A stretch of DNA of 64,000 nt, taken from an uncultured Planctomycetota bacterium. Lineage in GTDB: Bacteria; Planctomycetota; Planctomycetia; Isosphaerales; Isosphaeraceae. Made by a program: the position numbers and the translations under genes. Every line of letters starts with the position of its first letter. Within the stretch, counting starts at the first letter, position 1. The notes under the pieces were generated by a model that worked only from the letters and a program-made list of their open reading frames with translations, searched no databases and was not told where the DNA came from. Below, one piece after another: positions 1 through 64,000 of the stretch. The stretch spans positions 1,568,001-1,632,000 of the forward strand of contig CAWGMQ010000006.1 in the NCBI GenBank assembly GCA_963823665.1. The letters run 5' to 3'.

Positions 1-1322
<1,322 letters not shown>

Positions 1323-1329
1323 GAAAGCG

Positions 1330-1794
1330 GTGGTTGCGATGGCGGCGGAAGCGGATGCAGTGGGTGAAGAGAAGCGGTCCTTGCACAAAGGCGGGAAGAA
1401 GCTCCAGTGCGTGGTGGTGACGCCTGAGAAAACGTTGTTCGACGAGTGGGTTGACTTCGTCGCTCTGCCGCTTTTCGACGGCGAGCTGGGCGTCATGCCG
1501 GGCCGGGCTCCGCTGATCGGGCGGCTGGGTTTCGGCGAGCTGAGAACGAAGGTGGCCTCGGAAACGCACTGCTACTTCGTCGACGGCGGCTTCGCACAGG
1601 TGCGCAACAATGTCGTCACGGTGTTGACCCAGCGTGCCATCCCCGCTGCGCAGCTTGACGCAACGGCGGCCGCGCGCGATCTTGAAGTCATCGGGCAGCA
1701 GTCGGCCGTCACGGACGCCGAATACAGCGAGCACGTGAAAGCCGTTTCACGCGTCCGCGGGATGATTCGGGTGGCCGAGCACAAGGCGAAGTGA
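1330..1794 (+). CDS. atpC: F0F1 ATP synthase subunit epsilon
   Basis: VVVTPEK..LP..DGELGVMPGRAPL..FVDGGFAQV motif; directly follows atpD. Confidence 0.93.
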   Translation: MVAMAAEADAVGEEKRSLHKGGKKLQCVVVTPEKTLFDEWVDFVALPLFDGELGVMPGRAPLIGRLGFGELRTKVASETHCYFVDGGFAQVRNNVVTVLTQRAIPAAQLDATAAARDLEVIGQQSAVTDAEYSEHVKAVSRVRGMIRVAEHKAK

Positions 1795-1881
1795 AGTGCG
1801 TCTCTCCGCCAGATGCCTTTCGCCCGCCGCGGAGGCACGATCAAGCTGCAAGAGGCTTGGTCGCCGTCTATCGATTGGTAT

Positions 1882-2139
1882 TCACGTCGGCCCGTTATCG
1901 CGGCGAGGGACGGCTTCGATCGATTCGATGCGTACGATGTGCAGAAGGTCGACGGTCACGGAACGCTCGAACAGCCGGTCGGGATCGTCGGGTGCGGCGA
2001 TTCCGATGAGTGCCGATCGACGGCCGGCCATGCACAACTCTGGGTGTCGAATCTCGTAGGTGCTGCCTTCGGTGAGGGTCATCCGAAAAGGCACGAAGGG
2101 CCGGCGGCGCAGAGCGGAGGCAAGTTCTTCCGGAGCCAA
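1882..2139 (-). CDS. Conserved small hypothetical protein (RRPFVPFR..LTEG..YEIRHPE type)
   Basis: C-terminal part of ORF 1882-2292; TTG start at 2139 preceded by GGAG; motif typical of small planctomycete proteins. Confidence 0.7.
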   Translation of the reverse strand: MAPEELASALRRRPFVPFRMTLTEGSTYEIRHPELCMAGRRSALIGIAAPDDPDRLFERSVTVDLLHIVRIESIEAVPRRDNGPT

Positions 2140-2362
2140 CGGAGTGCTCTCCAAAGGAATTTGATGCGAGTGTGGTCGCGAGACGACTTCCAGCGATTCA
2201 GCCAATGAAGTCTTTCTCCCTCGCATCTCGCTCCACCACAAGATTATAGTGAGAAACTCCCGGCACGACGAGGAGCAGAAGGCGGTGGGCATGCAGGTGT
2301 GACCCTGCGTGCGATCGTCGAGCAGGAGAAACGGTTCCTGACACCTTTATCGTTGGGCCTTT

Positions 2363-3124
2363 ATGAAAAGGAAAGACGTCCACCGATGGTTCAGGCCGGT
2401 GCGCGCGCCGATGTCGTTCGCGTCGTACACGCGGCTGCCGCGGCATCCGGCGTACAAATTCGAATACTGGGATGGCCAACTGCGGATCACGCCGCGGTGG
2501 AACAGCCATGCGATGTTCCTGCGGCTCTCGTCTCCGGAGGAGGCCGTGTTTCCTGAGCTGGAATACGCTTCCATCCGGCCGCTAGAGAGCAGCGACTGGG
2601 ATGTGTTGCCGGAGGTGCTGGCGTTTGCATTCGCGAATGTGCCGCCGCTGAGTGTGCTCAGCGGCCGACGGCGGGTGTGGGCCTCGCGCGACTGGCTATG
2701 GTCGACGCGAGACGGCGCCGAGGGCCGGCTCGTTGAGCCGGCGTGTGTCGTGGCTGTCGACCGCAAAGACAGCACGCGGGTGCTCGGTGCGCTCATCGTG
2801 ACGGTGATGGCTGGGTTTACTCGCTCGTGGTACGTGCGGCGGCGGCTTGCGGTGCCCCCGCCTGCGCCGGATCTGGCCGAGGGCGGGGAACAACCGCAGA
2901 TCAGTTGGGTGTTCGTCCATCCGGCGGACTCCGGCCAGGGAGCCGGAAGGGCGCTTCTGGCGACGGCCGCGAGATCGCTCTGGATCTCGGGCTACCGCGA
3001 GCTGGCGTCGGCGACCGACTGCGGCAACGTCACGAGCATGGCATGGCACTGGCGCAATGGGTTCGTTCTGTTGCCGCATCGATCCGATGTGAGCGTCTCG
3101 GACTCACTTCGCCGCGGGGAGTAA
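2363..3124 (+). CDS. GNAT family N-acetyltransferase
   Basis: VFVHP...GQGAGRALL acetyl-CoA-binding motif and N..SMAWHWRNGF. Confidence 0.8.
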   Translation: MKRKDVHRWFRPVRAPMSFASYTRLPRHPAYKFEYWDGQLRITPRWNSHAMFLRLSSPEEAVFPELEYASIRPLESSDWDVLPEVLAFAFANVPPLSVLSGRRRVWASRDWLWSTRDGAEGRLVEPACVVAVDRKDSTRVLGALIVTVMAGFTRSWYVRRRLAVPPPAPDLAEGGEQPQISWVFVHPADSGQGAGRALLATAARSLWISGYRELASATDCGNVTSMAWHWRNGFVLLPHRSDVSVSDSLRRGE

Positions 3125-4077
3125 ATCCGCGGTGGATTCGATGGTCAGGTCGACCGAGCCGGGGAGTTCCATATTCATGATTGAGAAGGTCATTTTGTCT
3201 CCCTTGATGCGGATGGATCCCCGCGAGCTGACGACGTGGCCTGCTTCACGGTCGAAGAGGATCGTTCCGCCGGAGGACTCGACCTTGACGTCGCTCTTGA
3301 TGAGCTTGAGGGCGCCTCGGCAGCGGGATCTTGCTTCAACTCGGCCTTGGTTGTCTTGCTGGTGATCTTGTCGAGCGTCTTGTCGCCCACTTTCTCGGTA
3401 CCGGCGTACTCGTACTTCTTCTCGAACGTGAGGGTTTGACCGCTACCGACGTCGAGGACCTCGGTGCGCTCCCACGACTCGCCGGGCCGGGCGAGGACGT
3501 CCGGCAGGTGGCGCAGCTCTTGCTCAAATGCCTTCTTCAGCACGTCGGGCTGGAGCCGGCTGCGGACCGCGCTTTTGGCTTGATCGCTGAGTTTGTCGGC
3601 TTTTTCCAGGAGCTTCTCCGAGCCTTCGATCGCCTTGACCTTGTACTCTTTGTCGAGCACGACCGTATAGCTGGCTTCCGCGCTCAGTTTGAACACCTCT
3701 GCGAGGAACTCCAGTTGGGGGTTGTCGACTTTGAAGTTCGGGTCGCTCGAGTCGTAGTTGACGGTAATGCCCATCGGCAGCGAAAGGTCGATCTTGAGCG
3801 AATCGATTTTCTGTTCGATGGGCAGGCTCGAATCGTCGCGTTTCTTGCCGACAGTGCTCGAAGCGATGACGGTTTGAGTGGACTTGGTCTCGATCTCCTG
3901 CCCGGCGATGGTGAGCACCTGCGACGTCGTGGACGTCGTCTTGTATTTGAGCGATCTCCCCTCGGGGAATTTGTGTTCGAGCTTGACCTGGGCCTGGGCT
4001 GCTTGTGCCCAGGTGAGCGCCAGGCACAGGAGGCCGACACCCGTTACTAGCCACTTGCCCTTTGGGCGAATTTTCAC
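3104..4077 (-). CDS. Secreted DUF6263-like protein (one frameshift near 3312)
   Basis: GTG start with GGAGG; signal peptide ending AQA-Q; VKLEHKFPEG and PGESWERT; C-terminus continues in another frame (...GTILFDREAG...LLPAAK*). Confidence 0.7.
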
Positions 4078-4354
4078 GAAGCACCTCCAGAAGTCGAATG
4101 CAGGAATCTTGGTGACGCGAGCGCGCACGATGCGACTCGTGGCTCGAATTGCGGAATAAAGCGGTTGCGTAGGAATTTCAACAGGACAGGACGGCATCTC
4201 CCGACGATCTCTGCGGATATTCGCCGGAAGCTCCATCATATTACGCGTGTCGGACAAGCACGTGAAGAGACGCGGTCGCCGCGGTTGCCGCCGGGTTCCG
4301 GTGCAATGTGCTTGCCGAAGGGAGTACGTGCTTCGGACGAAAGGAAAAGAGGGG

Positions 4355-4460
4355 CTCGCGCAAAGTCGCAAAGTCGCAAAGTCGCAAAGGGGGGAAGGCA
4401 CAAATGAACGGAGAAGACGGGATCACGCAAAGTCGCAAAGGGGTCGAAGGCGCAAAGGAG
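4355..4460. repeat. CGCAAAGT octamer tandem tract
   Basis: (CGCAAAGT)x3 at 4359-4382 plus further copies to ~4457; a related tract lies at 5729-5830. Confidence 0.85.
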
Positions 4461-4507
4461 CGACAATATCCGTGGGATCGGGTTCTGGTTGTTCGGGAGT
4501 TGAGCCG

Positions 4508-4638
4508 ATGCCCGGGCAGGTCGAGGGGCTCGGGATCACGGAGGAACAGCGGCCGCGGACTGCCGAGGCCATCGCCGAGTGGCTTCTGTGGTTTGATTCG
4601 ATCGAGCCCATCGAGATGACGCCGGAGGAAGAAGCAGG
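4508..4638 (+). pseudogene. Fragment of a small antitoxin-like gene, copy 1
   Basis: MPGQVEGLGITEEQRPRTAEAIAEWLLWFDSIEPIEMTPEEEA; near-duplicate at 5887-6008. Confidence 0.45.
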
Positions 4639-4865
4639 TAGCCGAATCCTTACTTGGTCTCGGGGTGCTTTCTCGTGAGGAACAGGGCTAAACGCCCGTC
4701 AAGGAACGCGGGACTCACCCAAAAGTCGGTCTGTTTGACTTTTTCGAAGGCGTCACCCAGGTTCAGAAGACCCTGGTCGGCTGCTGCCTCCAAGATGCCA
4801 ATCGTGCCGATCACGTGTATGCCGCGGTCCTTGGCCGCCTTCCTGTCGAACGGTGCCTGACACCT

Positions 4866-4976
4866 TTATCCGAAGAATGGACGCTGCAACGCACTGAGCG
4901 CACCCGTCACGACGGCGAGCGCCGCGATGGCGATCATGATCGTGCGGCTTCGGAGACGGATAAGCGGCATCGGCAT
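4866..4976 (-). pseudogene. N-terminal fragment of an R-x-R-T-I-M-I-A type membrane-anchored protein
   Basis: MPMPLIRLRSRTIMIAIAALAVV...; its stop codon lies inside the 4848-4872 repeat copy. Confidence 0.35.
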
Positions 4977-5022
4977 GGGCAGCACGTCCTGGGAACCCGA
5001 GGCCGGCGTCCATCGACTTCGC

Positions 5023-5217
5023 TCATCCCGGGTGCGGATGATGATGATGCGGCTTATGTTCTGCGTGGTTCGACTTGTCTTTTTCAACAATCATGTTCAA
5101 AAAAACACCGTGCCCGCCGGCGATCGAGCGAAGCTCCTCCGCCGTCAAGTCCACCGTCTCTTGGGGGTCCTGCGTTTCCTGCGCCATTCGGCTTTTTTGA
5201 GCGGATTCATTGCCCAT
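5023..5217 (-). CDS. 64-aa peptide with double-glycine-type leader and His-rich tail
   Basis: GGAGG upstream of the ATG at 5217; DLTAEELRSIAGG followed by HGVF...HKPHHHHPHPG. Confidence 0.6.
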   Translation of the reverse strand: MGNESAQKSRMAQETQDPQETVDLTAEELRSIAGGHGVFLNMIVEKDKSNHAEHKPHHHHPHPG

Positions 5218-5496
5218 GGCTGGCCGCCTCCCGGTCAAGAGGAAAGGTACGAGCGAGCGCCGTGCTCCGTGGCACAATTCGAGCACACGGGTCAAGTTTA
5301 CCCCATGAACGGCCCTGACTCAACATCCGAAGCCATTTGCAGAAACTCGCCGACTTTCCTTTCGGCCGAAGCGACAGCAATAATACGCACCGAGGCCGCA
5401 TTTTCTGCGTTGGCCCGGCATACCCGAATCAATCGTCGTCGTCTTGCGCGCAAGGTGCACCAGGGATGCTCGACTCGAGGGGCAAGTGATGAAGAC

Positions 5497-5676
5497 TCAG
5501 CCCGCGAGACAGACACCACCGCGGGGATCACTGCCGGTCAGATTGAGCGTGAAGGTGCCGGTGGAGCTATTCACCGCGCTCGGGTTAGTGCCAGTCGTGG
5601 TGTCGACCGCGGTGACCGGCGGGGTCAGGTTGGGAAGATAGGTGCTGGCTTCGATCGTGGGTGTCTTGACTTCGCG
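5497..5676 (-). pseudogene. Orphan internal fragment of a large secreted RHS/FN3-type protein
   Basis: REVKTPTIEASTYLPNLTPPVTAVDTTTGTNPS..TFTLNLTGSDP resembles the NVQPTPTTAQATTYL...VTLSWKGSP junction of the RHS protein; no start codon. Confidence 0.55.
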
Positions 5677-5728
5677 CCAAGGGACGAAATCGCATGGGCG
5701 GGGTGGTTGAAATGAAAGGGCAAAATGG

Positions 5729-5830
5729 GCTCACGCAAAGGCGCAAAGTCGCAAAGGGGGAAACGCAAATGAAAGGGCAAGATGGGCTCACGCGAAGTCG
5801 GAAAGGCGCAAAGGTGGGGAAGGTGCAAGG
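5729..5830. repeat. Second CGCAAAG-type tract
   Basis: cacgcaaaggcgcaaagtcgcaaagggggaa..caaatgaa matches 4355-4410. Confidence 0.8.
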
Positions 5831-5886
5831 GAGCGAGAATGGCTGTGGATTAGGAGACTGCTTGTTCGTGAGTTGAGTCTGTTCGT

Positions 5887-6008
5887 GGCCAGGTCGAGGG
5901 GCTCGAGATCACAGCGGAACAGTGACCGCGGAGTTCCGAAGCCATCGCCGGGTGGCTTGAGTGGTTTGATTCGATTGAGCCCATCGAGATGTCGCCGGAG
6001 GAAGAAGC
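5887..6008 (+). pseudogene. Fragment of a small antitoxin-like gene, copy 2 (internal TGA)
   Basis: Aligns with 4514-4638; has CAG TGA CCG where copy 1 has CAG CGG CCG. Confidence 0.45.
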
Positions 6009-6216
6009 TACTTGGCGATCCGCCAGAGATGCTCTCGCCATGTAGACCGGGTTGACGACGAGCTTCGGTGGCGAGAAGGGTTCCCGACACACCTTTATCG
6101 CCTGTGGCGAAATCGCGGATTTTGCACAGAAGCTAACGGAGGTAACGAAGAAAACGGGACAGGAGAGGGAACGGTGTTTGAACGCAGACGGTGCATGGCG
6201 GCTGATCTGAGGGAGA

Positions 6217-6708
6217 TCATCCCAGGGAAAGACCGGACTTCAGCTTGTGCCCCTTTGCGCGGGTGGCCAGAGTCAGGTCGAGGGCGGAGATTGTGCCGTC
6301 GCCGTTGACGTCGGCGCCAAGCGGCGCGAGGCCTGTCGGGTTTGAGAGATTGATTTCGGCGGCGATTTCGTTCAGGTCGTTGTTGTCTACCGCGCCGTCT
6401 CCCGAGACGTCGCCGAGCAGGCGGTAGAAGTGGTGGACGGCGGTCGCTCCGCTCGGGAGCTTGATATCGAGCTCGTAGTAGCCGTCGGCCGTCGTCGTGT
6501 TGGGGCTGCCGCTCAAGCCGTTTGCGCCGAAGTCGAGCTCGATCGCGTGGTCGATCAGTGGGACGTTGACGTTGGCGAGCGAGACGGGCGCTTTGCTCGA
6601 GGCGTCGTCGTTCAGGTCGTACTGGTAGAGCTGGATGTCAGGTGATGCGGTCTTGAGGGAGTTGACGATCTGGGTGAGCTCGCCGCCGGACTGGGTGTCT
6701 GACTCGTT
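6217..6708 (-). pseudogene. Orphan C-terminal fragment with a dockerin-like domain
   Basis: FYRLLGDVSGDGAVDNNDL...GADVNGDGTISALDL duplicated Ca-binding motifs; no credible own start, fused to an unrelated fragment. Confidence 0.75.
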
Positions 6709-6711
6709 CTT

Positions 6712-6853
6712 AGTTCGTTCCGCCGGCGGCTGAGGATCACGTCGAAGTGGTTCAAGACGTCGCGTCCAAGGATGCTCAAGTCGGTCACGGTAGGGTCGAC
6801 GAACGCCGCGAACTCGCCGCGGACGTGGGCGGGACCGCCGTCTTCGCGGATCA
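6712..6853 (-). pseudogene. C-terminal remnant of a retropepsin-like aspartyl protease
   Basis: ...DLSILGRDVLNHFDVIL carries the ILGRDxL motif; the catalytic DTG half is absent. Confidence 0.55.
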
Positions 6854-7141
6854 GTTTGCATAAATCCGAGGCCCTTGTCCGGGGAAGACATACTGGCTCA
6901 AAGCGCCGTCGTCTTCGGGGTGGGCCGCCCGTGCCATGGCCCAGGCCTCTTCTGGAGTGGCGGCGATGAACGCTTCCTGACCGGCCACGGCGACGAACTT
7001 GCCTCGCGCCTCGGGCAACAGATCCGCCCAGTGCGATTGCAGCCAGTCGCTGTTGCGCCTGGCTCGCTCGTCCTGAGCCTTGCACCGCGCGACCTGAATG
7101 GGCTCGTTCACTTCTTCGATCTGAAAAACGGGCTCACTCAT
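6851..7141 (-). CDS. Small DUF5678-like protein (usual partner of retropepsin-like genes)
   Basis: MSEPVFQIEEV...WLQSHWADL..RGKFVAVAGQE..AATPEEAW. Confidence 0.6.
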   Translation of the reverse strand: MSEPVFQIEEVNEPIQVARCKAQDERARRNSDWLQSHWADLLPEARGKFVAVAGQEAFIAATPEEAWAMARAAHPEDDGALSQYVFPGQGPRIYAN

Positions 7142-7366
7142 GGCTTGACTCCGCTTGCCAGCCTTCCGCATCCAAGACTCCGCGGCGTTCAGCCGTTGGC
7201 GTCTATCGTTCGTCTTCAATGACTCTGTATGCGAACGCGGCCGACCGGTAGCTCGGACAGACAGCGCGCGAAGTTGCGAGCAGGTAAATACTGCGCCTAG
7301 GTCGGCGCGGCGGCGAGAACGATTCCTGACACGTTTATCGGAGAAGGGCCGTGCTGGAGCGGGGGA

Positions 7367-7388
7367 GTCAGGCTAAAGCCTAACCTAC
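7367..7388 (-). repeat. GTAG-type REP-like palindrome
   Basis: GTAG-GTTAGGC-TTTA-GCCTGAC on the minus strand; second copy at 22897-22918. Confidence 0.7.
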
Positions 7389-7502
7389 AATTACAATCGG
7401 TTCCGTGGATCCACTAAGAACGGCTCCTGACACCTTTAGCTGGCTGACACCTTTAGCTGGCACCAGGCGTTCGGGATGCGGCGACCGAACGAACAAACAC
7501 GG

Positions 7503-7736
7503 CATGGAGAGCGGGCTGACGATGAGGTTCGGTGGCGAGAACGGTTCCTGCGGCGTTTATCCGGGGGCGGGATAGAAATCTTCAACCACGGATAGCACGG
7601 ACGGGCACGGATGGGAAGCAAGCTGAATAACGGTTCGTGACGCCTGATCGGTCGGTTTCTCGCAGCAGGCCGTGGTTGAAATGGTCGCGGATTGTTTTGG
7701 TCAAGCCCGCGAGGGCGTTCTGGTTGAGCAGGGCGT
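7503..7736 (-). repeat. Diverged duplicate of the RHS gene 3' end plus downstream sequence
   Basis: Aligns with 8417-8651; encodes LLNQNALAGLTKTIRDHFNHGLLRETD versus ...RQHLNHGLLREPD*. Confidence 0.9.
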
Positions 7737-7770
7737 GAAGACGCTTGCCAGCGCGTTTGTTCACCCGGTA

Positions 7771-7981
7771 TCAGGGTTCGCCCGCGGACTGCAGGATCTG
7801 TGCTCGTAACGAGGCAGAAATGAAAAAACCGAGTTCGCGCTCGAGTCGATCGATGCTTGGCGCGACGGCGGTGATCAACCCGCGCTGCTTGGCGCGAACG
7901 AGGGTGCCGAGAACGCCGATCGGCAGCAAGCCAAGCCGCTTGGCCATTGCGCGTCCTGCACGCTCGTGGATCGTGACAAGG
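7771..7981 (-). pseudogene. DUF3368 (PIN-like toxin) C-terminal half only
   Basis: ERAGRAMAKRLGL..IGVLGTLVRAKQRGLI...FFISASL; the N-terminal acidic PIN motif is missing. Confidence 0.7.
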
Positions 7982-8227
7982 TCAGATCCCCAGCTTATCA
8001 AGTGCGGCGATGTCGTCGGCGAGATCGCTCTCGTCCGGACGATAAATTGCGATCTGGCGGTCGTTGAGCGCTTGCTCGAACGCGACTCGATTCATGCCAG
8101 CGAGCTTTGCCGCAGGCCAGAGAGCGAGCTTCCCGGCGGCGAACAGTCGACACGCGATTTCGACCAGAGCTTCATGTTCGGTCAATCCAGCGTCTCGCAA
8201 CGTTTCGTCGGAAATGACGACGGGCAT
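7982..8227 (-). CDS. UPF0175 family antitoxin-like protein
   Basis: EIACRLFAAGKLALWPAAKLAGMNRVAFEQAL..RQI; adjacent to the DUF3368 remnant. Confidence 0.85.
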   Translation of the reverse strand: MPVVISDETLRDAGLTEHEALVEIACRLFAAGKLALWPAAKLAGMNRVAFEQALNDRQIAIYRPDESDLADDIAALDKLGI

Positions 8228-8562
8228 TGGGACCTCGGAGCTTTGTGGCAGATTGCGGATATCCTCCTTTGATGATATCGCGGCGAGCGCGCGTTCGACC
8301 AGACGGGTGGTGCGTTACGCCAGCGAATCGGTGCGTACGGCGTGATCTGTTCCTTGTGAGTTTGAGAGCACGACCGAATGTATGCTGTTGGCGAGCCGTC
8401 AGAGATGCTTTCAAGCCATGTAGGCCGGGCCGACGACGAGCTTCGGTGGCGAAAAGGGTTTCTGAGGCATTTTTCGGGGGGCATGACAGGAATCTTCAAC
8501 CATGGACAGCACGGACGGGCACGGATGGGGAGCAATCTGAACAATGGTTCGTGACGCGTTTA

Positions 8563-11500
8563 TCAGTCGGGTTCGCGCAGCAGGCCGTGGTTGAGGTGTT
8601 GGCGGATTGTTTTGGTCAGCCCGGCGAGGGCGTTTTGGTTGAGCAGGGCGTCGATCATTGTGGAGGCTGGGTTGTTGGCCTGGGTGCGGGCTCGGATGGA
8701 GGATGCCACTGCGTTCAGTTTGACACCGCTGCGGGAGAGGATGGCGACTGCGTTGCTCCCGGGTTGGCCGTTGTTGGCGCCGCTTATGGCGCGGCCGTAG
8801 GTGTCTTGCAAGGCGGAGAGGCCTGTGCCGTAGACCAGGAGCTGGACTGGCTTGGTGAGGGCGAAGGGCTTCTTGGGGGTGAGGGCTACGGTGTTGCTCG
8901 AGGCGGTGTAGACGGCCGAGCGGAGCTTGATGATGGCGGCGTTCTTGGTTGTGTAGGAGCCGTGCTTTCCGGGCGTTGCCAGGTGGTAGGTTGCGAGCTG
9001 GTTGGCCTGGGCGGCGTTGACCGGGCCGGTGAACTTGACGAGGACCTCGGTCACCTGGTGTTTCTTGTTCAGCATGTCGGAGACCTTGGCCAGCGTGACC
9101 AGCGGCGGGATGGTCGTTGTTGCCTGTGCGGCTTTCGGAGTCGTTTGGCGATCGCCGAGGTTGTCGGTCGCGACGCTGTAAAAAGCGTAGGTGTGGCCGT
9201 ACTGGCCGGTGAAGGTGGCGGAGGTTTGTGTGGTGTTTGAGAGGTACGGCGTGAACGGGGCGCCGTCTTCGGAGACGTAGATTGTGTATGAGGCGATGCG
9301 GGTGGCCCCCTGCCCTGGTGAGCCCTTCCAGCTTAGCGTGACGTTTGAGGTCCCGGTCGTGGCTGGTGGGGCGTTGACTGTGCTGGTGGGTAGGGCGGCG
9401 AGGTAGGTCGTGGCCTGGGCGGTGGTTGGTGTTGGCTGGACGTTGCCGACGTTGCTGGTGGCCACGCTGTAGAACCCGTAGGTGTGGCCGAACTGGCCGT
9501 TGAACGTTGCTGAGGTCTGCGTGGTGCCGGTGAGGAAGGGCGTGAAAGGTCCGCCGTCTTCAGAGACGAAGACGTTGTAGGTGGCGATTCCGGAGCCGGC
9601 GCCGTCGGAGCCGGACCAGGAGATTGGGAAGGTCGTTGTGGTCGTTGTCGCTGGGAGCGCGGTGACCGCGCTGGCGGGTGCGATTGCGTCGAACGTGTTG
9701 AGGACTTGTGGAGTGGCGAGCGGGGCATTGGTGTCGAAGACGACAACGGCCTGGGCGTTGATCTGGGTACCCGTTGTGACGCCGGCTTTGGGCCGAATCG
9801 TGTAGTTGACAGTCGCCTCGCCGCTCGGCGGGCTGGAATCGGGCGGAAGGAAGCCGGTGAAGATATCCGAGGGCAGGTCCCCCGTGGTCGGATCGACGGA
9901 GGTGAACGTCCAGGTGGCCACGCCGGTCGAGAAGTTGATCCCGGCTGTCACTTCGAGGTAAATCCCCAGCGTGCTGGTGAGGTCGAGCTGAGTGCTGTAC
10001 GAGCCGTCGTTGGGAGGCACGGCGTAGACCGTGCCGCCGATGCTGAAATCGCCCACCTGGAAGGTCGTCCAGTCGAGGCTCGGATCGAGCTGGTCGGTGA
10101 CGACGACCTGCTGCACCGGAATGTCGGCGGTCGGCTCGTTCGCAAACATAATGGTGTAGGGCAGGGTTTGGTCTGGCGTGATGAAGCCGCCTGTGCCGAA
10201 GCCTGCGGGACCGATCAGGTTGTTGGGGTCGCCATTCTTGAGGTGGGTGGAGTTTGAATACTTTACCGGTTTGAACGATTGCGCGAAACCCTTAAAGAAC
10301 CCAATCAATCCCGCAAGGAGCGCCACGGCGTTCCTGGGCGTCGGAGGAGACAAGGTCCTTCTCTGAGTATCTTCCAGAAACCGTTGACTTTTTCCCGCTG
10401 CCGGGGCAAGGACACCCCCCGTGGCGCCGATGTTGTTGTACTCCTCGAGATCCGGCCCCGGCGATGCATTTGGGTCTCCGGCCTCTTCTTGGGCGCTATG
10501 CAAAAGATTCCCGGCCTTGGTTAGAGCATTTCCCGCTTCCTCCCCGTGTTCTTCCGCCTCAACAGCCTGCCTCGCAGTGTTTGCCCAGTTCAACGTGTTC
10601 CAAAAAGTAGAGAGCCCGGGATTTGTGCTTGTGGATGCTGGCGCATCGGCTGGCTGGCTGGTGGGCTGAGGGCCGCCTGTATCGGAATTAGCGGGACTTG
10701 GCGCAACTCCAGCCCCGCCTTCGTCGCCCCACGATGGCCAATCGGCAGATTCGCCAAGTGGGTCGATTGTGTTAGTTGGAGTATTAAACGCGTACTGATA
10801 ATAATTGGCCTCGCCTCCCGCCAGGCCAATTGGATCGGGTTGCGTAAACCGACCGGTTGCACCGTCGTACCAGCGATTCCGCATGAAAAACTGCCCGCTG
10901 CCATCACTGGAGACACCGAATTGTCCGACGTAGGTAAACGGATTCGGCGTGCTCCCTGTCGCACTCAATTGCTCCCCGAAGGGCAGATAGCTATACGTGT
11001 TCAGCACAGCCCCATTCGCGCCGGTCAGCTCCGTCGTATTCCCTGTCAGATCGAAGTTGTAGTACGCCGCATTCCCCATCGCGTCGACCTGGCTCGTCAG
11101 CCCGATGCCCTGCGTATAATGGTCGATCAGGTTCCCGTTGGCGTCGAAGGTCCCTACGACGTTACCGATCCCCGTCGGGTCGATGAGGTACTGCGTCTCC
11201 TCGCCATTTTGCGTCTCCGCGATGAGGTTTCCGAGCGCGTCGTACTGGTAGGTCCAAGTTCCCTGCGGCGAGACAACGCTTACGGGCTGGCCCAGGTCGT
11301 TGTAGGAGTAGCTCGTGGTCCCCGAGCTGTCGGTCGACGAGGTGAGGTTCCCGTCCTTGTCGTAGGTGTACGTCGTCGATCCGACCTGCGTGTATTCATT
11401 CATGTCATTGGTCGTGTAGTTCGTCGTGACGCCATTGTCAGTCACGCCGACGCGGTTGCCGGCGGCATCGTACTGGTAGGTGATCGTCGAGCCGCCTGGA

Positions 11501-14500
11501 AGGTCGACCGATGTGAGCTGGTCAGTCGCGTCGTAGCCGTACGTCGTGGTGCCGTCGAGCGTCGCGCCGCTGTCCGGCAGGCCCAGGTCGTTGTAAGCGT
11601 AGTCGTAGCTCGAGAGGACGGTGCCGCCGGGTTCGTAGTTGACGATGCTCGTGAGGTCGCCGTCCAGGTCGTAGCCGAAGTTCGTGTACGTGCCGTTGCC
11701 CAGGTCCTTGCAAGTAAGCAAGCCCGCGGCGTCGTACGTGTACTGGGCGATCATGTTGCCACTACCGTCGGTGAGCTCGGAGAGCCGGCCAACATGATCG
11801 TATTCGTAGTTGACCGTGAAGCCGGTTTGGTCGACCATCTGCGTCCGCTGGCCGACCGCATTGTAGGTGAATTTGAGATACATGCCGTTGGGGTATGTGA
11901 CCTCGGTCAACTCGTCCGATGAATTGTACGTGAACGAGGTCGTGCCGCTCGAATTTGTTGCCGAGATCAGGTTGTCGTGCGCGTCATAGGAGAACGTGAT
12001 TGTCGAGCCGTCGGCGAAGTCTTCTTCTGTGAGTAAGCCGGCTGAGTTATAGGTGTAATGAGTCGCGTTGCCGTTCTGGTCCACGGACTCGATCAGGTTG
12101 CCTGTAGGATCGTACGTGAATTGCTGCTGGGTGCTGTCCGGATAGGTGATATCTAGCAGGTTCCCGTTGGAGTCGTAAGTGTATTGAGTGGTATTGCCGT
12201 CTGGGTCGGTCAGGCTCGTCAGATTGTTGAAGAGCGAATCGTATGTGGCCGTGATCGTGTCGCCGAGGGGATCGGTCGTTGACGTCGTGTCGCCGGCCGC
12301 ATTGTTCGTGAACGTGGTCGTGACCCCTCCCGGGCCGGTCTCCTGAATCAAGTTGTTGTTGGCGTCGTATGTGTAATTGGTGATGTTGCCGAGCGGGTCT
12401 ACGAATCGAGCAACTTGATCGGATTCGTTGAGAAAATATGTCGCCGTGGCGCCGTCGGCGTTGGTTACACTGACGCCGCCTTCACCATTATAAGAATAGG
12501 TGACCATCTCGGCGCCGCCATCGGCGCTTTGGCTGGTTAGCTGGCCTTGAGTGTTGTACGTGAAATAGGAGTGCGCACCGTCTGGATAAGTGATCGAAGC
12601 GAGGGCGTATTCGCTCTGCGCACCTTCGTCGGTGAAATATGTGTAGCTCGTGGTACCGGTCTCGTTCGTCACACTCTCTAAAAGCTGGCCTGTGGGGTCG
12701 TAGGTGTACGTCGTGACGCGGCCGACCGGGTCGGTGAGACTCGGTGATTCGTCCCTGGCTGTTGTAGGTGAACGAGATCGTCGCGCCGGTCGCCGAGTCG
12801 ACGAAACTGGTCAGCAGACCGTTCGTGTAATTCGCGGTGATCGTGTTACCGTTGGTGTCTTCGGTGTAGTTGAGCGTGCCGTTGGGATTAAATACGATGA
12901 GCGAGCCATCGGTTTCGCGGAGGGTGTAACTACTGTTTTGCAGCGTCAGGGTGGAGGCGTCGCCGGGCGCACCTTGATACGAGCCGTTCGGCTCCAGCGT
13001 GAAGGGCTCGACCTGACCTGAGTATTCGATAGTGACGTTTCCGGACGAGTCCGTAACCGCCTTGGTATCGGTCGGGTCGGGCCACCCGCGGCCGAACGCG
13101 CCAAGGAAGTAGTTTTGCTCGATGGTGCCGAAATCGTCGGCCTTCTCCAGCTCGAAGCTCAAGAGCTGGCTGGCGTCCGCTGTGTATTCACCGAGCTGGC
13201 TTAAGTACGTGGCGTCATTGTCGAGCACCTGCTGGTATTGGCCCAGAGTGTCGCCGACTGCGGCGGTGAAGTTCTGATAGATGGCGGCCCAGGCGTCGCT
13301 GGCGACATCGGGCGGTTGCAGGTCGGATTCGACCGAGTTCCAGTCGAAGGGCGTGTCGGCCGACGGGATCGTCGAGAGGGTAAAGTTGCTGACGGCGTGG
13401 GCGCCTTGATTGATCGGCAAGAAGCTCAGCGTGATCGTGCCCTGGTAGCCCGGTGGCAAGGTCCCGGCCGGCCCACCCTGGTTGATGCCCAGAAGCTCTA
13501 CGCTGTCCGGGACGTAGGTCGTCTCACCCGGCAGCTCGAAGCTGGCGTTGTCGGACGAGAGGATCATCAGCGGCGCCGGGGCATCCGTGCCGCCGGTGTT
13601 CGTATAATTGAGGGTGATCGTTCCCGGGTTATTGTTGTTCGTGTAGGCGCTGCAGCTCAGGCTGAACGATACCTGGCCGGGGGGAGCGCTGGTGACGGTG
13701 AAGGCGGTCGGGTCCGTGAAAGTCTGGCCGCCGTCGGCGATTTGTACACCGTAACTCCCCGGTATCAATCCCGTCAGGCCGAACGTGGCAAACAGGGTCG
13801 TGTTGTCCTTGTAGAGGACGTTGGATGCAGGCGATTGCGCCCCGCCGGTGGCGACGAGGCTCACTGTGGTGCTGGGCGTTAGCTGGGAACCGTTGACTGT
13901 CAAGGTGGCCTGCCCCGCGTTGCTGCCTTGATTGGGGCTGACGCTCACCACCTGCAACGCCAGTTCTTGGACGCTGATATCGAACGGTTTGCCACCGGCA
14001 GAACCCGCGTTGCCATGGAGCCAGATGTAATACGATCCCGCCTGTATGCCGTTCAGGGTGATCTGTTGTTGCGATTGGCTCGGGTCGAACGCCTCCTGAT
14101 CAAACGTCGTCGCGTCGGGAACATTCTGGTACCTGACAAACAGCTCGCCCCGGCTGCGGCGGCGAAGTCGGCCGTGATCGTGACCACCGGCCCAGCCGGC
14201 AGGTTGACCTGGTAATACTCATCCTGGCCGTCGTCGATGGTCCCCGAGGCTGTAACCCCGGGAGCGAGGCTTTCCATTCCTACTGTGATGAGGTTCGGCG
14301 CCGCCAGGGTGTTGTTCGCACGATTCACGTCGGGCACGTCCCCTTGGCTGTCGCAGATGACGAAGATGTGGTAATTGCCTGGCACGATTCCGGGCAGAGG
14401 AGCTATGAGAGTTCCGGTGTAGCTCGCGCCCCCTGCTAGGGCCCCCGTATGTTGTGCCTGCCCGATTAACCTTGCCGACGAGTCGTAATAATCGTCCGGC

Positions 14501-16803
14501 GAGAGGTAGATGGAGTCGACCCAGGAATCGGCACTCGTTGGCGTACTCTCGTTGTTGATCACGGTGTAGTTGATCGTGACATCCTGGCCGGATTCGGCGT
14601 TGTTCGGGGCGGTAAACGAAACGCTCTGCACAGCCAGGTCACCCGCGTCGACGAGCGCATTCACGGCCACATCGGTGTCGCTGGTCACGAGCTCGAATAA
14701 TTGAGTACGCCCAGCAGTCAGCCCGTCGATCAACGGAAATGCGCCGTTCCCGCTGCCGTAGGTCATGATCTGGAAATGATCGCCCGCCTGGGGCGCAAAA
14801 CCATTGACGAGACTGATGGACAAAGTACCGCCGAGCGTGGCATTTCCCGAGGCCGTAACCTGACCGAACTGTCCGCTGGCGGGAGTGCCGCCCACCTGGA
14901 TAGCGAGCGAGGCCGAATTCAATTGCGTGAAGTTGCCATTGACGCTCAACGTGCTCCCCGCACCGACGTTCAACGAGCTCTGATTTGTCAAGTCTCCGAT
15001 CATCGCGAGATCTGCGCCGTCGAGGATAATCAGGCTTTCGGCGTTGCTGGTGATGCTATTGACGAAGGGAAAGTTCGCGCCGGTGCCGCTCAGGGTTACA
15101 GCGGCGTCGTTCGTGGTGATTGTACCGGCGGTCGTGATGTCCAAGGTCGAGCCCCCGAGAACGTTCCAGGTGCCGCCCGACAATGAGCTCTCGGAAACTT
15201 GAGACACCGTCGCGGTGATCGCGAGGGTTCCCGAGTCCACTTCGACGGTGCCACTGTTGTTGAACGTCGATACGATGATCGTCGACGTCCCATCGCCGGC
15301 CGACGTTCGCAATGTACCGGCGTTGTTCAGGACCGGAGGTGGAGGGGATTGAAGTGTTCCTTGGAAGCTCGTAATCCCCGCGTCGTCCTGGAGATCAAGG
15401 GTGCCCCCGGCGAGGTTGCTCAGTGTTCCCCCGATGCCGTATTCGTTGCCGAAGCCGGCGGTTGTCACGATGCCAAGGCTCAGGTTGCCGGGGCCCTCCT
15501 CGACGATGGTACCGGCGTTGGCCAGTGTGCCGCCTGCGACGTACTCCGAGTTGGCGCCCGAGATGGCGATCGTCCCGGAATTGGTGAGCGTGCCCGCGAT
15601 TGTTCCCCCGGTCCAGGTGATCGCGCCAGAATTTGTGAGCGTGCCGGCGAGCGTTCCCCCGCTCCAGGTCATCGAATTCTGGTTGTTCAGGGAACCCCCG
15701 ATCGTGCCAGCCGTCCATTGGAAGTCTGTGAAATCTAGGGTGGCGCCTGGTGAGCCGGCGACAAAATTACCGTCGTCAGCGAACTCGACGAGTCCGGCAC
15801 CGGCGCCCGTGAACGTGCCGCTGAATACTAGCTGGTAACCAGATCCCACCACTGCGATGTTTGGGGCAAAAAAGTCCAACGTGGCGTCGCTCTCGGTGGT
15901 AAACGAGCCGCCGTTACTCGTTATGGTGCTTCCATAAGCATAACCCAGGCTCAAGGTGCCCGAGTCGACTTCGACACTGCCGGTGTTATTGATGTACGAG
16001 GTTTCAATCGCGGCTGACGCAGACCCAGCGGCCACCTCGACCTCGCCTGCGTTGTTGACAACGCTCAACGCCGTGTAGAAGGTCTCGAGATCAACGATCG
16101 ACGCACCAGCTTGTAGGTCGATAACGCCCGAGGCGAGATTGTTGAGGGTGCCGGGAGAGTTGCTGTCGGAACCAGCGGTTCCGAGGACCAACGAACCGGT
16201 CCCGCTGTCGATGATCGTCCCCGAGTTGCTGAGCGCTCCACTGAGGAAGATCTGACTGGAACCACTGAGCGTTATCGTTACCGTGTTGGTCAACGAACCA
16301 CCAAAGGTTCCGCCCGTCCAGTCAAAACTCGGGAAGTCCAGGACGGTGCTCCCACCGGCATTGACGTTGCCGGCGCTGAACTGCGCGGTCGAGGAAGCTC
16401 CGCCGGAGTACATCCCCGACAGAGCCAGGTTTCCGTTGAGCTGGAAACTCCCATCGATCTCTGCTCCTGCGGCGACGGCAAGCGAACCGCCAGATAGGGA
16501 GAGCGTCGCATTACTTTCGCTCAGAATACTGTTCACCGATTGGTTGCCAGAGTCGATGGTGACGGTCAGCGCGGTGGGTGGGTCGATCGTCACGTCGTCG
16601 TTCGGGCCGGGGGCTGTACCCGTGCTCCAATTCGAACCGACGTCCTAGTTGCCGCTGGAGGTGGCCACCCAGTTGACCTGGGCCAAGAGGGTTCGCGACT
16701 CGAGAACCTCGTCGCGAATCCGGTGCAGTCGGCGATCCCGTGAGCGTGGGTTCAGCCGGGTCGGAGACGATGATGGACGCCAGAGCGAATGAATGCGAGA
16801 CAT
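8563..16803 (-). CDS. Giant secreted RHS/YD-repeat protein (beta-helix-like N-terminus, CARDB, RHS core, DPN/FN3-like C-terminus); interrupted
   Basis: VLESRTLLA leader motif; YD repeats; core RNRWYD...GRFTQPDPIGLAGG..NYYQY..N.PTN.IDPLG. Joins ORFs 16645-16803, 14053-16593, 12488-13957 and 8563-12672 through one in-frame TAG and two frameshifts (~14145, ~12738). Confidence 0.88.
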
Positions 16804-16881
16804 GGGAGCCCTTTTCTCAGGCGTTGCAGGACTGCCAATTTTCAAGCACGAAAACGTCGTGATCGGATCTGTGTCGGGCTA

Positions 16882-19548
16882 TTACTTCTGGTTCAATTCC
16901 TTGACCAAGCTTTGAAAGCTCTCGAACGGAGGGAGCGATTGAAGCTCGGGGTGTTCTTGGAGTGATTTGGCCGTCCAGGCGTGTCCGTTCTTTATTCCCA
17001 TCCGGAGCAGACCCACGGCGCGGTCGGCGACGGAGAGGGACAGCTCCCGGCGCTGGGCGTTGTTCCGGTTCGGAAGCTCCTCAAGCCTCGGCACGCAGCG
17101 AGTGTAAGCACAGGCGATTTCAGAGAAGGTATCCGGAGCGTCTGGCAGAATGCGGATGGCAGTTTCCACCGCCTCGAAGGCATTCTTCGTATCACCCTTG
17201 GACAACAGAATCTCGGCCAGGAGCACGTAGCCGTTGCGAAGCCAGGCGAGAAACGTCGGATGCTTTGGGCTGGCCGTCAGAGCGGTCTGATGGAGGGTGA
17301 TCGCTCGCTTTGTGAGTTCAGTGGCTTCCGCGTATTTCCCCTGATCGCGGAGCGATTCCGCCAAGCTGATCGCGACCAAGCCCAGATTGGCCAGACTGTC
17401 CGGCACGTCTGGATACCGAGACGCGAGCTGCTCGCGCTCGGACAGCGCGTGACGGAGGACCGCCTCGGCCTCCTCGAGCAGGCCTCTCTTCGTCAAGATC
17501 TCGCCCAGGTTGATCCTGATGTCAGTCACCCGTTCGCGGTAGCTCCAGTTCTAGGGAGCGTTGGCCACCAACTTCTCCTCGATCTCCAGCGCCTGACGGA
17601 ACGCGTGCTCGGCCTCCGCCAGATGCGGCCGGCGGGCATCACTGAGCAGCCCGGCGAATGCGGCGAGACCGGCGGCCAGCTCGTGCCGGCGGTCTGGATC
17701 AGTGGGCGATTCGGCGACCAACTTCTCGCGTAATCCGATTGCTCTTCGATAGTCGCGCTCGGCCTCGAGAAATCGCTCGCTCTCATGGTGCAGGATGGCC
17801 AAGTCGTGAAGGTTGTGGGCCATCACCTGGCGGAACTCAGGGCGGTTGGGAAACTCGGTTGCCGCACGCTCAGCCCTGTCGAGACTGCGCCGGATGGCAT
17901 CCTCGGCCTCCTTTGTGCGGCCTTTTGTGCGATAGGCAAGACCAATCTCGTTCAGGCTACGCGCGAGCGAAAGGCTGTAGGCAGGCTCGTGCGGGAATTC
18001 CGTCGCGAGCGCATCGAACAGGGACACGGCACCGGCGTAGGCTTGCTCCGCCGCGTCAATCTCACTTAGCTGGTTGTTAATCCTGCCTACACGGAAGCGC
18101 GCATTTGCTGTCTCTGCCCGTGCAGCCGCGCTTGAGCCGTTCCCCACGGCGGCTTGGTCATCGTAATATGTACGCATCTTCATGAGAAACTCGCGGCGGG
18201 CCTTCTCCATCCCCGGCAGTTTCGGCAACAATCGTTCGGCGGCCTGGGTGTACATGTCGTCGACAGCTCGCTTGGCCTGGTCGCGCTGTCTGGCAATCTC
18301 GGCGTTCTTGCGCGACAGCACCGCGGTCATGACGGCCAGCCCGATCGTCCCGGCGATCAGCAGCGTCGCGACCAGACCTGCCAGTCCCGCGAGCGAGCGG
18401 TTCCGGCGCGCCCAGCGCCATCCTTTGACGAGCGGGCCGACTGGCCGCGCAGCGATCGGCTTTCCGCTCTGCCAGCTTTCGAGGTCATCCGCCAGGGCTT
18501 CGGCGGACGCGTAGCGGGCTTTCGGCTCCTTCTCGAGGCATTTCAGGCAGATCGTGTCCAGGTCGCGGTCGACGCGAGGATTGAGTATACGCGGGGGCGT
18601 TGGGGCGATGTTACGCACCATTTCGATTGTGTCGAGGGCCGTCTCGCCGCGGAACGGGGGCTGGCCGGTCAACAGCACGTAGAGCACCGTGCCCAGGCCG
18701 TAGACGTCGGTCGAGGTACTGAGTGCGGTGCGACGGCCCTGGGCTTGTTCGGGGGACATGAAGCTGGGGGTGCCCACGATCGCGCCGGAGATTGTCAGGC
18801 CGCTGTCCATGTCCAGGCGCCGGGCCAGGCCGAAGTCGGAGACGTGCGGTTCGCCGGACTGGTCCAGCAGGATGTTCGACGGTTTCAGGTCGCGATGGAG
18901 GATGCCGTGGCGGTGCGCGTGATCGATGGCATGGGCCACAGTCGCGAGCAGTTCGGCGGACTTGCGAGGATCGTCACGATAGGCCTCGATGTTGTCCGCC
19001 AGGCTGCCGCCTTCCAGGTAGGGCATGAAGAGGAAGAGGCGGCCGTCGTGCTCTGCTACTTCGAGGACCGGCACGATGTTTGGGTGGCTCAAGGCGCCGA
19101 GTGTCTCGGCCTCGTTGCGGAAGCGCTCGACATCGAGCGGCGAGATCTGGCGGCCGACGCCGATCGTCTTGATTGCCACGAGACGGTTCAAGCGGCGCTG
19201 GCGGGCCTTGTGCACGACCGCGGTTCCGCCGTGGGTGGGCGCACCGAGCAACTCATAACCGCGGGCTTCGAGGACGGCGATCAGGTGGGGATCGGGTGCG
19301 GAATCGAGGTCGGTTTCGTGGCGAGGGATCTTTGCGGCACATGCCACTGCACGAAGCGGGGCGGTCAGGAATGCCACCTCGTCCTGCGCGGCGAAGAATT
19401 CTTCCAGCTCTGGAGCGAGGTCGGAGTGTTCGGCCAGGAGGGCACGGCGATCGGGCACCAGGCCGTCGCCGAGGGCGTCGAGGAAGGCGGTGACGACTTC
19501 GCCTAATTGTGGTTGGGTCTCCGAGGGCTCGACAGCGTCGACGGGCAT
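16882..19548 (-). CDS. Ser/Thr protein kinase with TPR repeats (frameshift ~17560)
   Basis: VAIK, HRDLKPSN, DFGLA, GTPSFMSPE, DVYGLG; TPR helices continue in ORF 16882-17529. Confidence 0.93.
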
Positions 19549-19646
19549 TGATGATTCCTCTCAGTGGGCTTTCGCGTTTCGGGGGTGCTGAGCGACCGGG
19601 CGTTGAGCACTGGCAGTGCCGGTGCGAGCCAAGGAAGCGTTGCCGG

Positions 19647-19988
19647 GCCTCGCGTTTTCGGGGGTGGGAAGACCTGCGGTCGGGCGGAGGGCGGGGTCTG
19701 GAGACCCGCGCCCAACGTCTGAGCGAGTGGCACCCAGGGAGGCGTTGGCGAGCCTCGCGTTTTCGGGGGTGGGAAGACCTGCGGTCGGGCGGAGACCTGC
19801 GGTCGGGCGGAGGGCGGGGTCTGGAGACCCGCGCCCAACGCTCGCCTCGCGCTTTCCGGGCTGGGAAGACCTGCGGTCGGGCAGAGGGCGGGGTCTGGAG
19901 ACCCGCGCCCAACGCGCGCCTCGTGGTTTCGGGGGTGGGAAAGCCTGCGGTCGGGCGAGGGGTGGGGTCTGGAGACCCGCGCCCAACG
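19647..19988. repeat. Cluster of four ~70-bp REP-like units
   Basis: Core GCGGGGTCTGGAGACCCGCGCCCAACG ends at 19717, 19840, 19914 and 19988; internal palindrome GGGTCT-GG-AGACCC. Confidence 0.9.
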
Positions 19989-20062
19989 CGCGTGGAAGGG
20001 ACACTGGCAGAGCCTGTGCCACCCAGTTCAGTACATTCCGGTTCGTCATCGTGTAATGCTAT

Positions 20063-20626
20063 TCAGGAAGACTCGGCGAGCTTCTCGCGTATCGTTGTGA
20101 CTCCTCGTGTGATCAGTGCGCCGACGGCATTCTGAGTGGGGCCCATCCGCTGGGCGATGTCCCGGGTTTTGTATCCATGAATGTAGAAATCCTCGACGGC
20201 CGTCCGTTGATCTTCCGGCAAGCTGTTGATCGCGCGTGCGATCCGATCGAGCTGTTCCTCACGTTCGGTTTGGGCTTCGGGGCCAAGGGACGAGGCGCAG
20301 AGCCACGCTTCAAGTCGCGCGGAAGATAGGCACAGGGCCTGTTCGAAGGCTTGCTCCAGGTCGACGTCGTGGGCTGGTCCGGACAAGGTGCGGCCCTTGT
20401 CCTTGAGCAGGTTTACCAGGATCTGCCGAAGCCAGGACCTCAACTCCGGAACGCTGTTTCCTCGGTACTGTTGGATCGCCTTGTGTGCACGAAGGAGGGC
20501 TTCCTGGGCAATGTCTGATGGATCCAACTGGCGCCGGAATTTTGGCTCCAGCAACACGCGCGCGAGGAGAACCAGGTAATCACGGTGCTGCTCGATGGGC
20601 GGCGTGCCGTCGCGGTCACCTTCCAT
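20063..20626 (-). CDS. ECF-type sigma-70 factor (planctomycete type, kinase-associated)
   Basis: RDYLVLLAR...LDPSDIAQE...SWLRQILVN (region 2) and LPEDQRTAV...DIAQRMG (region 4). Confidence 0.92.
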   Translation of the reverse strand: MEGDRDGTPPIEQHRDYLVLLARVLLEPKFRRQLDPSDIAQEALLRAHKAIQQYRGNSVPELRSWLRQILVNLLKDKGRTLSGPAHDVDLEQAFEQALCLSSARLEAWLCASSLGPEAQTEREEQLDRIARAINSLPEDQRTAVEDFYIHGYKTRDIAQRMGPTQNAVGALITRGVTTIREKLAESS

Positions 20627-21870
20627 CTGCGGCCACCTATCTACACTGACGAGGGAACGTTCGGAATTCCGCGCGGGTCGCGATTTTTTTTTGGCTTCGA
20701 GGATGGTGGTTCAAGTGCTGGCGGACCCACGCGGGCACGGTCGTGACGAACTGCTTGATTGATGTCTTGCTTCTTCGCCGGGAACTCCTCGCGCCTGAGC
20801 GATTTCGATCGATGCCGTCAGGGGATCTGGATGCGACCGGAGCGAGCAAACGGGGAGGATAGCAGATCGGGGGGCGGGAAGGGAGCGAGACGCTTGATTT
20901 TGGATTTTGGATCGGGGGACGAGAGCTGGCGGGTTTGTGCGGCCATTCAACGTCAGGTAGCGCGTTACTAAGTTGATTCAGGTACTTCGAGGTCATCGAC
21001 GCGGCTGTGGGCCGAGGCTTTCTGCGGCGGTGCGCAGATGCCGAGGGAATTTTCTTCCGTAATCGATCCAGGCGGTGGAACCGGGAAACTTGCTGAAGAT
21101 TTCCTGGTCGAAAGCCGGTGGAATCCGCAAGGTCGCCGCATATTCTCAATGAGACAGTGCGCTGATCGGCGGCGCGATGTGAACTGCGAACGCCGGCTCA
21201 TGGCACCACCGGCGCTCTGGAGCTACAACGGGCGGCCGGAGGAAGTCACTCATTACTGAGGGCGTTACATTGATCAGGAAAACATTGGGGTCTGGCGGGA
21301 GGTGGCTGCGGCTAGCGGCGTCCGAGTCGGAACGAGATCAGGGTCCCGGCCAATTTACACTAATGTACGGATGCTGGAAGGGGCTCGTAATATTGCCACT
21401 TATTGCCATTTTTCGGCGAATGCGGCGATTGCTTGAGACGGCGTGGCTGCTCTGTAAGTTAAATCGGCATAGAGCAATAGGAAGAGAGCGTGGCGTTGTT
21501 CGGCGACGGCAAACGCTCATGGCAATGGCCAATGAAAATTGCCACGACAATTCGACGATGTTGTTCACTATGTTTTCGACGGTTTTTTTCGGCTGTTGGA
21601 GGCCCGATCCGCGAATGCTACCGGCGAATGTGCGTGGTGCTGGGGACACGTTCGGTTCCATCGCAAACGGCGAGAAAGGGGAGTGCCCATTGGGCGGGCG
21701 AAGGGTGACAATGGGGTGGCGCAGCGCCAGCTCGACGGGGAGCTGGCAGGTTGGACAGACGGCAACTGGCCCGGACCACACGCTGGGCTTGCGGTCTTGC
21801 CCGTGCGCGAGCCCACCACGACGCCGTTCGGCAGCACTTTCCCGACACGGGTGTGTGGAATGCCTTCGTT

Positions 21871-22863
21871 CCCGTAATCGTTGTGGCGTAAGGACGCGCG
21901 ACGAATGTACAAAACGAAATCAGCCGAGTAGTAGGACGGAGGACGGAGGGCGGAATCAGACAAAGACTTCAACCACGAAGCCGACTGAGGTCACCGAGAT
22001 GAACCGAGTCGGGAGATTGAACGTTCGATCGCGGAATTTGAGCGCTGGTTCAAAGTTGGGTAGCGCACTGCTGAACTGGTTCTCGTTCTCTGGATGATCT
22101 CTGTGACTTTCAGCACGCCCTCGACGACCGATCGGACGACCGCGTGATGGGTTTTGATTCGACCGCGTGTTCACAATTAACAAAGAAATCGCGCAAAGCC
22201 GTAGCTCCTGACGTTGCAGCCGCATCGATTGAGTGATTGCAGTTTTTTTGGACGCTTTTATTGCCGATCGCTGAAACCGGTCGCATATATACATAGGGCA
22301 GGGTCCGCGAACGCGCGATGCTGGCGCGATGGGCGGCTCCTCTTTGCTTTCCTACCTTCTCGTCGATCTCCACTGGCCCTGAGAACAGCGGCGAAATTCA
22401 CGCACCGAGTGCAATCCAGTGCAAACTACCGCAATGAGAAAAGAGGCTGAGACCAAAACCGAAACGCAGGCAGGCTTGGCCGTTGCGCAGGGCGACTCCG
22501 TCGCCCTGGCGGCTTTGCCGCGTCGTCGGTTGAGTGCAGGGTTCGCTGCCCAGAATCAGAACCAGGATCAAAGGCGAGGATCTTCCGATTTTGCTATCAT
22601 TAGTTATCATTTTGCTCCAGGGGAAAGAATCTGTTGGATCGACGGAAGCCTTTTTCGCGCATGCACTTGCGGAGGGCCGCGCACTCGGACTCGGAGGGTG
22701 GAGCGCTTCGCGGGGCACTGTGGAGATTCTGGGTCAAAGCCACGAGGTTGCAGGCAAGGCTTTCGGCCTCGAATTCGGCCCATGGCATCGCCATGTCGAC
22801 CGAGGGAGTGCGTGCCCGTAGTCCTTGTGGCATAAGGCTGCGCGACGAATGTACAAAACGAAA
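21871..22863. repeat. Two 49-bp direct repeats (21871-21919 and 22815-22863)
   Basis: 44/49 identical, both ending GCGCGACGAATGTACAAAACGAAA. Confidence 0.85.
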
Positions 22864-22896
22864 CGAACGGTCGGTGACGGGAGGCGCGGGAAGAGT

Positions 22897-22918
22897 GTCA
22901 GGCTGAAGCCTAACCTAC
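22897..22918 (-). repeat. GTAG-type REP-like palindrome
   Basis: One mismatch to 7367-7388. Confidence 0.7.
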
Positions 22919-22938
22919 TTTGATGGGCAGCCCAGGTC

Positions 22939-23823
22939 TCACTCCCAGAAATCCCCCTCGTGGTGAATTTTTCGAAAGTCCCACCCTGCGCCATGCCAGA
23001 AGTGATGATCCACGGTCACGTCCCTTCCTTCCATCGTGATCTCGAGAAAGCCAGGATGATGTTTGGCCCGGTGGTCACGCATCAGCGGAGCGCCCGGGTT
23101 CAAGCAAAGCTGGTTCGGGATCGACCGGGGGCGGAATGCCCATGCTGCGTGGATGTGCCCGCAACAATACAGATGAGGGCCAATCGTTTTCAGCCAGGCA
23201 ACCAGGTCCGATCCGTTCACAATCGACTTGCGCGCGAGTCGGGATTCGTACTCGGCGGGGGCCGCGACCGGATAGTGGCAGGCGATGAGCAGATTCATCC
23301 TCTCTGCCGCACCCTCTGCCGCGGCGGCGACGAGCTCGGCGGCGGCGATCAACTGTCTTTCGGGCAGCCAGCCCCGCGCAGAGACGCCGGCGCGGGTGGG
23401 ATCGAGGCCGAGGACCGCTGTGCGCGAGTCGAGCGGCCTCAGCCAGGGATAAGGGCCCTCGGGTGCGAAGGCGCCGAAATACCGCTCAAACCTTCTCGTG
23501 CGGTGGGCCCGGAGGGTGTAACGGTCGTGGTTGCCCGGGATGATCGTCACGCTCGCCGGGTTGTCCAAGAGGCCGGAGAGAGCGGTCCGGGCGTGATGGA
23601 ATTCGTCTGCCAGCGCGGTTGTGGTCAAGTCGCCCGTGATCAGGACATGGTCGGGATTGAGACTCCGCACTCGCTCGACCAGGTCGGGGACTCGCTCGAG
23701 GCGGAAGCGACGGCCGCGGCCCATCAAAAGCGAAGCCGTGCCGACGAGACGCTTGCTCAAGAGGCGCATGGGATGGAGGGCGTAACGCCAGAAATGAATG
23801 TCGGAGAGATGGATGATTCGCAT
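22939..23823 (-). CDS. Calcineurin-like metallophosphoesterase
   Basis: HLSDIH, ITGDL, PGNHD, GHIH motifs. Confidence 0.93.
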   Translation of the reverse strand: MRIIHLSDIHFWRYALHPMRLLSKRLVGTASLLMGRGRRFRLERVPDLVERVRSLNPDHVLITGDLTTTALADEFHHARTALSGLLDNPASVTIIPGNHDRYTLRAHRTRRFERYFGAFAPEGPYPWLRPLDSRTAVLGLDPTRAGVSARGWLPERQLIAAAELVAAAAEGAAERMNLLIACHYPVAAPAEYESRLARKSIVNGSDLVAWLKTIGPHLYCCGHIHAAWAFRPRSIPNQLCLNPGAPLMRDHRAKHHPGFLEITMEGRDVTVDHHFWHGAGWDFRKIHHEGDFWE

Positions 23824-23917
23824 GCTTGCCGGAGCTGGCCGGGGGCCAATGAAAGAAGAGAAAGAAGATTAGGATTAAGATTAGGATTAAGATTAGGATT
23901 AGGATTAGGGGCGTGGT

Positions 23918-24316
23918 TCAATCGGCCGGGTTTTGTCTTTCGTAGTCGCGGGTGGAGTTTTTTTTGATCAATCCCATGAGCATGCGGACGACGCTCTGGA
24001 GGCGCTCTTTGCCGGGGCGGATTTGGTCCGGGGTTAACTTGGATTTCGCGACGAGAACGTCGAGGCCGGCGGCGCACTCGAGCGCGGAGGCGTTAGCGGT
24101 ATCAAAGAATCGGCAGCGATCCTTGAGTGCGTATTTGCCATTGCCTTCCGCAATATTGAGTGTGATCGAAGTTGACGCTCGGTCTAACTGGTCTTTGACG
24201 TCGCCGAGCCGGGTCGAAGCTTCCAGGAGTGGCGTGAGCCATGAGATAAACGCGAGCGATGATTGATAGACTTCCAGTTTTTCGTGTTCGAAGAAGTATT
24301 CCTGGGGCGCTGGCAT
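23918..24316 (-). CDS. Four-helix-bundle protein (23S rRNA IVP-like family)
   Basis: HEKLEVYQ...DQLDRASTSITLNIAEG...RFF..A..SALEC; AGGAG before the ATG at 24316. Confidence 0.92.
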   Translation of the reverse strand: MPAPQEYFFEHEKLEVYQSSLAFISWLTPLLEASTRLGDVKDQLDRASTSITLNIAEGNGKYALKDRCRFFDTANASALECAAGLDVLVAKSKLTPDQIRPGKERLQSVVRMLMGLIKKNSTRDYERQNPAD

Positions 24317-24447
24317 GGCGTCGTACTCCTGCTTCAAGTTGCTGATCGTGTCAGAAACTTGATCCTAATCTTAATCCTAATCCTAATCCTAATCTTAATC
24401 CCAATCCCGCATTGTTCACGAACTGTCATCCGCAGATCGCCGGTCTC

Positions 24448-24556
24448 TTACTGGCCGGCGGCGATCCAGCCTACGAGGATATCGTAGATTGCGTGCGTGC
24501 CGACGGCGACACGGAAGCCACGGAGGACGAAGACCCAGGCAAAGAAGACACCGGCC
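24448..24556 (-). pseudogene. Displaced duplicate of the last 36 codons of the CPBP gene
   Basis: 100/109 identical to 24645-24753, including the stop codon. Confidence 0.92.
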
Positions 24557-24644
24557 GTCCTGCGAAAGACGAGCAAGATTGAGATTAAGATTGAGATTAA
24601 GATTAGGATTTGCGGCACGGATCGATCGGCCGGATTACCCTTAT

Positions 24645-25463
24645 TTATTGTCCGGCGGCGATCCAGCCTACGAGGATATCGTAGATCGCGTGCGTGCCGA
24701 CGGCGACTCCGAAGCCGCGCAGGACGAAGACCCAGGCGAAGAAGACACCCGCCATCCAGCGGAAGATAAAGGCGAACCAGGTGAACGGCTCGCCGGGCAT
24801 TCCCGCGTGGTGCGCGAGCGCGAACAGCAATGCCGATCCCGTTACCGCGAGCGTGCTGGCCAGAACTTGTGGTGCCTGCAAGAGTCGTAGCACGCCAAAG
24901 AAAACTGGGACGAGGATCAAACGGAACAGGGTCTCTTCATAGACGCCAGCACCGATGTATCCGACCAGCGACGCGACGTACGGCGACTCTTTCACCGGCA
25001 CGAGTGCCAGCACGGCGGTTTCGTGCTGCTCGAGGTAGGAGAAACCGGCGTCGATCAACCGGCTGATTCCGATGAGCATGACCGCCCACACCAAACTTTC
25101 GACGGCCATTCCTGCGAGGATTCCGGGTGAGAATCTCCATTCGCGATAACTCACGACCTGCCATCCCAGGAGGATCACGACGAGCAACAGCGGCAAGAGC
25201 CAGCGGTCGTCGAGGCCTGCGGAGGCGAGCATGCTGCGCATCCAGGTGTCGGCACCGGTGCGGAGCTTGCCGGGAGTCGGTCCTCCCAGCCAGATCACCG
25301 CCCATTCATAGCCGATGACAAGAGGCGCAACCAGAAGGAGCGAGGGAAACGGCCGCCGGGTGGCTGTCCAGTACGACGTCGGCCGCCCGTCGGCGAGCCA
25401 ATCGGCCGTCCTGGCGCCTCGAGCGTTCCAGCGAGTGCGAAGCGGAAGTTTGCGTGATTTCAT
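24645..25463 (-). CDS. CPBP/Abi family intramembrane glutamic endopeptidase
   Basis: EETLFR, FALAHH, HAIYD motifs; multiple TM segments. Confidence 0.9.
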   Translation of the reverse strand: MKSRKLPLRTRWNARGARTADWLADGRPTSYWTATRRPFPSLLLVAPLVIGYEWAVIWLGGPTPGKLRTGADTWMRSMLASAGLDDRWLLPLLLVVILLGWQVVSYREWRFSPGILAGMAVESLVWAVMLIGISRLIDAGFSYLEQHETAVLALVPVKESPYVASLVGYIGAGVYEETLFRLILVPVFFGVLRLLQAPQVLASTLAVTGSALLFALAHHAGMPGEPFTWFAFIFRWMAGVFFAWVFVLRGFGVAVGTHAIYDILVGWIAAGQ

Positions 25464-25770
25464 CTTCTCTTCTGCCGCTGGATCCAGGAGGACGTCCCGG
25501 CGAACACGTGCGCGGGAGGCCGGGCGCTCGAGCGCCTCGCTGGCGCGTCGGGTTGGTGTGTGGAGAACTAATGCTGTTATCTGTTCGCCGGTCCCACGTC
25601 CAGCTCGGCCGTTTCATAATTGTTATCGTTTTCGGCGAGCACGAAAAATACGAAATTGGTCGCTGCCTTGTAGGTCTCCCAGGCGACCGCTAGGATAATC
25701 CGGACACCAAAACTGATCACCCGGACCGGGTTGGGTCGCTGGTCCGACATACTGGGAGGTTCGGCGCATC

Positions 25771-27169
25771 ATGCCGCGGGTTGGTCTGTTTGTCGCGATT
25801 GCTTGCGTGTCCTTGTCTGTATCACTCACCGGATGTTCTGATGCTTTCAATGCCGGTCCGCTCGAGTATGTTGAAAGCGAGGCGATGACCAAGGAGGTCA
25901 CAGGGGGCAAGGCGAACCTCTCGAAGAGCCCGATCATGCGGGAAAAGGTTCGCAAGGCCCTCAAGCGTCTCTACGGCGACTCGCCGCAGCACATCAAGGT
26001 TCCGCCTGGCTCGGGGTTTCCGCTCGGGGGTCTTTACCTGGCGAGCTACGTACAGGAGGGCGAGGGGGGGCAAGCCAAGTATTTCCGGCTTTATGAAGAT
26101 AAGGCCGTCGACGTGCCGACCAAGGTCGCTCATGACAGTTATCCGGCCGCCAAGCCGCAGGCGGGCGGATACAGCCTCTATCGCCGCAACTGCCTGCACT
26201 GCCATGGTGTGTCCGGGGCCGGCGACGGGCCGACCGCACCGTTTCTCTATCCGACGCCGCGCGACTATCGCAAAGGCATCTTCAAGTTCACGTCGACGCC
26301 CAGCGGCAAGCCGCCGCATCGGAGCGACCTGCGGCGCACGATCTCGAACGGCTTGCACGGGACGTCGATGCCGGCGTTTCACTCGCTGATGACGCCCGAC
26401 GGAAATCGAGCAAGTGATCGACTACGTGATTTTCCTGAGCATGCGCGGCGAGTCGGAGACGCTCTTGATCGAGGAAGCATTCACTTCCGACGAGAAAGAT
26501 CCGAATGCGTTGTCGGACGACATTGTCAAGGATATGGTCACGAACGGCGTGTTCAACAAGTGGAAGCTCGCGGAGACCATGCAGAGCAATCCTCCCAGCC
26601 CGCGCACGCCGCCGACTCCCGAAAGCGTTGAGCGCGGGCGGAATCTCTTCCTGGGGCGCACTTCGGAGAAGCTGGAATGCTCCGGTTGCCACGGGGCGCT
26701 GGCGATGGGCGACGGCCCCAGCTTCGCTCCCCAGGAGCTTTTCAACGAGGTGATATTCGGGGGTAACCCCAGCGAGCGCCAGGCGCGATTGGAAGCACAC
26801 CTGGCCGACATGCGATCAGGCAAAGACGAAGCAGAGAAGCTGAAGAACAAAGACAAAGCAGAGAAGCTGAAGGCGCTCTGGGACGCCAAGAATGACGATT
26901 GGGGCAACCCGCTTCGTCCGGCTAATTTGAACCGCGCCGTTTACAAGGGGGGCAGGCGGCCGCTCGACATTTACTGGCGCATCGCCAAAGGGATCAACGG
27001 CGCGCAGATGCCGGCGCATTACCCGTCGCCGCTTCAGGATGAAAAGAAAGTTTGGGACCTGGTGAACTTTGTGCTCGCATTGCCTTATCAGCCAGAGCTT
27101 TTGAGGGATGCCCCCCCTGCCCCGACAACCCCCGCAGCCGTCACCGCATCTCGTGAGCCGGCGCGATGA
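25771..27169 (+). CDS. Di-heme c-type cytochrome, probable lipoprotein (frameshift ~26400)
   Basis: LTGC lipobox; CLHCH and CSGCH with GTSMP/GAQMP axial Met motifs. Confidence 0.88.
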
Positions 27170-27294
27170 GCATGGCTCGCGCGGAGGAAGCCACGCCGCG
27201 CGAGCTTGGGACCGAACGACTGGACAACAGATGAGAATCACGCATTACGGAACGAAATTTGAAATTTTGATCATGATCCTCTAGGGAGTGGGCC

Positions 27295-28116
27295 GTGCGT
27301 TACTGGAGCATCCTGTTCGGGCTTGCCGCCGTTTTCGCCGTCGGCTGCTTCGTCTACTCGCCATTCTCGAGCGACTGGTGGATGCCGGTGGCGGGAACCC
27401 CTCCGCACGTGATCTCGAAGTTCGGCCGCGAAATCGACAGCCTCTACCTCCTGATTCTCTTCATCACCGGCGTCGTCTTCATCGGCACCCAGATCGTCTT
27501 CGTGGTCGCGTGCTACCGTTTTCCGGATGAGCGCGATGCCCAGGGGCGGCCGGTTCGCAAGGCCCAGTACTTCCACGGCAGCCAGAGGCTCGAGGTGATC
27601 TGGACGATTCTCCCGGCCTTCATCCTGGTCTTCATCGCGTTCTACCAGTTGGGAACGTGGACGAGCATCAAGTTCCGCAGCGCCGCTCCGAGGGTGCCGC
27701 CGCTCGCCGAGGTCACGGCACGCCAGTTCCAGTGGGTGATTCGCTATCCGGGCCCCGATGGAAAGTTGAACACGAGGGACGACGTATTCGCCGTGAACGA
27801 CCTGCATTTCGTCAAGGGCAAGCAGGCACTCATCTATTTGAGGTCGTCGGACGTGATCCATTCGTTTTACTTGCCGCACATGAGAATCAAGCAGGACGCG
27901 GTACCTGGTCTCTTGATTCCGGTGTGGTTCGATTCCGACACGGCGGGTGATTTCGAGCTAGTCTGTGCGGAGCTTTGCGGCTGGGGCCATTACAAGATGC
28001 GCGGCAAGGTGAAGGTGCACGAGACTGAAGCTGAGTTCGACAAGTGGATGAGCGAGCAGATTGAAGAGCAGAACCGGAGCCAGCTCAGCATGACCGACGG
28101 TTCGCAAGGGAGATAA
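27295..28116 (+). CDS. coxB: Cytochrome c oxidase subunit II
   Basis: LEVIWT, QFQW, DVIHSF, CAELCGWGHYKM CuA ligands. Confidence 0.95.
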   Translation: MRYWSILFGLAAVFAVGCFVYSPFSSDWWMPVAGTPPHVISKFGREIDSLYLLILFITGVVFIGTQIVFVVACYRFPDERDAQGRPVRKAQYFHGSQRLEVIWTILPAFILVFIAFYQLGTWTSIKFRSAAPRVPPLAEVTARQFQWVIRYPGPDGKLNTRDDVFAVNDLHFVKGKQALIYLRSSDVIHSFYLPHMRIKQDAVPGLLIPVWFDSDTAGDFELVCAELCGWGHYKMRGKVKVHETEAEFDKWMSEQIEEQNRSQLSMTDGSQGR

Positions 28117-28121
28117 GGCGG

Positions 28122-30035
28122 ATGAGTTCTGAACCGACAGGCGGCGGATCGCATGGTTCTGCCCCGGACGACCATGGTCACCAGGGGAGCCATGGTCATT
28201 CGGACGGCAACGGCCACGCCGGAGCGCACGATCACGCCGGCGGCCATGACGAGCACGACCACATTCACCCTGCGCCTTCGACCTTTCTCACCCGCTATGT
28301 CTTCTCGACCGACCACAAGGTCATCGGCATTCAGTTTCTGACCTCGGGCTTGATCTTCTTCGTGATCGGCGGCTTGGCGGCGATGGCCGTTCGCTGGCAG
28401 CTTGCCTGGCCGTGGAAGCCGATGCCGTCTGCTATCGAGACTGCTCTGGTCGGACCCTTCGCATGGCTATCAGATGCCGCCGGAGTTCTACAACAAGCTG
28501 TTCACGATGCACGCCACGATCATGATCTTCTTCGTGGTGATTCCGCTCTTGACCGGGGCCTTCGGCAACTTCCTGATCCCGCTCATGATCGGGGCGCGGG
28601 ACATGGCGTTCCCGAAGCTGAATATGTTCTCCTACTGGTTCATGCCGCCGGCGATGATCTTCATCACGTATTCCTTCTTCGTGGAAGGAGGGTCGGCGGA
28701 AGCCGGCTGGACGAGCTACCCGATCTTGACGATCGCGCGGTGGGCGACTCCCGGGTCGTTGAACGGGCAGACTTTCTGGCTGCTGGCGCTACTTTGCGCC
28801 GGGATCTCGTCGCTGCTGGGGTCGATCAACTACATCACGACGATCGTGATGCTGCGTGCGCCCGGGATGAAGATGTTCCGGATGCCGATGACGGTGTGGG
28901 CCATGTTCATCACGGCGCTTCTTGCAGGCGTTTGCCCTGCCGGTACTGACCTCGGCGCTTGATCATGCAGCTTCTGGACCGGGTGGCCGGGACGAACTTC
29001 TTCAGCCCGGTGGGCTGGACGGTGGCGAATGCACCGCCGGTGGTCGGCGGCGGCGGCCCGATCCTGTTTCAGCACGTGTTCTGGTTTTACTCGCACCCGG
29101 CGGTGTACGTGATGATCCTGCCGGCGATGGGCATGGTCTCGGACATCATCGCGACGTTTTCGCGCAAGCCGCTCTTCGGCTACAAGCCGATGGTCTTCGC
29201 GATCGCCGGGATCGCCGGGCTGGGCTTCATCGTCTGGGGCCACCACATGTTCCAGTCGGGGATGAACCCGGCCTTGGGCGCCACGTTCATGCTGTCGACG
29301 ATGATGATCGCCCTGCCGTCGGCGATCAAGGTGTTCAACTGGCTGGGCACGATCTGGGGGGGCCGACTCCAGTTCACCTCGGCGATGCTCAATGCCCTTG
29401 CGTTCGTGACGATGTTCATCATCGGCGGGCTGTCGGGAATCTTCATGGCGGCGACGCCGGTGGATATCCATATTCACGACACGTACTTCATCGTGGGCCA
29501 CATTCACTACGTGCTTTTCGGCGGCAGCATGTTCGGCATCTTCGGCGCGATCTATTACTGGTTCCCCAAGATGTTCGGGCGAATGATGGATGAGCGGCTG
29601 GGTATCATCCATTTCATCTTGACGTTTATCTTCTTCAATGGAACGTTCTTCCTGATGCACATCATCGGGATGCATGGCCATCCTCGCCGGATTGCCGATC
29701 CCAATACGTATCTCTACCTGCAAGGCGCGGGGATCGTCGGCATGAACCAGTTCATGACCATCAACGCCTTCCTGCTGGGACTGGCGCAGATCATCTTCGG
29801 TTACAACTTCGTGCACAGCATTTTCCTCGGGCCCAAGGCGTCGGAAAACCCCTGGCACGCCAATACGCTTGAGTGGGCGACGAGCTCACCGCCGGCCCAC
29901 TACAACTTCGCGCGGATCCCGACGGTCTATCACGCGCCTTATGAATACAGCGTGCCTGGTGTTGACGAAGATTATCTGCCGCAGACGGTTCCCCGGCCGG
30001 CTTCGGCGGGGCCTCTTGATCCGGTGATGGCGTGA
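28122..30035 (+). CDS. coxA: Cytochrome c oxidase subunit I, A2 type (frameshifts ~28430 and ~28930-28960)
   Basis: STDHKVIG, TMHA, FWFYSHPAVY, VWGHHM, HDTYFIVGHIHY across ORFs 28122, 28402 and 28959. Confidence 0.95.
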
Positions 30036-30050
30036 ATCCGTTTCGCGAGA

Positions 30051-30174
30051 TACCAACCCGAAGCGTCAGCGAGGTGCCATGCCGCGCGTTCGCACTGTCC
30101 ACCGCCGGCACCCCTCGCTTACGCATCCCCTTAGTAAGTGGCAAAGTGTCCCTCGCTCACGCTTCGGGTTAGTG
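30051..30174. repeat. Inverted REP-like pair
   Basis: ACCAACCCGAAGCGTCAGCGAGG ... CCTCGCTCACGCTTCGGGTTAGT; a related half copy lies at ~25535-25562. Confidence 0.75.
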
Positions 30175-30215
30175 TGTGGGGAACTTGATGTGTTCGTTTG
30201 CTTGAAGAAAGTTTG

Positions 30216-31222
30216 ATGACCTTCGAGAAGCCAACCAACTTGTCCGACCCCATTGATGCCCCGTATCGCCGCGTTGCGCACTGGATGGCTCTTGGTGCGG
30301 CCGTCTTCACGTTGCCGCTTCTGTATGTGGGCGGCTCGGTGACGACGTATCGGGTGGGGCTGGCTGTTCCGGACTGGCCGGAGACGTTCGGGATCAACAT
30401 GTTCCTTTTCAACATGTGGGAACATCCGTTCGGCGTTCGGGTCGAGCACAGCCATCGTCTTTACGGGGCTGCGGTCGGGCTGTTCACGCTTGATTCTGGC
30501 CGGCTGGCTGCTCGTCTTCGAGCCGAGGAAATGGATGAAGTGGCTGGGCCTTGCCGCGGTGGCAACGGTGATCGTTCAGGGTGTGCTGGGCGGCACGCGA
30601 GTCACGCAGACATCGACGATTCTGGCAGCCGTTCACGCCTGTGTCGGTCAGGCATTCTTCGCGCTCATGGTAGCACTGTGCGTCTTCACCGGCCGGCGGT
30701 GGCAGAGCCCGGTCGGTACGCGGATCGAATCGGCGTGGCTGAAGCCGCTGGGCTGGGCCATCGTCGCTCTTGGTGCCTGCTCAGATCATGCTGGGAAGCT
30801 GGCTGCGGCATTTTGGGACGTGGCAGGCGCTGGTGAATCACGCGTTCGTCGCGCCGGTCGTTCTGGTGTGCTGTCTGTTTCTGGCATTCGTGGTCGAGCA
30901 GAACAGGGCGAACTGGGCGCCGCTTGTTCCCGCGGCGCGGGCGCTGGGGCTTATGGCCGCTGTTCAGGTTGGGCTGGGAATCGGCTCGTTCATCGCGTTG
31001 CTACCGTTTGACGGACTGGCGAGAACGGTGACGTTTTACCAGGCGGTGACGCGGACGGCGCATCAAACGAGTGGGGCACTGCTGCTGGCGGCGGCGGTGG
31101 TGTTCCAGTTACGATGTCTCCGCCACGTGACGAGCGTGCGGCGGTTCGCGCGGAATGCGGAAGAGTTGGTATCATGTCCCGAGGCGGATCCGGTTGCAAT
31201 CAGTCGGGGGGCATTGGCGTGA
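30216..31222 (+). CDS. ctaA: Heme A synthase COX15/CtaA (frameshifted)
   Basis: GGSVT..GLAVPDWP, EHSHRL, QGVLGG.RV, VHAC, TAHQ. Confidence 0.85.
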
Positions 31223-32165
31223 AGTCGATGGCGTCGGTCGAGCCATTTGGTCTGGCTGCATCGGAGCCCGGGGCCTTTGTGTCGGTATTGGCGAGCCGCG
31301 CCATGGCTTATCTTTCACTCACGAAGCCGCGGCTGGTGGTGCTGGTGCTGGCCACGGTGGCGGCCGGGTTCTTTCTGGGCGCGCGGTGGGAGTTTCGGCC
31401 GGTGGCGGTGATGAGCCTGGCCGCGACGCTCGTGGGAACGGCGCTCGTTGCCGGCGGGGCTGGTGCGCTCAATCAATGGCTTGAACGTGACCGCGACGCC
31501 CTGATGCGGCGGACGGCGGGCCGCGCGTTGCCAAGTGGGAGGATTGCAGCCCGGCACGCGTTGCTTTTCGGCGGGCTGCTCGTTGCGGGCGGGACGGGCG
31601 TGCTGTTGCTGGGCGCGGGCTTGACTGGCGGCGCTGGTCGCATTTCTGACAGCGGTCCTTTATGTGTTCGTCTATACGCCGCTGAAAACGCGAACGACGC
31701 TCAATACGCTGGTCGGCGCGATTCCGGGTGCGTTGCCGCCGCTGATCGGCTGGGCGGCGGCGGCCGGGCGGCTCGGCCCAGAAGCCTGGACGCTGTTTCT
31801 GATCGTGTTTCTCTGGCAGTTCCCGCACTTTCCTGGCGATTGCCTGGATTTATCGGGAGGATTACCGGCGCGCCGGATTTCGCATGCTGACGGCCGAGGA
31901 CGCTGCGGGGACGAAGGACGGGCTGCCAGGCGTTTTCGTATGCACTGGTGCTCGTGCCCGCCGGGTTTGTTGCCCGCGATCATTGGATTGGCGGGCCCGG
32001 TCTACTCGGTCGGGGCGCTCTTGCTGGGGCTGTTTCTATCTGGCCGACGCCGCGCGGTTCTGGCTGGGCGCCAGGGATTCACGGGCCCGGCGGTTGCTCT
32101 ATTCCTCGTTCTTGTATCTGCCGGCGATCCTGATCTTGCTGCTGGTCAATCCGATGCCTTATTGA
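31219..32165 (+). CDS. ctaB: Protoheme IX farnesyltransferase (frameshifted)
   Basis: [50 protein letters not shown]. Confidence 0.92.
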
Positions 32166-32220
32166 CGGGCCGCCCGAGTGGCGGCTGTTTCTGGTCCTGG
32201 ATCGAAGGGTCGATCACACG

Positions 32221-33182
32221 ATGGCTTCCGAGACACACGGTTCGAGTGCACCCGGGCCCTCCGGCGCAGGCGGTGACGCAGCCGTGCCGGCGCATCATGC
32301 GCCGGTCTCGCCGGGCAAGGTGGCGATGTGGCTGTTCCTGGCCACGGAGGTGATGTTCTTCACCGGGTTGATCGGATCGTACATCGTGCTTCGCGCCGGC
32401 AGCGGCCACAATCGGCCTACACGCAACCTCTATTCGCCTGCGCACTCGCTTGCCGGACTGGAAGACACGCACGGCATCTTGCTGAATTCGGCGGGTGCTA
32501 GCCACGACACGGTCGAGCACATCCTGCACACCGAGGCGGGCCTGAACGAAGAAGACGCGAAGAAGCTGATTGAAGAGGCGCATCATTCGAAGGCCTTGAT
32601 CAGCGGGCTGAAGCCCGAGAAGGCCAAGTCGCTGCTGGCGGCAGCTCAAAAACGCCGGGGCGGATGTGCAGGATGAAGAGTTGAAGACGCACAAGTGGCC
32701 CGCGCCGTACGACGAGCTGACCAATCCGCTGGCGATCAATCTGACCGCGATCAATACGTTCATCCTGATCTGCTCGTCGCTGACGATGGTGCTGGCTCTT
32801 GTCGGCGATTCAGGACGGGAAGAAGAAGAAGGGCTCGGCGCTTCTGCTGGCGACCGTGTTGATCGGTTCGTGTTTCTTGTCTGTTCAGGTTTACGAATAT
32901 TATCAGTTGATGGTCGGCCACCATTTCCCGGCGGGGATCAGCGCGACCGGGCACTTCCGGCCGTCCGTGAGTTTATTCGCCTCGTGTTTCTTCACGATGA
33001 CCGGCTTCCACGGGGCGCACGTCACTGGTGGCGTGATCTTGCTGTTCGTCATCTTCATCCGGTCGGCCGTATTCGGCGACTACTCGAGTACCAACTACGC
33101 CCCGGTTGAGCTGGCGGGCCTCTACTGGCACTTCGTCGACCTGGTGTGGATTATCTTGTTCACGATTGTTTACCTGCTTTAA
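32221..33182 (+). CDS. coxC: Cytochrome c oxidase subunit III with inserted soluble domain (frameshifts ~32641, ~32795)
   Basis: [40 protein letters not shown]. Confidence 0.92.
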
Positions 33183-33244
33183 TTCGCGCACGACCGCTCG
33201 TTTGGAGAGCCGGCGGGCTCGCGCCGGTCTGGAGAACCAAGCTC

Positions 33245-33635
33245 ATGGCCGATCTGACAAAGATGACGCCGGGTGAAGATTGCCGAGGAACATCGGACCG
33301 AGGCGCATGCGCCCTACTGGTGGATCTGGTTCTCCTTGCTGGTGCTGACGCTGATCGAGTACTACTATGCGATGTTTGCGCAGAGCGTCTTCCTGTTTCT
33401 GCTCCTAGGCCTGCTCTTCCTGGCGGTGGTCAAGGCGGGGCTCGTGGGTTGGTTCTTCATGCACTTGAAGTTCGAAGGGAACTGGGTCTACATCATGATC
33501 GTGCCGGCATTTGTGCTGGCGACGATCTTTGTGCTGGCGCTCATGCCCGACATGACGCTCAAGGAAAACGCCGACGACGTTCCGATCGAAGAGACGTCGT
33601 ACGAGGTTCCATTTCAAATAACCCGCTCGACGTGA
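33245..33635 (+). CDS. Cytochrome c oxidase subunit IV family protein (frameshift near the start)
   Basis: LLVLTLIE, KAGLV..FFMHLKFE. Confidence 0.85.
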
Positions 33636-33666
33636 TACTCGACAGATCGAGAGCGATCGGCCCAAA

Positions 33667-34966
33667 GTGACCAGGTCATATCGTCTGGGTATACAGATTG
33701 TGCTGGGGGCAATCTTGCTCGCGGCGGCGGGTACGCTGGCGTGGGCGGCTCGCCGCGCTCCCGTGCCTGCGCGCGCTGCCGAGCAGCTTCCGCCCGGGTC
33801 GTTTCCGCTGGGCGAGTTTCGCCTGGTCGAGCGGTCGGGGAGAAACGTTTCAGCAGGCCGATTTCCGAGGGCGCGTCTGGGTCGCCGGGTTCATCTTCAC
33901 GCGGTGTCCGTTGTCGTGCCCGCGGATTTCGAGCGTGATGAAGGACCTTCAGCAGCGATTCGACGGCACGAGCGTGTTGCTGGCGAGCATCACGGTCGAC
34001 CCCGAGTACGACACGCCGGCGGTGCTCACTCAATATGCGCAGAAGTTCGAGGCCCGCCCGGATCGCTGGTGGTTTCTGACCGGTGCCAAGCAGCAGATCC
34101 ACGAGCTGGTGCAGGGCCGGTTCAAGCTCGCGATGCAGGCGGCATCTCCGGCCGAGAAAGCCGCAGGTTCGGAGGCGATCACGCACAGCGATCGGCTCGC
34201 GCTGGTCGAAGATGGCCAGGTCGTCGGTTTTTTCGAGTCAAACAGCGCGGCTTCGCTGGAATCGTTGGTCGCCGTGGCGAGTCGGCGCGCGCTGCCCGCG
34301 TGGGTGCGGTACTTGCCGACGCTCAACGCGAGCTTGAACGGTCTGTGCGCGGTCTTGCTCATCGCCGGCTGGATCTCGATTCGCATGCGAAACACGCCGC
34401 AACGATTGGAGTCAATTGGCTCGGCGGCGACGACTGGCGAGTTGCGTGAACGTCCCGTCGTGCGCGCCCACGTGGCGATCATGCTCACGGCCGTGGGCCT
34501 CTCCGCGCTGTTCTTGACCAGTTACGTGGTCTATCACAGCCAGGCGGGGAGCACCGCATTTCCACACGAGGGGCCGCTTCGGGTTTTGTATTTCACGATC
34601 CTTCTTTCCCATCTCACGCTGGCAATTGCGGTGATTCCGCTCGTGAGCCTGACGTTAATTCGCGCAATTCGCGGTAACTACGCAGGGCATCTTGCCGTTG
34701 CGCAACTGACATTTCCGATCTGGCTGTACGTCTCGGTCACGGGCGTGGTGATCTACGTCATGCTCTACCACCTGCCGATACCGTCGAGCCTGCGAACGGG
34801 GTTAATATCTAAAGCGGTCACGACAAACGACTTGCTGATTGTGCGAGACGGCGTTCGGCGACCTGGCAAACTGTTCGTTCCGACAGCTTTGCGTACGAAC
34901 AGCCGCCGCAATGCGCCCCGCTTGGAGATCATTGCCGCCTATATTTTTACGCGGGTGCGTTTCTAA
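33667..34966 (+). CDS. SCO copper chaperone fused to DUF420 (frameshift ~33850; 3' end uncertain)
   Basis: FIFTRCPLSCP, SITVDPEYDTP, ITHS, then LPTLNASLN...PIWLYVSVTGV in one frame. Confidence 0.85.
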
Positions 34967-35337
34967 GGTCAGCGGCCTGCAATCGTAAGAGAGACAGGAC
35001 GAGCGTGCAGTACCAATTGTGATGGTAGAGCAACATCATCCATGCAAGCAATCATTCGTGTTTTCGCCCGATTTTGTCGCCAATGCAGGAATTCAGCCAT
35101 TCACGCATGCGTCCAAGCAGTTTTTTCTTGACGACGCACATGGGCGCTGCGACGATAATTGGCTGGCTGAGTTTTCGGGCTTGCGGCAGTCCGATGCAGC
35201 CGCGAGCATCGTATACTTACTGACATTCGTAGCAGGCGGGGAGAGTTCACAGCGAGGCGGACGCTTCCGGGACGAGTGCAGATTGAAAGGGAGTGTGGTT
35301 TGGCCACGATGGCGGCCGGCCGAGAGCAGACAGCAGC

Positions 35338-38300
35338 ATGATTGGCAATCGCGGAAACCGGAGTCGAATCGAATTCAGGGCTCGCCGTTTGCGGCGTCGG
35401 CCCACGTGTGAGCTGATGGAGCGCCGTCTGGTTCTGTCGAGTTTCGTTGTCACCAGCACGGCGGACAGCACCGCGGCGAACACGCTGCGCTGGGCGATAC
35501 AGGAGGTCGATGCCGGGACGGGCCCGGGGTCGATCAGTTTCGATATTCCCGGCAACGGGGTGCAGGTGATCGCGCTCGAGCAGCCGCTGCCTGCGATCAC
35601 GAATCCGGTTGTGATCGATGGGACCACGCAGCCGAAGTATTCAGGCTCGCCGCTGATCCAGGTCGACGGCTCGGGGCTGCACACACCGGACAACGACGGC
35701 CTGGTTCTCTCGGCACCCGCGAGCACGATCGAGGGGCTTTCGATCGTCGGTTTTTCCGCCGGGTCGGGAATTCTGCTGAACGCGGCGGCGAATGGGACCC
35801 AGGTGCTGGCGAGCTACGTCGGCTTCTCGGCCGCCGCGGGACAGGCCAGTCCCAATCGCACCGGCATCTCGATTCTTGGCGCGTCGAACAACACGATCGG
35901 AGGCACGAGTGCGGGCTCGGGCAACGTGATCTCGGGGAACGATGGCGACGGGGTGCTGATCAATGCGGGTAGCGGGGTCGCCAGCAATAACGAGATCATC
36001 GGCAATCTGATCGGCACGAATCCGGCCGGCACCGTTGCCGTCGAAAACGGCGGTAGCGGCATCGACTTGATTGCGGCGATGGGAACGGGAATCGGACAGC
36101 CGGTGACGGGAGCGGGCAATGTGATTTCGGGCAACGGCGGCTGCGGGATCGAGTTGTTTGCGGGTGCCACGGGGACGATCATCCAGAACAACGAGATCGG
36201 ATTGGCGCTCGATGCGAGCTCGGCGCTCGGGAATGGCGGTGACGGCATCTACCTGAGCGACTCACCTTGGAATCAAATCGGCGGCACCGACAAGTTTGAC
36301 GGCAACCTGATCGGGTCCAATCACGGCAACGGCATCAATGCGCAGGGCAACTCTTCGAACACGCTGGTGGAAGGGAATTGCGTCGGCACCGATATCACGG
36401 CGACGCTCAACCGGGGCAATGAAAGCAACGGCATCGAGCTCGCATCGTCCTCGAACACAATCGGCGGCACGATCGGGGGTGCGGGCAACACGATTGACTT
36501 CAACGGTGCGGGGCAGTCGGGATCTGGCGTTCAACTCGTCGGCAGTCCCACGTTCGACCAGATCCTCTCCAACTCGATTTACGAGAATGCCGTCCTGGGC
36601 ATCAATCTGGGCAACGGCCCGACGCCGAACCACCAGCCGGGGACTTCGGGGCCCAACAATTACCAGAACTACCCGGTTCTGCAAGCAGCACAGAGCGATG
36701 GCACGCTGACGACCGTCCAGGGCAAGCTGAACGCCTTACCCAGCACGAACTACTTGATTCAGTTCTACTGCAGCGCAACGAGCTCCGCGTCGGGGTTCGG
36801 GCAGGGTCAGACGCTCATCGGTTCGGAGCTTGTACCAACTGATGGGAGTGGTTTGGCGACCGTCGTTTACCCATTGTCGGTGGCCACCACGCCGGGCCAG
36901 TGGATCTCGGCCACGGCGACTGATCCGGCCGGCGATACATCGGAATTCGCGCTCGACCAGGAGATCCAGGGCCAGATCAATCTGATCGTTACGGGCACGG
37001 CGGCTCCCTCGCCGGTTGCGATCGGCGGGCAAATCACGTATACGCTCACCGTGCAGAACGCGGGGACGATTTCCGCTACTGATGTGACCCTCGAGAACCA
37101 GCTTCCGGGCGGCGTCACATTGGTTTCCGCGATCGCGAGTCAGGGATACGTTCAACCGGCGGTTTCCAGCTCACAGATCGCCAATTTGCAGACGATCGCT
37201 GCCGGTGGCACGGCGACGCTGACAATCGTCTGCCAGACGAGCACGAACACGCAACTCGGCAAACTGGTCGACACGGCAAGCGTGACAAGTGACCAGACCG
37301 ACCCAACGCCTGCGGATGAATTCGTCTCGATCAGCGACATAGTTGCCACAACGGCTGATCTCTCTCTCCGGCTCACGGCTGATACGAGCTCGGTGCTCGT
37401 GGGGTCAAACGTGACTTACACGATCACTGCAACCAACGGCGGTCCGCAGAGTGCGAGCAACGTCAGCGTGACTCTGCCGATCGTCTCCGGCGAGGCATTC
37501 GTCTCCTCGACTTCGGCAAATTCGTCGATCGTGAATGGTCAGGTTGTGGTCAATCTGGGCGACGTTGTCGGTGACGTCAAGCGCGAGCGTGCAGGTGGTT
37601 GTCCAGGCCGTCACGGCCGGTACGTTGAGCGAAACCGCGACGGTCACGAGTGATAGTATCGACACCAATCCGTCCAATAACACGTCCACGGTGAACATCC
37701 AGGTCAACCCCGCCGCCCTTTTGCAAGTGGCGGTGGCGGCATCGCAGTCTCCCGTCGTTCTCGGCAGCGACTTCGAGTACATCGTGAACGTGACCAACGC
37801 GGGTCCCAGCGTTGCCACCGGGGTCATCTTGAGCGACACGCTGCCTGCGGAAGTCGAGTTCGTTTCGGCAAGCGATGATCAGAATGTGGCGGCAGCTTTT
37901 TCTGGCGGAGTCGTGACGTTGTCGCTCGCAACGCTGCAAGTGGGCGCGACTGCGACATTGAGCATCGAGGTTACTCCTGGAGGTGTGCCGGGGTCGAGCT
38001 TGACTGATTCGGCCTCTGTCATCGAGCAAGTGGCCGACCCTGACCCGTCCGACGGGACCGCCACGCTGGTGACGCCGGTGGTCGGTGTGAGCGATCTGGC
38101 GATCACGGCCACCGGTCAGCAGTCTTCGGTATACGTCGGTCAGAACATCGAATACCTGCTGCACGTTTCCAACGAAGGGCCGGACGACGAGCCCGATGCG
38201 GTCGTGACGTGGGTCGTGCCTGCCGACGCGACCTTCGTCTTGGCCGATTGCCCCCAGGGGAGTGGAACGACCGTCACTCAAACAATGGTAAGCGTGGATG

Positions 38301-40222
38301 TTGGTCCGGTCGGCTCAGGCGATGCCGTTGACCTCTCTTTTGTGGTCAATCCCCTAGCCGGTGCCGCCGGACAGTTCACGACGACGTTCGCGGTGCAGGG
38401 AGAGAATGTCGATCCCGTTTCTTCGAACAACACCGCGTCCGCAACGGTGCAGGTGACACCCTCGGCCGATCTCGCGGTCACGATCAATCCCGGCCGGGAT
38501 GGTCCGTTCGACGATTCGAGCTGGAGTTACACGGAGTTAATCCAGAACCTGGGGCCGTCGGACGCCACGGGCGTGGTCCTGACGTCGCCGTTGCCCGCCA
38601 ACATCTCGTTGATTTCGACAACGCCGAGCCAGGGAGCTGCGGTGAGCGTGCAGGCCGGGGTTGCGTCCGCGTCGCTGGGGGCGATTGCGGCCGGCCAGTC
38701 GGCGACGGTCACGTTTGTTGTGGAGCCGACCTCGGTCGCCCCGATCAACTTGTCGGCGTCAGTCGCCGGTGACCAGTACGACCCCTCGCTCGGCGACAAC
38801 AGTGCGGATTACACGGTTTCGACTGCACCTTCAGACGAATTGCTGATGAGCGTGGTTTCGCAATCCAGCACCGTCACAAGCGGCCAGAGCTGGAGCTTCA
38901 CTGCGTGGGTGCAGAACGCGGGGCCGGATCCGGCGACGAACGTGGTGATGACGATTCCGCTCGCCGGCGGTCTGGTGTTCGGCTCGACGGTGCCGAGTCA
39001 GGGGACGAGCAGCGTGAGCGGAACGGCTGTCGTCGCACAGCTCGGTGAAATCGAGCCCGGTTCGTCTGCGTCGGTGCAGGTCGTTGTGACGGCGACTGCG
39101 GTCGGCGCCATCACCCAATCCGCATCGGTCAGCTCGGCGGAGAACTCGCTCAACGTCAATGGACTCGAGGGCGGCATTGAAGTCAATGTCCTCGCATCGC
39201 CGGGGATCTTGCAGTTTGCCGCGGCGTCGTACTCGGTCACCGAGGATGCCGGCTTCGCCCAGCTTGTCGTGACCCGCACCGGCGGAGCGCGCGGAGCGGT
39301 GACGGTCGGCTATCAGACGGTCTCCGCCGGCGCGACTCCAGGGCTCGACTACGTAAGCACCTCGGGCACGCTTTCCTTCGCCGCAGGAGCGACTTCGGCG
39401 ACGATCACTGTTCCCGTGCTGGCCGATCCTTGGGACAACCAGAACGAATATGTGAGATTATTGCTCAGTTCTCCATCGGGAGGTGCGACCATCGGGTCGC
39501 AGGGAACGACGCTTCTGCAAATCGTCGATGTCGACCCCAATTACACGCCGCCCGAAGTGCAAAGCCTGACCTGGGGGGGGACGTCGCGCTCGATCACCAG
39601 TTTGACGGTCAGCTTCAGCGAGCCGCTCAACCCGCAGTATGCGATGATCCCGGGCGACTACGAGCTCGTCGCGCCCGGACTGGGCAACATGGCGGTTCCT
39701 CTGACGCCACAATCCTACGACGGCTCGACATTCTCGGTGACGCTGGTTCCTTCGGTCGCGCTTCCGTCAGGGCAGTTCTATTACATTCAGATCGTCGGCT
39801 CGGGCCCGAACGCGATCCGGGACATCGGCGGCAACTTGCTCGACGGTGCCGGCAACGGGAATCCTGGCTCCAATTATCAGGCGAGCTTCGCGCAGGGTAC
39901 TCAGCTCAAGTATGTCGACGGGTCGGGCAACAAGGTCTCACTCAAACTGACCGGCTCCGGATATATGGAGCAGGTGCGTGACGCCGCGGGCGATGGAGTG
40001 GTGCTCGACCTCGTGGGAGTGAAGGCGCACCACGCGACGCTCTCCGGCACGGTGAACGGGCCGGTCTCCCGCGCAGCGCGAAAGGCCAAGGCGGCGCATG
40101 CAACGGAGCTTGGCACGATCGAGGGACTGGGCAACTTCGGCGACGTCAATGTCCTGCTTAAATCGCCGCCGTTCTACGTCAAGTCCTATCCATTCCAGCG
40201 TCGTGGCAAGGGGGTTCTCTGA
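35338..40222 (+). CDS. Large secreted protein: parallel beta-helix, multiple DUF11 repeats, Calx-beta (frameshift ~37560)
   Basis: ELMERRLVLS leader; GNVISGN repeats; DL.....TY.I...N.GP..A repeats; LQFAAASYSVTE...VTRTGG. Confidence 0.88.
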
Positions 40223-40353
40223 GTAACCGAAGGGGCCGGCTCCAGTGCTCAGCACGGTACGTTGCCGGTGAGCCCGGGGTTCGTTCGGCGAGGGCTGCGG
40301 CGATCCAGGAGTTGACGGCCGATCAGCGGTCGGGCTAGAATAGACGCCCGAAG

Positions 40354-40659
40354 GTGCAGTGGCTTGAGGTGAACGGTCCGGACACTTCGGAGAACGCTGC
40401 GGCGATGAATCGCAGAGTGAGTCGGGTATTCCTGGGTATCGCGCTCGCAATTCTCGTGGGCGCCAGCGGTGTGAGCGAGGTCCGGGCTTGCCCCAACTGC
40501 AAGGAGGCGGTCAATTCGTCGGAAGGTGAGGTTTCGAGTGCGGCGATGGGATATAACTGGAGCATCGCCTTGATGCTGGCCGTTCCGTTCTCGATGCTGG
40601 GAACGGGCATGTTAGTTATCCGCCGCGCCGTGAAGCGGGGCGTGCTGCCGGAGATGTGA
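40354..40659 (+). CDS. Small membrane protein with ACPNCK motif
   Basis: Signal-like N-terminus, CxxC and one TM helix; similar small genes accompany oxidase clusters (from recall). Confidence 0.65.
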   Translation: MQWLEVNGPDTSENAAAMNRRVSRVFLGIALAILVGASGVSEVRACPNCKEAVNSSEGEVSSAAMGYNWSIALMLAVPFSMLGTGMLVIRRAVKRGVLPEM

Positions 40660-40723
40660 CCGCCGGTCTCGCGGCTCCAAGTGGAATATGTTATCCGCGT
40701 GCGGGTTGTCTGTCGTGGTTCGC

Positions 40724-41709
40724 TCAGCGAAGAGCTTGGGCGGCTTCTCGCAGGCGGGCTGCCGGGGTGTTGGCAGCAAGGTCGTCGATCATCTCGATCG
40801 TGGCCTGCTCGATGGCGGCCTGCCAGCGGTCGCTGAAGCGGTTGCGGAACGCCGCACGTTGGTATGCGAACGTGATGCCGCGCGAATTATTGACGATCGC
40901 TCCCAATCCGTCGGAATCGAATGCACCGGCGACGTCGCGCCCGTTGCGCCCTGGCTGCCGTAGCCGGGAACGAGGATTGGCACGCCGGGAAGTGCGCCAC
41001 GGAGCTCAGCGAGCTGGTCGGGGTACGTCGCGCCGACGACGGCCCCTACGAGGCTGTAGCCGCATTCACCGCGGTGCGGGAGAGCCCACTGTAACAGGCG
41101 GTCGGCCACATGCCGGTAGAGCGGCTTTCCTTCCGAGACGAGATCCTGGAATTCACCAGCGGAGCTGTTGCTGGTGCGTACCAGAACAAAGACGCCCTTC
41201 TTCTCGCGGGCGGCGACTTTGATGAATGGCGAGACTCCGTCGCTGCCCAAGTAGGGGTTGACGGTCAGCGCGTCGGCATGCCACGTACTTTCGAACGCTG
41301 CTCCAATGGGGACTTTGCCAAGGTAGCCTCGAGCATACGCCTCGGCGGTCGAGCCAATGTCGTTTCGTTTGCCGTCGATGATCACGGCCAAGCCATGCTC
41401 GCGCGCGTAGGCCGCACAGGAATTCAAGGCGGCGAGGCCATGCGGGCCGTAGGCTTCATAAAACGCAGATTGAAACTTCACGGCTGGAACAATGGGTGCG
41501 ATGACGTCGATCACGTCGCAGCCAAAACGGCAGAGTGCCTGTGGAACCCCTTCACAATCGGCCGCGAATCGTTCCAGGAAACCAGCCGGAAGTTCATCGG
41601 GGCGCGGGTCGATACCAACGCAGACCGGGTTACCGGCTCGTTGCATCGCCGCGAATAGACGGTCGACGAAGTGCACGAGTCGTTGCTCCACTTGGGGTTG
41701 GGTTGACAC
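40724..41709 (-). CDS. pyrF: Orotidine-5'-phosphate decarboxylase (frameshift ~40940)
   Basis: CVGIDP, DGKRNDIGST, TVNPYLG, RTSN, GAVVGAT, LVPGYGSQG, then VNNSRGI in the next frame. Confidence 0.95.
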
Positions 41710-41788
41710 TTCCGGGTTTGATTCTACAATCTAACGGCCAACCAGGTATAGACTCAGCTTCAAGCTGTGCGCTATGCTGGGTGTACAT

Positions 41789-41864
41789 CGGGGCGTAGCG
41801 CAGCTTGGATTAGCGCGCTTGCTTGGGGTGCAAGAGGTCACCGGTTCAAATCCGGTCGCCCCGA
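41789..41864 (+). tRNA. tRNA-Pro (GGG)
   Basis: CGGGGCG/CGCCCCG acceptor stem, CTTGC-TTGGGGT-GCAAG anticodon arm, GGTTCAAATCC T-arm. Confidence 0.96.
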
Positions 41865-41866
41865 TT
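41823..41866 (+). repeat. attL core (3' half of tRNA-Pro)
   Basis: TTGGGGTGCAAGAGGTCACCGGTTCAAATCCGGTCGCCCCGATT, identical to 57042-57085. Confidence 0.95.
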
Positions 41867-41935
41867 AGTCGAAAAGCGTTACAGCTAAAGACTTACAGAA
41901 ACTCGACGCCGAGATCGCGGAAGCCAAATACCCTA

Positions 41936-41962
41936 AGTTACGGGGTAGTCTACCCCGTAACT
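41936..41962. promoter_or_regulatory. Perfect 13-1-13 palindrome, putative integrase arm or operator site
   Basis: AGTTACGGGGTAG-T-CTACCCCGTAACT; half-site recurs at 56947-56960 near attR. Confidence 0.55.
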
Positions 41963-41997
41963 CGAAATGCAACCATGCACTTTGGGGGTTTTGAGCC

Positions 41998-43215
41998 ATG
42001 CGACCGAAGAACATCATTCCCACCTACCGACTCCACCAGGCGACCGGGCAAGCTCGTTGCGTCGTCAACGGCAAGACTCACTACCTGGGACCGTACGAAA
42101 GCCCAGAATCCCGGCGCGAGTATGCACGCATCCTTACCGAGCTGGCGGCCGGTAACGGGGTAGTCGCTACCCCGATTCCGGCTCCGTCTGGTACCACGTC
42201 AACGCCCGCCACGTCTGTCTTCGTCTCTGAACTCATCTTAGCTTACAGACGGCATGCGGCGGAATATTACGTCAAGAATGGTCGCAAGACTTCCGAAGTC
42301 GCGATCGTGAAGATGGCAACTGACGTCGTCCACGAGTTGTACCAGCAAAGCCAGGTGACGGAGTTCGGCCCTCTGGCGCTCACGGCATGCCAGCAAAAAC
42401 TCATCGATCAAAAGCTTGCTCGCTCGAGCGTCAACAAGCTGGTGAATCGAATTCGCCTCATGTTCAAGTGGGGTGTCGCGCACCAGATGGTGCCAGAATC
42501 CGTTCATCGGGCGCTTGAGTGCGTCGAGGGGCTTCGCAAGGGACGGAGCAAGGCGACGGAATCGAGAAAGATTCGTCCGGTTCCCGACCAGATCGTAGGC
42601 AAGGCAAGCCCGTTCATGCCGCGGCAGGTGGCTGCGATGGTGCAGCTCCAATCCTTGACCGGGTGCAGGCCCGGCGAAATCGTCATCATCCGCGGGTGTG
42701 ACCTGAACATGAGTGGCAAAATCTGGGAGTACAAGCCGGCGGCATGGAAAACAGAACATCACGAAGACGTTGCCGAGCGAGTGATCTACATCGGCCCGAA
42801 AGCCCAGCGGGTTCTCAAACCGTGGCTCCGTCCCAATTTGAGCGACTACCTGTTCAGCCCGAAAGAAGCGCTTGCCGAGCTCAATGCTGAGCGGCGTGAA
42901 AGTCGCAAGACGCCCGTCTATCCCTCGCATCAAGCCCGCTACGAGCGCGAGAAGGCCCGCCGAGGCCGTCGACCAGATCACGACCACTACACCGTGGAAA
43001 ACTACCGCCAGGCAATCGAGCGCGCTTGCGAAAAGGCCAAGGTGCCAGCGTTCAAGCCGAATCAGTTGCGGCATAGCCTGGCAACCCGGCTCCGTCGAGA
43101 CTTTGGACTCGAGGCCACGGCGGCGGTGCTCGGACATGAGGAATTGGAAACCAGCCAGATTTACGCCGAGAAAGACGCGAAGCTGGCCAAGCAGGTGATG
43201 GGCAAGATCGGTTAA
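41998..43215 (+). CDS. Tyrosine integrase
   Basis: TGCRPGE, QLRH, LGH and IY catalytic motifs; adjacent to attL. Confidence 0.96.
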   Translation: MRPKNIIPTYRLHQATGQARCVVNGKTHYLGPYESPESRREYARILTELAAGNGVVATPIPAPSGTTSTPATSVFVSELILAYRRHAAEYYVKNGRKTSEVAIVKMATDVVHELYQQSQVTEFGPLALTACQQKLIDQKLARSSVNKLVNRIRLMFKWGVAHQMVPESVHRALECVEGLRKGRSKATESRKIRPVPDQIVGKASPFMPRQVAAMVQLQSLTGCRPGEIVIIRGCDLNMSGKIWEYKPAAWKTEHHEDVAERVIYIGPKAQRVLKPWLRPNLSDYLFSPKEALAELNAERRESRKTPVYPSHQARYEREKARRGRRPDHDHYTVENYRQAIERACEKAKVPAFKPNQLRHSLATRLRRDFGLEATAAVLGHEELETSQIYAEKDAKLAKQVMGKIG

Positions 43216-43317
43216 CATCAAGGCAGCGGGACGGCTCGAGCGATTGCAAGCGATCGAGCCAAGCGGTCTAGCCGGTGTGGCGTTCTCCCCTGTTCGCCAT
43301 GTCGGCTAGATCGGCCC

Positions 43318-43647
43318 GTGAAAACAGGGGTGCACGAGATGTCAGACAAGGATTTTCCACGGACCATTTCCGATATCCTGGCCATGCAGGAGGAAGCCGC
43401 CACTATCTGCCGCTTGATATCCGCTCAAATCGCAAATGAGCCCGCGGAATCTCCGAACGCGTCGCGCGATCGATACATCGTCAATGCGTACTTGGACGGC
43501 AAGTCATACGCAGACATTATTGAGGCCGTGAAACAAAAGCCACGGTGGTCAAGAATCAGTTCCGAGCCTGGCATCTTGCGCGTGATCAAGCGATATTGCA
43601 AAAAGAGGAACATAGACATAAAACTGCGCAATCAAAAGAAGAATTAG
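43318..43647 (+). CDS. Hypothetical, possible HTH regulator
   Basis: RDRYIVNAYLDGKSYADI..; basic C-terminus; lies between integrase and excisionase-like gene. Confidence 0.55.
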   Translation: MKTGVHEMSDKDFPRTISDILAMQEEAATICRLISAQIANEPAESPNASRDRYIVNAYLDGKSYADIIEAVKQKPRWSRISSEPGILRVIKRYCKKRNIDIKLRNQKKN

Positions 43648-43760
43648 CGCAATTTAGCGCCGTGCCAAACGTCGCGCTAAATCATGTCAATTGCAACTCA
43701 TCTCTTCATTTGTCATCTTGAATTCCAGTGGTACGGCACTCGTGCTAACTGGAGTTCAAA

Positions 43761-44110
43761 ATGTCCCGTCCGCGAATTCTTGACGAAGATCGATTGACGC
43801 TCGAAGAGGCCCGCGAACACTTCGGGACAAACGGAACGCCCGCTGATTTCACAACGGTCTATCGCGCCGTTGTCAAAGGCAGCGCTCTTCCAGACGGTGG
43901 TAGTCTGCACCTTGAGGCCATTCGGCTAGCAGGGCGATGGATCACGAGTAAGCAGGCGATTGAACGCTTTGTCGTCGCCTTGACCGAAGCATGGTCAGGC
44001 CGCGCACGAACGGGCCGAAGATCGCCACCAGGCGAGAGCGTAAACAGCTCTCCGACGCGGATGAAGCGCGGCTCGAGAGAGCAAATGCTGAACTGGCGGC
44101 GATGGCCTAA
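43761..44110 (+). CDS. DUF1580-like HTH protein, putative excisionase/AlpA equivalent (probable frameshift ~44020)
   Basis: LTLEEA...TVYR...G...LEAIRLAGRWITSKQAIERF; the alternative frame ends RLERANAELAAMA*. Confidence 0.75.
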
Positions 44111-44188
44111 CCGCGCAACGAAAACGGCCGGCCCGATGGTCAATCTTGCCGACCGTGTTCGTCATCTCATTCAGGAATACGGAACATC

Positions 44189-44503
44189 ATGAACGATACG
44201 CGACCAGATTCCGAGAAATCAAGATCCCTTACGGTGTCGCTTGCCGACCTGGCTGCGGAAATGACGCCGGAGCGCCGCGCACAACACGAAGGCGCTTATC
44301 GTCGGGGCGTTCATCAGGCTTTCGCGTTCGCAGCCGACGTCGCCTATCGAACGCGAGACGTGCGGGAGATTCGTCGCGTGTTGCGTCGGGCGGAGACGTT
44401 GGCGGGCGAGCTGAGATTCATCCGGAAGGATGAAGGTCGCGGCATGCTGCTGGATCACATCCGACAGCGGATCTACAGGCCGGCTCGGAAGGGGGCGAAA
44501 TGA
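44189..44503 (+). CDS. Hypothetical protein
   Basis: EGAYRRGVHQA motif; ATGA-coupled to the next ORF. Confidence 0.65.
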   Translation: MNDTRPDSEKSRSLTVSLADLAAEMTPERRAQHEGAYRRGVHQAFAFAADVAYRTRDVREIRRVLRRAETLAGELRFIRKDEGRGMLLDHIRQRIYRPARKGAK

Positions 44504-44724
44504 GGCCCCTATCCGGGCAGCAGAGTTTTCCGTTTGCTGCACCGACGCCCGCCGTCGCGGCCGCGGTGGTCGAAGATGGTCCACCGTGTTTGAAGTGCAA
44601 CCGGGCAACTGTCGTTTCCGGCGGCAAAGGCCCGCACTATAAGCGTGCCGATTGTCGCTCGTGTGGCGCGTGGTTCTGGATGCCAAAACCGAGGGCCGGC
44701 GGGCAAGGGGGCGCGTCGTCATGA
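44500..44724 (+). CDS. Small zinc-ribbon protein
   Basis: CLKC...GPH....CRSCG; ATGA overlaps on both sides. Confidence 0.7.
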   Translation: MRPLSGQQSFPFAAPTPAVAAAVVEDGPPCLKCNRATVVSGGKGPHYKRADCRSCGAWFWMPKPRAGGQGGASS

Positions 44725-47294
44725 CCTGCATGCTCGAGCGTTCCGCATTCGATACGGCACTACTGGCGCTTGACCTGGGGCTTTCGCCCGGTGTGCCGAT
44801 GCAAGACGGATCGAAGAAACCGGACGGGGCATGGAAGCAATACCAGACGAATCCAGCGACCAAGGGCGAGCTCGAGTCATGGTATCGGGACGGCCGAACG
44901 GGGGTCGGCTTGTTCACGGGATACGGCGACGCCGAATGTTTCGAGTTCGATTGCCGCGCGACCTATGACGATTTCTTGGACGCGCACGGCGACGCCGGGT
45001 TAACGGAATTGGTCGATCGCATCCGGTCGAACTATGAGGAATCCTCGCCAGGCGGTGGCATTCACTGGCTGTATCGGTGCTCGGAACGGCGGGGGAACAC
45101 AAAGCTGGCTGAACGGCCGGCGCCAACCGAGAGCGACCCGCACAAGACGGACGCGCTGATTGAAACTCGCGGAGAAGGCGGTTTTATCATCATCGCGCCG
45201 AGTAACGGGACGGTGCATCCGAGCGGCGGTGCATACAAACTCTTGAGCGGCGCACTCGGAATCATGGCAGTCATCACGCCGGAGGAACGCGACGCGCTCT
45301 GGAATTTCGCCCGGACGTTCGATGAAAAGCCAGAGCAGGCGACGGCGAAGTCGGGACCGTCTGAATTCGTTCAACGAGCATGGGATGGTCCGGCACGAAC
45401 GGACGGCAAGAAACCAGGCGAAGCCTTCAACGAGCAAATGACCTGGGAGGACATTCTCGAGCCGCACGGATGGACGGTGGCGTTTCGTCGGGGCGATAAG
45501 ACCTGGTGGCGGCGACCCGGCAAAGATCGCGACTGGTCGGCAACAACGGGGCATTGCAAAGGGCTCAAGGTCTTTTCGTCGTCCACGCCGTTCAGCACTC
45601 AGGGCACATACACCAAGTTCGGCGCGCACGCGATCTTGAACCACGGTGGCGATTTCAAGCAATCGACGAAGGCACTCGCCGCGGCTGGATTTGGTGAACA
45701 GTCGAGCCAGACCACGAAATCAACCCAGCAATCGCAGCCGACAGCACCGTCCGCGCCGCCGGTGTTTGATGGCGATCCGAGGCCGATCACGATCGCATTG
45801 CATCCGGTGCCGGAGCTCGATCCGCGCATGATCCCGCCGGTGTTCAGGGCATGGCTCGAGGATATTGCAGAGTGCGCATGCCTTCCGCTCGCCTATCCCG
45901 CGGCGGCGCTGTTCGTTGCTCTCAGCGGTCTGATCGGCCGGCGGGTTGCGATCCGTCCCAAGCAATTCGATGACTGGCTTGTCGTGCCGAATCTCTGGGG
46001 TGCCATCGTCGGGCCGCCGGGTTTCTTGAAGACCCCGGCAGTCGAGGCCGTCATGCGTCCGCTCAAGCGGCTTGTGGCCGATGCAATGGCAGAGCACGCC
46101 GCAAAGGTGAAGGAGCATAACGAGCGCCAGCTTGTCGCGACGGCTCGAAGGAAGGCCGCGCAGAAGAACCTGGACGCGGCCGCCAAGAAACCAGACGCGA
46201 CGGAAGCGGACCTGCAAGCACTCGCCAAGATTGCCTTGGCAGACGACACAGAAGAAGAACCGACGTGCAAGCGGTATCTCGTGAACGATTTCACGATCGA
46301 AAAACTGGGTGAATTACTGGTCGAGAACCCGAACGGGTTGACAGTGTTCCGAGATGAGTTGACCGGGTTGCTCAATACGCTGAATCGTGAGGGTCACCAG
46401 AGCGACCGGGGTTTTCTTCTCGAATCGTGGAACGGCAACGGGTCTTACACGTTCGATCGGATCGGCCGGGGCACTCAGCACATACCGGCGGCATGCCTGG
46501 CGCTCTTCGGGACCATCCAGCCCGGACCGCTCGCCCGGTATATGCAAGGGACCATCAAGGGCGATGAGGCGGACGGGTTTATCCCGCGGTTCCAGGTGCT
46601 CGTCTATCCGGACCCGCCGGCAAGCTATGACTATGTTGACCGATGGCCGGACAACGTGGCGAAGAACCACGCTTACAAAGTCTTCAAGGCAATCGACGAA
46701 TTGAACGCGGCGGAGAAAGGATGCAAGGTCGACAGCGACAGCGGGTTTCCCGTCATCAATTTCACACCAGAGGCGCAAGCGTTTTTCAACGGGTGGTATA
46801 CCGACCTGCAACGGCGAATCCGAAGCGGCGAGTTGACGGATATCCTGGCGGCGCATCTTGCGAAGTATGGCTCTTTGATGCCGAGCCTCGCTTTGATCTT
46901 TTATCTCGCGAATGACTGCCAAGCGTTCCAGCTTGGTGGCGTTCCGCTCGAAGATGCGGAAATGGCGGCGGCGTGGTGTGAGTATCTCGAGCAACACGCG
47001 CGGCGGGTCTACCTGCTATGTGCCGATGGCGACGTATCGGTTGCCGGGTCCCTCGCAGAGCGGATCAAGGAATCGCTGCCTGACCCGTTCACGTATCGCC
47101 AGGTGGCACAGAAGGGATGGTCAGGCCTGGGGACGGTGGACGACGTGGAAAGGGCTGTAGGCATCCTGGAAGACCGCGAGTGGGTCAAGACGGTCGAGGT
47201 TAAGTCGGGCGATGCGGCCGGACGGGGCAGACCATCGGTGAAGGTGCACATCCACCCGAAGCTTCGATCCGCCGGCGAAGGGGTGTCGTCATGA
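44721..47294 (+). CDS. Bifunctional primase/polymerase fused to DUF3987 (YfjI-like) helicase-like domain
   Basis: WKQYQ, FEFD, SPGGGIHWLY, IETRGEGG..I.APS; then PNLWGAIVGPPGFLKTP, RDELTG, FGTIQP, DGFIPRF. Confidence 0.9.
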   Translation: MTCMLERSAFDTALLALDLGLSPGVPMQDGSKKPDGAWKQYQTNPATKGELESWYRDGRTGVGLFTGYGDAECFEFDCRATYDDFLDAHGDAGLTELVDRIRSNYEESSPGGGIHWLYRCSERRGNTKLAERPAPTESDPHKTDALIETRGEGGFIIIAPSNGTVHPSGGAYKLLSGALGIMAVITPEERDALWNFARTFDEKPEQATAKSGPSEFVQRAWDGPARTDGKKPGEAFNEQMTWEDILEPHGWTVAFRRGDKTWWRRPGKDRDWSATTGHCKGLKVFSSSTPFSTQGTYTKFGAHAILNHGGDFKQSTKALAAAGFGEQSSQTTKSTQQSQPTAPSAPPVFDGDPRPITIALHPVPELDPRMIPPVFRAWLEDIAECACLPLAYPAAALFVALSGLIGRRVAIRPKQFDDWLVVPNLWGAIVGPPGFLKTPAVEAVMRPLKRLVADAMAEHAAKVKEHNERQLVATARRKAAQKNLDAAAKKPDATEADLQALAKIALADDTEEEPTCKRYLVNDFTIEKLGELLVENPNGLTVFRDELTGLLNTLNREGHQSDRGFLLESWNGNGSYTFDRIGRGTQHIPAACLALFGTIQPGPLARYMQGTIKGDEADGFIPRFQVLVYPDPPASYDYVDRWPDNVAKNHAYKVFKAIDELNAAEKGCKVDSDSGFPVINFTPEAQAFFNGWYTDLQRRIRSGELTDILAAHLAKYGSLMPSLALIFYLANDCQAFQLGGVPLEDAEMAAAWCEYLEQHARRVYLLCADGDVSVAGSLAERIKESLPDPFTYRQVAQKGWSGLGTVDDVERAVGILEDREWVKTVEVKSGDAAGRGRPSVKVHIHPKLRSAGEGVSS

Positions 47295-47326
47295 AACACT
47301 TGGATGCACTCAATGCCAAGCGGGGT

Positions 47327-47537
47327 GTTTCTGTAGTTTCTGTAGGCAGTTCCGGACATAGATATGAAGAAAAAACGGACTATAAAATATCTTACTTACT
47401 TACCTTACCTACCTTACTAAATAACCACATAGGTGCGCGGATAGAAAAACTTACTCATTCCTTTGGCCAGGTGCCTACAGAAACTACGAAACCCGTCGCC
47501 AAATCGGAACGAATCGATTCTGTAGTTTTCGTAGGCA
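47327..47537. other. Putative replication origin (iterons plus AT-rich core)
   Basis: TTCTGTAGTTTCTGTAGGCA-like units at 47327, 47472 (inverted) and 47518 around an AT-rich CTTA/CCTTA tract, right after the primase. Confidence 0.65.
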
Positions 47538-47625
47538 AAACGTGGGAACAAGAGCAACTCGACTCCACTCCGGCGGCAGGGCGGAGTCGAGCAACCAAAC
47601 ACGCCGCAAAAGGAAGGCAAGCACC

Positions 47626-47862
47626 ATGAGGATCACTCTGAACAATCCGAGCAACGTCACACTGGGCCGATGTCTGGATGATGACGCTGTGAGCATCCAA
47701 TTCAAGGACGGCGACAACACGGTCGAAGTGTGGGTCGGCAACGTCCAGGCGCTGGGGCTCTCAGTCGCTTTGCGGGACTGGGCCAAGCGCTCGCAGGAGA
47801 ACGAGGCTCTGGCCATGTGCGATTACAAGATCGGCAACAGGGAACCCGCCGGTGTCTTCTGA
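47626..47862 (+). CDS. Hypothetical protein
   Basis: AGGAAGG upstream of the ATG; 78 aa. Confidence 0.5.
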   Translation: MRITLNNPSNVTLGRCLDDDAVSIQFKDGDNTVEVWVGNVQALGLSVALRDWAKRSQENEALAMCDYKIGNREPAGVF

Positions 47863-47942
47863 CGAACACACAGGGCATGCGGGCCAGCCCGGCGCTCAAG
47901 CCTACTTCCCTTGGGCGTCGGGCTGGGATGGGAGACGTGACG

Positions 47943-48164
47943 ATGGCCACAGCACCAACAGCAGCACACACCAGAGCCAGGCGGGCATACAGCCCGGTGG
48001 AGTCGAGCGAGCCGATGAGTGATGAGGATCTCTACCACAAGAAGCGGGAAGGGTGGGCGCTGGTTAGCCGGCACGAACGCATGGGTAGGAACATGACTAC
48101 CTACTGGGTGTACATCTTCGAGCGGGACCCGCGCGTGAAGACGGAGGCGCGAACGTCATGGTGA
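47943..48164 (+). CDS. Hypothetical protein
   Basis: GGAG upstream; REGWALVS...YIFER. Confidence 0.5.
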   Translation: MATAPTAAHTRARRAYSPVESSEPMSDEDLYHKKREGWALVSRHERMGRNMTTYWVYIFERDPRVKTEARTSW

Positions 48165-48447
48165 GCGCATGCAGTCGCGTGTTCAAGTGCAGACGGGGGT
48201 ATGGGGGGGTATGGCTAGGCTAGGCGGGGCGGGTCAACACCTAGAAGTTGTGCGCCGTAAACCGCAGGTGGCCAAATCCGTGCTTGCAATCAGGTTTTTG
48301 CTTCGTTGCCAGGATTCAGCCATGACACAACCCGATTAAACCCCGATTCTGACGCCCATACGCCTCGTGGAGACGTTTTCAGGGGCGAAACCACCTAACG
48401 GTCGGCTTGATCGATTACCGCCACGTGGACCATTTGAGGGACCCGCA

Positions 48448-48816
48448 ATGAGCACAGCCAAGAACCTGAAGATTCGACCGGCGAACCCGGACCCGCCATC
48501 CCACTTGTCCAACAAGGCCGCGGAAATGTGGCGCGCGATGGTCGCCGATTACCGCATGGCAGATGACTGCGTCGGGCTCGGCTTGCTTGAGGCCGCGCTA
48601 TCTGCCTTCGACCGGGCCGAGGAGGCGCGAGAGGTTCTTGACAGGGAAGGTCTGACCGTCAGCGGCGACCGCGGCGGGTCAAAAGCTCACCCGTTGTGTG
48701 CGGTCGAGCGCGACAACCGAGCAGCTTACATCGCGGGGATCAAGGCGCTCAGATTCGACGTCGTCGCAGCGCGGCCGGGACCTGGACGTCCAGCCGGCCC
48801 GGCGCGGAGGTACTGA
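48448..48816 (+). CDS. Phage terminase small subunit, P27 family-like
   Basis: PPSHLS..A..MW...LLE..L..FDR...A..VL.REGLTV..DRGG.KAHP...ERD.R. Confidence 0.85.
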   Translation: MSTAKNLKIRPANPDPPSHLSNKAAEMWRAMVADYRMADDCVGLGLLEAALSAFDRAEEAREVLDREGLTVSGDRGGSKAHPLCAVERDNRAAYIAGIKALRFDVVAARPGPGRPAGPARRY

Positions 48817-48818
48817 CC

Positions 48819-49253
48819 ATGTCAACCCAACGGTATCAATCCCGACGACCTGGGGGCGCGGCGGTGGAGCTGGATCGACTCGCCGAGTTCATGATTTTGG
48901 AAGCGCCCAATTCCGAGGGGCTGGACGAGGCGTTCGTCGCGGATTGGTGGGCGCAGAACGGCGAGCGCATCACCGAGGAGTGGATCGCCAGGCATCCCGG
49001 CTCGCGTCCGTGGCCGTGGTGGTGCTGGGATCACGGCAAGGAAAGGCCCGTCATCAACCCTGACCACGATCCCGCCTGCGATTTTGCCGTCAGGCGAGAT
49101 TCGTTTTTTGGCTTCGTTCACTCCGGAGTGTTTTCCGTCCAGCGCGGAGCGGACGGAAAGCTCTCTCATTCACCGTGGCAGGAACCCGAAGCAGACTACC
49201 TTGACCGCCGCGGTCTTTTGACGGAGACGGAACGGGAGCATTTTGACCTCTAA
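48819..49253 (+). CDS. Trp-rich hypothetical protein between terS and capsid gene
   Basis: GGAGG before the ATG; WIARHPGSRPWPWW and EADYLDRRGLLT..E. Confidence 0.7.
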   Translation: MSTQRYQSRRPGGAAVELDRLAEFMILEAPNSEGLDEAFVADWWAQNGERITEEWIARHPGSRPWPWWCWDHGKERPVINPDHDPACDFAVRRDSFFGFVHSGVFSVQRGADGKLSHSPWQEPEADYLDRRGLLTETEREHFDL

Positions 49254-49256
49254 CGC

Positions 49257-50612
49257 ATGAGTTTTCGATCACGTTTCAACCCTGATTTTCACCGAGAGAG
49301 GAAAACACCTATGAGTGCTTTGCAAACGAGAACCCGCCGGCGCGACACCATTCCCAAGGGCGGCGACCGGCTGGTTGACGACGAAATCGAGGACGCCTTC
49401 GGCGGAGACGGACCCAGCGACCCCGACCCGACGCAGCCCGACAATTCCAAGTTCGGCCAGCTTCCCGGATTGAAGGCGCTCTACGACGCTGCGAAGAAAG
49501 GCTACTTCTACAGCTTCGGCCGGGCGATCCACGGGGCTTTCAAGGCCGGACCGAACGGCACGCTTCCCGGACTCGAAGGCGAAGTCTCTCAGGAGATGTT
49601 GCTTCGCGCGCCCAATCAGCGGCGTGGTTACCGGGTGCCCTGGGTTTATCCGAGGCGTCCGGGCGAGCGCCGCGCCCTAACGTTGAGCGCCGGCGCAGGA
49701 AGCGTTACTCCGCAGCTTCAATCTCCCGTGGATGTTTTGCGCTCCAAGATGGTGTGCCAGCGGCTCGGCGCGAACGTCACCAACTTCACGGGCGAAGGAC
49801 CGCAAGGATTTATTCAAATCCCATTCAGATCGGCCGGCAGTACGGCGAGCTGGGTTGCCGAAAATGCGGCGCCGTCATCGTCCAGCAACGCCACGACGCA
49901 GGGGTGGGTCATGAAACCCAACACCGTCACGGCCTACTCGGACATCACGCGCCGGATGTTGACTCTCGGTCAGGAAGGATTTGAAGCCTACTCGCTCGCG
50001 GAGGTCATGCGATCAATCGCAGTCGAGGTCGATCGCGCGACGCTCAACGGCTCTGGTCAGAATTCGCAGCCCCTGGGAATCCTGCAAGACTTCCTGCCCA
50101 GCGTGACTCCCGCGGCTGGGCTGGGTGGTTCGATCGCCATCGCGGACTTGTACGAAATCGAGGCGACGCTTGGCCAGAATAACGGCGACGCGCCCGCCGA
50201 TTCTCGACTCGGCTGGGTCACCTCTCCCGCGGGCCGCAAGGCTCTGCGAAAAGTCGACCTGGGCGGCGCCACGGACACCGGGCACCCGGCGTGGTGGCCG
50301 AAAACCTACATCGTCGACAACAAGCCGGTCATTATCGAGGAATTGATCGGATGGCCGGCCCTTTCGACGTGTTCGGTGCCTGCCAACCTGAACGCTTCAA
50401 ACTACACGACGCTCGCTCTGGGTAATTGGAACGATGTGATCATCAATTTATGGGATGGCTTCGATTTCAACGCCATGCCCGCCACGGTAGTTAACCCCTT
50501 CCTTCAGAGCGTTTCGGGTGTCGTGCGCGTAAGTTGCTTTGTTGACGCCGACGTGTTGCTTGTTCGACCGGGTTCATTCTGTCTCTGCGCCGGCTGGGCG
50601 GCGCCGTACTGA
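49257..50612 (+). CDS. HK97-fold major capsid protein (probable start 49311)
   Basis: YSFGRAI..EVSQE, ASWVAEN..P, TVTAYSDITRRML, IAVEVDRATLNGSG..QPLGIL, GNW, VNPF. Confidence 0.88.
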   Translation: MSFRSRFNPDFHRERKTPMSALQTRTRRRDTIPKGGDRLVDDEIEDAFGGDGPSDPDPTQPDNSKFGQLPGLKALYDAAKKGYFYSFGRAIHGAFKAGPNGTLPGLEGEVSQEMLLRAPNQRRGYRVPWVYPRRPGERRALTLSAGAGSVTPQLQSPVDVLRSKMVCQRLGANVTNFTGEGPQGFIQIPFRSAGSTASWVAENAAPSSSSNATTQGWVMKPNTVTAYSDITRRMLTLGQEGFEAYSLAEVMRSIAVEVDRATLNGSGQNSQPLGILQDFLPSVTPAAGLGGSIAIADLYEIEATLGQNNGDAPADSRLGWVTSPAGRKALRKVDLGGATDTGHPAWWPKTYIVDNKPVIIEELIGWPALSTCSVPANLNASNYTTLALGNWNDVIINLWDGFDFNAMPATVVNPFLQSVSGVVRVSCFVDADVLLVRPGSFCLCAGWAAPY

Positions 50613-50651
50613 TTCCTTTTCCTGATCGCAACCTTTTCGGAGACTCTCATC

Positions 50652-51189
50652 ATGACGGAAGCGGAAGAACAAGCGATGTTCGACAAGATGGTGGCACTGC
50701 GGGCCTGCGCCGCCTTGCAGGGTCCGTTTGACCGATCGCTGCAAGGGATTCCTGCGCGGACTCGTTTGGAAAACGACCGGCGACGAAGTGGAGCTCTCGG
50801 TACCCGAGGCGCAGGCACTGTGCGACAAGGGGCACGCCGAACCAGTCGGGCCGGCGGCTTGGTTCAAGAAATTCGTGGCTGCGATAAGGCCAGCACCCGA
50901 GGGACCGCCACGGCTCGACAAGCCAGGCCCGGGCCGAAGTTATCGAGGCCGAATGCGTCCAGGGAAGTCGTACTGGTACGCCGCCGGGCTCGAGTCCTAC
51001 GGTGACGATCGAGATATCTGGATCGACGAGGATACCGCGCGGGTGCTTGCGAATGCTCGCCAGTTTCAGCCGATCGAACCCAACTATATCCCGCCGGCGC
51101 CGGAAACGCCGGTCAAGCCAACCTGGCCGACGAATCAGTGGGGTTGCTCACCGATGGTCGGGCCGCCGCTTGGGCAACCTGAACACTGA
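50652..51189 (+). CDS. Hypothetical protein after capsid gene (probable frameshift ~50735)
   Basis: GGAG start at 50652; two GD.VE/I...A..L motifs reminiscent of small capsid-adjacent phage proteins. Confidence 0.5.
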
Positions 51190-51297
51190 ACCATCCGGGA
51201 CCGGCTCGGCGGTGGCCACGGGCTTAACCCTTTCGGCTCGTGGCGCCGTCGGGCCGGACCTGGATTCACATGAACGCTTTTCATAAAGGTCACGATC

Positions 51298-51465
51298 ATG
51301 ACTCAGACCACGAAAACCATCGAGTCAGCGACCAAGACTCCCGCACAACCGGCCGCTGCAATCCGATACCCGCTGTGCAGGTGCGGCAAGTCGTCGAGTC
51401 ACACGGCAAACAGACCCGGCGACGAAATCGTCGGCACATGCTCGGAGTGCGAGGCGAAAAAATGA
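51298..51465 (+). CDS. 55-aa Cys-containing microprotein (not in the ORF track)
   Basis: AAGG upstream; MTQTTK...LCRCGK...TCSECEAKK*. Confidence 0.5.
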   Translation: MTQTTKTIESATKTPAQPAAAIRYPLCRCGKSSSHTANRPGDEIVGTCSECEAKK

Positions 51466-51611
51466 ATCCCACCAGGCCGGCGAGAGGGTGTAAGGAGAAT
51501 GAACAAAGCGGACAAATGTTGCCAACGTCCGTTTGCCCTGATCGCCGCGCCTGGACTTTCACACGAACAACCAGAGGACACAGGCCATGAGTCAAACAGC
51601 GAACGCGGAGC

Positions 51612-51965
51612 TTGCCAGGGCGGCTCCAGTCGGCAATCTCGAGCGATCCCACATGCCGGGTGTGCCGCAAGAGAACAGCGACGGAGTTCGAGTCGAGCGG
51701 CGGAAAAATCACGGCGATTGTGTGCGCCGAGTGCTCGGAAGACATTCAGGAAACCAGAGCTCTCGCCAACGGCTCATGCGAAGCGCGTAGGGACATGCTT
51801 CGCCACCAGACCGCGTTCAGAGCGGCGAAAGTATGCAGCGTCTGCCGGACCGGCAAGCCCGCGGGAACGACGACGAATGACTACGGCGGCATTATCGTCA
51901 CGTGTAAATCGTGCCAGGAGAAAGCCCGGACGAGGGAAAGGGCTATGAGGTTATCGCGTGCGTGA
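51612..51965 (+). CDS. Double zinc-ribbon protein (start uncertain)
   Basis: CRVC, CAEC, CSVC, CKSC. Confidence 0.6.
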   Translation: MPGRLQSAISSDPTCRVCRKRTATEFESSGGKITAIVCAECSEDIQETRALANGSCEARRDMLRHQTAFRAAKVCSVCRTGKPAGTTTNDYGGIIVTCKSCQEKARTRERAMRLSRA

Positions 51966-52206
51966 CTACGCCGAAATCAACGCCGACATGCAGGAAGCGC
52001 GTCGGAAACTGCAAGAGATCGACATGCAGCTCTCGCAGCTCTCGGCGACGGCGCGGAACAGCCCTTTCGGCCGAGAGTTTGGCGGCTACCGTGAACAGCT
52101 CTTGGCGAAACTTCGGGACCTGCGCGCCGAATTGCTGGCAACGGCAGAGGACGAGTCGAAGTGCCGGCGAGAGGGAACGTTCAAAAGAGTCGAGGGGGCG
52201 GCATGA
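51958..52206 (+). CDS. Small coiled-coil hypothetical protein
   Basis: Overlaps its neighbours in operon fashion; heptad-like Leu pattern. Confidence 0.5.
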   Translation: MRDYAEINADMQEARRKLQEIDMQLSQLSATARNSPFGREFGGYREQLLAKLRDLRAELLATAEDESKCRREGTFKRVEGAA

Positions 52207-52366
52207 TCAACCAGAAGTCACCACATCAACCCGAGGCCCGACGAACAATCGCCTATGACGCTCGCAAGTCACAGGCCGCGCGTGGGCTCGGATCAACTCC
52301 ACCAGAGCGACCGCCGCTAAAAGAGCGCCTCGAGCGGCTTCGCCACAAACAGGAAACCGGCAAATC

Positions 52367-52564
52367 ATGATGCAACTGTACCCGCCACTCAGCGTTGAGA
52401 TCATTGGCAAGGGACCTGCTCTCGCGGTCGGCGCGATCGACCACGGGGCAGGCCACGAATTGACGTTGGTGGTGATCGCCAAGGCAGACGGGGCGATCAC
52501 AGCGGAGCCGATATCGAAGCTCAGAGGCGCCGGGGTTTACGTGACGGGCGAGCAAAAACCATAA
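52367..52564 (+). CDS. Hypothetical protein
   Basis: AGGA upstream; ATGA overlap with the preceding small ORF ending 52370. Confidence 0.5.
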   Translation: MMQLYPPLSVEIIGKGPALAVGAIDHGAGHELTLVVIAKADGAITAEPISKLRGAGVYVTGEQKP

Positions 52565-52654
52565 AATCCCGAATATCTATCGGGTGCTTATGGGTTTGCA
52601 GCCTCAAAAACATGGGGAAAATCGGGGTCGAGTAGCTTCTGAGGAACCTGGACG

Positions 52655-52864
52655 GTGACGATGCGAATAAAATCGAAACAACAGCCGAGGCCCGAGGCGC
52701 CGACGCCGGACCCGCGCGGGGACTTCGGGCCACGTTGTGACGACTGTCAGGCAGTGACGACTATTCGGGCCAGCGACGCCGGACCGGTCGCGGTGTGTCA
52801 GTGTGGGGCGGTGAAAGCCCTGCGGCGGCGGGGTGGGTTGCGTCGTCCAGACGCCTCGCCATGA
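52655..52864 (+). CDS. Small zinc-ribbon protein
   Basis: CDDC...CQCG. Confidence 0.45.
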   Translation: MTMRIKSKQQPRPEAPTPDPRGDFGPRCDDCQAVTTIRASDAGPVAVCQCGAVKALRRRGGLRRPDASP

Positions 52865-53058
52865 GGCCCGAGGCGCTTCGGTCGAGGGATTCGGCGGGCG
52901 CGCTATCGCATCGCAGGGGATTGGGACATTTGTCGTTCGCGGTGTTATACTAATGAGCAGTGTGCGCCCAGATAGGCGGTTGCAAAATTTGCCGAGTCAC
53001 GTAACATCACTTAGGGTCTAACGAAGTTGTTTCTAACTAATCTATTCGGAGTGCCTCG

Positions 53059-53727
53059 ATGTCGAAAGACTCCGACTTATTCGGTGTTGTCGTAATCGGG
53101 GCAATGAACCCGCGAATTCATCATCCGGCGTGGTACCAGTTGGTAAAACTGATTAGCGGCCAAGAAGCAGAACATGCCACCCAAACGCAGCCAGTCGTGT
53201 GTACTCCAGCGTATTCCCAATTCGGACTGGGCGAGATCGATATCAAGTGTCTACCCGACCGATGGGACATAACAACCCGATCGAGCGCGAACATCGATCG
53301 AATCCGCGAAATCGCACAACGGCTGTTCGACGATGTGCTCCTGCACACTCCGGTAAACATCGTGGCGCTAAATTTCGAGTACGTCCGTCAGGTTTCCGGT
53401 GCAAACGCAACGGAGATTATCGCTCGGAAGTTGAACGTCGCGGCCGGGGAGTTGGGCCTGGGCAATGCGGAGGCGGGTGATCTTTTTCTAAAGCGAGCCC
53501 TTGTGACGAACGAATCCGTGCAAGGAATCGCGACTGTCATAGTACGGACTGCGGACAGCTCGGATATGTTCGGGCTTTCTTGCAATTATCAATATACGAT
53601 AAGGCTTAGCGACGGACTGTTTCGGTTCGACGCGTTTCTGCCCGAATATGCACAGCGTGACCGAGTTGACGCGGAACAATCACTAGCGCGACTGACATCC
53701 GCGATAGCTTCCGCGCGAAAGGACTAA
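53059..53727 (+). CDS. Cargo gene 1, TIGR04255-like hypothetical
   Basis: VVVIGAMNPRI.HP.W...LHTPV...LNF; GGAG before the start; more AT-rich than flanks. Confidence 0.65.
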   Translation: MSKDSDLFGVVVIGAMNPRIHHPAWYQLVKLISGQEAEHATQTQPVVCTPAYSQFGLGEIDIKCLPDRWDITTRSSANIDRIREIAQRLFDDVLLHTPVNIVALNFEYVRQVSGANATEIIARKLNVAAGELGLGNAEAGDLFLKRALVTNESVQGIATVIVRTADSSDMFGLSCNYQYTIRLSDGLFRFDAFLPEYAQRDRVDAEQSLARLTSAIASARKD

Positions 53728-53730
53728 CCC

Positions 53731-54336
53731 GTGGCCATTGCGATCCAAATGCCGACATCTTTGAAGAACGAAAATCTTTTCGCCGAAACAATGGATACTT
53801 GGCAGTCAATCGAGACGGCTCTCGTGGACTGCTGGCGCATGTTCGGCGGCGCTCCAGTCTCGCCAGCGATCTCGGTGCAGGGAGCGCTGGAACGGAGCGC
53901 GGACCAAGCCCAAATCCTCCACGACCACGCCTTACGTTTGTCCGGTAGGCTTATGGTTCACAAACAATTGGAGCGAGTGCGGCGACTGCGGCAAAACTGG
54001 GACGGCGACGGTGCCGATCCGATCAACCCGGCGATCATCGCAACAGCCAGCCGATTCCTTGCTAAGTTCGGAGACAGCTTTCGCACTTCGCCGCGCGTCG
54101 TTCCAATGACAATGGGTCGAGTTCAATTGGAATGGCATCGGGGCAACCGTTCGCTGGAAATCGAATTTGAGACGCCTGAACTTGTACACTATCTGAAGTG
54201 GGATAGCGACGAGGCCATCGAAGAGGAAGAACTTATCCCTGCTTCGTCGGAAGTCGCTATTAGAAATCTACTGTTGTGGTTCTCCTCGGAGAAGAGGAAT
54301 GCCGATCCCGCCGGACGCAGGTCCACAAGTGCCTGA
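53731..54336 (+). CDS. Cargo gene 2, NWDGxGA-motif hypothetical
   Basis: L..NWDGDGADPI...PRVVP...GRVQLEW.....LEIEF; starts 3 nt after gene 1. Confidence 0.7.
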   Translation: MAIAIQMPTSLKNENLFAETMDTWQSIETALVDCWRMFGGAPVSPAISVQGALERSADQAQILHDHALRLSGRLMVHKQLERVRRLRQNWDGDGADPINPAIIATASRFLAKFGDSFRTSPRVVPMTMGRVQLEWHRGNRSLEIEFETPELVHYLKWDSDEAIEEEELIPASSEVAIRNLLLWFSSEKRNADPAGRRSTSA

Positions 54337-54700
54337 TTTCGAGAATGTACTTAGAGGAATAGTCGACGAAATGCAATGGGATTGTGAAAGCGACTGTCCC
54401 TCGAGCGCTGCCTTCGATAAGGCGATATTCTCTGTGGATCGAAGCGCGCTTACTACGCCGCCGGAAACTGTCGCCAGACTTCGCTCGTTTGGCATGTCAG
54501 TTCTAGCCTTGGTGGAGTTCAACTGTGGAGAGGCGAGGAAACATGGTTTTGATACGCGGGACGAGCGCGACGATGTGGCTCCTGATAACGCCGCGCACGC
54601 GCATGTCTACAATTTGTGGTACACCGAAGAGTCAACCAAAGCCGGGCGCAAGAAAAAAGCCAGAAAAATGAAGGATATCTGCTCAAAAGTGACGTTCTGA
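54299..54700 (+). CDS. Cargo gene 3, putative ADP-ribosyltransferase-fold toxin
   Basis: E.VLR...PSSAAF....SVD...DN.AHA.V pattern; overlaps gene 2 by 38 nt. Confidence 0.55.
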   Translation: MPIPPDAGPQVPDFENVLRGIVDEMQWDCESDCPSSAAFDKAIFSVDRSALTTPPETVARLRSFGMSVLALVEFNCGEARKHGFDTRDERDDVAPDNAAHAHVYNLWYTEESTKAGRKKKARKMKDICSKVTF

Positions 54701-54819
54701 TGACTGCCAAGGCGTTTCGCGCTTCCCACTGCGCCCGCTCAATCGCAATCGAACCATCGGGCGCAAAGAACCGGCTGCAAGATCCCAGTGGGAAGGTATG
54801 GTCCGCGCCGAGCTCATGG

Positions 54820-55029
54820 CTACGGATCGGGCTCGAGCACAACCGTCCCGTCCGCTCGTTCGATCGCGATACCCCAGCGGCGCGAGGTGTGACCAGACGG
54901 GAGCGGATCTCCGCTTATCTCGTCCACGTGGTAACGACCCGGCTCGCTCGAGCGAATCGCGGGCTCAAGCTGGTCGATGGTATCGACGTCGACGATGGGC
55001 TCTTGTCCGTTCTGGGTGATTCTGAACAT
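54820..55029 (-). CDS. Small hypothetical protein
   Basis: PGRYHVDEISGDPLPSGHTSRRWG. Confidence 0.6.
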   Translation of the reverse strand: MFRITQNGQEPIVDVDTIDQLEPAIRSSEPGRYHVDEISGDPLPSGHTSRRWGIAIERADGTVVLEPDP

Positions 55030-55057
55030 CGGCGTTCTATTACTGAAAGACCATGTC

Positions 55058-55342
55058 TCAGCCTCGGAACCGGGAGAAGCCTCGCCAATGAACCGCTACC
55101 GAGATAATCCAGCACACCACGAAAAAGACCGGCATCCATGCTAATATATAACCGCGCCGGGGGGCCTCGCCCGTCATGGTGTGGATGGCGTCCCAACCGC
55201 AAATGGTCCAAAAGATAGCTGTTACCAGGCCTACGAGTGAAATGCCTGCTTTGAGTGGTTCCGTGTTAGCGGCTCCTAGAGCGGCGACAAGTATCGTGGC
55301 CGCAAGCAAGAAAATCTCGGAGAGTTTGAATAGATCGTCCAA
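55058..55342 (-). CDS. Small three-TM membrane protein
   Basis: AAGGAG before the TTG start; three hydrophobic segments. Confidence 0.6.
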   Translation of the reverse strand: MDDLFKLSEIFLLAATILVAALGAANTEPLKAGISLVGLVTAIFWTICGWDAIHTMTGEAPRRGYILAWMPVFFVVCWIISVAVHWRGFSRFRG

Positions 55343-55460
55343 TTCGGGCTCCTTGATTGAGCGAAAGTTCGTCGAGTCCCGATGCCGTAGTCAATATGCG
55401 GGTGGGCGAGCGTAATCACAAGACGGTAGCAGTGCAAAAAGAAAAGTTGATTGCCACCTG

Positions 55461-55547
55461 AAGAACCTGCCGGTCGCGAAGGAGCGGATGTACCTGGCGG
55501 GGTTAAGGCTGGCGAGGGTCCTCAACGAGGCGTTGGCCGATGAGTGA
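55461..55547 (+). pseudogene. Orphan C-terminal helix of an S1/P1 nuclease
   Basis: KNLPVAKERMYLAGLRLARVLNEALADE* matches the family C-terminal AG.RLA..LN motif; no start. Confidence 0.6.
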
Positions 55548-55569
55548 TCAAGATGGCGCACGGGGTGGG

Positions 55570-56135
55570 TTACTGTCGACCAGCAGGGGAGATGACCCCG
55601 AAGAATAATATCAGGATGAACACGACCGGCACGGCAAAGGCGAGCCCCAAAAGTATCGCCTGCTGCAGATCAGGTAGGACCTGGAACCAGGCCCACGGGC
55701 CGGGCTGAATGCCTCTTGCGAGATAGACGGTGTTTTGTCTGGCGCACCGACTTTTGTATCGTAGGACAACTGACTGCCAGCATGACACAGTGCGCTTCCA
55801 GCATGACACGGCGCATGCCGCTATCGCCTTAGCGAATCGCCGCACTTGTTCGCGCTGCGCTTTATCTCGCGCCTAGTCGCCTCTGCGGACGCCGTTGAAG
55901 ATTGGACGAGGTTATATCCGCAAGATCGGCAGTGCGTTCGCGATCCCTTCAGGGAGATCTGCCTGCCGCAAACGGGGCAGTAGGGAAGTCCGTTCCTCCA
56001 GACCGCGTTCTGACTTTTGTTGATCGCTTGTATCACCGCGATGACGCAAGCTGCCAGCGAAAGCAGTACCACGATCAGAGCGACGACGGGGTTCTCTTGG
56101 TGCTTCGCGGCGAACAAGACCACGCTTGTCAACAT
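55570..56135 (-). CDS. Membrane-anchored zinc-ribbon protein (probably one gene, frameshift ~55845)
   Basis: TM + CPVC...CRSC in ORF 55821-56228; C-terminal TM in ORF 55570-55845. Confidence 0.5.
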
Positions 56136-56594
56136 CGTGGTTCTCCAACCGGGGCTGGCGGCCCGCAATCGCTTACAGGACGGCTTGAGGCAAGCATGGG
56201 ATGCCCGGGCCGCTACCTGGCAGGCCAACGCCCGGGCTGGCGGGGTTCATGATCGCGCCAGCGCGAGAGTGAAGTACCTTCGAGCGCGACGGCGCACCAA
56301 TCCGGCCGAGCACCTTAGGATCCGCCTGGCTCCGCGGGCCGGACGGTATCTAGTTTCGCTGAGCGGAAGGGGCATCGCAAGCGGGTGGAGTTGTCACGCC
56401 CGAGGCCCTATACGCTCGCCAGGGGCGTCCGCGGTGCTCTGGACGTGGAAAGCGTCGGCCAGGCGCTCTGAATCGCTGTCAAAGGGCTATGGATGGCTGG
56501 ACGCCCGGACTTCGCTCACGTGAACCCCATCCGCTCACCTAAGGATTCGTACGCCTTGCGATGGGCTTCGACGTATAGCTCAGTTTGGTGAGCG

Positions 56595-56846
56595 TCATAT
56601 CCGGTTCTCGTCAGCTTGTTCCTTGGCGAATTCGATTGCCTGGGCCGACAGGACGTCAAACATTTCCCTCTGGGTCTTCCCAAGCAAAGGTGCTGCGAGC
56701 ACGGCCATCTGCCCGTTGAATCGCACTCCGTGAAAAATCTCGTTCAGGAATGCCTCTCGCTGCTCGGGGGTTCCATTCATCCCATTGCGGCGAAACTCGA
56801 ACATCTTTTGTTCCAATTCCCTGCCCAGCGTCCACCAATTCATCAT
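56595..56846 (-). CDS. Hypothetical protein near attR
   Basis: Strong AAGGAGG before the ATG; 83 aa. Confidence 0.6.
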   Translation of the reverse strand: MMNWWTLGRELEQKMFEFRRNGMNGTPEQREAFLNEIFHGVRFNGQMAVLAAPLLGKTQREMFDVLSAQAIEFAKEQADENRI

Positions 56847-57041
56847 TCCTCCTTGCGGTGCATCCCGCGGATGACGGCGGCGCTAATCAATCGGGGTAAC
56901 TACCCTAAAACCCTACCGATTACCCAATAATATCGCAAATGAGAGCAGTTTCGGGGTAGTATTGCAAATGGGCGAAAACTACGGTATTATGCTGCATTTA
57001 TAGGGTATTTCGATTCTGACTCACAGGGGTTTCGGGGTTCT

Positions 57042-57085
57042 TTGGGGTGCAAGAGGTCACCGGTTCAAATCCGGTCGCCCCGATT
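57042..57085 (+). repeat. attR core (duplicated tRNA-Pro 3' half)
   Basis: 44/44 identical to 41823-41866; the tRNA 5' half is absent. Confidence 0.95.
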
Positions 57086-57538
57086 TTTGACGGCTGTGCG
57101 GACAGCGTTAGAGCCGAGAACGCTGTTCGCAGGCCGAAAATGAAGCAGAGCCGCTCTCGTGCAGTCGACTTCCCACGCCTTAGCATTCAAATACGTGACG
57201 TTGCTTCCTGCTCCCAGCAGAAACCTACGACACGAACGGTGAATTGACCACCCGTCACGACTGGATTGCCAATTTGGTAATCGGGGGGCGTTCATAACCA
57301 ACGCCTGTTGGCGTTCGCCCGTTTCGATCGCGCGATCGCCACCGGGAACCCGGGCATCGATCGCTCGCCGAGGCTTTCTAGCGGGCCTCGCCGCGCGACC
57401 GGAGGACTCACGAGCCCCATTGGCTCAGCAACTGTGGAACCTAAGTGCAGCCGCCTAAGGAGGATCGCCTCCGCGCAGTTTGGAGGTGTGACTGCAATGC
57501 CGTGCTTCCACAGCGGGCGGCGAGTTTCGTCACGCACT

Positions 57539-58342
57539 TCAGTATGCGCCGTGCCGCATCAGGACGACGAAGAAGGTCTTACCGATGATCACCAAGTCTC
57601 CGCCAATTGACCAGTTTTCCGCGTATTCGAGGTCGAGTTCCACCATGCGCTGGTAGTCGACTTCGCTGCGCCCGCCTACCTGCCAGGGCCCCGTCAGCCC
57701 CGGCATCACCTCGAGGCGGCGCGCGTAAGCCTCGGGATCGCAGGCCAAGAGTTTTTCGCTGTCCCTGAGTTGAAGCGGACGTGGACCAACCAAACTCATC
57801 TCACCCCACAGGACGTTGAACAACTGGGGAAGCTCATCGAGACTGTGGCGACGCAAGAATTGTCCCAACCGGGTGACGCGAGGATCATTACGGAGCTTGA
57901 AGAGAACGCCTCCGGCGGATTCGTTGCTCTCTTCCAGTTCACCCAAGCGTTGCTCGGCGTCGGTGGTCATGGTTCGGAATTTGATCACGCGGAAAAGCCG
58001 TCCGCGATACCCTCGCCGCAACTGGCGGAACAGCACGGGGCCGCGGTTCTCGAGGCGAATCAGCAAAGCGATGAATAGAATCCCTGGTGCGAGCAGAATA
58101 AGACCCACCAGAGCGCCCGAAATATCCACGGAGCGCTTTACGAGCCAGCGTAGACTGACATCGTTGAGCGAGCCCCGACTTTGCAATTGATCGGGAACCA
58201 CGGCGAGCAATTGCCCGTCGTCTTGGACACAGGCCGAGTCATTCATGGCGGTCGAGCTTGAGCGAGGTCTTGACGGGGAAAGAAAGTGACTCATCGGGGC
58301 AGACTCTCCGAGGAGGATCGGCGAGAGCAAGTTCATTTTCAA
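57539..58342 (-). CDS. Bacterial sugar transferase (priming phosphoglycosyl transferase)
   Basis: KR.VDI, KFRTM, DPRVTRLG..LR..SLDELPQLFNV..GEMSLVGPRP, PGLTG.WQV.GR. Confidence 0.95.
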   Translation of the reverse strand: MKMNLLSPILLGESAPMSHFLSPSRPRSSSTAMNDSACVQDDGQLLAVVPDQLQSRGSLNDVSLRWLVKRSVDISGALVGLILLAPGILFIALLIRLENRGPVLFRQLRRGYRGRLFRVIKFRTMTTDAEQRLGELEESNESAGGVLFKLRNDPRVTRLGQFLRRHSLDELPQLFNVLWGEMSLVGPRPLQLRDSEKLLACDPEAYARRLEVMPGLTGPWQVGGRSEVDYQRMVELDLEYAENWSIGGDLVIIGKTFFVVLMRHGAY

Positions 58343-58661
58343 GTAGACAAACGCGTTGGATTTGAAACACGCAGGAACTGCTTACTCAAGTTAACATGTA
58401 ACATCGAATTCCATGCGCGGGAGAGCAACACGGATCGCAGGTTAACACCCGGTCGTTGTGTAGTCAATCGTTTAGAGTTTTCGAGGCTGCGGTTTGTTGC
58501 TTTTTGGAATCAACGCTGCGCGATTGGCACTTCTTTTTGGAAAGAAACGAGTGTTTTTGCACCGTTCATTCGCCCAGAATCGAGCAATGACTCGAACCCA
58601 GGAATCGTGGTTGACCCGCCACGTCGTCGCAACCGCGTTCAAGCTTGTTCCTCGGGGAAAC

Positions 58662-59764
58662 TCAAACGCCAGGCACGGCGTAGCTCGTCGGCGGTTGCGG
58701 TGCTAAAGATTCGTCAAGGGGCATGAGCGGACTTTCTAAAAGACCGGCCCCGAGACACCGCATGACCTCGGCGGCTTGGTATTGATACCCTTGACCGTGG
58801 CCGAAGTGGTTCAGAGTCCTCGTGTCGCGGCGCAAGCGTTCCAGCGTTGGACGCCCGACCGTCTCAAAGACTCGCCGAAACAGCGCGTTCCACCGCATTA
58901 GGCCCTTCCAACCGGCTGATTGGATGCCTGCATGAGTGGTTAATCCAGTAGGCTCTGTGAAGAAATTCAGAGAGACGCGATGGGGTGCATAAAACGGTTC
59001 GTGAATGCGAATTTGCCCGATCGTGCCGATGATCCGAGCCTCGTTTCGCAGACGGCTGCGCAACCAGGCCGTCAGCACGGCCTGCGCGGCGCTTGGAAAC
59101 GTCAAGATCAACGAGTCCTGTTCATCCACGCCGGTTGGGCCGATGGCGGCCCGGCCGACCGTTTCCTGGGGTGGTCCGAGCAGGAAATACGCGAGGGAGA
59201 GCAGATACACTCCGCGATCGAGCAAGGCACCTCCCGCCCGGCGGCGATCGAAAAACCGGTTCTCGGGATCGAACGGGGTCGGATAGCCGAACTCGGCGGT
59301 CAACAGGCGGACCGATCCTAGTTCGCCAGACTCCACGATTGAACGGACCTTGTGAATCAAAGGATGAAAACGCATCCACATCGCTTCCATGCAGAAACGG
59401 TTGGACTTCCGAGCCTGTTCGATCACTTCGCGGGCTTGGGCCGCGTTGATCGCGAATGGTTTCTCCACGAGCACAGCTCGTCCGGCGGAGAGGCAGGCCA
59501 CAGCATCATCCCGATGCCGGTTGTGGGGCGTCGCCACGTAGACAACGTCGACCTCGTCATCCGCGGCGAGCTCATTCACGCCCTCGTGGGCACGCTTCGC
59601 GCCGAACTCGCTGGCGAAGAGCTCGCCCGCTCGCGCCGGCGCGATGCGATCGATGTTAGCACCGCGTCCGGAAGCAGCCGCAGGTCCTCGGCGAATGCAC
59701 GTGCGACGGCGCCGGTACCCAGAATGCCCCAGCGCGTGCTCCGGCCGACAGGATCAGATTTCAC
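58662..59764 (-). CDS. Gfo/Idh/MocA oxidoreductase (frameshifted)
   Basis: RWGILGTG, VYVATPH, VLVEKPF, MEAMW, GGALLDRGVY. Confidence 0.9.
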
Positions 59765-59788
59765 AGAGGATGAACTCCAACTCGAGCG

Positions 59789-60920
59789 TCACATTGTCCA
59801 GGGCATCGGATCGACCGGATCGAACGTCGTGGTCATCGCGTAACGGGCGCCAGCCGCCCGGGCATGGTCGATGGCGATGACTATTTCGTTCGTGTGGAGG
59901 CAGTACCGCGGGGAAAGTCTGCACGGGCGAGCTTCACGAATGGACGCTGCAAATTCGCTGACTCCCCGTGCAAAATCCATCTGCTGCGATCCCCGATCGC
60001 GATGCCGTCCGCTCTCAACCCGGCAGAGACGATAGGGCGTCTTGAAGGGAGACATGAACGTCTAGCGGCGAATCGTGATCGGCCGCTGGATCTGCACGGG
60101 CGATCGATAATACCAGCAGTCACGAGTGCTCAGGATCCCCTCATCGCCGATGATTCTCAACGTGTGATCATGAGGAGCGATGATGCTGCACGTCAACCGT
60201 GCCACAAACAACTCCCGTGTCAAACGTGATGCAGGCAACCGAGAAGTCAGGTGCCTCTCTCTCGAGGGCCATATCGGTCTTCTTGTCGGGGACCAGGCAC
60301 GCCGAGAACGCCGTCACCGTGCGCGCCGGACCGAAGAAAGCCGGGAGCCAGGTCAAATAGTACCCGGCGTGCTCGAACGTGCACCCCACCTCGAACTCGT
60401 CTTTGGCCGGCCAGGGAGCCCCCGATGCGCTCTTCCAGTTGCGGTACTGCATACGAAACACCATGCCGTCGTCCATCTCGGCGTAGACCAGCCGGACTGG
60501 TCCCACTCGGCGCTCTCGGAGTGCCTTCCACAAAGTCTGGGCGGTCTCTCCCAGCAAGCTGCAAGGCGCTGAAGCCAGACCGAGGCCGTGCGCCTCGGCC
60601 AGCTCGACCAGCGCTCTGGCTTGGTCGAGTTCCATCGCCAGCGGCTTCTCACTGTAGACGTGCTTGCCGGCTTCCAGGCACGCCCTGTTCACTTCATAGT
60701 GGCTCCTTGGGTTCGTGAGGTTGAGCACCATCTCGACACGCGAATCACTCCGCAGGTCGTCGAGCGAATCGTATTTGAGCGACGAATGTACCGCCGCGAA
60801 TCGCGCGGCCCGGTCAGCATCCCGATCAGCAACCCCCACCAATTTCAACTCGGGATGGCCCGGCATTGTGGCCAGGTAAGAATCGGCGACGAACCCGCAG
60901 CCTACGATCGCGATATTCAT
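59789..60920 (-). CDS. Gfo/Idh/MocA oxidoreductase (frameshifted ~60200)
   Basis: IAIVGCGFVA, NLTNP.SH, HVYSEKP; C-terminus MDFARGV in ORF 59789-60055. Confidence 0.88.
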
Positions 60921-61065
60921 GGGCAAATTCAGATAGCTTGTTCCGGAGAGATCGTCGGCAGAATTCGAATGGGATTCTACTGGCAGCCGTTCCGGCAGTC
61001 CAGGATCTGATTTGCAAGCGGCGACAAGCCCGGGATCACGAGAGGCGCTGCGCCGCGGATGCACG

Positions 61066-61464
61066 TCATGCGGAGCCTTCGAGGTACTTCCTCCAGGGCG
61101 TCCAGTAGTATTTCTCCCAGCCTTCAGTCACTCCGGCGAAGTCGTGGTCGGGCACGTCGAGATGAATCAAGTCGATTCGCCCGCCTGCTGGCGCCCGGGA
61201 GAAACTCAGGATCAGAGTCGAATCACAGTCCTCCGCGCGGAACTGACTTGAACGCCAGGCCTGCACGATCAGCCGAGGCTCGATGACCGCGAGCATCGCT
61301 CCGGTCAACACGCCACCGAACGCCTGAAACTCGCTTCCCGCCTGAGGGCTGATCGTGACGGCAGCGCCGGTGAAGGACGCATGGGCCGCGGGATCCAGGT
61401 ACATCGCAAAGAGCTGCTCGGGTGATGCCTTGAGCACTACGGTCTGGGTGATGATGTTTCGCAT
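61066..61464 (-). CDS. SRPBCC/AHA1-like protein
   Basis: IVQAWR, GWEKYYW.PW. Confidence 0.85.
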   Translation of the reverse strand: MRNIITQTVVLKASPEQLFAMYLDPAAHASFTGAAVTISPQAGSEFQAFGGVLTGAMLAVIEPRLIVQAWRSSQFRAEDCDSTLILSFSRAPAGGRIDLIHLDVPDHDFAGVTEGWEKYYWTPWRKYLEGSA

Positions 61465-61599
61465 CGGGATATCCTCGCGAGGAATCGTTGCTCTGGAATG
61501 CGTCCGAGTCGTCGCGCTCGTGTTGTGGGAAACACGCGTCGCGGGGCTCGAGGTGCCGCACATGCAAACCCGCACCGGATTTGCCGCCGTGTTCAATTT

Positions 61600-62532
61600 T
61601 CATCGCTGTGCTGGCGGAGCGTCGAGGAACGCCTTCATGATCGTCGTGAGCACGGGCGAGGCCGGAATGTTGTAGTGCGTGCAGCCGGGAAGAATCGCAA
61701 GTTGAGCCGTCGGTCGTCCCGAGCCATCGAGCCCCGCGTCCTTCTTGCCGCCGCCAAGCAGCCCATAGAATTCCACGATGTGCGCGGGGCTTACCGAATC
61801 CGCATCGGCAAAGACAAGCAAGGTGGGTGCTTCCAGTGCCGCGGCCTCCTTCGACCAGTCGTAGTCTCTCTTCAACAGATCGGCGAGCTTTGTGAACAGG
61901 ACACCCCAGTTGACGCCTGGGTAAAGCTCGAACAGAGGAGATCGCTTCATTCCCTCGGCCGTCGCCGGTCCCATCTTCGCCATCCCGGCGAGAACCTCCG
62001 GGTACCACCCGTCGCGCTTGAACGGTGCAGCGATGATCACAAGCTTGTTCACCAGGTCCGCGTGCGCGATGGCCATTCGGAGGGCCACGCCGCCACCGAG
62101 CGAATAGCCCGCGATATCTGCTTTTTCGATCTTCAGATTCTTGAGAAACGCCGCGATGTCTTCCGCCAGCAGTTCGTATCGCAGCGGGCGATCGATATCG
62201 GCAGTGTGCCCGTGGCCTTGGAGCTCGACAACGATGACTCGGCGAGAATTCGCTAGCGCAGGCAGAACTGGCCGCAACATCTCGATCCCGCCGACACCAC
62301 CGTGCAGCAGGATGAGCGGCTTCCCCTCGCCGTGAATCTCGTAATACATCTTGAGACCGTTCACCAGCGCGTAGGTGCCGTTGTCGTTCTGATTCATCGC
62401 GATACCCTTTCTTGCAGGCGGAGCGTTCGTCGATTCCGAAATGGCCTCGGCCGGCGACTCGCGAGCCTGCCATCCCGGGACGAGAGCGAGCGTGATGAAA
62501 ACAACAAATGATGTACTGTTCAGAATTCTCAT
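61600..62532 (-). CDS. Alpha/beta hydrolase
   Basis: LLHGG, LQGHG, GYSLGG nucleophile motif, ADAD, PG.TH. Confidence 0.92.
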   Translation of the reverse strand: MRILNSTSFVVFITLALVPGWQARESPAEAISESTNAPPARKGIAMNQNDNGTYALVNGLKMYYEIHGEGKPLILLHGGVGGIEMLRPVLPALANSRRVIVVELQGHGHTADIDRPLRYELLAEDIAAFLKNLKIEKADIAGYSLGGGVALRMAIAHADLVNKLVIIAAPFKRDGWYPEVLAGMAKMGPATAEGMKRSPLFELYPGVNWGVLFTKLADLLKRDYDWSKEAAALEAPTLLVFADADSVSPAHIVEFYGLLGGGKKDAGLDGSGRPTAQLAILPGCTHYNIPASPVLTTIMKAFLDAPPAQR

Positions 62533-62601
62533 TGGTTAGCGGGTCCTTTCTGTCGTTTGTTCGACGGTGATGGAACTGGCTGTTTCACGAAGCGAAAAGT
62601 C

Positions 62602-63093
62602 TCAGTAAGTCTCTGATGACGCCAGCAGCGCGGCAAGAAGATCGTAGCTTGCGGCCACGCCATGCTCCATGGGACTCTTGAGGACGGCGTCGCGAGCCTC
62701 CTGGGAGGTGTAGAGAATCGTGTTCGTGAGTGTCGTCTTGCCGTTCTGTTCGGTCAGGACGAGCGTCCCAACCGCCTCGCCGCCGGTCCAATCCTCGTCG
62801 AAGAGCTGGGTGCAGACGATCCGCTCCGGGCGCACAATCTCGCGATGGACACCCCCCATGCCCATCATCGTGCCGTCTGGCCCGCGCCAGACGTAGCGAT
62901 AGGCGCCGCCAACCCGCAGATCGATTTCGCACGTCTCGAGGGACCAGCCCGGCGGGCCCACCAGCCATCGCTTGAGCAGCTCGGGCTTCGTGAATGCTTC
63001 AAAGACCAGCTCGCGTTGCGCATCGAAGACCCGGGTCATTCTGATCTCGCGGTCGGTCGGCGTCGTTACTTTCAGATTTCCCGCGTTCTGCAT
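62602..63093 (-). CDS. SRPBCC family protein
   Basis: TRVFDA.RELVF.AFT.PELL.RW, DLRVGG.YRY. Confidence 0.92.
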   Translation of the reverse strand: MQNAGNLKVTTPTDREIRMTRVFDAQRELVFEAFTKPELLKRWLVGPPGWSLETCEIDLRVGGAYRYVWRGPDGTMMGMGGVHREIVRPERIVCTQLFDEDWTGGEAVGTLVLTEQNGKTTLTNTILYTSQEARDAVLKSPMEHGVAASYDLLAALLASSETY

Positions 63094-63108
63094 CGCTCGT
63101 CTCCTCGA

Positions 63109-63462
63109 TTACTTGGACTGCCTGAGTTTCTGGTCGTCGATCTTCATTTCTTCGAGCAGTGCATCCAGCCGCTCGAAGTTCCCTTCCCAGACCTGGCGAT
63201 ACCGCTCCAGCCATTGCGCCGCCTCCTTTAGCGGCTTGCCTTCAATCCGGCGCGGCCGCCTCTGCGCGTCGCGACCGCGTGAAATCAGCCCGGCGCGCTC
63301 GAGCACCTTGAGGTGCTTCGAGATCGCCGGCTGACTCATCGAAAACGGCCTCGCGAGATCCGTCACCGACGCTTCGCCGGACGCAAGCCGCTTCAGGATC
63401 GCCCTCCGTGTCGGATCGGCGAGAGCGGCGAACGTCGCGTCGAGACGCCTGGATAACGTCAT
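63109..63462 (-). CDS. ArsR/SmtB family transcriptional regulator
   Basis: FAALADPTRRAIL..L...SQPAISKHLKVLERAGL. Confidence 0.95.
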   Translation of the reverse strand: MTLSRRLDATFAALADPTRRAILKRLASGEASVTDLARPFSMSQPAISKHLKVLERAGLISRGRDAQRRPRRIEGKPLKEAAQWLERYRQVWEGNFERLDALLEEMKIDDQKLRQSK

Positions 63463-63463
63463 T

Positions 63464-63523
63464 GGATAACCCTCTGGTTCTGGAACTAACTAGTTATATA
63501 AACGACGGCGGCACTGACGTCAA
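63464..63523 (-). promoter_or_regulatory. Putative sigma70 promoter and operator of the ArsR operon
   Basis: TTGACG-17bp-TATATA on the minus strand, followed by two AAC-N-GTT pseudo-palindromes before the ATG. Confidence 0.5.
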
Positions 63524-63652
63524 GTTCTCGCTGTCCGCGAGCCGCCGGATTTGCGGCGCTAGCTCGGCCGATTGATTTGTCAAGCGAGCGCGACGATAAT
63601 CGATGCCTCACCGACGATCGAATTCTCCGCTTCTGCATTTTGGGAACAAACC

Positions 63653-64000
63653 ATGACCTTGGTGAGATCGAGACGCTCATCCGCTCGCACGCTGTTTGTT
63701 AGCTCGCTCGTCATCGTACTGATGCTAGAAGGGTCGCCACGGGCCCAGGCCTGGGGGCCGCTTGGTCATCGCATCATCGGCAAGCTCGCAGAGCGAAAGC
63801 TGAATCCCAAAGCAAGGGCCGCCGTCGCCGCCCTGCTCGAGCCGGGCGAGACGATGGCCGACGCCTCGAACTGGGCCGACGAGCATCTCCGCGACGTGCC
63901 CGGGTCCGGCCCGTGGCACTATGTCGACGTTCCACTCGATGAACCCAAGTACGACGCGAAGTTCTCGGGTGACGTTCCCGAAAAAGGCTGCATCGTCACC
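63653..64000 (+). CDS. S1/P1 nuclease, 3'-truncated by the window (not in the ORF track)
   Basis: Signal peptide ending AQA, then WGPLGH...SNWAD...WHYVD...GCIV. Confidence 0.92.
   Translation, partial: MTLVRSRRSSARTLFVSSLVIVLMLEGSPRAQAWGPLGHRIIGKLAERKLNPKARAAVAALLEPGETMADASNWADEHLRDVPGSGPWHYVDVPLDEPKYDAKFSGDVPEKGCIVT

Follow-up and report, generated by a model that had tools for sequence, protein, structure and literature searches.

Few membrane proteins are as conservative as subunit III of the haem-copper oxidases, whose role beyond stabilisation of the core is still debated. In its known topology, the loop that follows the first helix is periplasmic. The ribosomal protein bL12 (L7/L12) has a C-terminal domain (CTD), or head, that carries a factor-binding surface, to which we take I69, R73 and L80 to belong. 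According to passages of PMC10602876, EF-Tu is bound by K65 and K70, which like K81 and K84 are highly conserved; a mapping study of the factor-binding positions is cited in a passage of PMC3299993. Such heads are also found in other proteins: phage proteins, some with a bL12 domain embedded in them and some lacking it, are described in parts of Mizuno et al. 2019 (PMC6375957), and an 'L12-ClpS' domain is named in a membrane protein in a section of PMC12419801.

The window, which is the whole 64,000-nucleotide stretch of DNA analysed here, comes from an uncultured planctomycete of the family Isosphaeraceae and encodes on its plus strand an oxidase operon in the order di-haem cytochrome c lipoprotein, coxB, coxA, ctaA, ctaB, coxC, coxD and SCO-DUF420. 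Frameshifts break several of these genes, as they would in an assembly prone to errors. The first (25771..27169) gives two cytochrome c matches, is itself frameshifted and encodes a probable electron donor; in a genome of the same genus it is a single 454-aa frame with two CxxCH motifs. It is followed by coxB (27295..28116; PF02790, PF00116), encoding a subunit II with a CuA motif and no fused cytochrome, and by a frameshifted coxA (28122..30035; PF00115, E 9e-91), encoding subunit I, whose YSHPxVY motif points to a type A2 oxidase by what we take to be the class rule. The haem A and haem O synthase genes, ctaA and ctaB (together 30198..32165, both frameshifted), were assigned from a weak PF02628 match, from their sequence and from an order kept in relatives. 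Beyond coxC are coxD (33273..33635; subunit IV, PF03626) and a gene for a SCO1/SenC copper chaperone fused to DUF420 (33698..34966; PF02630, PF04238). His/Gly-rich N-terminal tails occur on CoxA (28122-28330) and CoxC (32221-32310), presumably on the cytoplasmic side. A divergent gene for an Rce1-like CAAX protease (24645-25463, minus strand) precedes the operon and occupies the same place in many family members. On the other side are a large surface protein of DUF11-repeat/Calx-beta type (35293-40222, plus strand), apparently split by a frameshift; a small protein (40354-40659, plus strand) that looks secreted, has one membrane helix and contains a CPNC motif, and for which no family match exceeded the threshold; and a tRNA-Pro gene followed by a tyrosine integrase (41788-43215), a probable island boundary.

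The coxC (ctaE) gene (32221..33182, plus strand) encodes a five-helix subunit III into which a complete bL12 CTD is inserted. Its C-terminal piece matches PF00510, and indel errors break its frame in the assembly; the intact orthologue in a genome of the same genus (locus L002 of genome G001) is 319 aa long. The first transmembrane helix (32314..32394; residues 32-59 in the orthologue model) includes a FLATE motif with its conserved Glu, nearly invariant in our alignment A2. It is followed by the N-terminal arm, or stalk, of a family-specific extended loop (32395..32469), which insert-less family members also have and which is garbled in the window by three extra bases near 32414-32424. Next come the inserted domain (~32470..32674), about 68 aa long, acidic, and His-rich on its former factor-binding face, and the C-terminal arm (32675..32730), read from the frame translation, which includes the WP motif (32696-32701; W159 and P160 are invariant in A2) and runs into helix 2. 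An earlier reading of this DNA, made from the letters alone (the sequence-only reading), had placed the insert between the first transmembrane helix and the WP motif, as found here.

That reading had restored the frame by removing one base at ~32641. Alignment of the window DNA with L002 bears this out, with one extra base at ~32643 (feature 32641..32644) that splits the insert over two frames, but it also reveals one extra base at ~32797 and three near 32421, which had gone unmentioned. Neither the base at 32644 nor any of the three near 32414-32424 is present in a short-read contig that has only three other letters over window positions 32374-32760 and that carries loop, insert and WP motif in one continuous piece; short-read support for the corrected gene is this one contig, at depth 2.3. 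Since both the contig and L002 lack these four extra bases, the insert continues in frame into the subunit III sequence on either side, a continuity on which the sequence-only reading had made itself depend. The coxC frameshifts are assembly errors, and the second extra base (32795..32800, near the end of helix 2), absent from L002 and outside the contig bridge, is a probable one. Across 20 loci, the loop is intact and 97-136 aa long in 13, 31-35 aa long in 4, and frameshifted in 3, the window among these. One RNA-library contig from a relative covers part of the insert and is by itself no sign of transcription.

The broken window fragment alone gives no PF00542 match in Pfam and no PDB match. 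Intact relatives do match in the HMMER comparison that the sequence-only reading had proposed: PF00542 is listed for 10 of 13 intact loops, 6 of them above the curated cut-off, and in a larger set for 32 of 41 inserts at E<=0.01, Pfam ClpS being listed for 4 of the 41. A profile of the relatives' inserts aligns with the E. coli L7/L12 CTD over 64 ungapped columns (E 7e-13), and the hhalign probability is 97.9% against the genome's own rplL and 4% against its own ClpS. The AlphaFold2 model of the same-genus orthologue has five membrane helices, with an L12-type domain (strand-helix-helix-strand-helix-strand, pLDDT 86-96) confidently placed between helices 1 and 2 and superposing on 1CTF with an rmsd of 1.8 A over 69 residues. 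For the loop modelled alone, the top VIA match is L7/L12 (8YEQ, Z 10.4) and the second is ClpS (Z 9.6). Foldseek matches the orthologue model to subunit III of caa3, bo3 and aa3 oxidases, and PF00510 scores 71 bits on the orthologue. The by-eye assignment of the insert to the L7/L12 CTD is thereby confirmed by family matches, profile alignment and model together. Only the CTD is present (profile positions 3-66), with CoxC sequence on both sides and without the N-terminal dimerisation domain and hinge; a separate rplL adjoins rplJ and rpoB in the same genome. Because the loop after helix 1 is periplasmic in the CoxIII topology and the loop after helix 2 is lysine-rich and basic in A2, the insert probably faces the periplasm, in the first outer loop. 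In one lineage (L011, L131, L132, P0068), an extra helical insertion of about 36 aa occurs between two helices of the L12 insert. Two weak PF00542 matches elsewhere in the genome (L022, L023) are a short two-helix motif in small unrelated proteins, located behind a membrane helix in one and before a zinc ribbon in the other.

A survey of planctomycete CoxC, which the sequence-only reading had also suggested, recovers the insert in most Isosphaeraceae and a short first loop in 11 orthologues from other planctomycete families, none of which has the domain. Among 105 Isosphaeraceae genomes at least 70% complete, classed from match spans and in a few cases from partial matches, the insert is present in 76 and absent in 25 (12 genera), and 4 gave no orthologue. 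The sequences read comprise 48 intact inserts, some from genomes below 70% completeness, and 16 of the 25 insert-less genes; insert-less coxC still has loop arms of 30-35 aa, and the gene order of the oxidase operon does not differ between insert-bearing and insert-less relatives in the family. In 227 genomes from other families of the class, a survey of limited sensitivity gave no full-loop match; it scored only 16 candidates for each genome and failed to find G115, a known carrier, so that its blanks mean 'not found' and not absence. The 11 matches that it gave outside the family are rplL-like by span and score. Of 80 subunit III loci from a genome collection, four have the domain, all planctomycete, and none of the 75 from other groups does. 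The fusion is intact in 118 of the 120 database homologues parsed, and carriers by name include Singulisphaera sp. GP187 (P0068), Tautonia marina (P0275) and a Paludisphaera soli record (L155). About 67 of 120 listed database proteins carry both Pfam labels, and the fusion architecture is therefore already visible in databases. The carrier family consists of soil and peat planctomycetes; sequencing runs with small shares are no habitat evidence.

The fusion is real and old. A tree of 41 rows, built from CoxA, CoxB, the CoxC core and CoxD after removal of paralogues, fragmentary loci and some further loci, unites the Isosphaeraceae in a single clade (100/100). The insert-less lineages require two changes (bootstrap 2-4), with insert-bearing lineages diverging outside them; the data do not reject a single loss (p-AU 0.26). 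The simplest history, weakly supported at the deep nodes, would be one gain near the family root followed by one to three losses.

As to the source of the domain, the insert profile gives its highest or nearly highest scores, of up to 65 bits, to rplL heads of the family itself, and the best mobile copies score equally well. A tree built on 66 columns from 14 inserts, 15 rplL heads and 24 mobile repeats, the last chosen by likeness to the insert and perhaps including some duplicated or misassembled rplL, makes no choice between a direct rplL origin and an origin via a mobile copy. A search of 1.84 billion representatives gave 4709 matches at E<=0.001, and almost all of the best 150 are proteins with two to eight bL12 heads. 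The 76 of these 150 that were Pfam-scanned have TIR, kinase, dynamin, LRR, dockerin and fn3 partners, among others, and 42 proteins of the 150 bear a crude signal-peptide signature. Mobile heads are thus common, many with a signal peptide, and a bL12 head outside the ribosome, or even outside the cytoplasm, is not unusual. The proteins catalogued as P0121-P0270 have tandem heads, many with signal peptides or lipoboxes, include fusions to a KAP NTPase, and mostly keep the factor-binding lysines even where apparently secreted.

The sequence-only reading had noticed that several basic positions of the window insert were replaced by His or acidic residues, and this holds family-wide in the 48 inserts. 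With factor-binding positions in E. coli numbering, and with K or R, and I or V, scored as kept, K65 is kept in 7 inserts, I69 in 9, K70 in 6, R73 in 19, L80 in 1, K81 in 2 and K84 in 14. For 30 planctomycete rplL the corresponding figures are 96-100%, and for mobile repeats, whether secreted or not, they are mostly near 80%. In 116 repeats from the 42 proteins with a crude signal-peptide call these positions are kept at 77-87% (K81: 42%); since these keep the surface, export alone does not force its loss. All 48 inserts are net negative, with a mean charge of -5.2, compared with +0.1 for rplL, -0.4 for 415 mobile repeats and -0.7 to -1.2 per 68 aa for the other periplasmic domains of the operon. 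Histidine makes up 4.3% of the inserts (about three per insert), 0.9% of the 415 mobile repeats and none of rplL, and is unevenly distributed, at 6.9% of positions 63-93 versus 1.6% of positions 94-120. At least one His falls within 88-93 in 38 of 48 inserts, and at least two within 81-93 in 31 of 48. The histidines and most of the charge sit on the helix pair that is the former factor-binding face.

No His, Cys or Met is invariant in the 48 inserts, and the invariant ligand set of a dedicated metal-binding domain is absent. The best candidate, His92, occurs in 26 of 48 (its 87% among 112 close database matches is an overstatement by comparison), and 3 of 48 have no His at all. The only near-invariant positions are core or glycine residues (G55, G62, L110 and G114, in 47 of 48). 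Against the same-genus orthologue, dN/dS is 0.13 for the insert and 0.05 for the core. Between genera, identity is 34-48% for the insert and 76-86% for the core, and a crude dN/dS for the insert is 0.44-1.2, with dN > dS in two of six pairs and dS near saturation. These values are those of purifying selection within the genus and of selection that appears weak or unmeasurable between genera.

A second difference between the two kinds of operon lies in the di-haem cytochrome. Its second haem domain has at least two His within 12 aa at 11 of 14 parsable insert-less loci, versus 2 of 39 insert-bearing ones, and a loop there has a median length of 85 aa without the insert and 50 aa with it. Counted by genome, this loop has more than 20 extra residues in 17 of 23 insert-less versus 6 of 73 insert-bearing genomes; the exceptions, by match span, are 2 of 23 insert-less genomes without a cytochrome insertion and 3 of 73 insert-bearing genomes with one longer than 50 aa. 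This swap amounts to one or two independent contrasts, for which a sign test has no power, and may be taken as a lead only. The cytochrome insertions of insert-less loci L038, L039, L042, L092, L094-L100 and L105 are 30-210 aa long with a Gly/His-rich motif, and the longest (L039, L096) have the look of folded domains, with no Pfam or NCBIfam match. In insert-bearing L106-L108 and L110, a different insertion of 70-110 aa occupies the same cytochrome site, with at most a weak winged-helix match (L110). The charges of insert and cytochrome are not complementary (rho +0.24, p 0.17, 34 loci), and the most acidic inserts (-8 to -11) include partners of the most acidic cytochromes (-26 to -33). Long unrelated insertions in other planctomycete families affect the second outer loop in 6 of 11 CoxC orthologues (L048-L052, L054) and CoxB in two cases (L044, L047); these are largely helical-looking. 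A Pfam scan of the cytochrome, CoxB and second-loop insertions named none of them, and an OmpA-like identity suggested by eye for one of them was dropped when no match was found.

Tentatively, at rather less than an even chance, we favour a reading in which the insert is an accessory His/carboxylate cation patch, for copper or protons, at the outer face of the oxidase. A bL12 CTD copy, closest to the rplL of the family itself, would have entered an already extended loop once near the family root, where its adjacent N- and C-terminal strands would seat it as a cassette on a short stalk, and would later have been lost in one to three lineages. Its former factor-binding helix pair would have become an acidic, histidine-rich periplasmic patch that traps cations, with low specificity, next to the oxidase. 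It would most probably hold copper for the CuA and CuB sites and the SCO chaperone of the operon, or buffer protons at the outer face, in either case as an accessory and not a catalytic element. In lineages without the insert, the His-rich loop of the di-haem cytochrome may do the same job. What suggests this reading is the loss of the factor-binding residues, the acidity of every insert, the clustering of His on one face and the within-genus dN/dS, together with an operon that encodes both SCO and the CuA subunit and the much greater frequency of the His cluster on the cytochrome of insert-less loci. The fold may be metal-capable, as a structural neighbour is a ClpS entry with the title (and only the title was used) 'with bound Ni2+'. 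The cation patch is weakened by the want of an invariant ligand, by fast divergence between genera and by the one or two contrasts behind the cytochrome swap, and, as planctomycete oxidase subunits accept large unrelated insertions freely, His-rich loops may be a general habit. A fuller version, in which an exported ribosomal head whose face went from Lys/Arg to Glu/His is a periplasmic copper- or proton-capturing appendage of the oxidase, interchangeable with the His-rich cytochrome loop, seems unlikely as a whole.

It is somewhat improbable, though a serious possibility, that the domain is a passenger trapped in a tolerant loop, doing nothing specific and selected only for folding and exportability. 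Its lysines would then have decayed once free of translation, aided by high GC and a bias against basic residues in outer loops, and the rarity of precise deletion would explain its persistence. The restriction of near-invariance to core and glycine positions, the fast-diverging surface, the lack of the insert in 25 of 101 family orthologues with an otherwise identical operon, the unrelated insertions of other families and the promiscuity of bL12 heads (in the matches here and in parts of Mizuno 2019) are all as such a passenger would have them. However, GC-driven drift should favour Lys to Arg, and the face went to Glu and His in all lineages; one half of the domain has four times as much His as the other, the periplasmic domains nearby in the operon are close to neutral, and insert length is nearly constant in three quarters of the family. 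Quite unlikely, in our estimate, is a docking or spacer module, an acidic head over subunits III and IV that steers or holds the di-haem cytochrome c lipoprotein, SCO or a supercomplex neighbour. The changed face is the protein-binding face of bL12 (for K65 and K70, passages of PMC10602876), the same operon opens with the cytochrome gene, and insert loss goes with growth of the cytochrome loop, as if the same space were occupied; yet the charges of insert and cytochrome show no complementarity, and no surface residue is invariant, as at least one would be expected to be in a tight interface. The sequence-only reading had called the insert a co-opted docking or metal-binding domain. Co-option is supported by long retention, purifying selection within the genus and charge reversal on one face, while both a fixed-geometry metal site and electrostatic docking to the cytochrome have lost ground, the one to the inconstancy of its histidines and the other to the absent charge relation. 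A ClpS-like peptide sensor, the L12/ClpS fold having re-evolved a pocket for a free N-terminus (of a processed subunit, for example) as an assembly check, is very improbable. ClpS is the second-best fold match and is listed by Pfam for a few inserts, and both have a His near the end of the second helix; the sequence kinship, however, is with L12 and not with the genome's ClpS, and the acidic NDD/DDQD motif after strand 1, which with the His of ClpS presumably forms the N-end binding pocket, is replaced in the inserts by the glycine turn of L12. An assembly chimera or chance resemblance, for which the many indels of the window and the unmatched raw fragment might have spoken, is refuted by intact fusions at 48 other loci and in nearly all parsed homologues, the named carriers included, and by the independent short-read contig that joins the insert to CoxC.

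The CoxC-bL12 fusion was not found in print, in a search that did not extend to subscription papers, supplementary files or InterPro pages. Subunits III that bear an additional outer domain were known before, as were mobile bL12 heads; new here is their combination, with a head that gave up its canonical surface. It is the clearest case in this analysis of a mobile head without the factor-binding surface, and a folded domain of ribosomal origin on the outer face of an oxidase is a dated case of domain co-option across a membrane. Natural deletion variants and cultured carriers exist, and the insert offers a handle on the uses of many unstudied non-ribosomal bL12 modules. If it is a capturing appendage interchangeable with the cytochrome loop, planctomycete oxidases would have an unrecognised accessory function filled by unrelated insertions in different lineages; if it is only a passenger, it would be a neat but modest case of domain shuffling.

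Compared with the ribosomal bL12 CTD (PF00542, 1CTF), the insert has the same fold, length, hydrophobic core and glycines in an ungapped alignment, and is closest to Isosphaeraceae rplL. It differs in being embedded in a membrane protein, probably on the periplasmic side, and in mostly lacking K65, I69, K70, L80, K81 and K84, with a net charge of -5 and about three His; neither of the marks of a functional bL12, a dimerisation domain with hinge and a basic factor-binding surface, is present. With the mobile bL12-CTD modules (those in parts of Mizuno et al. 2019, PMC6375957, and of PMC12419801, and the tandem arrays found here), it shares the condition of a free head in another protein, present or absent among homologues, and many of these have signal peptides. 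Those modules mostly keep the basic surface, whereas the insert is a single copy in a loop of a core respiratory subunit, inherited through a family and reversed in charge. ClpS N-degron adaptors (PF02617) have the same fold (Z 8-9.6), but there is little sequence kinship, and their pocket motif is absent from the insert. The host protein is in all other respects a subunit III of A-type haem-copper oxidases (CtaE, CyoC, QoxC; PF00510), with the five-helix core, the Glu of helix 1, the WP motif and the C-terminal motif, in an operon where coxBA, ctaAB, coxD and SCO accompany coxC; unlike other subunits III, it has a first outer loop of about 100 aa that holds a folded domain.

Follow-up and report, generated by a model that had tools for sequence, protein, structure and literature searches.

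The described elements nearest to the locus reported here are the Gram-negative phage-inducible chromosomal islands (PICIs), such as EcCICFT073 and PmCI172 (PICI type A of SatelliteFinder; PMC6092414, PMC10085698, PMC10111431), which have a tRNA-type attachment site, an integrase, a small helix-turn-helix (HTH) protein in the AlpA position, a primase, an origin and a variable late zone with capsid and terS genes, all in one direction within 10-20 kb, and no portal, connector, tail or holin gene. In the E. coli PICIs the capsid gene is dispensable for interference and the DNA is packaged at phage length (PMC6092414; PMC10111431), and their Rpp protein joins the small terminase (TerS) of the helper and switches packaging (PMC6739421). 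The cos-type satellite SaPIbov5, helped by phi12, encodes an HK97-like capsid homologue, Ccm, with a delta domain of 87 residues vs 128 in the helper capsid (PMC8569155). TerS and capsid genes are also present in cf-PICIs, where the capsid is of the HK97 type, together with an integrase, a regulator and a primase (PMC10085698), and in the EPIPs of Mycolicibacterium, small satellites with a tape-measure gene (PMC12822802, preprint). More than 99.9% of the SatelliteFinder PICIs belong to Proteobacteria or Firmicutes, planctomycetes not being named (PMC10085698), and no satellite described in Planctomycetota was found in the literature.

We analyzed a DNA stretch of 64,000 nucleotides (the window), in which the initial annotation had placed a complete PICI-like satellite of a probable planctomycete. 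The host is indeed a soil planctomycete, of the family Isosphaeraceae, and the satellite-type anatomy was borne out: the island shares the listed traits of Gram-negative PICIs (the HTH by a match below cut-off), and its five PICI core functions follow the PICI order, all in one direction. In terms of the SatelliteFinder definition (PMC10085698), it has an integrase at an att site, a primase-replicase module, a capsid gene (known from sequence), a small terminase and no portal, connector, adaptor or tail gene. It differs from the Gram-negative PICIs in its planctomycete host, a DUF1580-like gene instead of AlpA, MerR or Stl, a Prim-Pol-DUF3987 protein, terS placed before the capsid gene with a Trp-rich ORF between them, a size above the 9.5-kb median, and in being known from sequence alone. 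With SaPIbov5 it shares a capsid homologue with a delta domain shorter than the helper's and, if its candidate helpers are considered too, a helper protease and scaffold fused to the capsid, a candidate cos-like site and a T=4-sized genome (PMC8569155), although this likeness is at the fold level, the island is unidirectional with a TerS of its own, and phi12 is prolate. A working principle shared with Rpp (PMC6739421) is possible, the island protein itself being a P27-family TerS homologue. Identity with cf-PICIs was rejected, since the island has no TerL, portal, protease, head-tail adaptor or connector and is therefore unable to build its own head; so was identity with EPIPs, whose serine integrase, adaptor, stopper and tape measure are all missing here (PMC12822802), their tape measure recurring in six of the seven complete relatives of the island. 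Phage-riding satellites are well known in other bacteria. The island fits the PICI definition, its regulator by a weak match, and we consider it probable that it is a helper-dependent, cos-type PICI-like satellite of HK97-like Isosphaeraceae phages. Its features are as follows.

41788..41865, +, tRNA-Pro(GGG), integration target, adjoins host pyrF (ARAGORN, Rfam)
41823..41866, +, attL core, 44 bp, exact copy of 57042-57085
41998..43215, +, tyrosine integrase, 405 aa (PF00589 E=8.5e-14, phrog_1)
43226..43319, +, conserved non-coding two-hairpin structure 3' of the integrase (z=-3.4)
43318..43647, +, 109-aa ORF, putative regulator of the initial annotation, no family support
43761..44110, +, DUF1580-like/excisionase-like HTH where AlpA would lie, with a frameshift near 44005 (probably assembly error)
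44189..44724, +, two small open reading frames (104 aa; 74 aa, Cys-rich, Zn-ribbon-like)
44721..47294, +, Prim-Pol and DUF3987 primase/replicase, 857 aa from ATG (Prim-Pol E=1.6e-8, DUF3987 E=1e-82)
47329..47537, no strand, putative replication origin with three iterons of 16-20 bp, one pair inverted round an AT-rich spacer (sequence pattern)
47626..48164, +, two small ORFs without family match (78 and 73 aa)
48226..48295, +, candidate cos-type packaging site before terS, with a G run, ACCGCA and a T run (pattern)
48448..48816, +, P27-family TerS, 122 aa (phrog_83 E=4e-10)
48819..49253, +, Trp-rich ORF, 144 aa, no family
49311..50612, +, HK97-fold capsid paralogue, 433 aa, without N-terminal coiled-coil scaffold (PF05065 E=1.9e-20)
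50652..51189, +, post-capsid ORF, ~178 aa, weak DUF7210-like repeats (PF23843 E=0.021), frameshift near 50706 (probably assembly error)
51298..52564, +, small clustered ORFs, Cys-rich and coiled-coil, without family match; the last has a homologue (41%) in L170, a sibling element
52556..52663, no strand, non-coding stretch, 91% identical to sibling element G029b
53059..54700, +, three-gene cargo module, GC 0.54-0.56
55821..56846, -, two small cargo ORFs (membrane and Zn ribbon; 83 aa), short-read contigs with indels at 55871 and 56605
57042..57085, +, attR core, 44 bp, exact copy of 41823-41866

Boundaries, regulation and replication

The island measures 15,219 bp start to start and is bounded by exact 44-bp direct repeats, in agreement with the ~15.3 kb proposed initially; the repeat is the 3' part of tRNA-Pro(GGG) (41788-41865), a gene directly followed by an integrase in 10 of the 21 Isosphaeraceae loci examined. 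The integrase is 52% identical to that at the same tRNA site in G029, a genome of the same genus, where the sugar-transferase gene found 3' of our attR also stands behind the attR of another element, 15.5 kb long and different from ours. The word 'complete' holds for the ends, the att pair being intact, and not for activity. No attP or attB joint occurred in four of seven soil runs (contigs only, at low depth, mostly <5), and no empty attB was seen: in none of the 21 family loci does tRNA-Pro run straight into the sugar-transferase gene that follows attR here. A 1,587-bp skip in one short-read contig, whose shorter flank has 21 letters, was dismissed as noise.

All core genes from the integrase to the capsid lie on the + strand, as had been claimed, and the proposed set of integrase, primase-DUF3987, ori, P27-like terS, Trp-rich ORF and capsid was recovered. 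In the window, frameshifts interrupt two core genes, probably as assembly errors, because short-read contigs show frame-restoring indels near 44005 (two studies, contigs of runs X1 and X3) and near 50706 (one contig, run X1); the frameshift in host pyrF is probably of the same origin. A promoter and terminator scan performed no better than on shuffles. The two-hairpin structure (43226..43319), present in three of 120 other family genomes, shows two-sided change at 3 of 35 pairs, in only three sequences, and has no Rfam family; a regulatory RNA or terminator is possible.

SaPIs are regulated by divergent stl/str genes. In the island Pfam recognized no AlpA, MerR or Stl regulator, and that place is occupied by the DUF1580-like HTH, which the initial annotation had named and whose kinship proved weak: against PF07618 it scores E=0.044 and 13.9 bits, below the cut-off of 24.4, being at the same time 34% identical (E=6e-6) to a true PF07618/HTH_17 protein of the same genome, and its homologues hold the same position in L045 and L124. 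DUF1580 in place of AlpA is plausible, though weakly scored. As to the regulator and Zn ribbon also proposed, both ORFs exist and the 74-aa one is Zn-ribbon-like, but neither matches a family above cut-off (for the 109-aa ORF at 43318-43647 there was no match in Pfam, PHROGs, NCBIfam or PADLOC).

The primase has 65-69% homologues in sibling elements of the same genome and of G029. The origin-like stretch behind it contains a perfect 16-bp inverted repeat (47333-47348/47472-47487) round a spacer of 63% AT and a third copy at 47518-47537; identical iteron text follows the homologous primases of L125 and L170, and the other primases of L037 and L038 are followed by different iterons.

Packaging, capsid and relatives

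Of large terminase, portal, protease and tail genes, none of which the initial annotation had recognized, and of a connector gene, not even fragments were found. TerL, portal, protease, adaptor, closure, HNH, tail and TMP had no Pfam or PHROGs match among the 33 ORFs, and when 372 six-frame pieces were compared with 14 late-gene profiles, only TerS and capsid matched. Pfam and PHROG searches revealed no holin and no conjugation genes in the island. The 92%-complete host genome, with one PF05065 and no PF03354 or PF04860, contains no helper prophage, and its three other TerL genes all lie outside prophages. Having TerS and a shortened capsid and lacking motor, portal and tail, the island is therefore most likely carried inside particles made by other phages; we infer that it depends on a helper.

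TerS matches TIGR01558 at E=3.4e-7, below cut-off, and stays below the Pfam and NCBIfam cut-offs as well, while a profile of 24 family TerS matches it at E=7e-19. It is 40% identical to the TerS of satellite L037 and 32% to that of prophage L042, lacks in the alignment the acidic-hydrophobic C-terminal tail of prophage TerS, and has homologues at E<=1e-8 in one of 120 family genomes. The stretch at 48226..48295 only suggests a cos-type packaging site: its pattern, composed after seeing the site, occurs once in 64 kb and in 0 of 100 shuffles, and also matches the cos-like sites of G107 and G109. With a profile built from eight prophage pre-terS sites (8 of 19 regions, chosen by a pattern), satellites G107, G109, L002 and G093 each show a site shortly before their capsid module, whereas that of the window is missed; a second cos profile ranks the latter third of six (E=4.8). 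A helper-like site is clear in G107, G109 and L002 and weakly matched in the window; in G109 a satellite and a prophage occur together, and their packaging sites are 80% alike over 96 nt.

The capsid paralogue is also above cut-off for TIGR01554, and its structure model (pLDDT 71.7) resembles HK97-fold capsids (best 8gta, E=1e-17). Tailed-phage capsids give the best matches in both fold and sequence, and encapsulins also appear among the fold matches; the closest isolated phages reach 24-27%, and a single-sequence scan of viral contigs gave no match. The protein belongs to a clade of its own (support 99/99), not nested among prophage major capsids. Fewer than 95 residues precede the conserved GLE motif in 66/70 clade rows vs 5/119 others, and heptad windows occur in the N-termini of 0/13 clade vs 13/23 prophage capsids; the clade has lost the coiled-coil scaffold of prophage capsids. 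Up to the conserved Arg the island capsid has 121 residues, 11 other clade rows 42-98 (one has 169) and 25 prophage capsids 133-270, so its delta domain is shortened relative to the latter, its inner part and the cleavage arginine being kept. The clade was not found in 327 genomes of the class beyond the family; seven of them have capsid matches at E<=1e-60, in eight regions, five with TerL and portal, one with a connector-tail run at the contig start and two (L178, L182) without TerL, the capsids of these two being of the long type, outside the clade.

Within the family, full prophages show a terS-terL-portal-protease-capsid-connector-tail operon in 30-38 kb, and five of six examined have att ends at 30.2-37.6 kb. 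The 32 regions round family capsid matches comprise 19 full head-tail prophages and 13 regions without TerL/portal, and all nine loci with a clade capsid are among the latter. Seven of these nine are att-bounded, 14.2-16.6 kb long and at five tRNA species, partly non-independent as two share one genome and two come from sister genomes. Checked for late genes and gene order, the relatives bear out the initial reading only in part. TerL/portal were absent from all nine, but six of the seven complete ones have a tape-measure gene, and some add a protease, an HNH gene, a neck gene or a tail chaperone; TerL is carried by three elements (G029, G062, G045) that occupy the same tRNA and have a related integrase. 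Gene order is conserved in part, with P27-type TerS before the capsid in only two of seven, and the family is modular. Nor is the clade confined to satellites, since full phages have such a capsid as a second capsid gene in full head operons.

One phage lineage carries a satellite-type clade capsid, intact, as a second head gene beside its own.

Explanations and proposed cycle

An intact HK97-like prophage was rejected, as TerL, portal, protease, connector and tail are missing and 15 kb compares with 30-38 kb. A decayed or deleted prophage, deprived of motor, portal and tail genes, would agree with the tail-related genes kept by 6/7 relatives, TerL in the same-tRNA elements and clade capsids in full head operons; it is nevertheless improbable, given that att pair and integrase are both intact, that the six-frame search showed no trace of a lost gene, that a 14-17-kb size recurs at five tRNA species, that the capsid stands outside the prophage major capsids and that a satellite-type primase-origin module directly precedes terS. 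We regard it as very improbable that the element is autonomous, a mini-virus or encapsulin-like, with a scaffold-free HK97 protein that would form small shells alone, without portal or tail. Encapsulins likewise lack a scaffold and appear among the fold matches, and portal-less, tail-less mini genomes with an integrase and an HK97 protein have been described, yet their mean size is 8.75 kb and they lack a terminase gene (PMC13669383); moreover, TerS and the cos-like site point to motor-driven packaging, the best matches are tailed-phage capsids, and Ccm alone makes no capsids. Related elements with homologous primases or integrases at many sites and in many genera, which therefore need a vehicle, together with the absence of conjugation genes, make it very improbable that this is an integrative replicating island no longer or never mobilized by phages and kept for its cargo, with TerS and capsid as passengers or anti-phage decoys, even though the genome has no helper, the tail-less TerS and scaffold-less capsid could both be dominant-negative inhibitors and the cargo partly matches a defence model.

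A weightier doubt lies inside the satellite reading itself. The paralogue may not shrink heads; the element would then fill normal heads as dimers, with the protein serving as a minor head protein, an anti-phage assembly poison or dispensable cargo. Deletion of the EcCICFT073 capsid gene kept interference and packaged DNA was phage-sized (PMC6092414), capsid genes occur in 21/29 reference Gram-negative PICIs and are unneeded for transfer (PMC10111431), and obligatory head shrinking is hard to reconcile with a phage lineage that keeps the paralogue intact beside its own capsid. Against this stand the narrow 14.2-16.6 kb vs 30-38-kb helpers and the parallel with the shortened delta domain of Ccm, and we hold this branch to be a real, if minority, possibility. 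Helper heads are assumed from HK97 geometry to be T=7; prophage sizes multiplied by (4/7)^1.5 give 13.0-16.2 kb, near the relatives, although 28-33-kb dimers would fit a full head equally well.

For the island as a helper-dependent satellite, we propose that an incoming or induced helper would switch on a single rightward transcription unit; the integrase and DUF1580-like HTH would excise the 15,219-bp circle, restoring tRNA-Pro, and the Prim-Pol/DUF3987 protein would replicate it from the iteron origin. The helper would lend its TerL, portal, protease, capsid and tail, and the tail-less TerS would probably form a mixed oligomer with helper TerS, in an Rpp-like manner, directing packaging at the cos-like site before terS; the borrowing and mixed-TerS steps are, in this form, tentative. 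The paralogue would co-assemble with the helper capsid and bias heads to T=4, as SaPIbov5 Ccm does, such heads fitting 15 kb and excluding the 30-38-kb helper genome, a role to which we give about even chances. Unlikely as a whole, though worth stating, is the wider scheme in which one ancient scaffold-less paralogue sets T=4 heads throughout the Isosphaeraceae satellites (the tape measure resetting tail length in most members) as an independent Ccm-like invention, and a helper lineage captured it once and has kept it as a second head gene, a vertex protein or counter-measure.

The probable satellite nature of the island would extend capsid-encoding phage satellites to Planctomycetota. The family supplies both satellites and candidate helper prophages, side by side in G109 with similar packaging sites, and induction and head remodelling are therefore testable. 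The paralogue bears on what PICI capsid genes do and would be a second natural case of a shortened scaffold domain controlling HK97 head size; if the dual-capsid phages took it from the satellite clade, genes would have flowed from parasite to helper, a phage domesticating the satellite's hijacking gene. Profile-based tools would likely miss such elements, because the regulator and TerS score below curated cut-offs.

Accessory and cargo genes

The Trp-rich ORF has one other homologue (56%), a weak one 3' of terS in L037 and one weak match among 400 genomes of the phylum; its identification as SMI1/KNR4 was not accepted (Atlas scores <0.9). DUF7210-bearing ORFs follow the capsid in L034, L002 and L035, and their profile gives the post-capsid ORF only E=0.39. 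In sibling G029b the capsid position is taken by a 364-aa ORF, for which no capsid profile gave a match. The cargo module is possibly defence or toxin-antitoxin-like, judging by its first gene, near TIGR04255-named clusters at 0.95, and its second, matching PADLOC PDC-M32A at E=1.3e-9 over ~100 aa; the triplet recurs in G029, at another place, with 52-60% identity.

Gene content, ends and classification of the element

The element at 41823..57085 is likely a real, apparently intact PICI-type satellite, and it belongs to a family of Isosphaeraceae elements whose distinctive capsid has no scaffold. The initial annotation had proposed an att-bounded island with a unidirectional core and few late genes, and all three parts of this description were borne out. 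The ends are an exact 44-bp repeat (41823-41866 and 57042-57085) whose copies lie at a distance of 15,219 bp and match the 3' portion of tRNA-Pro(GGG). The core genes between them lie on one strand: integrase, an ORF of 109 aa that matches no family, a DUF1580-like HTH, two small ORFs, the Prim-Pol/DUF3987 primase, an iteron origin, P27-type TerS, Trp-rich ORF and HK97-fold capsid; a DUF7210-like ORF, small ORFs and cargo follow. When 14 late-gene profiles of related prophages were run unfiltered against 372 six-frame pieces, TerS and capsid were the only matches.

Under the SatelliteFinder definition of a PICI (PMC10085698), four of the five core parts are present and the forbidden parts are absent; for the fifth, the regulator, the DUF1580-like HTH is a weakly scored candidate, and a literature search on DUF1580 found nothing. 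Tried as a cf-PICI, an EPIP and a prophage, the element failed the tests for all three. Judged by its genes, it seems to work like a Gram-negative PICI, with a capsid resembling Ccm, the capsid homologue of SaPIbov5. No planctomycete PICI or phage satellite was found described in the literature, of which subscription papers and supplements (including the SatelliteFinder host tables) could list one; the word 'planctomycet' is absent from PMC10085698, PMC10111431, PMC9618062 and PMC13669383.

Apparent pseudogenes in the assembly are to be distrusted, because the window carries long-read-type indels at which it disagrees with contigs of short-read soil runs (X1, X3). Since the best of these runs is possibly the source sample itself, the comparison checks letters, not independent occurrence.

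Single-base indels relative to short-read contigs (window positions)
near 40939: host pyrF (40789-41709), frame likewise restored
44005: frame restored at about this position by X1 and X3, from two studies
50706: frame restored at about this position by X1 only
54758: indel
55871: indel
56605: indel

Three non-coding or recurring stretches were also observed. A conserved non-coding two-hairpin structure 3' of the integrase (43226-43319), common to elements in G029 (a genome of the same genus) and G045, is a candidate regulatory RNA; a 108-nt non-coding stretch (52556-52663) is 91% identical to a sibling element in G029, and a 185-nt stretch (56204-56388) recurs at several places in that genome.

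Integration site and relatives in the family

Integration recurs at pyrF-tRNA-Pro, a hot spot: a related integrase directly follows the tRNA in 10 of the 21 family loci examined, six of the 21 having a second att copy at most 20 kb away. In G029 the site holds a different 15.5-kb element followed by the same sugar-transferase gene as in the window, which confirms the boundaries of the window element. The search for an attP circle junction and an empty attB, proposed in the initial annotation, gave neither: no excision junction was seen in the contigs of four low-depth short-read soil runs, and none of the 21 family loci was empty.

The capsid profile gave 36 hits, spread over 24 of the 120 other family genomes; 33 of these hits, in 32 regions, were fetched (three on short contigs were omitted). 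Full HK97-like prophages with P27 TerS, TerL phrog_9, portal phrog_12, protease, capsid, connectors and tail comprise 19 of these regions, while TerL and portal are absent from 13. A capsid of the window's clade occurs in nine of the 13 regions, versus none of the 19. Seven of these nine elements are bounded by att repeats (14.2-16.6 kb) and the other two reach contig edges; the seven, partly non-independent since two are in G001 and those of G107 and G109 are close, use tRNA-Gln, -SeC, -Pro(GGG), -Pro(TGG) twice, -Arg and -Lys.

Gene order in the family is modular. The best-matching relative is in G090, where tRNA, integrase, small gene in the HTH position, primase, iterons, terS, capsid and DUF7210-type gene all match the window. 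P27 TerS occurs in only two of the seven bounded relatives, and the pair of TerS and Trp-rich ORF recurs in G001b, one of the G001 elements. A tape-measure gene is added in six of the seven, some of which also have a tail chaperone, neck gene, HNH or protease; in G107 and G109 integrase and replication genes lie at the far end. Tape-measure genes in elements devoid of TerL and portal suggest tail-length hijacking, comparable to that proposed for EPIPs (PMC12822802). Seven such loci of 14-17 kb (L002, L034, L035, L036, L037, L047, L048) encode a tape-measure protein of 500-680 aa, beside which L035, L036 and L047 have a tail assembly chaperone. For L037 (G001b) the integration target is a tRNA that ARAGORN annotates as SeC(TCA), and the repeat is 42 bp long; directly after attR of the L048 satellite begins an array of 22 tRNA genes (L048:15570-17923).

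TerL of other families is found in three elements with related integrases at the window's own tRNA site, and also in a sibling element of the window's genome, whose primase is 65% identical; the left-hand genes for integrase, HTH and primase, with the origin, are therefore common to several hijacking modules. Sharing of modules across PICI and cfPICI is likewise reported in PMC10085698. Four sibling islands (L124, L145, L146 and L170, the last in the window's own genome) have integrase, primase, and their own TerS and TerL, with no portal detected; L124 carries a different HK97 capsid.

The short capsid and its occurrence in phages

The capsid model has the HK97 fold (32-sequence alignment, pLDDT 71.7). 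The short capsids form one clade in a 41-row tree (support 99/99), and a 70-row clade with support 94 in a 189-row FastTree that omitted near-duplicates, rows below 330 aa and the last 37 representatives. Fewer than 95 residues precede the conserved GLE motif in 66 of the 70 clade rows, versus 5 of the 119 rows outside. Prophage capsids open with a two-helix coiled coil, which the heptad test picked up in 13 of the 23 rows it could score; among clade N-termini the test was positive in none of 13 scorable (four were not scorable). In place of the coiled coil the window capsid has an acidic low-confidence segment, with the inner delta region and the arginine preceding the mature arm retained. 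Ccm, as described in PMC8569155, also has a shortened delta domain (87 versus 128 residues), sits at pentamers, yields T=4 heads and alone makes no capsids.

Att ends were found in five of six family prophages examined (30.2-37.6 kb). Multiplied by (4/7)^1.5, these sizes give 13.0-16.2 kb, near the satellites' range, assuming T=7 helpers, a head taken from general HK97 geometry. Packaging of the satellite as dimers in full heads fits the sizes as well, and in E. coli the capsid gene of PICIs was dispensable, according to PMC6092414 and PMC10111431.

Some contigs hold a full phage head operon in which a second capsid gene, of the short satellite clade, accompanies the major one; it lies upstream or downstream of terL, or behind the major capsid gene.

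Dual-capsid head operons
L070:8875-15673 (also in L069, L198, L199)
L003:4901-10985
L075:1-6076
L200:9211-16775
L221:1-2059

In the tree, the second copies of three such phages group together with support 100/99 within the satellite capsids, adjoining the window's, and the major capsids of the same phages form their own clade with the same branching. Duplication of the phage's own capsid was rejected for these three (p-AU 0.004). The simplest reading would be one capture followed by retention, the direction hinging on the root and on the sparse context of the nearest kin.

Packaging and the presumed helper

Cos sites of HK97-like phages lie before terS, where the family prophages have a G-run/ACCG/T-run motif. 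A profile from 8 of the 19 prophage regions finds it in the satellites G107, G109, L002 and G093, and satellite and prophage of G109 are 80% alike over 96 nt of it. The candidate cos-like site of the window (48226-48295) is spaced as in G107 and G109; this eight-region profile did not pick it up, a second profile gave E=4.8, and the pattern matching it uniquely was written after the site was seen.

Almost all of the 19 prophage TerS rows show an acidic-hydrophobic C-terminal tail that may dock TerL; the window TerS lacks it, as does the G001b protein related to it at 40%. Without this tail, TerS could act by forming mixed oligomers with the helper's TerS, which is the principle of Rpp, the PICI protein redirecting helper TerS (PMC6739421). 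No helper was found in the window's genome (91.9% complete); one would therefore have to come from outside or have been lost. The same genome contains two terS-terL pairs that stand alone between host genes close to tRNA-Ala (L172:15399-17028 and L174:17122-18745), with no further phage gene detected within 40 kb. In L035 (G109) and L036 (G107) three cos-like sites each, two direct and one inverted, flank the structural module.

Follow-up and report, generated by a model that had tools for sequence, protein, structure and literature searches.

How the toxins of toxin–antitoxin (TA) systems are released upon infection is an open question, to which toxin–antitoxin–chaperone (TAC) systems supply one answer, a SecB that senses phage structural proteins. 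By its published definition, a TAC system combines a SecB-like chaperone with a C-terminal ChAD, and the portion of the report available to us describes a disordered C-terminal tag that makes TAC antitoxins dependent on the chaperone (10.1101/2024.02.24.581848). In CmdTAC, likewise ordered toxin–antitoxin–chaperone with a C-terminal ChAD, the accessible sections assign CmdT to the diphtheria-toxin H-Y-[E/D/Q] class, describe CmdA as two helices and an unstructured C-terminus ending in LAA, and identify CmdC as a SecB homolog (PMC11618068). Three-gene ART–antitoxin–SecB systems are cited from Aravind 2015 in the accessible part of a further paper (PMC7159879). Related in sequence to two of the genes described here is the phage defence candidate PDC-M32. 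Such PDCs are predictions made from embedding in BREX, DISARM or RM and, as far as the available text goes, were not among the systems tested; its main text makes no mention of 'M32' in the parts available (10.1101/2024.01.29.577857), and in the literature searched PDC-M32 is simply recorded as present in a Sinorhizobium prophage (PMC12429752).

Here, we analyzed a three-gene operon carried by an integrated satellite within a 64,000-nt stretch of DNA, the whole of which we refer to as the window. The operon and its carrier comprise the following features:

53059..53727, + strand: gene 1, 222 aa, accessory "slot" protein, putative chaperone or sensor
53731..54336, + strand: gene 2, 201 aa, GTG start, putative antitoxin
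53731..53952, + strand: gene 2 residues 1-74, variable N-terminal extension starting MAIAIQMP, candidate N-terminal chaperone-addiction tag
53953..54336, + strand: gene 2 core and tail, the core being residues 75-186 with the NWDG motif and an acidic, beta-rich C-terminal half
54299..54700, + strand: gene 3, 133 aa, minimal ART-fold toxin candidate
52923..52951, + strand: sigma-70-like promoter candidate, GGGACA-17-TATACT with extended -10, ~110 nt 5' of gene 1
41788..41865, + strand: tRNA-Pro(GGG), integration site
41814..41866, + strand: attL direct repeat, 53 nt
57033..57085, + strand: attR direct repeat, 92% identical to attL and 15,219 nt from it
41998..43215, + strand: tyrosine integrase of the carrier element (PF00589, phrog_1)
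44652..47294, + strand: primase-polymerase and DUF3987 replicase
48367..48816, + strand: terminase small subunit, P27-like (phrog_83, E 4e-10; TIGR01558 below its cut-off)
49257..50612, + strand: HK97-type major capsid protein (PF05065, TIGR01554)

The carrier is a 15.2-kb satellite at tRNA-Pro, bordered by the 53-nt repeats, in the 16.5-Mb genome of a soil bacterium. DNA contigs from sequencing runs are short pieces among which no att joint was listed, nor was any run with RNA listed, results that speak neither for nor against excision or expression. As the first-pass annotation had claimed, the operon occupies a cargo position, between the replication/packaging core and attR, and consists of three tightly coupled genes (a 3-nt gap and a 38-nt overlap on the + strand) that are more AT-rich than the satellite core (GC of 54.0% versus 60.1%, with flanks at 60–62%). 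The coupling is beyond chance because the same gene order recurs in dozens of loci. SD-like GGAG/AGGA motifs lie 5' of all three genes, and the promoter candidate is at chance level (1 found versus 1.1 expected from shuffling), so that position alone speaks for 52923..52951. None of the three genes matched Pfam, NCBIfam or PHROGs, and no homologs of satellite genes were found near related cassettes at 33 related loci.

We first consider the product of gene 3, for which an ART fold had been proposed from an R...S-x-D...H pattern; the pattern is present (R19, S45-V-D47, H100), and structure prediction and fold search bear the proposal out. The model (pLDDT 96) retrieved KptA as its best match in an exhaustive VIA fold search (Z 7.5, rmsd 3.0, 92 aligned), with AvrPphF ORF2 (Z 6.3), Scabin (5.8), Tpt1 (5.4) and Tse2 (5.3) further down and a RES toxin (Z 4.8 and lower), TreX, Tne2, TreTu and DarT also present. 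Among the 50 VIA matches shown, the only one that we take, from titles and recall, to lie outside the ART fold is a capping enzyme at rank 40. Foldseek returned no match at E<=0.001 and ranked KptA first all the same. Because the Z values are middling, the best (7.5) falling in the middling range of the VIA tool, the case for an ART fold is carried by the near-uniform ART list together with the strands on which R, S and H fall: in the model, R19 lies on the first strand (E16-21), S45 on the second (E43-48) and H100 on a late strand (E100-105).

These residues are nearly invariant across the family. A gene 3 profile search gave 179 relatives at E<=0.001, and in the alignment of 114 near-full-length sequences, from which fragments and one long spurious row were left out, R19 is conserved in 108, S45 in 113 and H100 in 113. 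The R and S positions appear to match the pattern of the R-S-E clade, an equivalence taken from strand order, while the acidic catalytic residue of the late strand is absent, His100 replacing the Glu of R-S-E enzymes. An R-S-H triad has reportedly been described for Tse2 too. The model shows gene 3 to be a small ART-fold protein bearing an R-S-H triad, which shares the minimal ART core with KptA/Tpt1, RES toxins, Tse2, Scabin and TreX (Z 4.8–7.5) but only 6–14% identity. At the sequence level, none of the 114 family members matched Pfam (RES included), a PDB sequence search with the gene 3 profile gave no match, and DUF6098, an Atlas neighbor (0.92, 162 shared features), was dropped as a family assignment when Pfam gave no confirmation. 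The nearest relatives come from Isosphaeraceae or Planctomycetota.

With KptA/Tpt1 as the top fold matches, gene 3 might instead be a non-toxic enzyme of the KptA/Tpt1 kind that serves RNA or ADP-ribose repair, in which case the whole operon would be a repair or regulatory unit. We find this highly improbable, given that the 133-aa protein matches just the C-terminal half of KptA (residues 85-180), that the gene is distributed sporadically (19 of 401 genomes, with several copies frameshifted) behind a fixed 5' partner, and that its position is exchanged with HEPN, PIN and MBL genes. For a toxin, the same fold matches suggest a chemistry: according to the part of the source available, KptA and RES both move ADP-ribose onto phosphate (PMC9503650), which makes modification of a nucleic-acid end or breakdown of NAD+ plausible for gene 3.

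That fixed 5' partner is gene 2, a homolog of which lies directly 5' of gene 3 in 50 of 52 gene-3-anchored loci, near-duplicates included (metagenome, 13/13; genome, 19/19, one of them a contig-edge fragment; phylum sample, 18/20, where four of the 18 matches are weak, at E 5e-4 to 0.016). Searching in the other direction, gene 2 was found in 34 of 401 genomes, and after fetching 30 of 39 places we observed an R..S..H gene 3' of gene 2 in 12 of 14 new gene-2-anchored loci, five of these judged by eye. The protein carries the previously noted NWDGxGA motif as NWDGDGA (residues 89–95) and combines a conserved core with a variable N-terminus: in 12 close relatives with long extensions, identity is 42–57% in the core, 0–15% over residues 9-74 and up to 88% over residues 1-8. 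Charges are complementary within the pair, gene 2 residues 131-186 being net negative in 56 of 56 sequences and the C-terminal helix of gene 3 net positive in 110 of 113. Gene 2 of the window has no recognised DNA-binding domain, and at one locus (L031), which has no slot gene, the gene 2 core is fused to an RHH_1 domain that scores above the Pfam cut-off. A PDB sequence search with the gene 2 profile gave nothing credible; weak ferritin matches from the PDB searches with the gene 2, gene 3 and TIGR04255 profiles were dismissed. Its place beside gene 3, the single RHH fusion and an acidic core facing a basic toxin all agree with the antitoxin role suggested by the first-pass annotation, and on these sequence features gene 2 resembles a type II antitoxin and is putatively one. 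We are confident that genes 2 and 3 form a real, conserved pair of the toxin–antitoxin type.

This pair appears from profile matches to be distantly related to PDC-M32A/B. PADLOC's PDC-M32A matches the gene 2 core at positions 250-351 of 375 (E 1.3e-9), and PDC-M32B is matched by 43 of 114 gene 3 family members (best E 2.5e-12), with no match to the window's own gene 3 at E<=1. The candidate is modelled as two genes, whereas the cassette here has three, and gene 1 has no match to the first 250 positions of the 375-position PDC-M32A protein. We considered whether PDC-M32A is a gene 1–gene 2 fusion and rejected this: the gene 1 family is without a match, and positions 104-246 match a different gene (L061).

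The surroundings of the related loci bear on function. At L031 the gene 2–gene 3 pair sits between a DNA methylase and pglZ, and a version of the full cassette with a TIGR04255 gene in first position occurs in a Peduoviridae phage, which is temperate, and another on a Mycobacterium paragordonae plasmid. These contexts, the satellite cargo position and the link to PDC-M32 are contextual evidence for a putative anti-phage role. Presence on satellite, plasmid and temperate phage would also suit an addiction module, one that keeps the satellite or other mobile DNA in place and has no part in defence, as would most of the flanks inspected, which look ordinary and show no defence island recognisable by eye. 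We judge a pure addiction function quite unlikely, as PDC candidates were picked for embedding in BREX, DISARM or RM according to the available text (10.1101/2024.01.29.577857), L031 being such a case, and a third gene would gain an integrated element little if addiction were its sole purpose. Homology searches by tblastn gave no match for gene 2 in phages and plasmids or for two distant gene 1 relatives in phages, and none was confirmed for gene 1 in an IMG/VR scan.

We next explored what occupies the position ahead of the pair, using a census of 60 loci that leaves out near-duplicates, three loci without a usable gene 2 and the frameshifted L026. This slot 5' of gene 2 is filled in 47 of the 60, by a gene 1 family member in 16, a TIGR04255-like gene in 28 and a small DUF3467-like gene in 3 (one called by Pfam below its cut-off, the others by eye), and is empty in 13. 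One of the 16 is L030, from a genome flagged as unpublished (G401), on which alone no conclusion rests. The three genes also co-occur outside the window, as the first-pass reading called for. Nine slot-less loci retain the gene 2–gene 3 pair, so the family can do without gene 1; in the genome that carries L016, the closest relative of gene 3, gene 1 has no match. Slot-less loci are scattered over the tree, with 12 changes, a number as low in 279 of 500 shuffles.

The slot genes are also found ahead of quite different partners. Searching 401 genomes for gene 1, we obtained 19 matches spread over 16 of them; with the window, a contig end and a spurious hit set aside and L095 included, the set comprises 17 distant relatives. 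Each of the 17 precedes two coupled ORFs of other types, and the gene 2 profile matched none of these ORFs. Pfam typed the partners in four: HEPN (L103, L112), an MBL hydrolase (L101), and DUF5678 with an aspartyl protease (L109). By eye we further recognised HEAT-repeat middle genes before ART/RES-like genes, PIN-like genes and papain-like genes, and an unannotated 'LTQxCD' family also lies 3' of distant gene 1 relatives. TIGR04255 exceeded its cut-off in 31 of 201 genomes sampled from the phylum. Of its 43 places, 30 were fetched; it stood 5' of gene 2 in 6 of these loci and lacked assignable partners in 5, and its other partners were PIN, DUF7689, HTH with LTQxCD, and HEPN-like and HicAB-like pairs. 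It is retained at L115 and L130 although the middle gene there has its own HTH. PADLOC matched none of the slot genes scanned, and several of the 3' families in slot cassettes have no Pfam or PADLOC match. Like the gene 1 family, TIGR04255 stands at the head of the gene 2–gene 3 pair (14 TIGR04255 loci in one count, besides the census figure above) and of cassettes with the same further toxin types, and gene 1 has the look of an interchangeable accessory to toxin–antitoxin pairs.

Presence of a slot gene goes along with a long N-terminal extension of gene 2. Measuring extension length from the first allowed start codon, chosen by rule, to the conserved Trp of gene 2, we found that it reaches 50 aa or more at 45 of 47 loci whose slot is filled, compared to 4 of 11 slot-less loci (medians of 70 and 47 aa; two of the 13 slot-less loci were dropped for a short flank or no start). 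At L033 a slot gene is present and the value is 34 aa. One of the four long slot-less extensions is the RHH fusion at L031 and another is RHH-like by eye. The rank test (p 1.7e-4) treats kin as independent, and a phylogenetic test on a quick tree is underpowered, with 3 independent pairs on well-supported branches and a median p of 0.5. A real alternative to functional dependence is that gene 1 and the neighboring 5' end of gene 2 could be lost in one and the same deletion.

The first-pass annotation had called gene 1 itself TIGR04255-like. At the level of the HMM this did not stand: the TIGR04255 HMM (cut-off 30 bits) matched neither gene 1 nor any of 16 close relatives or 13 further gene 1 family proteins. 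As to a more remote relationship, hhalign gave E 0.4, or E 0.096 over 68 in-register columns, which is non-significant. What stood is that TIGR04255 is the language-model neighbor of gene 1 (Atlas feature score 0.95, of low recognition value) and shares its gene slot, so the link would be functional rather than one of significant sequence homology. A PDB sequence search with the TIGR04255 profile gave nothing credible. For gene 1, PADLOC gave no match either; the SecB profile PF02556 has 0 matches in the window's own genome, hhalign of gene 1 against four SecB-like proteins gave E 0.13 with a shallow profile, and no relationship emerged when its halves were aligned with one another or with SecB-like or DUF3467-like proteins.

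The gene 1 model (pLDDT 94, from 29 sequences) consists of two repeats of beta-alpha-beta(3-4)-alpha, forming a duplicated TBP-like/guanido-kinase-type sheet. Its leading fold matches are McsB (Z 8.5–8.6), AdoMetDC (7.4) and TBP (6.9), and the ranges (Z 7.4–8.6 for McsB and arginine kinases, Z 6–7 for TBP) cover generic duplicated sheets throughout. In Foldseek, TBPs ranked top, viral TBPs were also matched, and an unnamed viral protein, A0A515MGR4, matched over the whole length (E 6e-10, TM 0.58). SecB and PsbP/Mog1 were absent from the matches shown in three fold searches. The beta-alpha-beta3-alpha order of the second repeat resembles that of SecB, and the two may be remotely linked. As modelled, the folds matched (McsB, TBP, AdoMetDC) do not suggest a chaperone.

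Two other roles for gene 1 follow from these folds. The TBP matches could mean that genes 2 and 3 are a TA pair and gene 1 a TBP-like nucleic-acid-binding regulator, either an operon repressor or a sensor of phage nucleic acid, with the extension as a docking arm. The window's gene 2, lacking a recognised DNA-binding domain, would leave room for such a protein, and the two slot-less loci with an RHH or RHH-like domain in the extension's place look as if DNA binding had been replaced. However, the TBP superposition is poor (rmsd 10–14 in Foldseek, 5.6 in VIA), and TIGR04255, whose homology to gene 1 is unproven, is kept beside HTH-bearing middle genes at L115 and L130; we consider a regulator unlikely. 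The McsB kinase domain, the best fold match, raises a second role. McsB is a partner of ClpC, and gene 1 might be an activator rather than a protector, a protease adaptor or sensor that hands the antitoxin to degradation upon infection; that many loci tolerate its loss is expected if it is unneeded for neutralisation. The match is weak, however (~166 residues, rmsd 4.2, 12% identity), and of a kind common to unrelated duplicated sheets, and the extension is mostly short without gene 1. Because of this last observation an addiction tag fits better, and we regard an activator as decidedly unlikely.

Putting these observations together, we propose that the cassette is a mirror-image, TAC-like system whose chaperone or sensor is non-SecB and whose addiction tag is N-terminal, a reading that as a whole we place slightly below even. 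Its parts differ in strength. Gene 3 would very probably be an NAD+-consuming toxin. Its likeliest chemistry, at somewhat under an even chance, would be ADP-ribosylation of nucleic acid, put first because its C-terminal helix is basic and KptA/Tpt1 and Scabin come closest in fold; RES-type degradation of NAD+ would come next and is rather unlikely, and protein modification or another chemistry a little less likely again. The acidic core of gene 2 would, with high likelihood, bind and block gene 3 in the manner of a type II antitoxin. Gene 1, translated first, would bind gene 2 at its variable N-terminal extension, keeping it folded or undegraded, and competition for gene 1 from a phage protein would leave the antitoxin stranded and release the toxin; we rate these two steps jointly at slightly better than even. 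The outcome would probably be abortive defence to the benefit of satellite and host.

More tentatively than for the cassette itself, gene 1 and TIGR04255, for which single-repeat proteins of the DUF3467-like kind would also stand in, may represent a widespread second class of TA chaperone-sensors, independent of SecB, encoded first, holding an N-terminal antitoxin tag and plugging into at least six toxin types, each cassette being a phage-triggered defence. The types meant are the R-S-H ART, HEPN, PIN, MBL hydrolase, proteases and the 'LTQxCD' family. The slot family itself is a larger lead than the window's cassette: a helper family heading many TA pairs points to a second way of keeping toxins on a trigger. 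If true, the mirror-image arrangement and its unrelated helper would mean that this trigger logic evolved at least twice, TIGR04255, an orphan family in those 31 of 201 sampled genomes, would gain a role, each TIGR04255 or gene 1 gene would become a marker for new toxins, and a new R-S-H ART toxin clade would be defined, a small R-S-H ART being a candidate for new ADP-ribosylation chemistry. The literature searched holds no description of the helper–antitoxin–toxin architecture and no mention of TIGR04255; subscription papers, such as Aravind 2015 on three-gene ART systems, could hold prior notice of the former.

How, then, does this locus compare with the systems described? The first-pass reading of a CmdTAC-like defence system held in part: the ART fold, an antitoxin-like gene 2 and the co-occurrence of the genes stood, whereas kinship with CmdTAC found no support, since the two differ in triad, in gene order and in the end of the antitoxin that carries the disordered part, and the SecB profile does not match gene 1. 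The likeness to CmdTAC and PD-T4-9, so far as the accessible text describes them, lies in three genes, an ART-fold toxin and carriage as mobile-element cargo (PMC11618068; 10.1101/2024.02.24.581848), along with an antitoxin that has a variable, probably disordered part and a third gene that is possibly chaperone and sensor in one. Against the partly available descriptions cited at the outset, gene 3 has R-S-H in place of CmdT's motif, gene 2 a conserved C-terminal core with an N-terminal extension in place of CmdA's layout, and gene 1 is a 222-aa duplicated domain where CmdC is a SecB homolog. The order here is helper–antitoxin–toxin with the variable part N-terminal, and set beside the TAC definition the helper comes first, is non-SecB by profile and would act on an N-terminal tag. 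The cassette thus falls outside CmdTAC, and outside TAC as that class is defined. Its likeness to TAC systems is one of arrangement: the antitoxin extension adjoins the helper gene and is short or missing without it, and, as with HigBAC and MqsRAC in the accessible portion of that report, a single helper family serves many unrelated TA pairs (10.1101/2024.02.24.581848).

The L[TS]Q[STD]CD-motif family recurs as the third gene of related cassettes, following relatives of gene 1 and TIGR04255, the uncharacterised family that fills the gene 1 slot before gene 2 elsewhere, alike (L105, L110, L117, L118, L121, L123-L130, L134 and L135). The members scanned had no match in Pfam or PADLOC, and we regard the family as a candidate undescribed toxin family. 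Gene 2, the putative antitoxin, or gene 3, the ART-fold toxin candidate, is frameshifted or interrupted in several relatives (L015/L027, L023, L026, L049, L055 and L077). Broken copies are common among costly toxin cassettes, and assembly error may also lie behind these interruptions.

Gene 1 itself has a single full-length structural match, the unnamed 202-aa viral protein A0A515MGR4 (BFVD, E = 6e-10); a tblastn search found no genome encoding it. The host genome (G000) carries a second gene-1-like cassette, whose third gene was judged HEPN-like by eye, together with three TIGR04255 genes:

C7:148963-149391 (L114), second gene-1-like cassette
C5:847730-848467 (L129), TIGR04255 gene
C5:1822019-1822732, TIGR04255 gene
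C8:1619502-1620242, TIGR04255 gene

Viral records contain both the complete cassette and the gene 2 core alone:

L152:131-2058, intact TIGR04255-gene 2-gene 3 cassette, in ON170239.1, a Peduoviridae phage record without annotation
L035:5914-6354, gene 2 core alone, in a 73.6-kb IMG/VR virus record

The L035 core has a very short N-terminus and is directly preceded by a cpYpsA/SLOG gene, and inspection of the locus revealed no gene 3 downstream; it may be an orphan antitoxin carried by a phage in an anti-defence role.

Elsewhere in the satellite (window 41814-57085), we noted the following features:

window 54820-56846, minus strand, other cargo ORFs of 69, 94, 135 and 83 aa
window 47333-47348 and 47472-47487, perfect 16-nt inverted repeat immediately 3' of the primase gene

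None of these four ORFs belongs to a clear family; the 94-aa product is hydrophobic, and the 135-aa product combines a membrane segment with a zinc ribbon. The repeat is a possible replication origin element. The satellite encodes a capsid and a small terminase; a scan covering 20 ORFs turned up no recognisable portal or large-terminase gene.

At L031 (G406:C226), gene 3 and a gene 2 fused to an RHH domain are flanked on one side by an N6/N4 DNA methylase and on the other by a PIN-like gene plus pglZ, surroundings that are BREX-like. A further locus lies in the host genome:

L061:872-2325 (G000:C6, about 941 kb), 338-aa gene followed by a PIN-like gene (assigned by eye)

Because the 338-aa gene matches positions 104-246 of the PADLOC phage defence candidate PDC-M32A (E = 1.4e-5) and precedes a PIN-like gene, the comparison suggests that the N-terminal part of PDC-M32A is one more exchangeable module.
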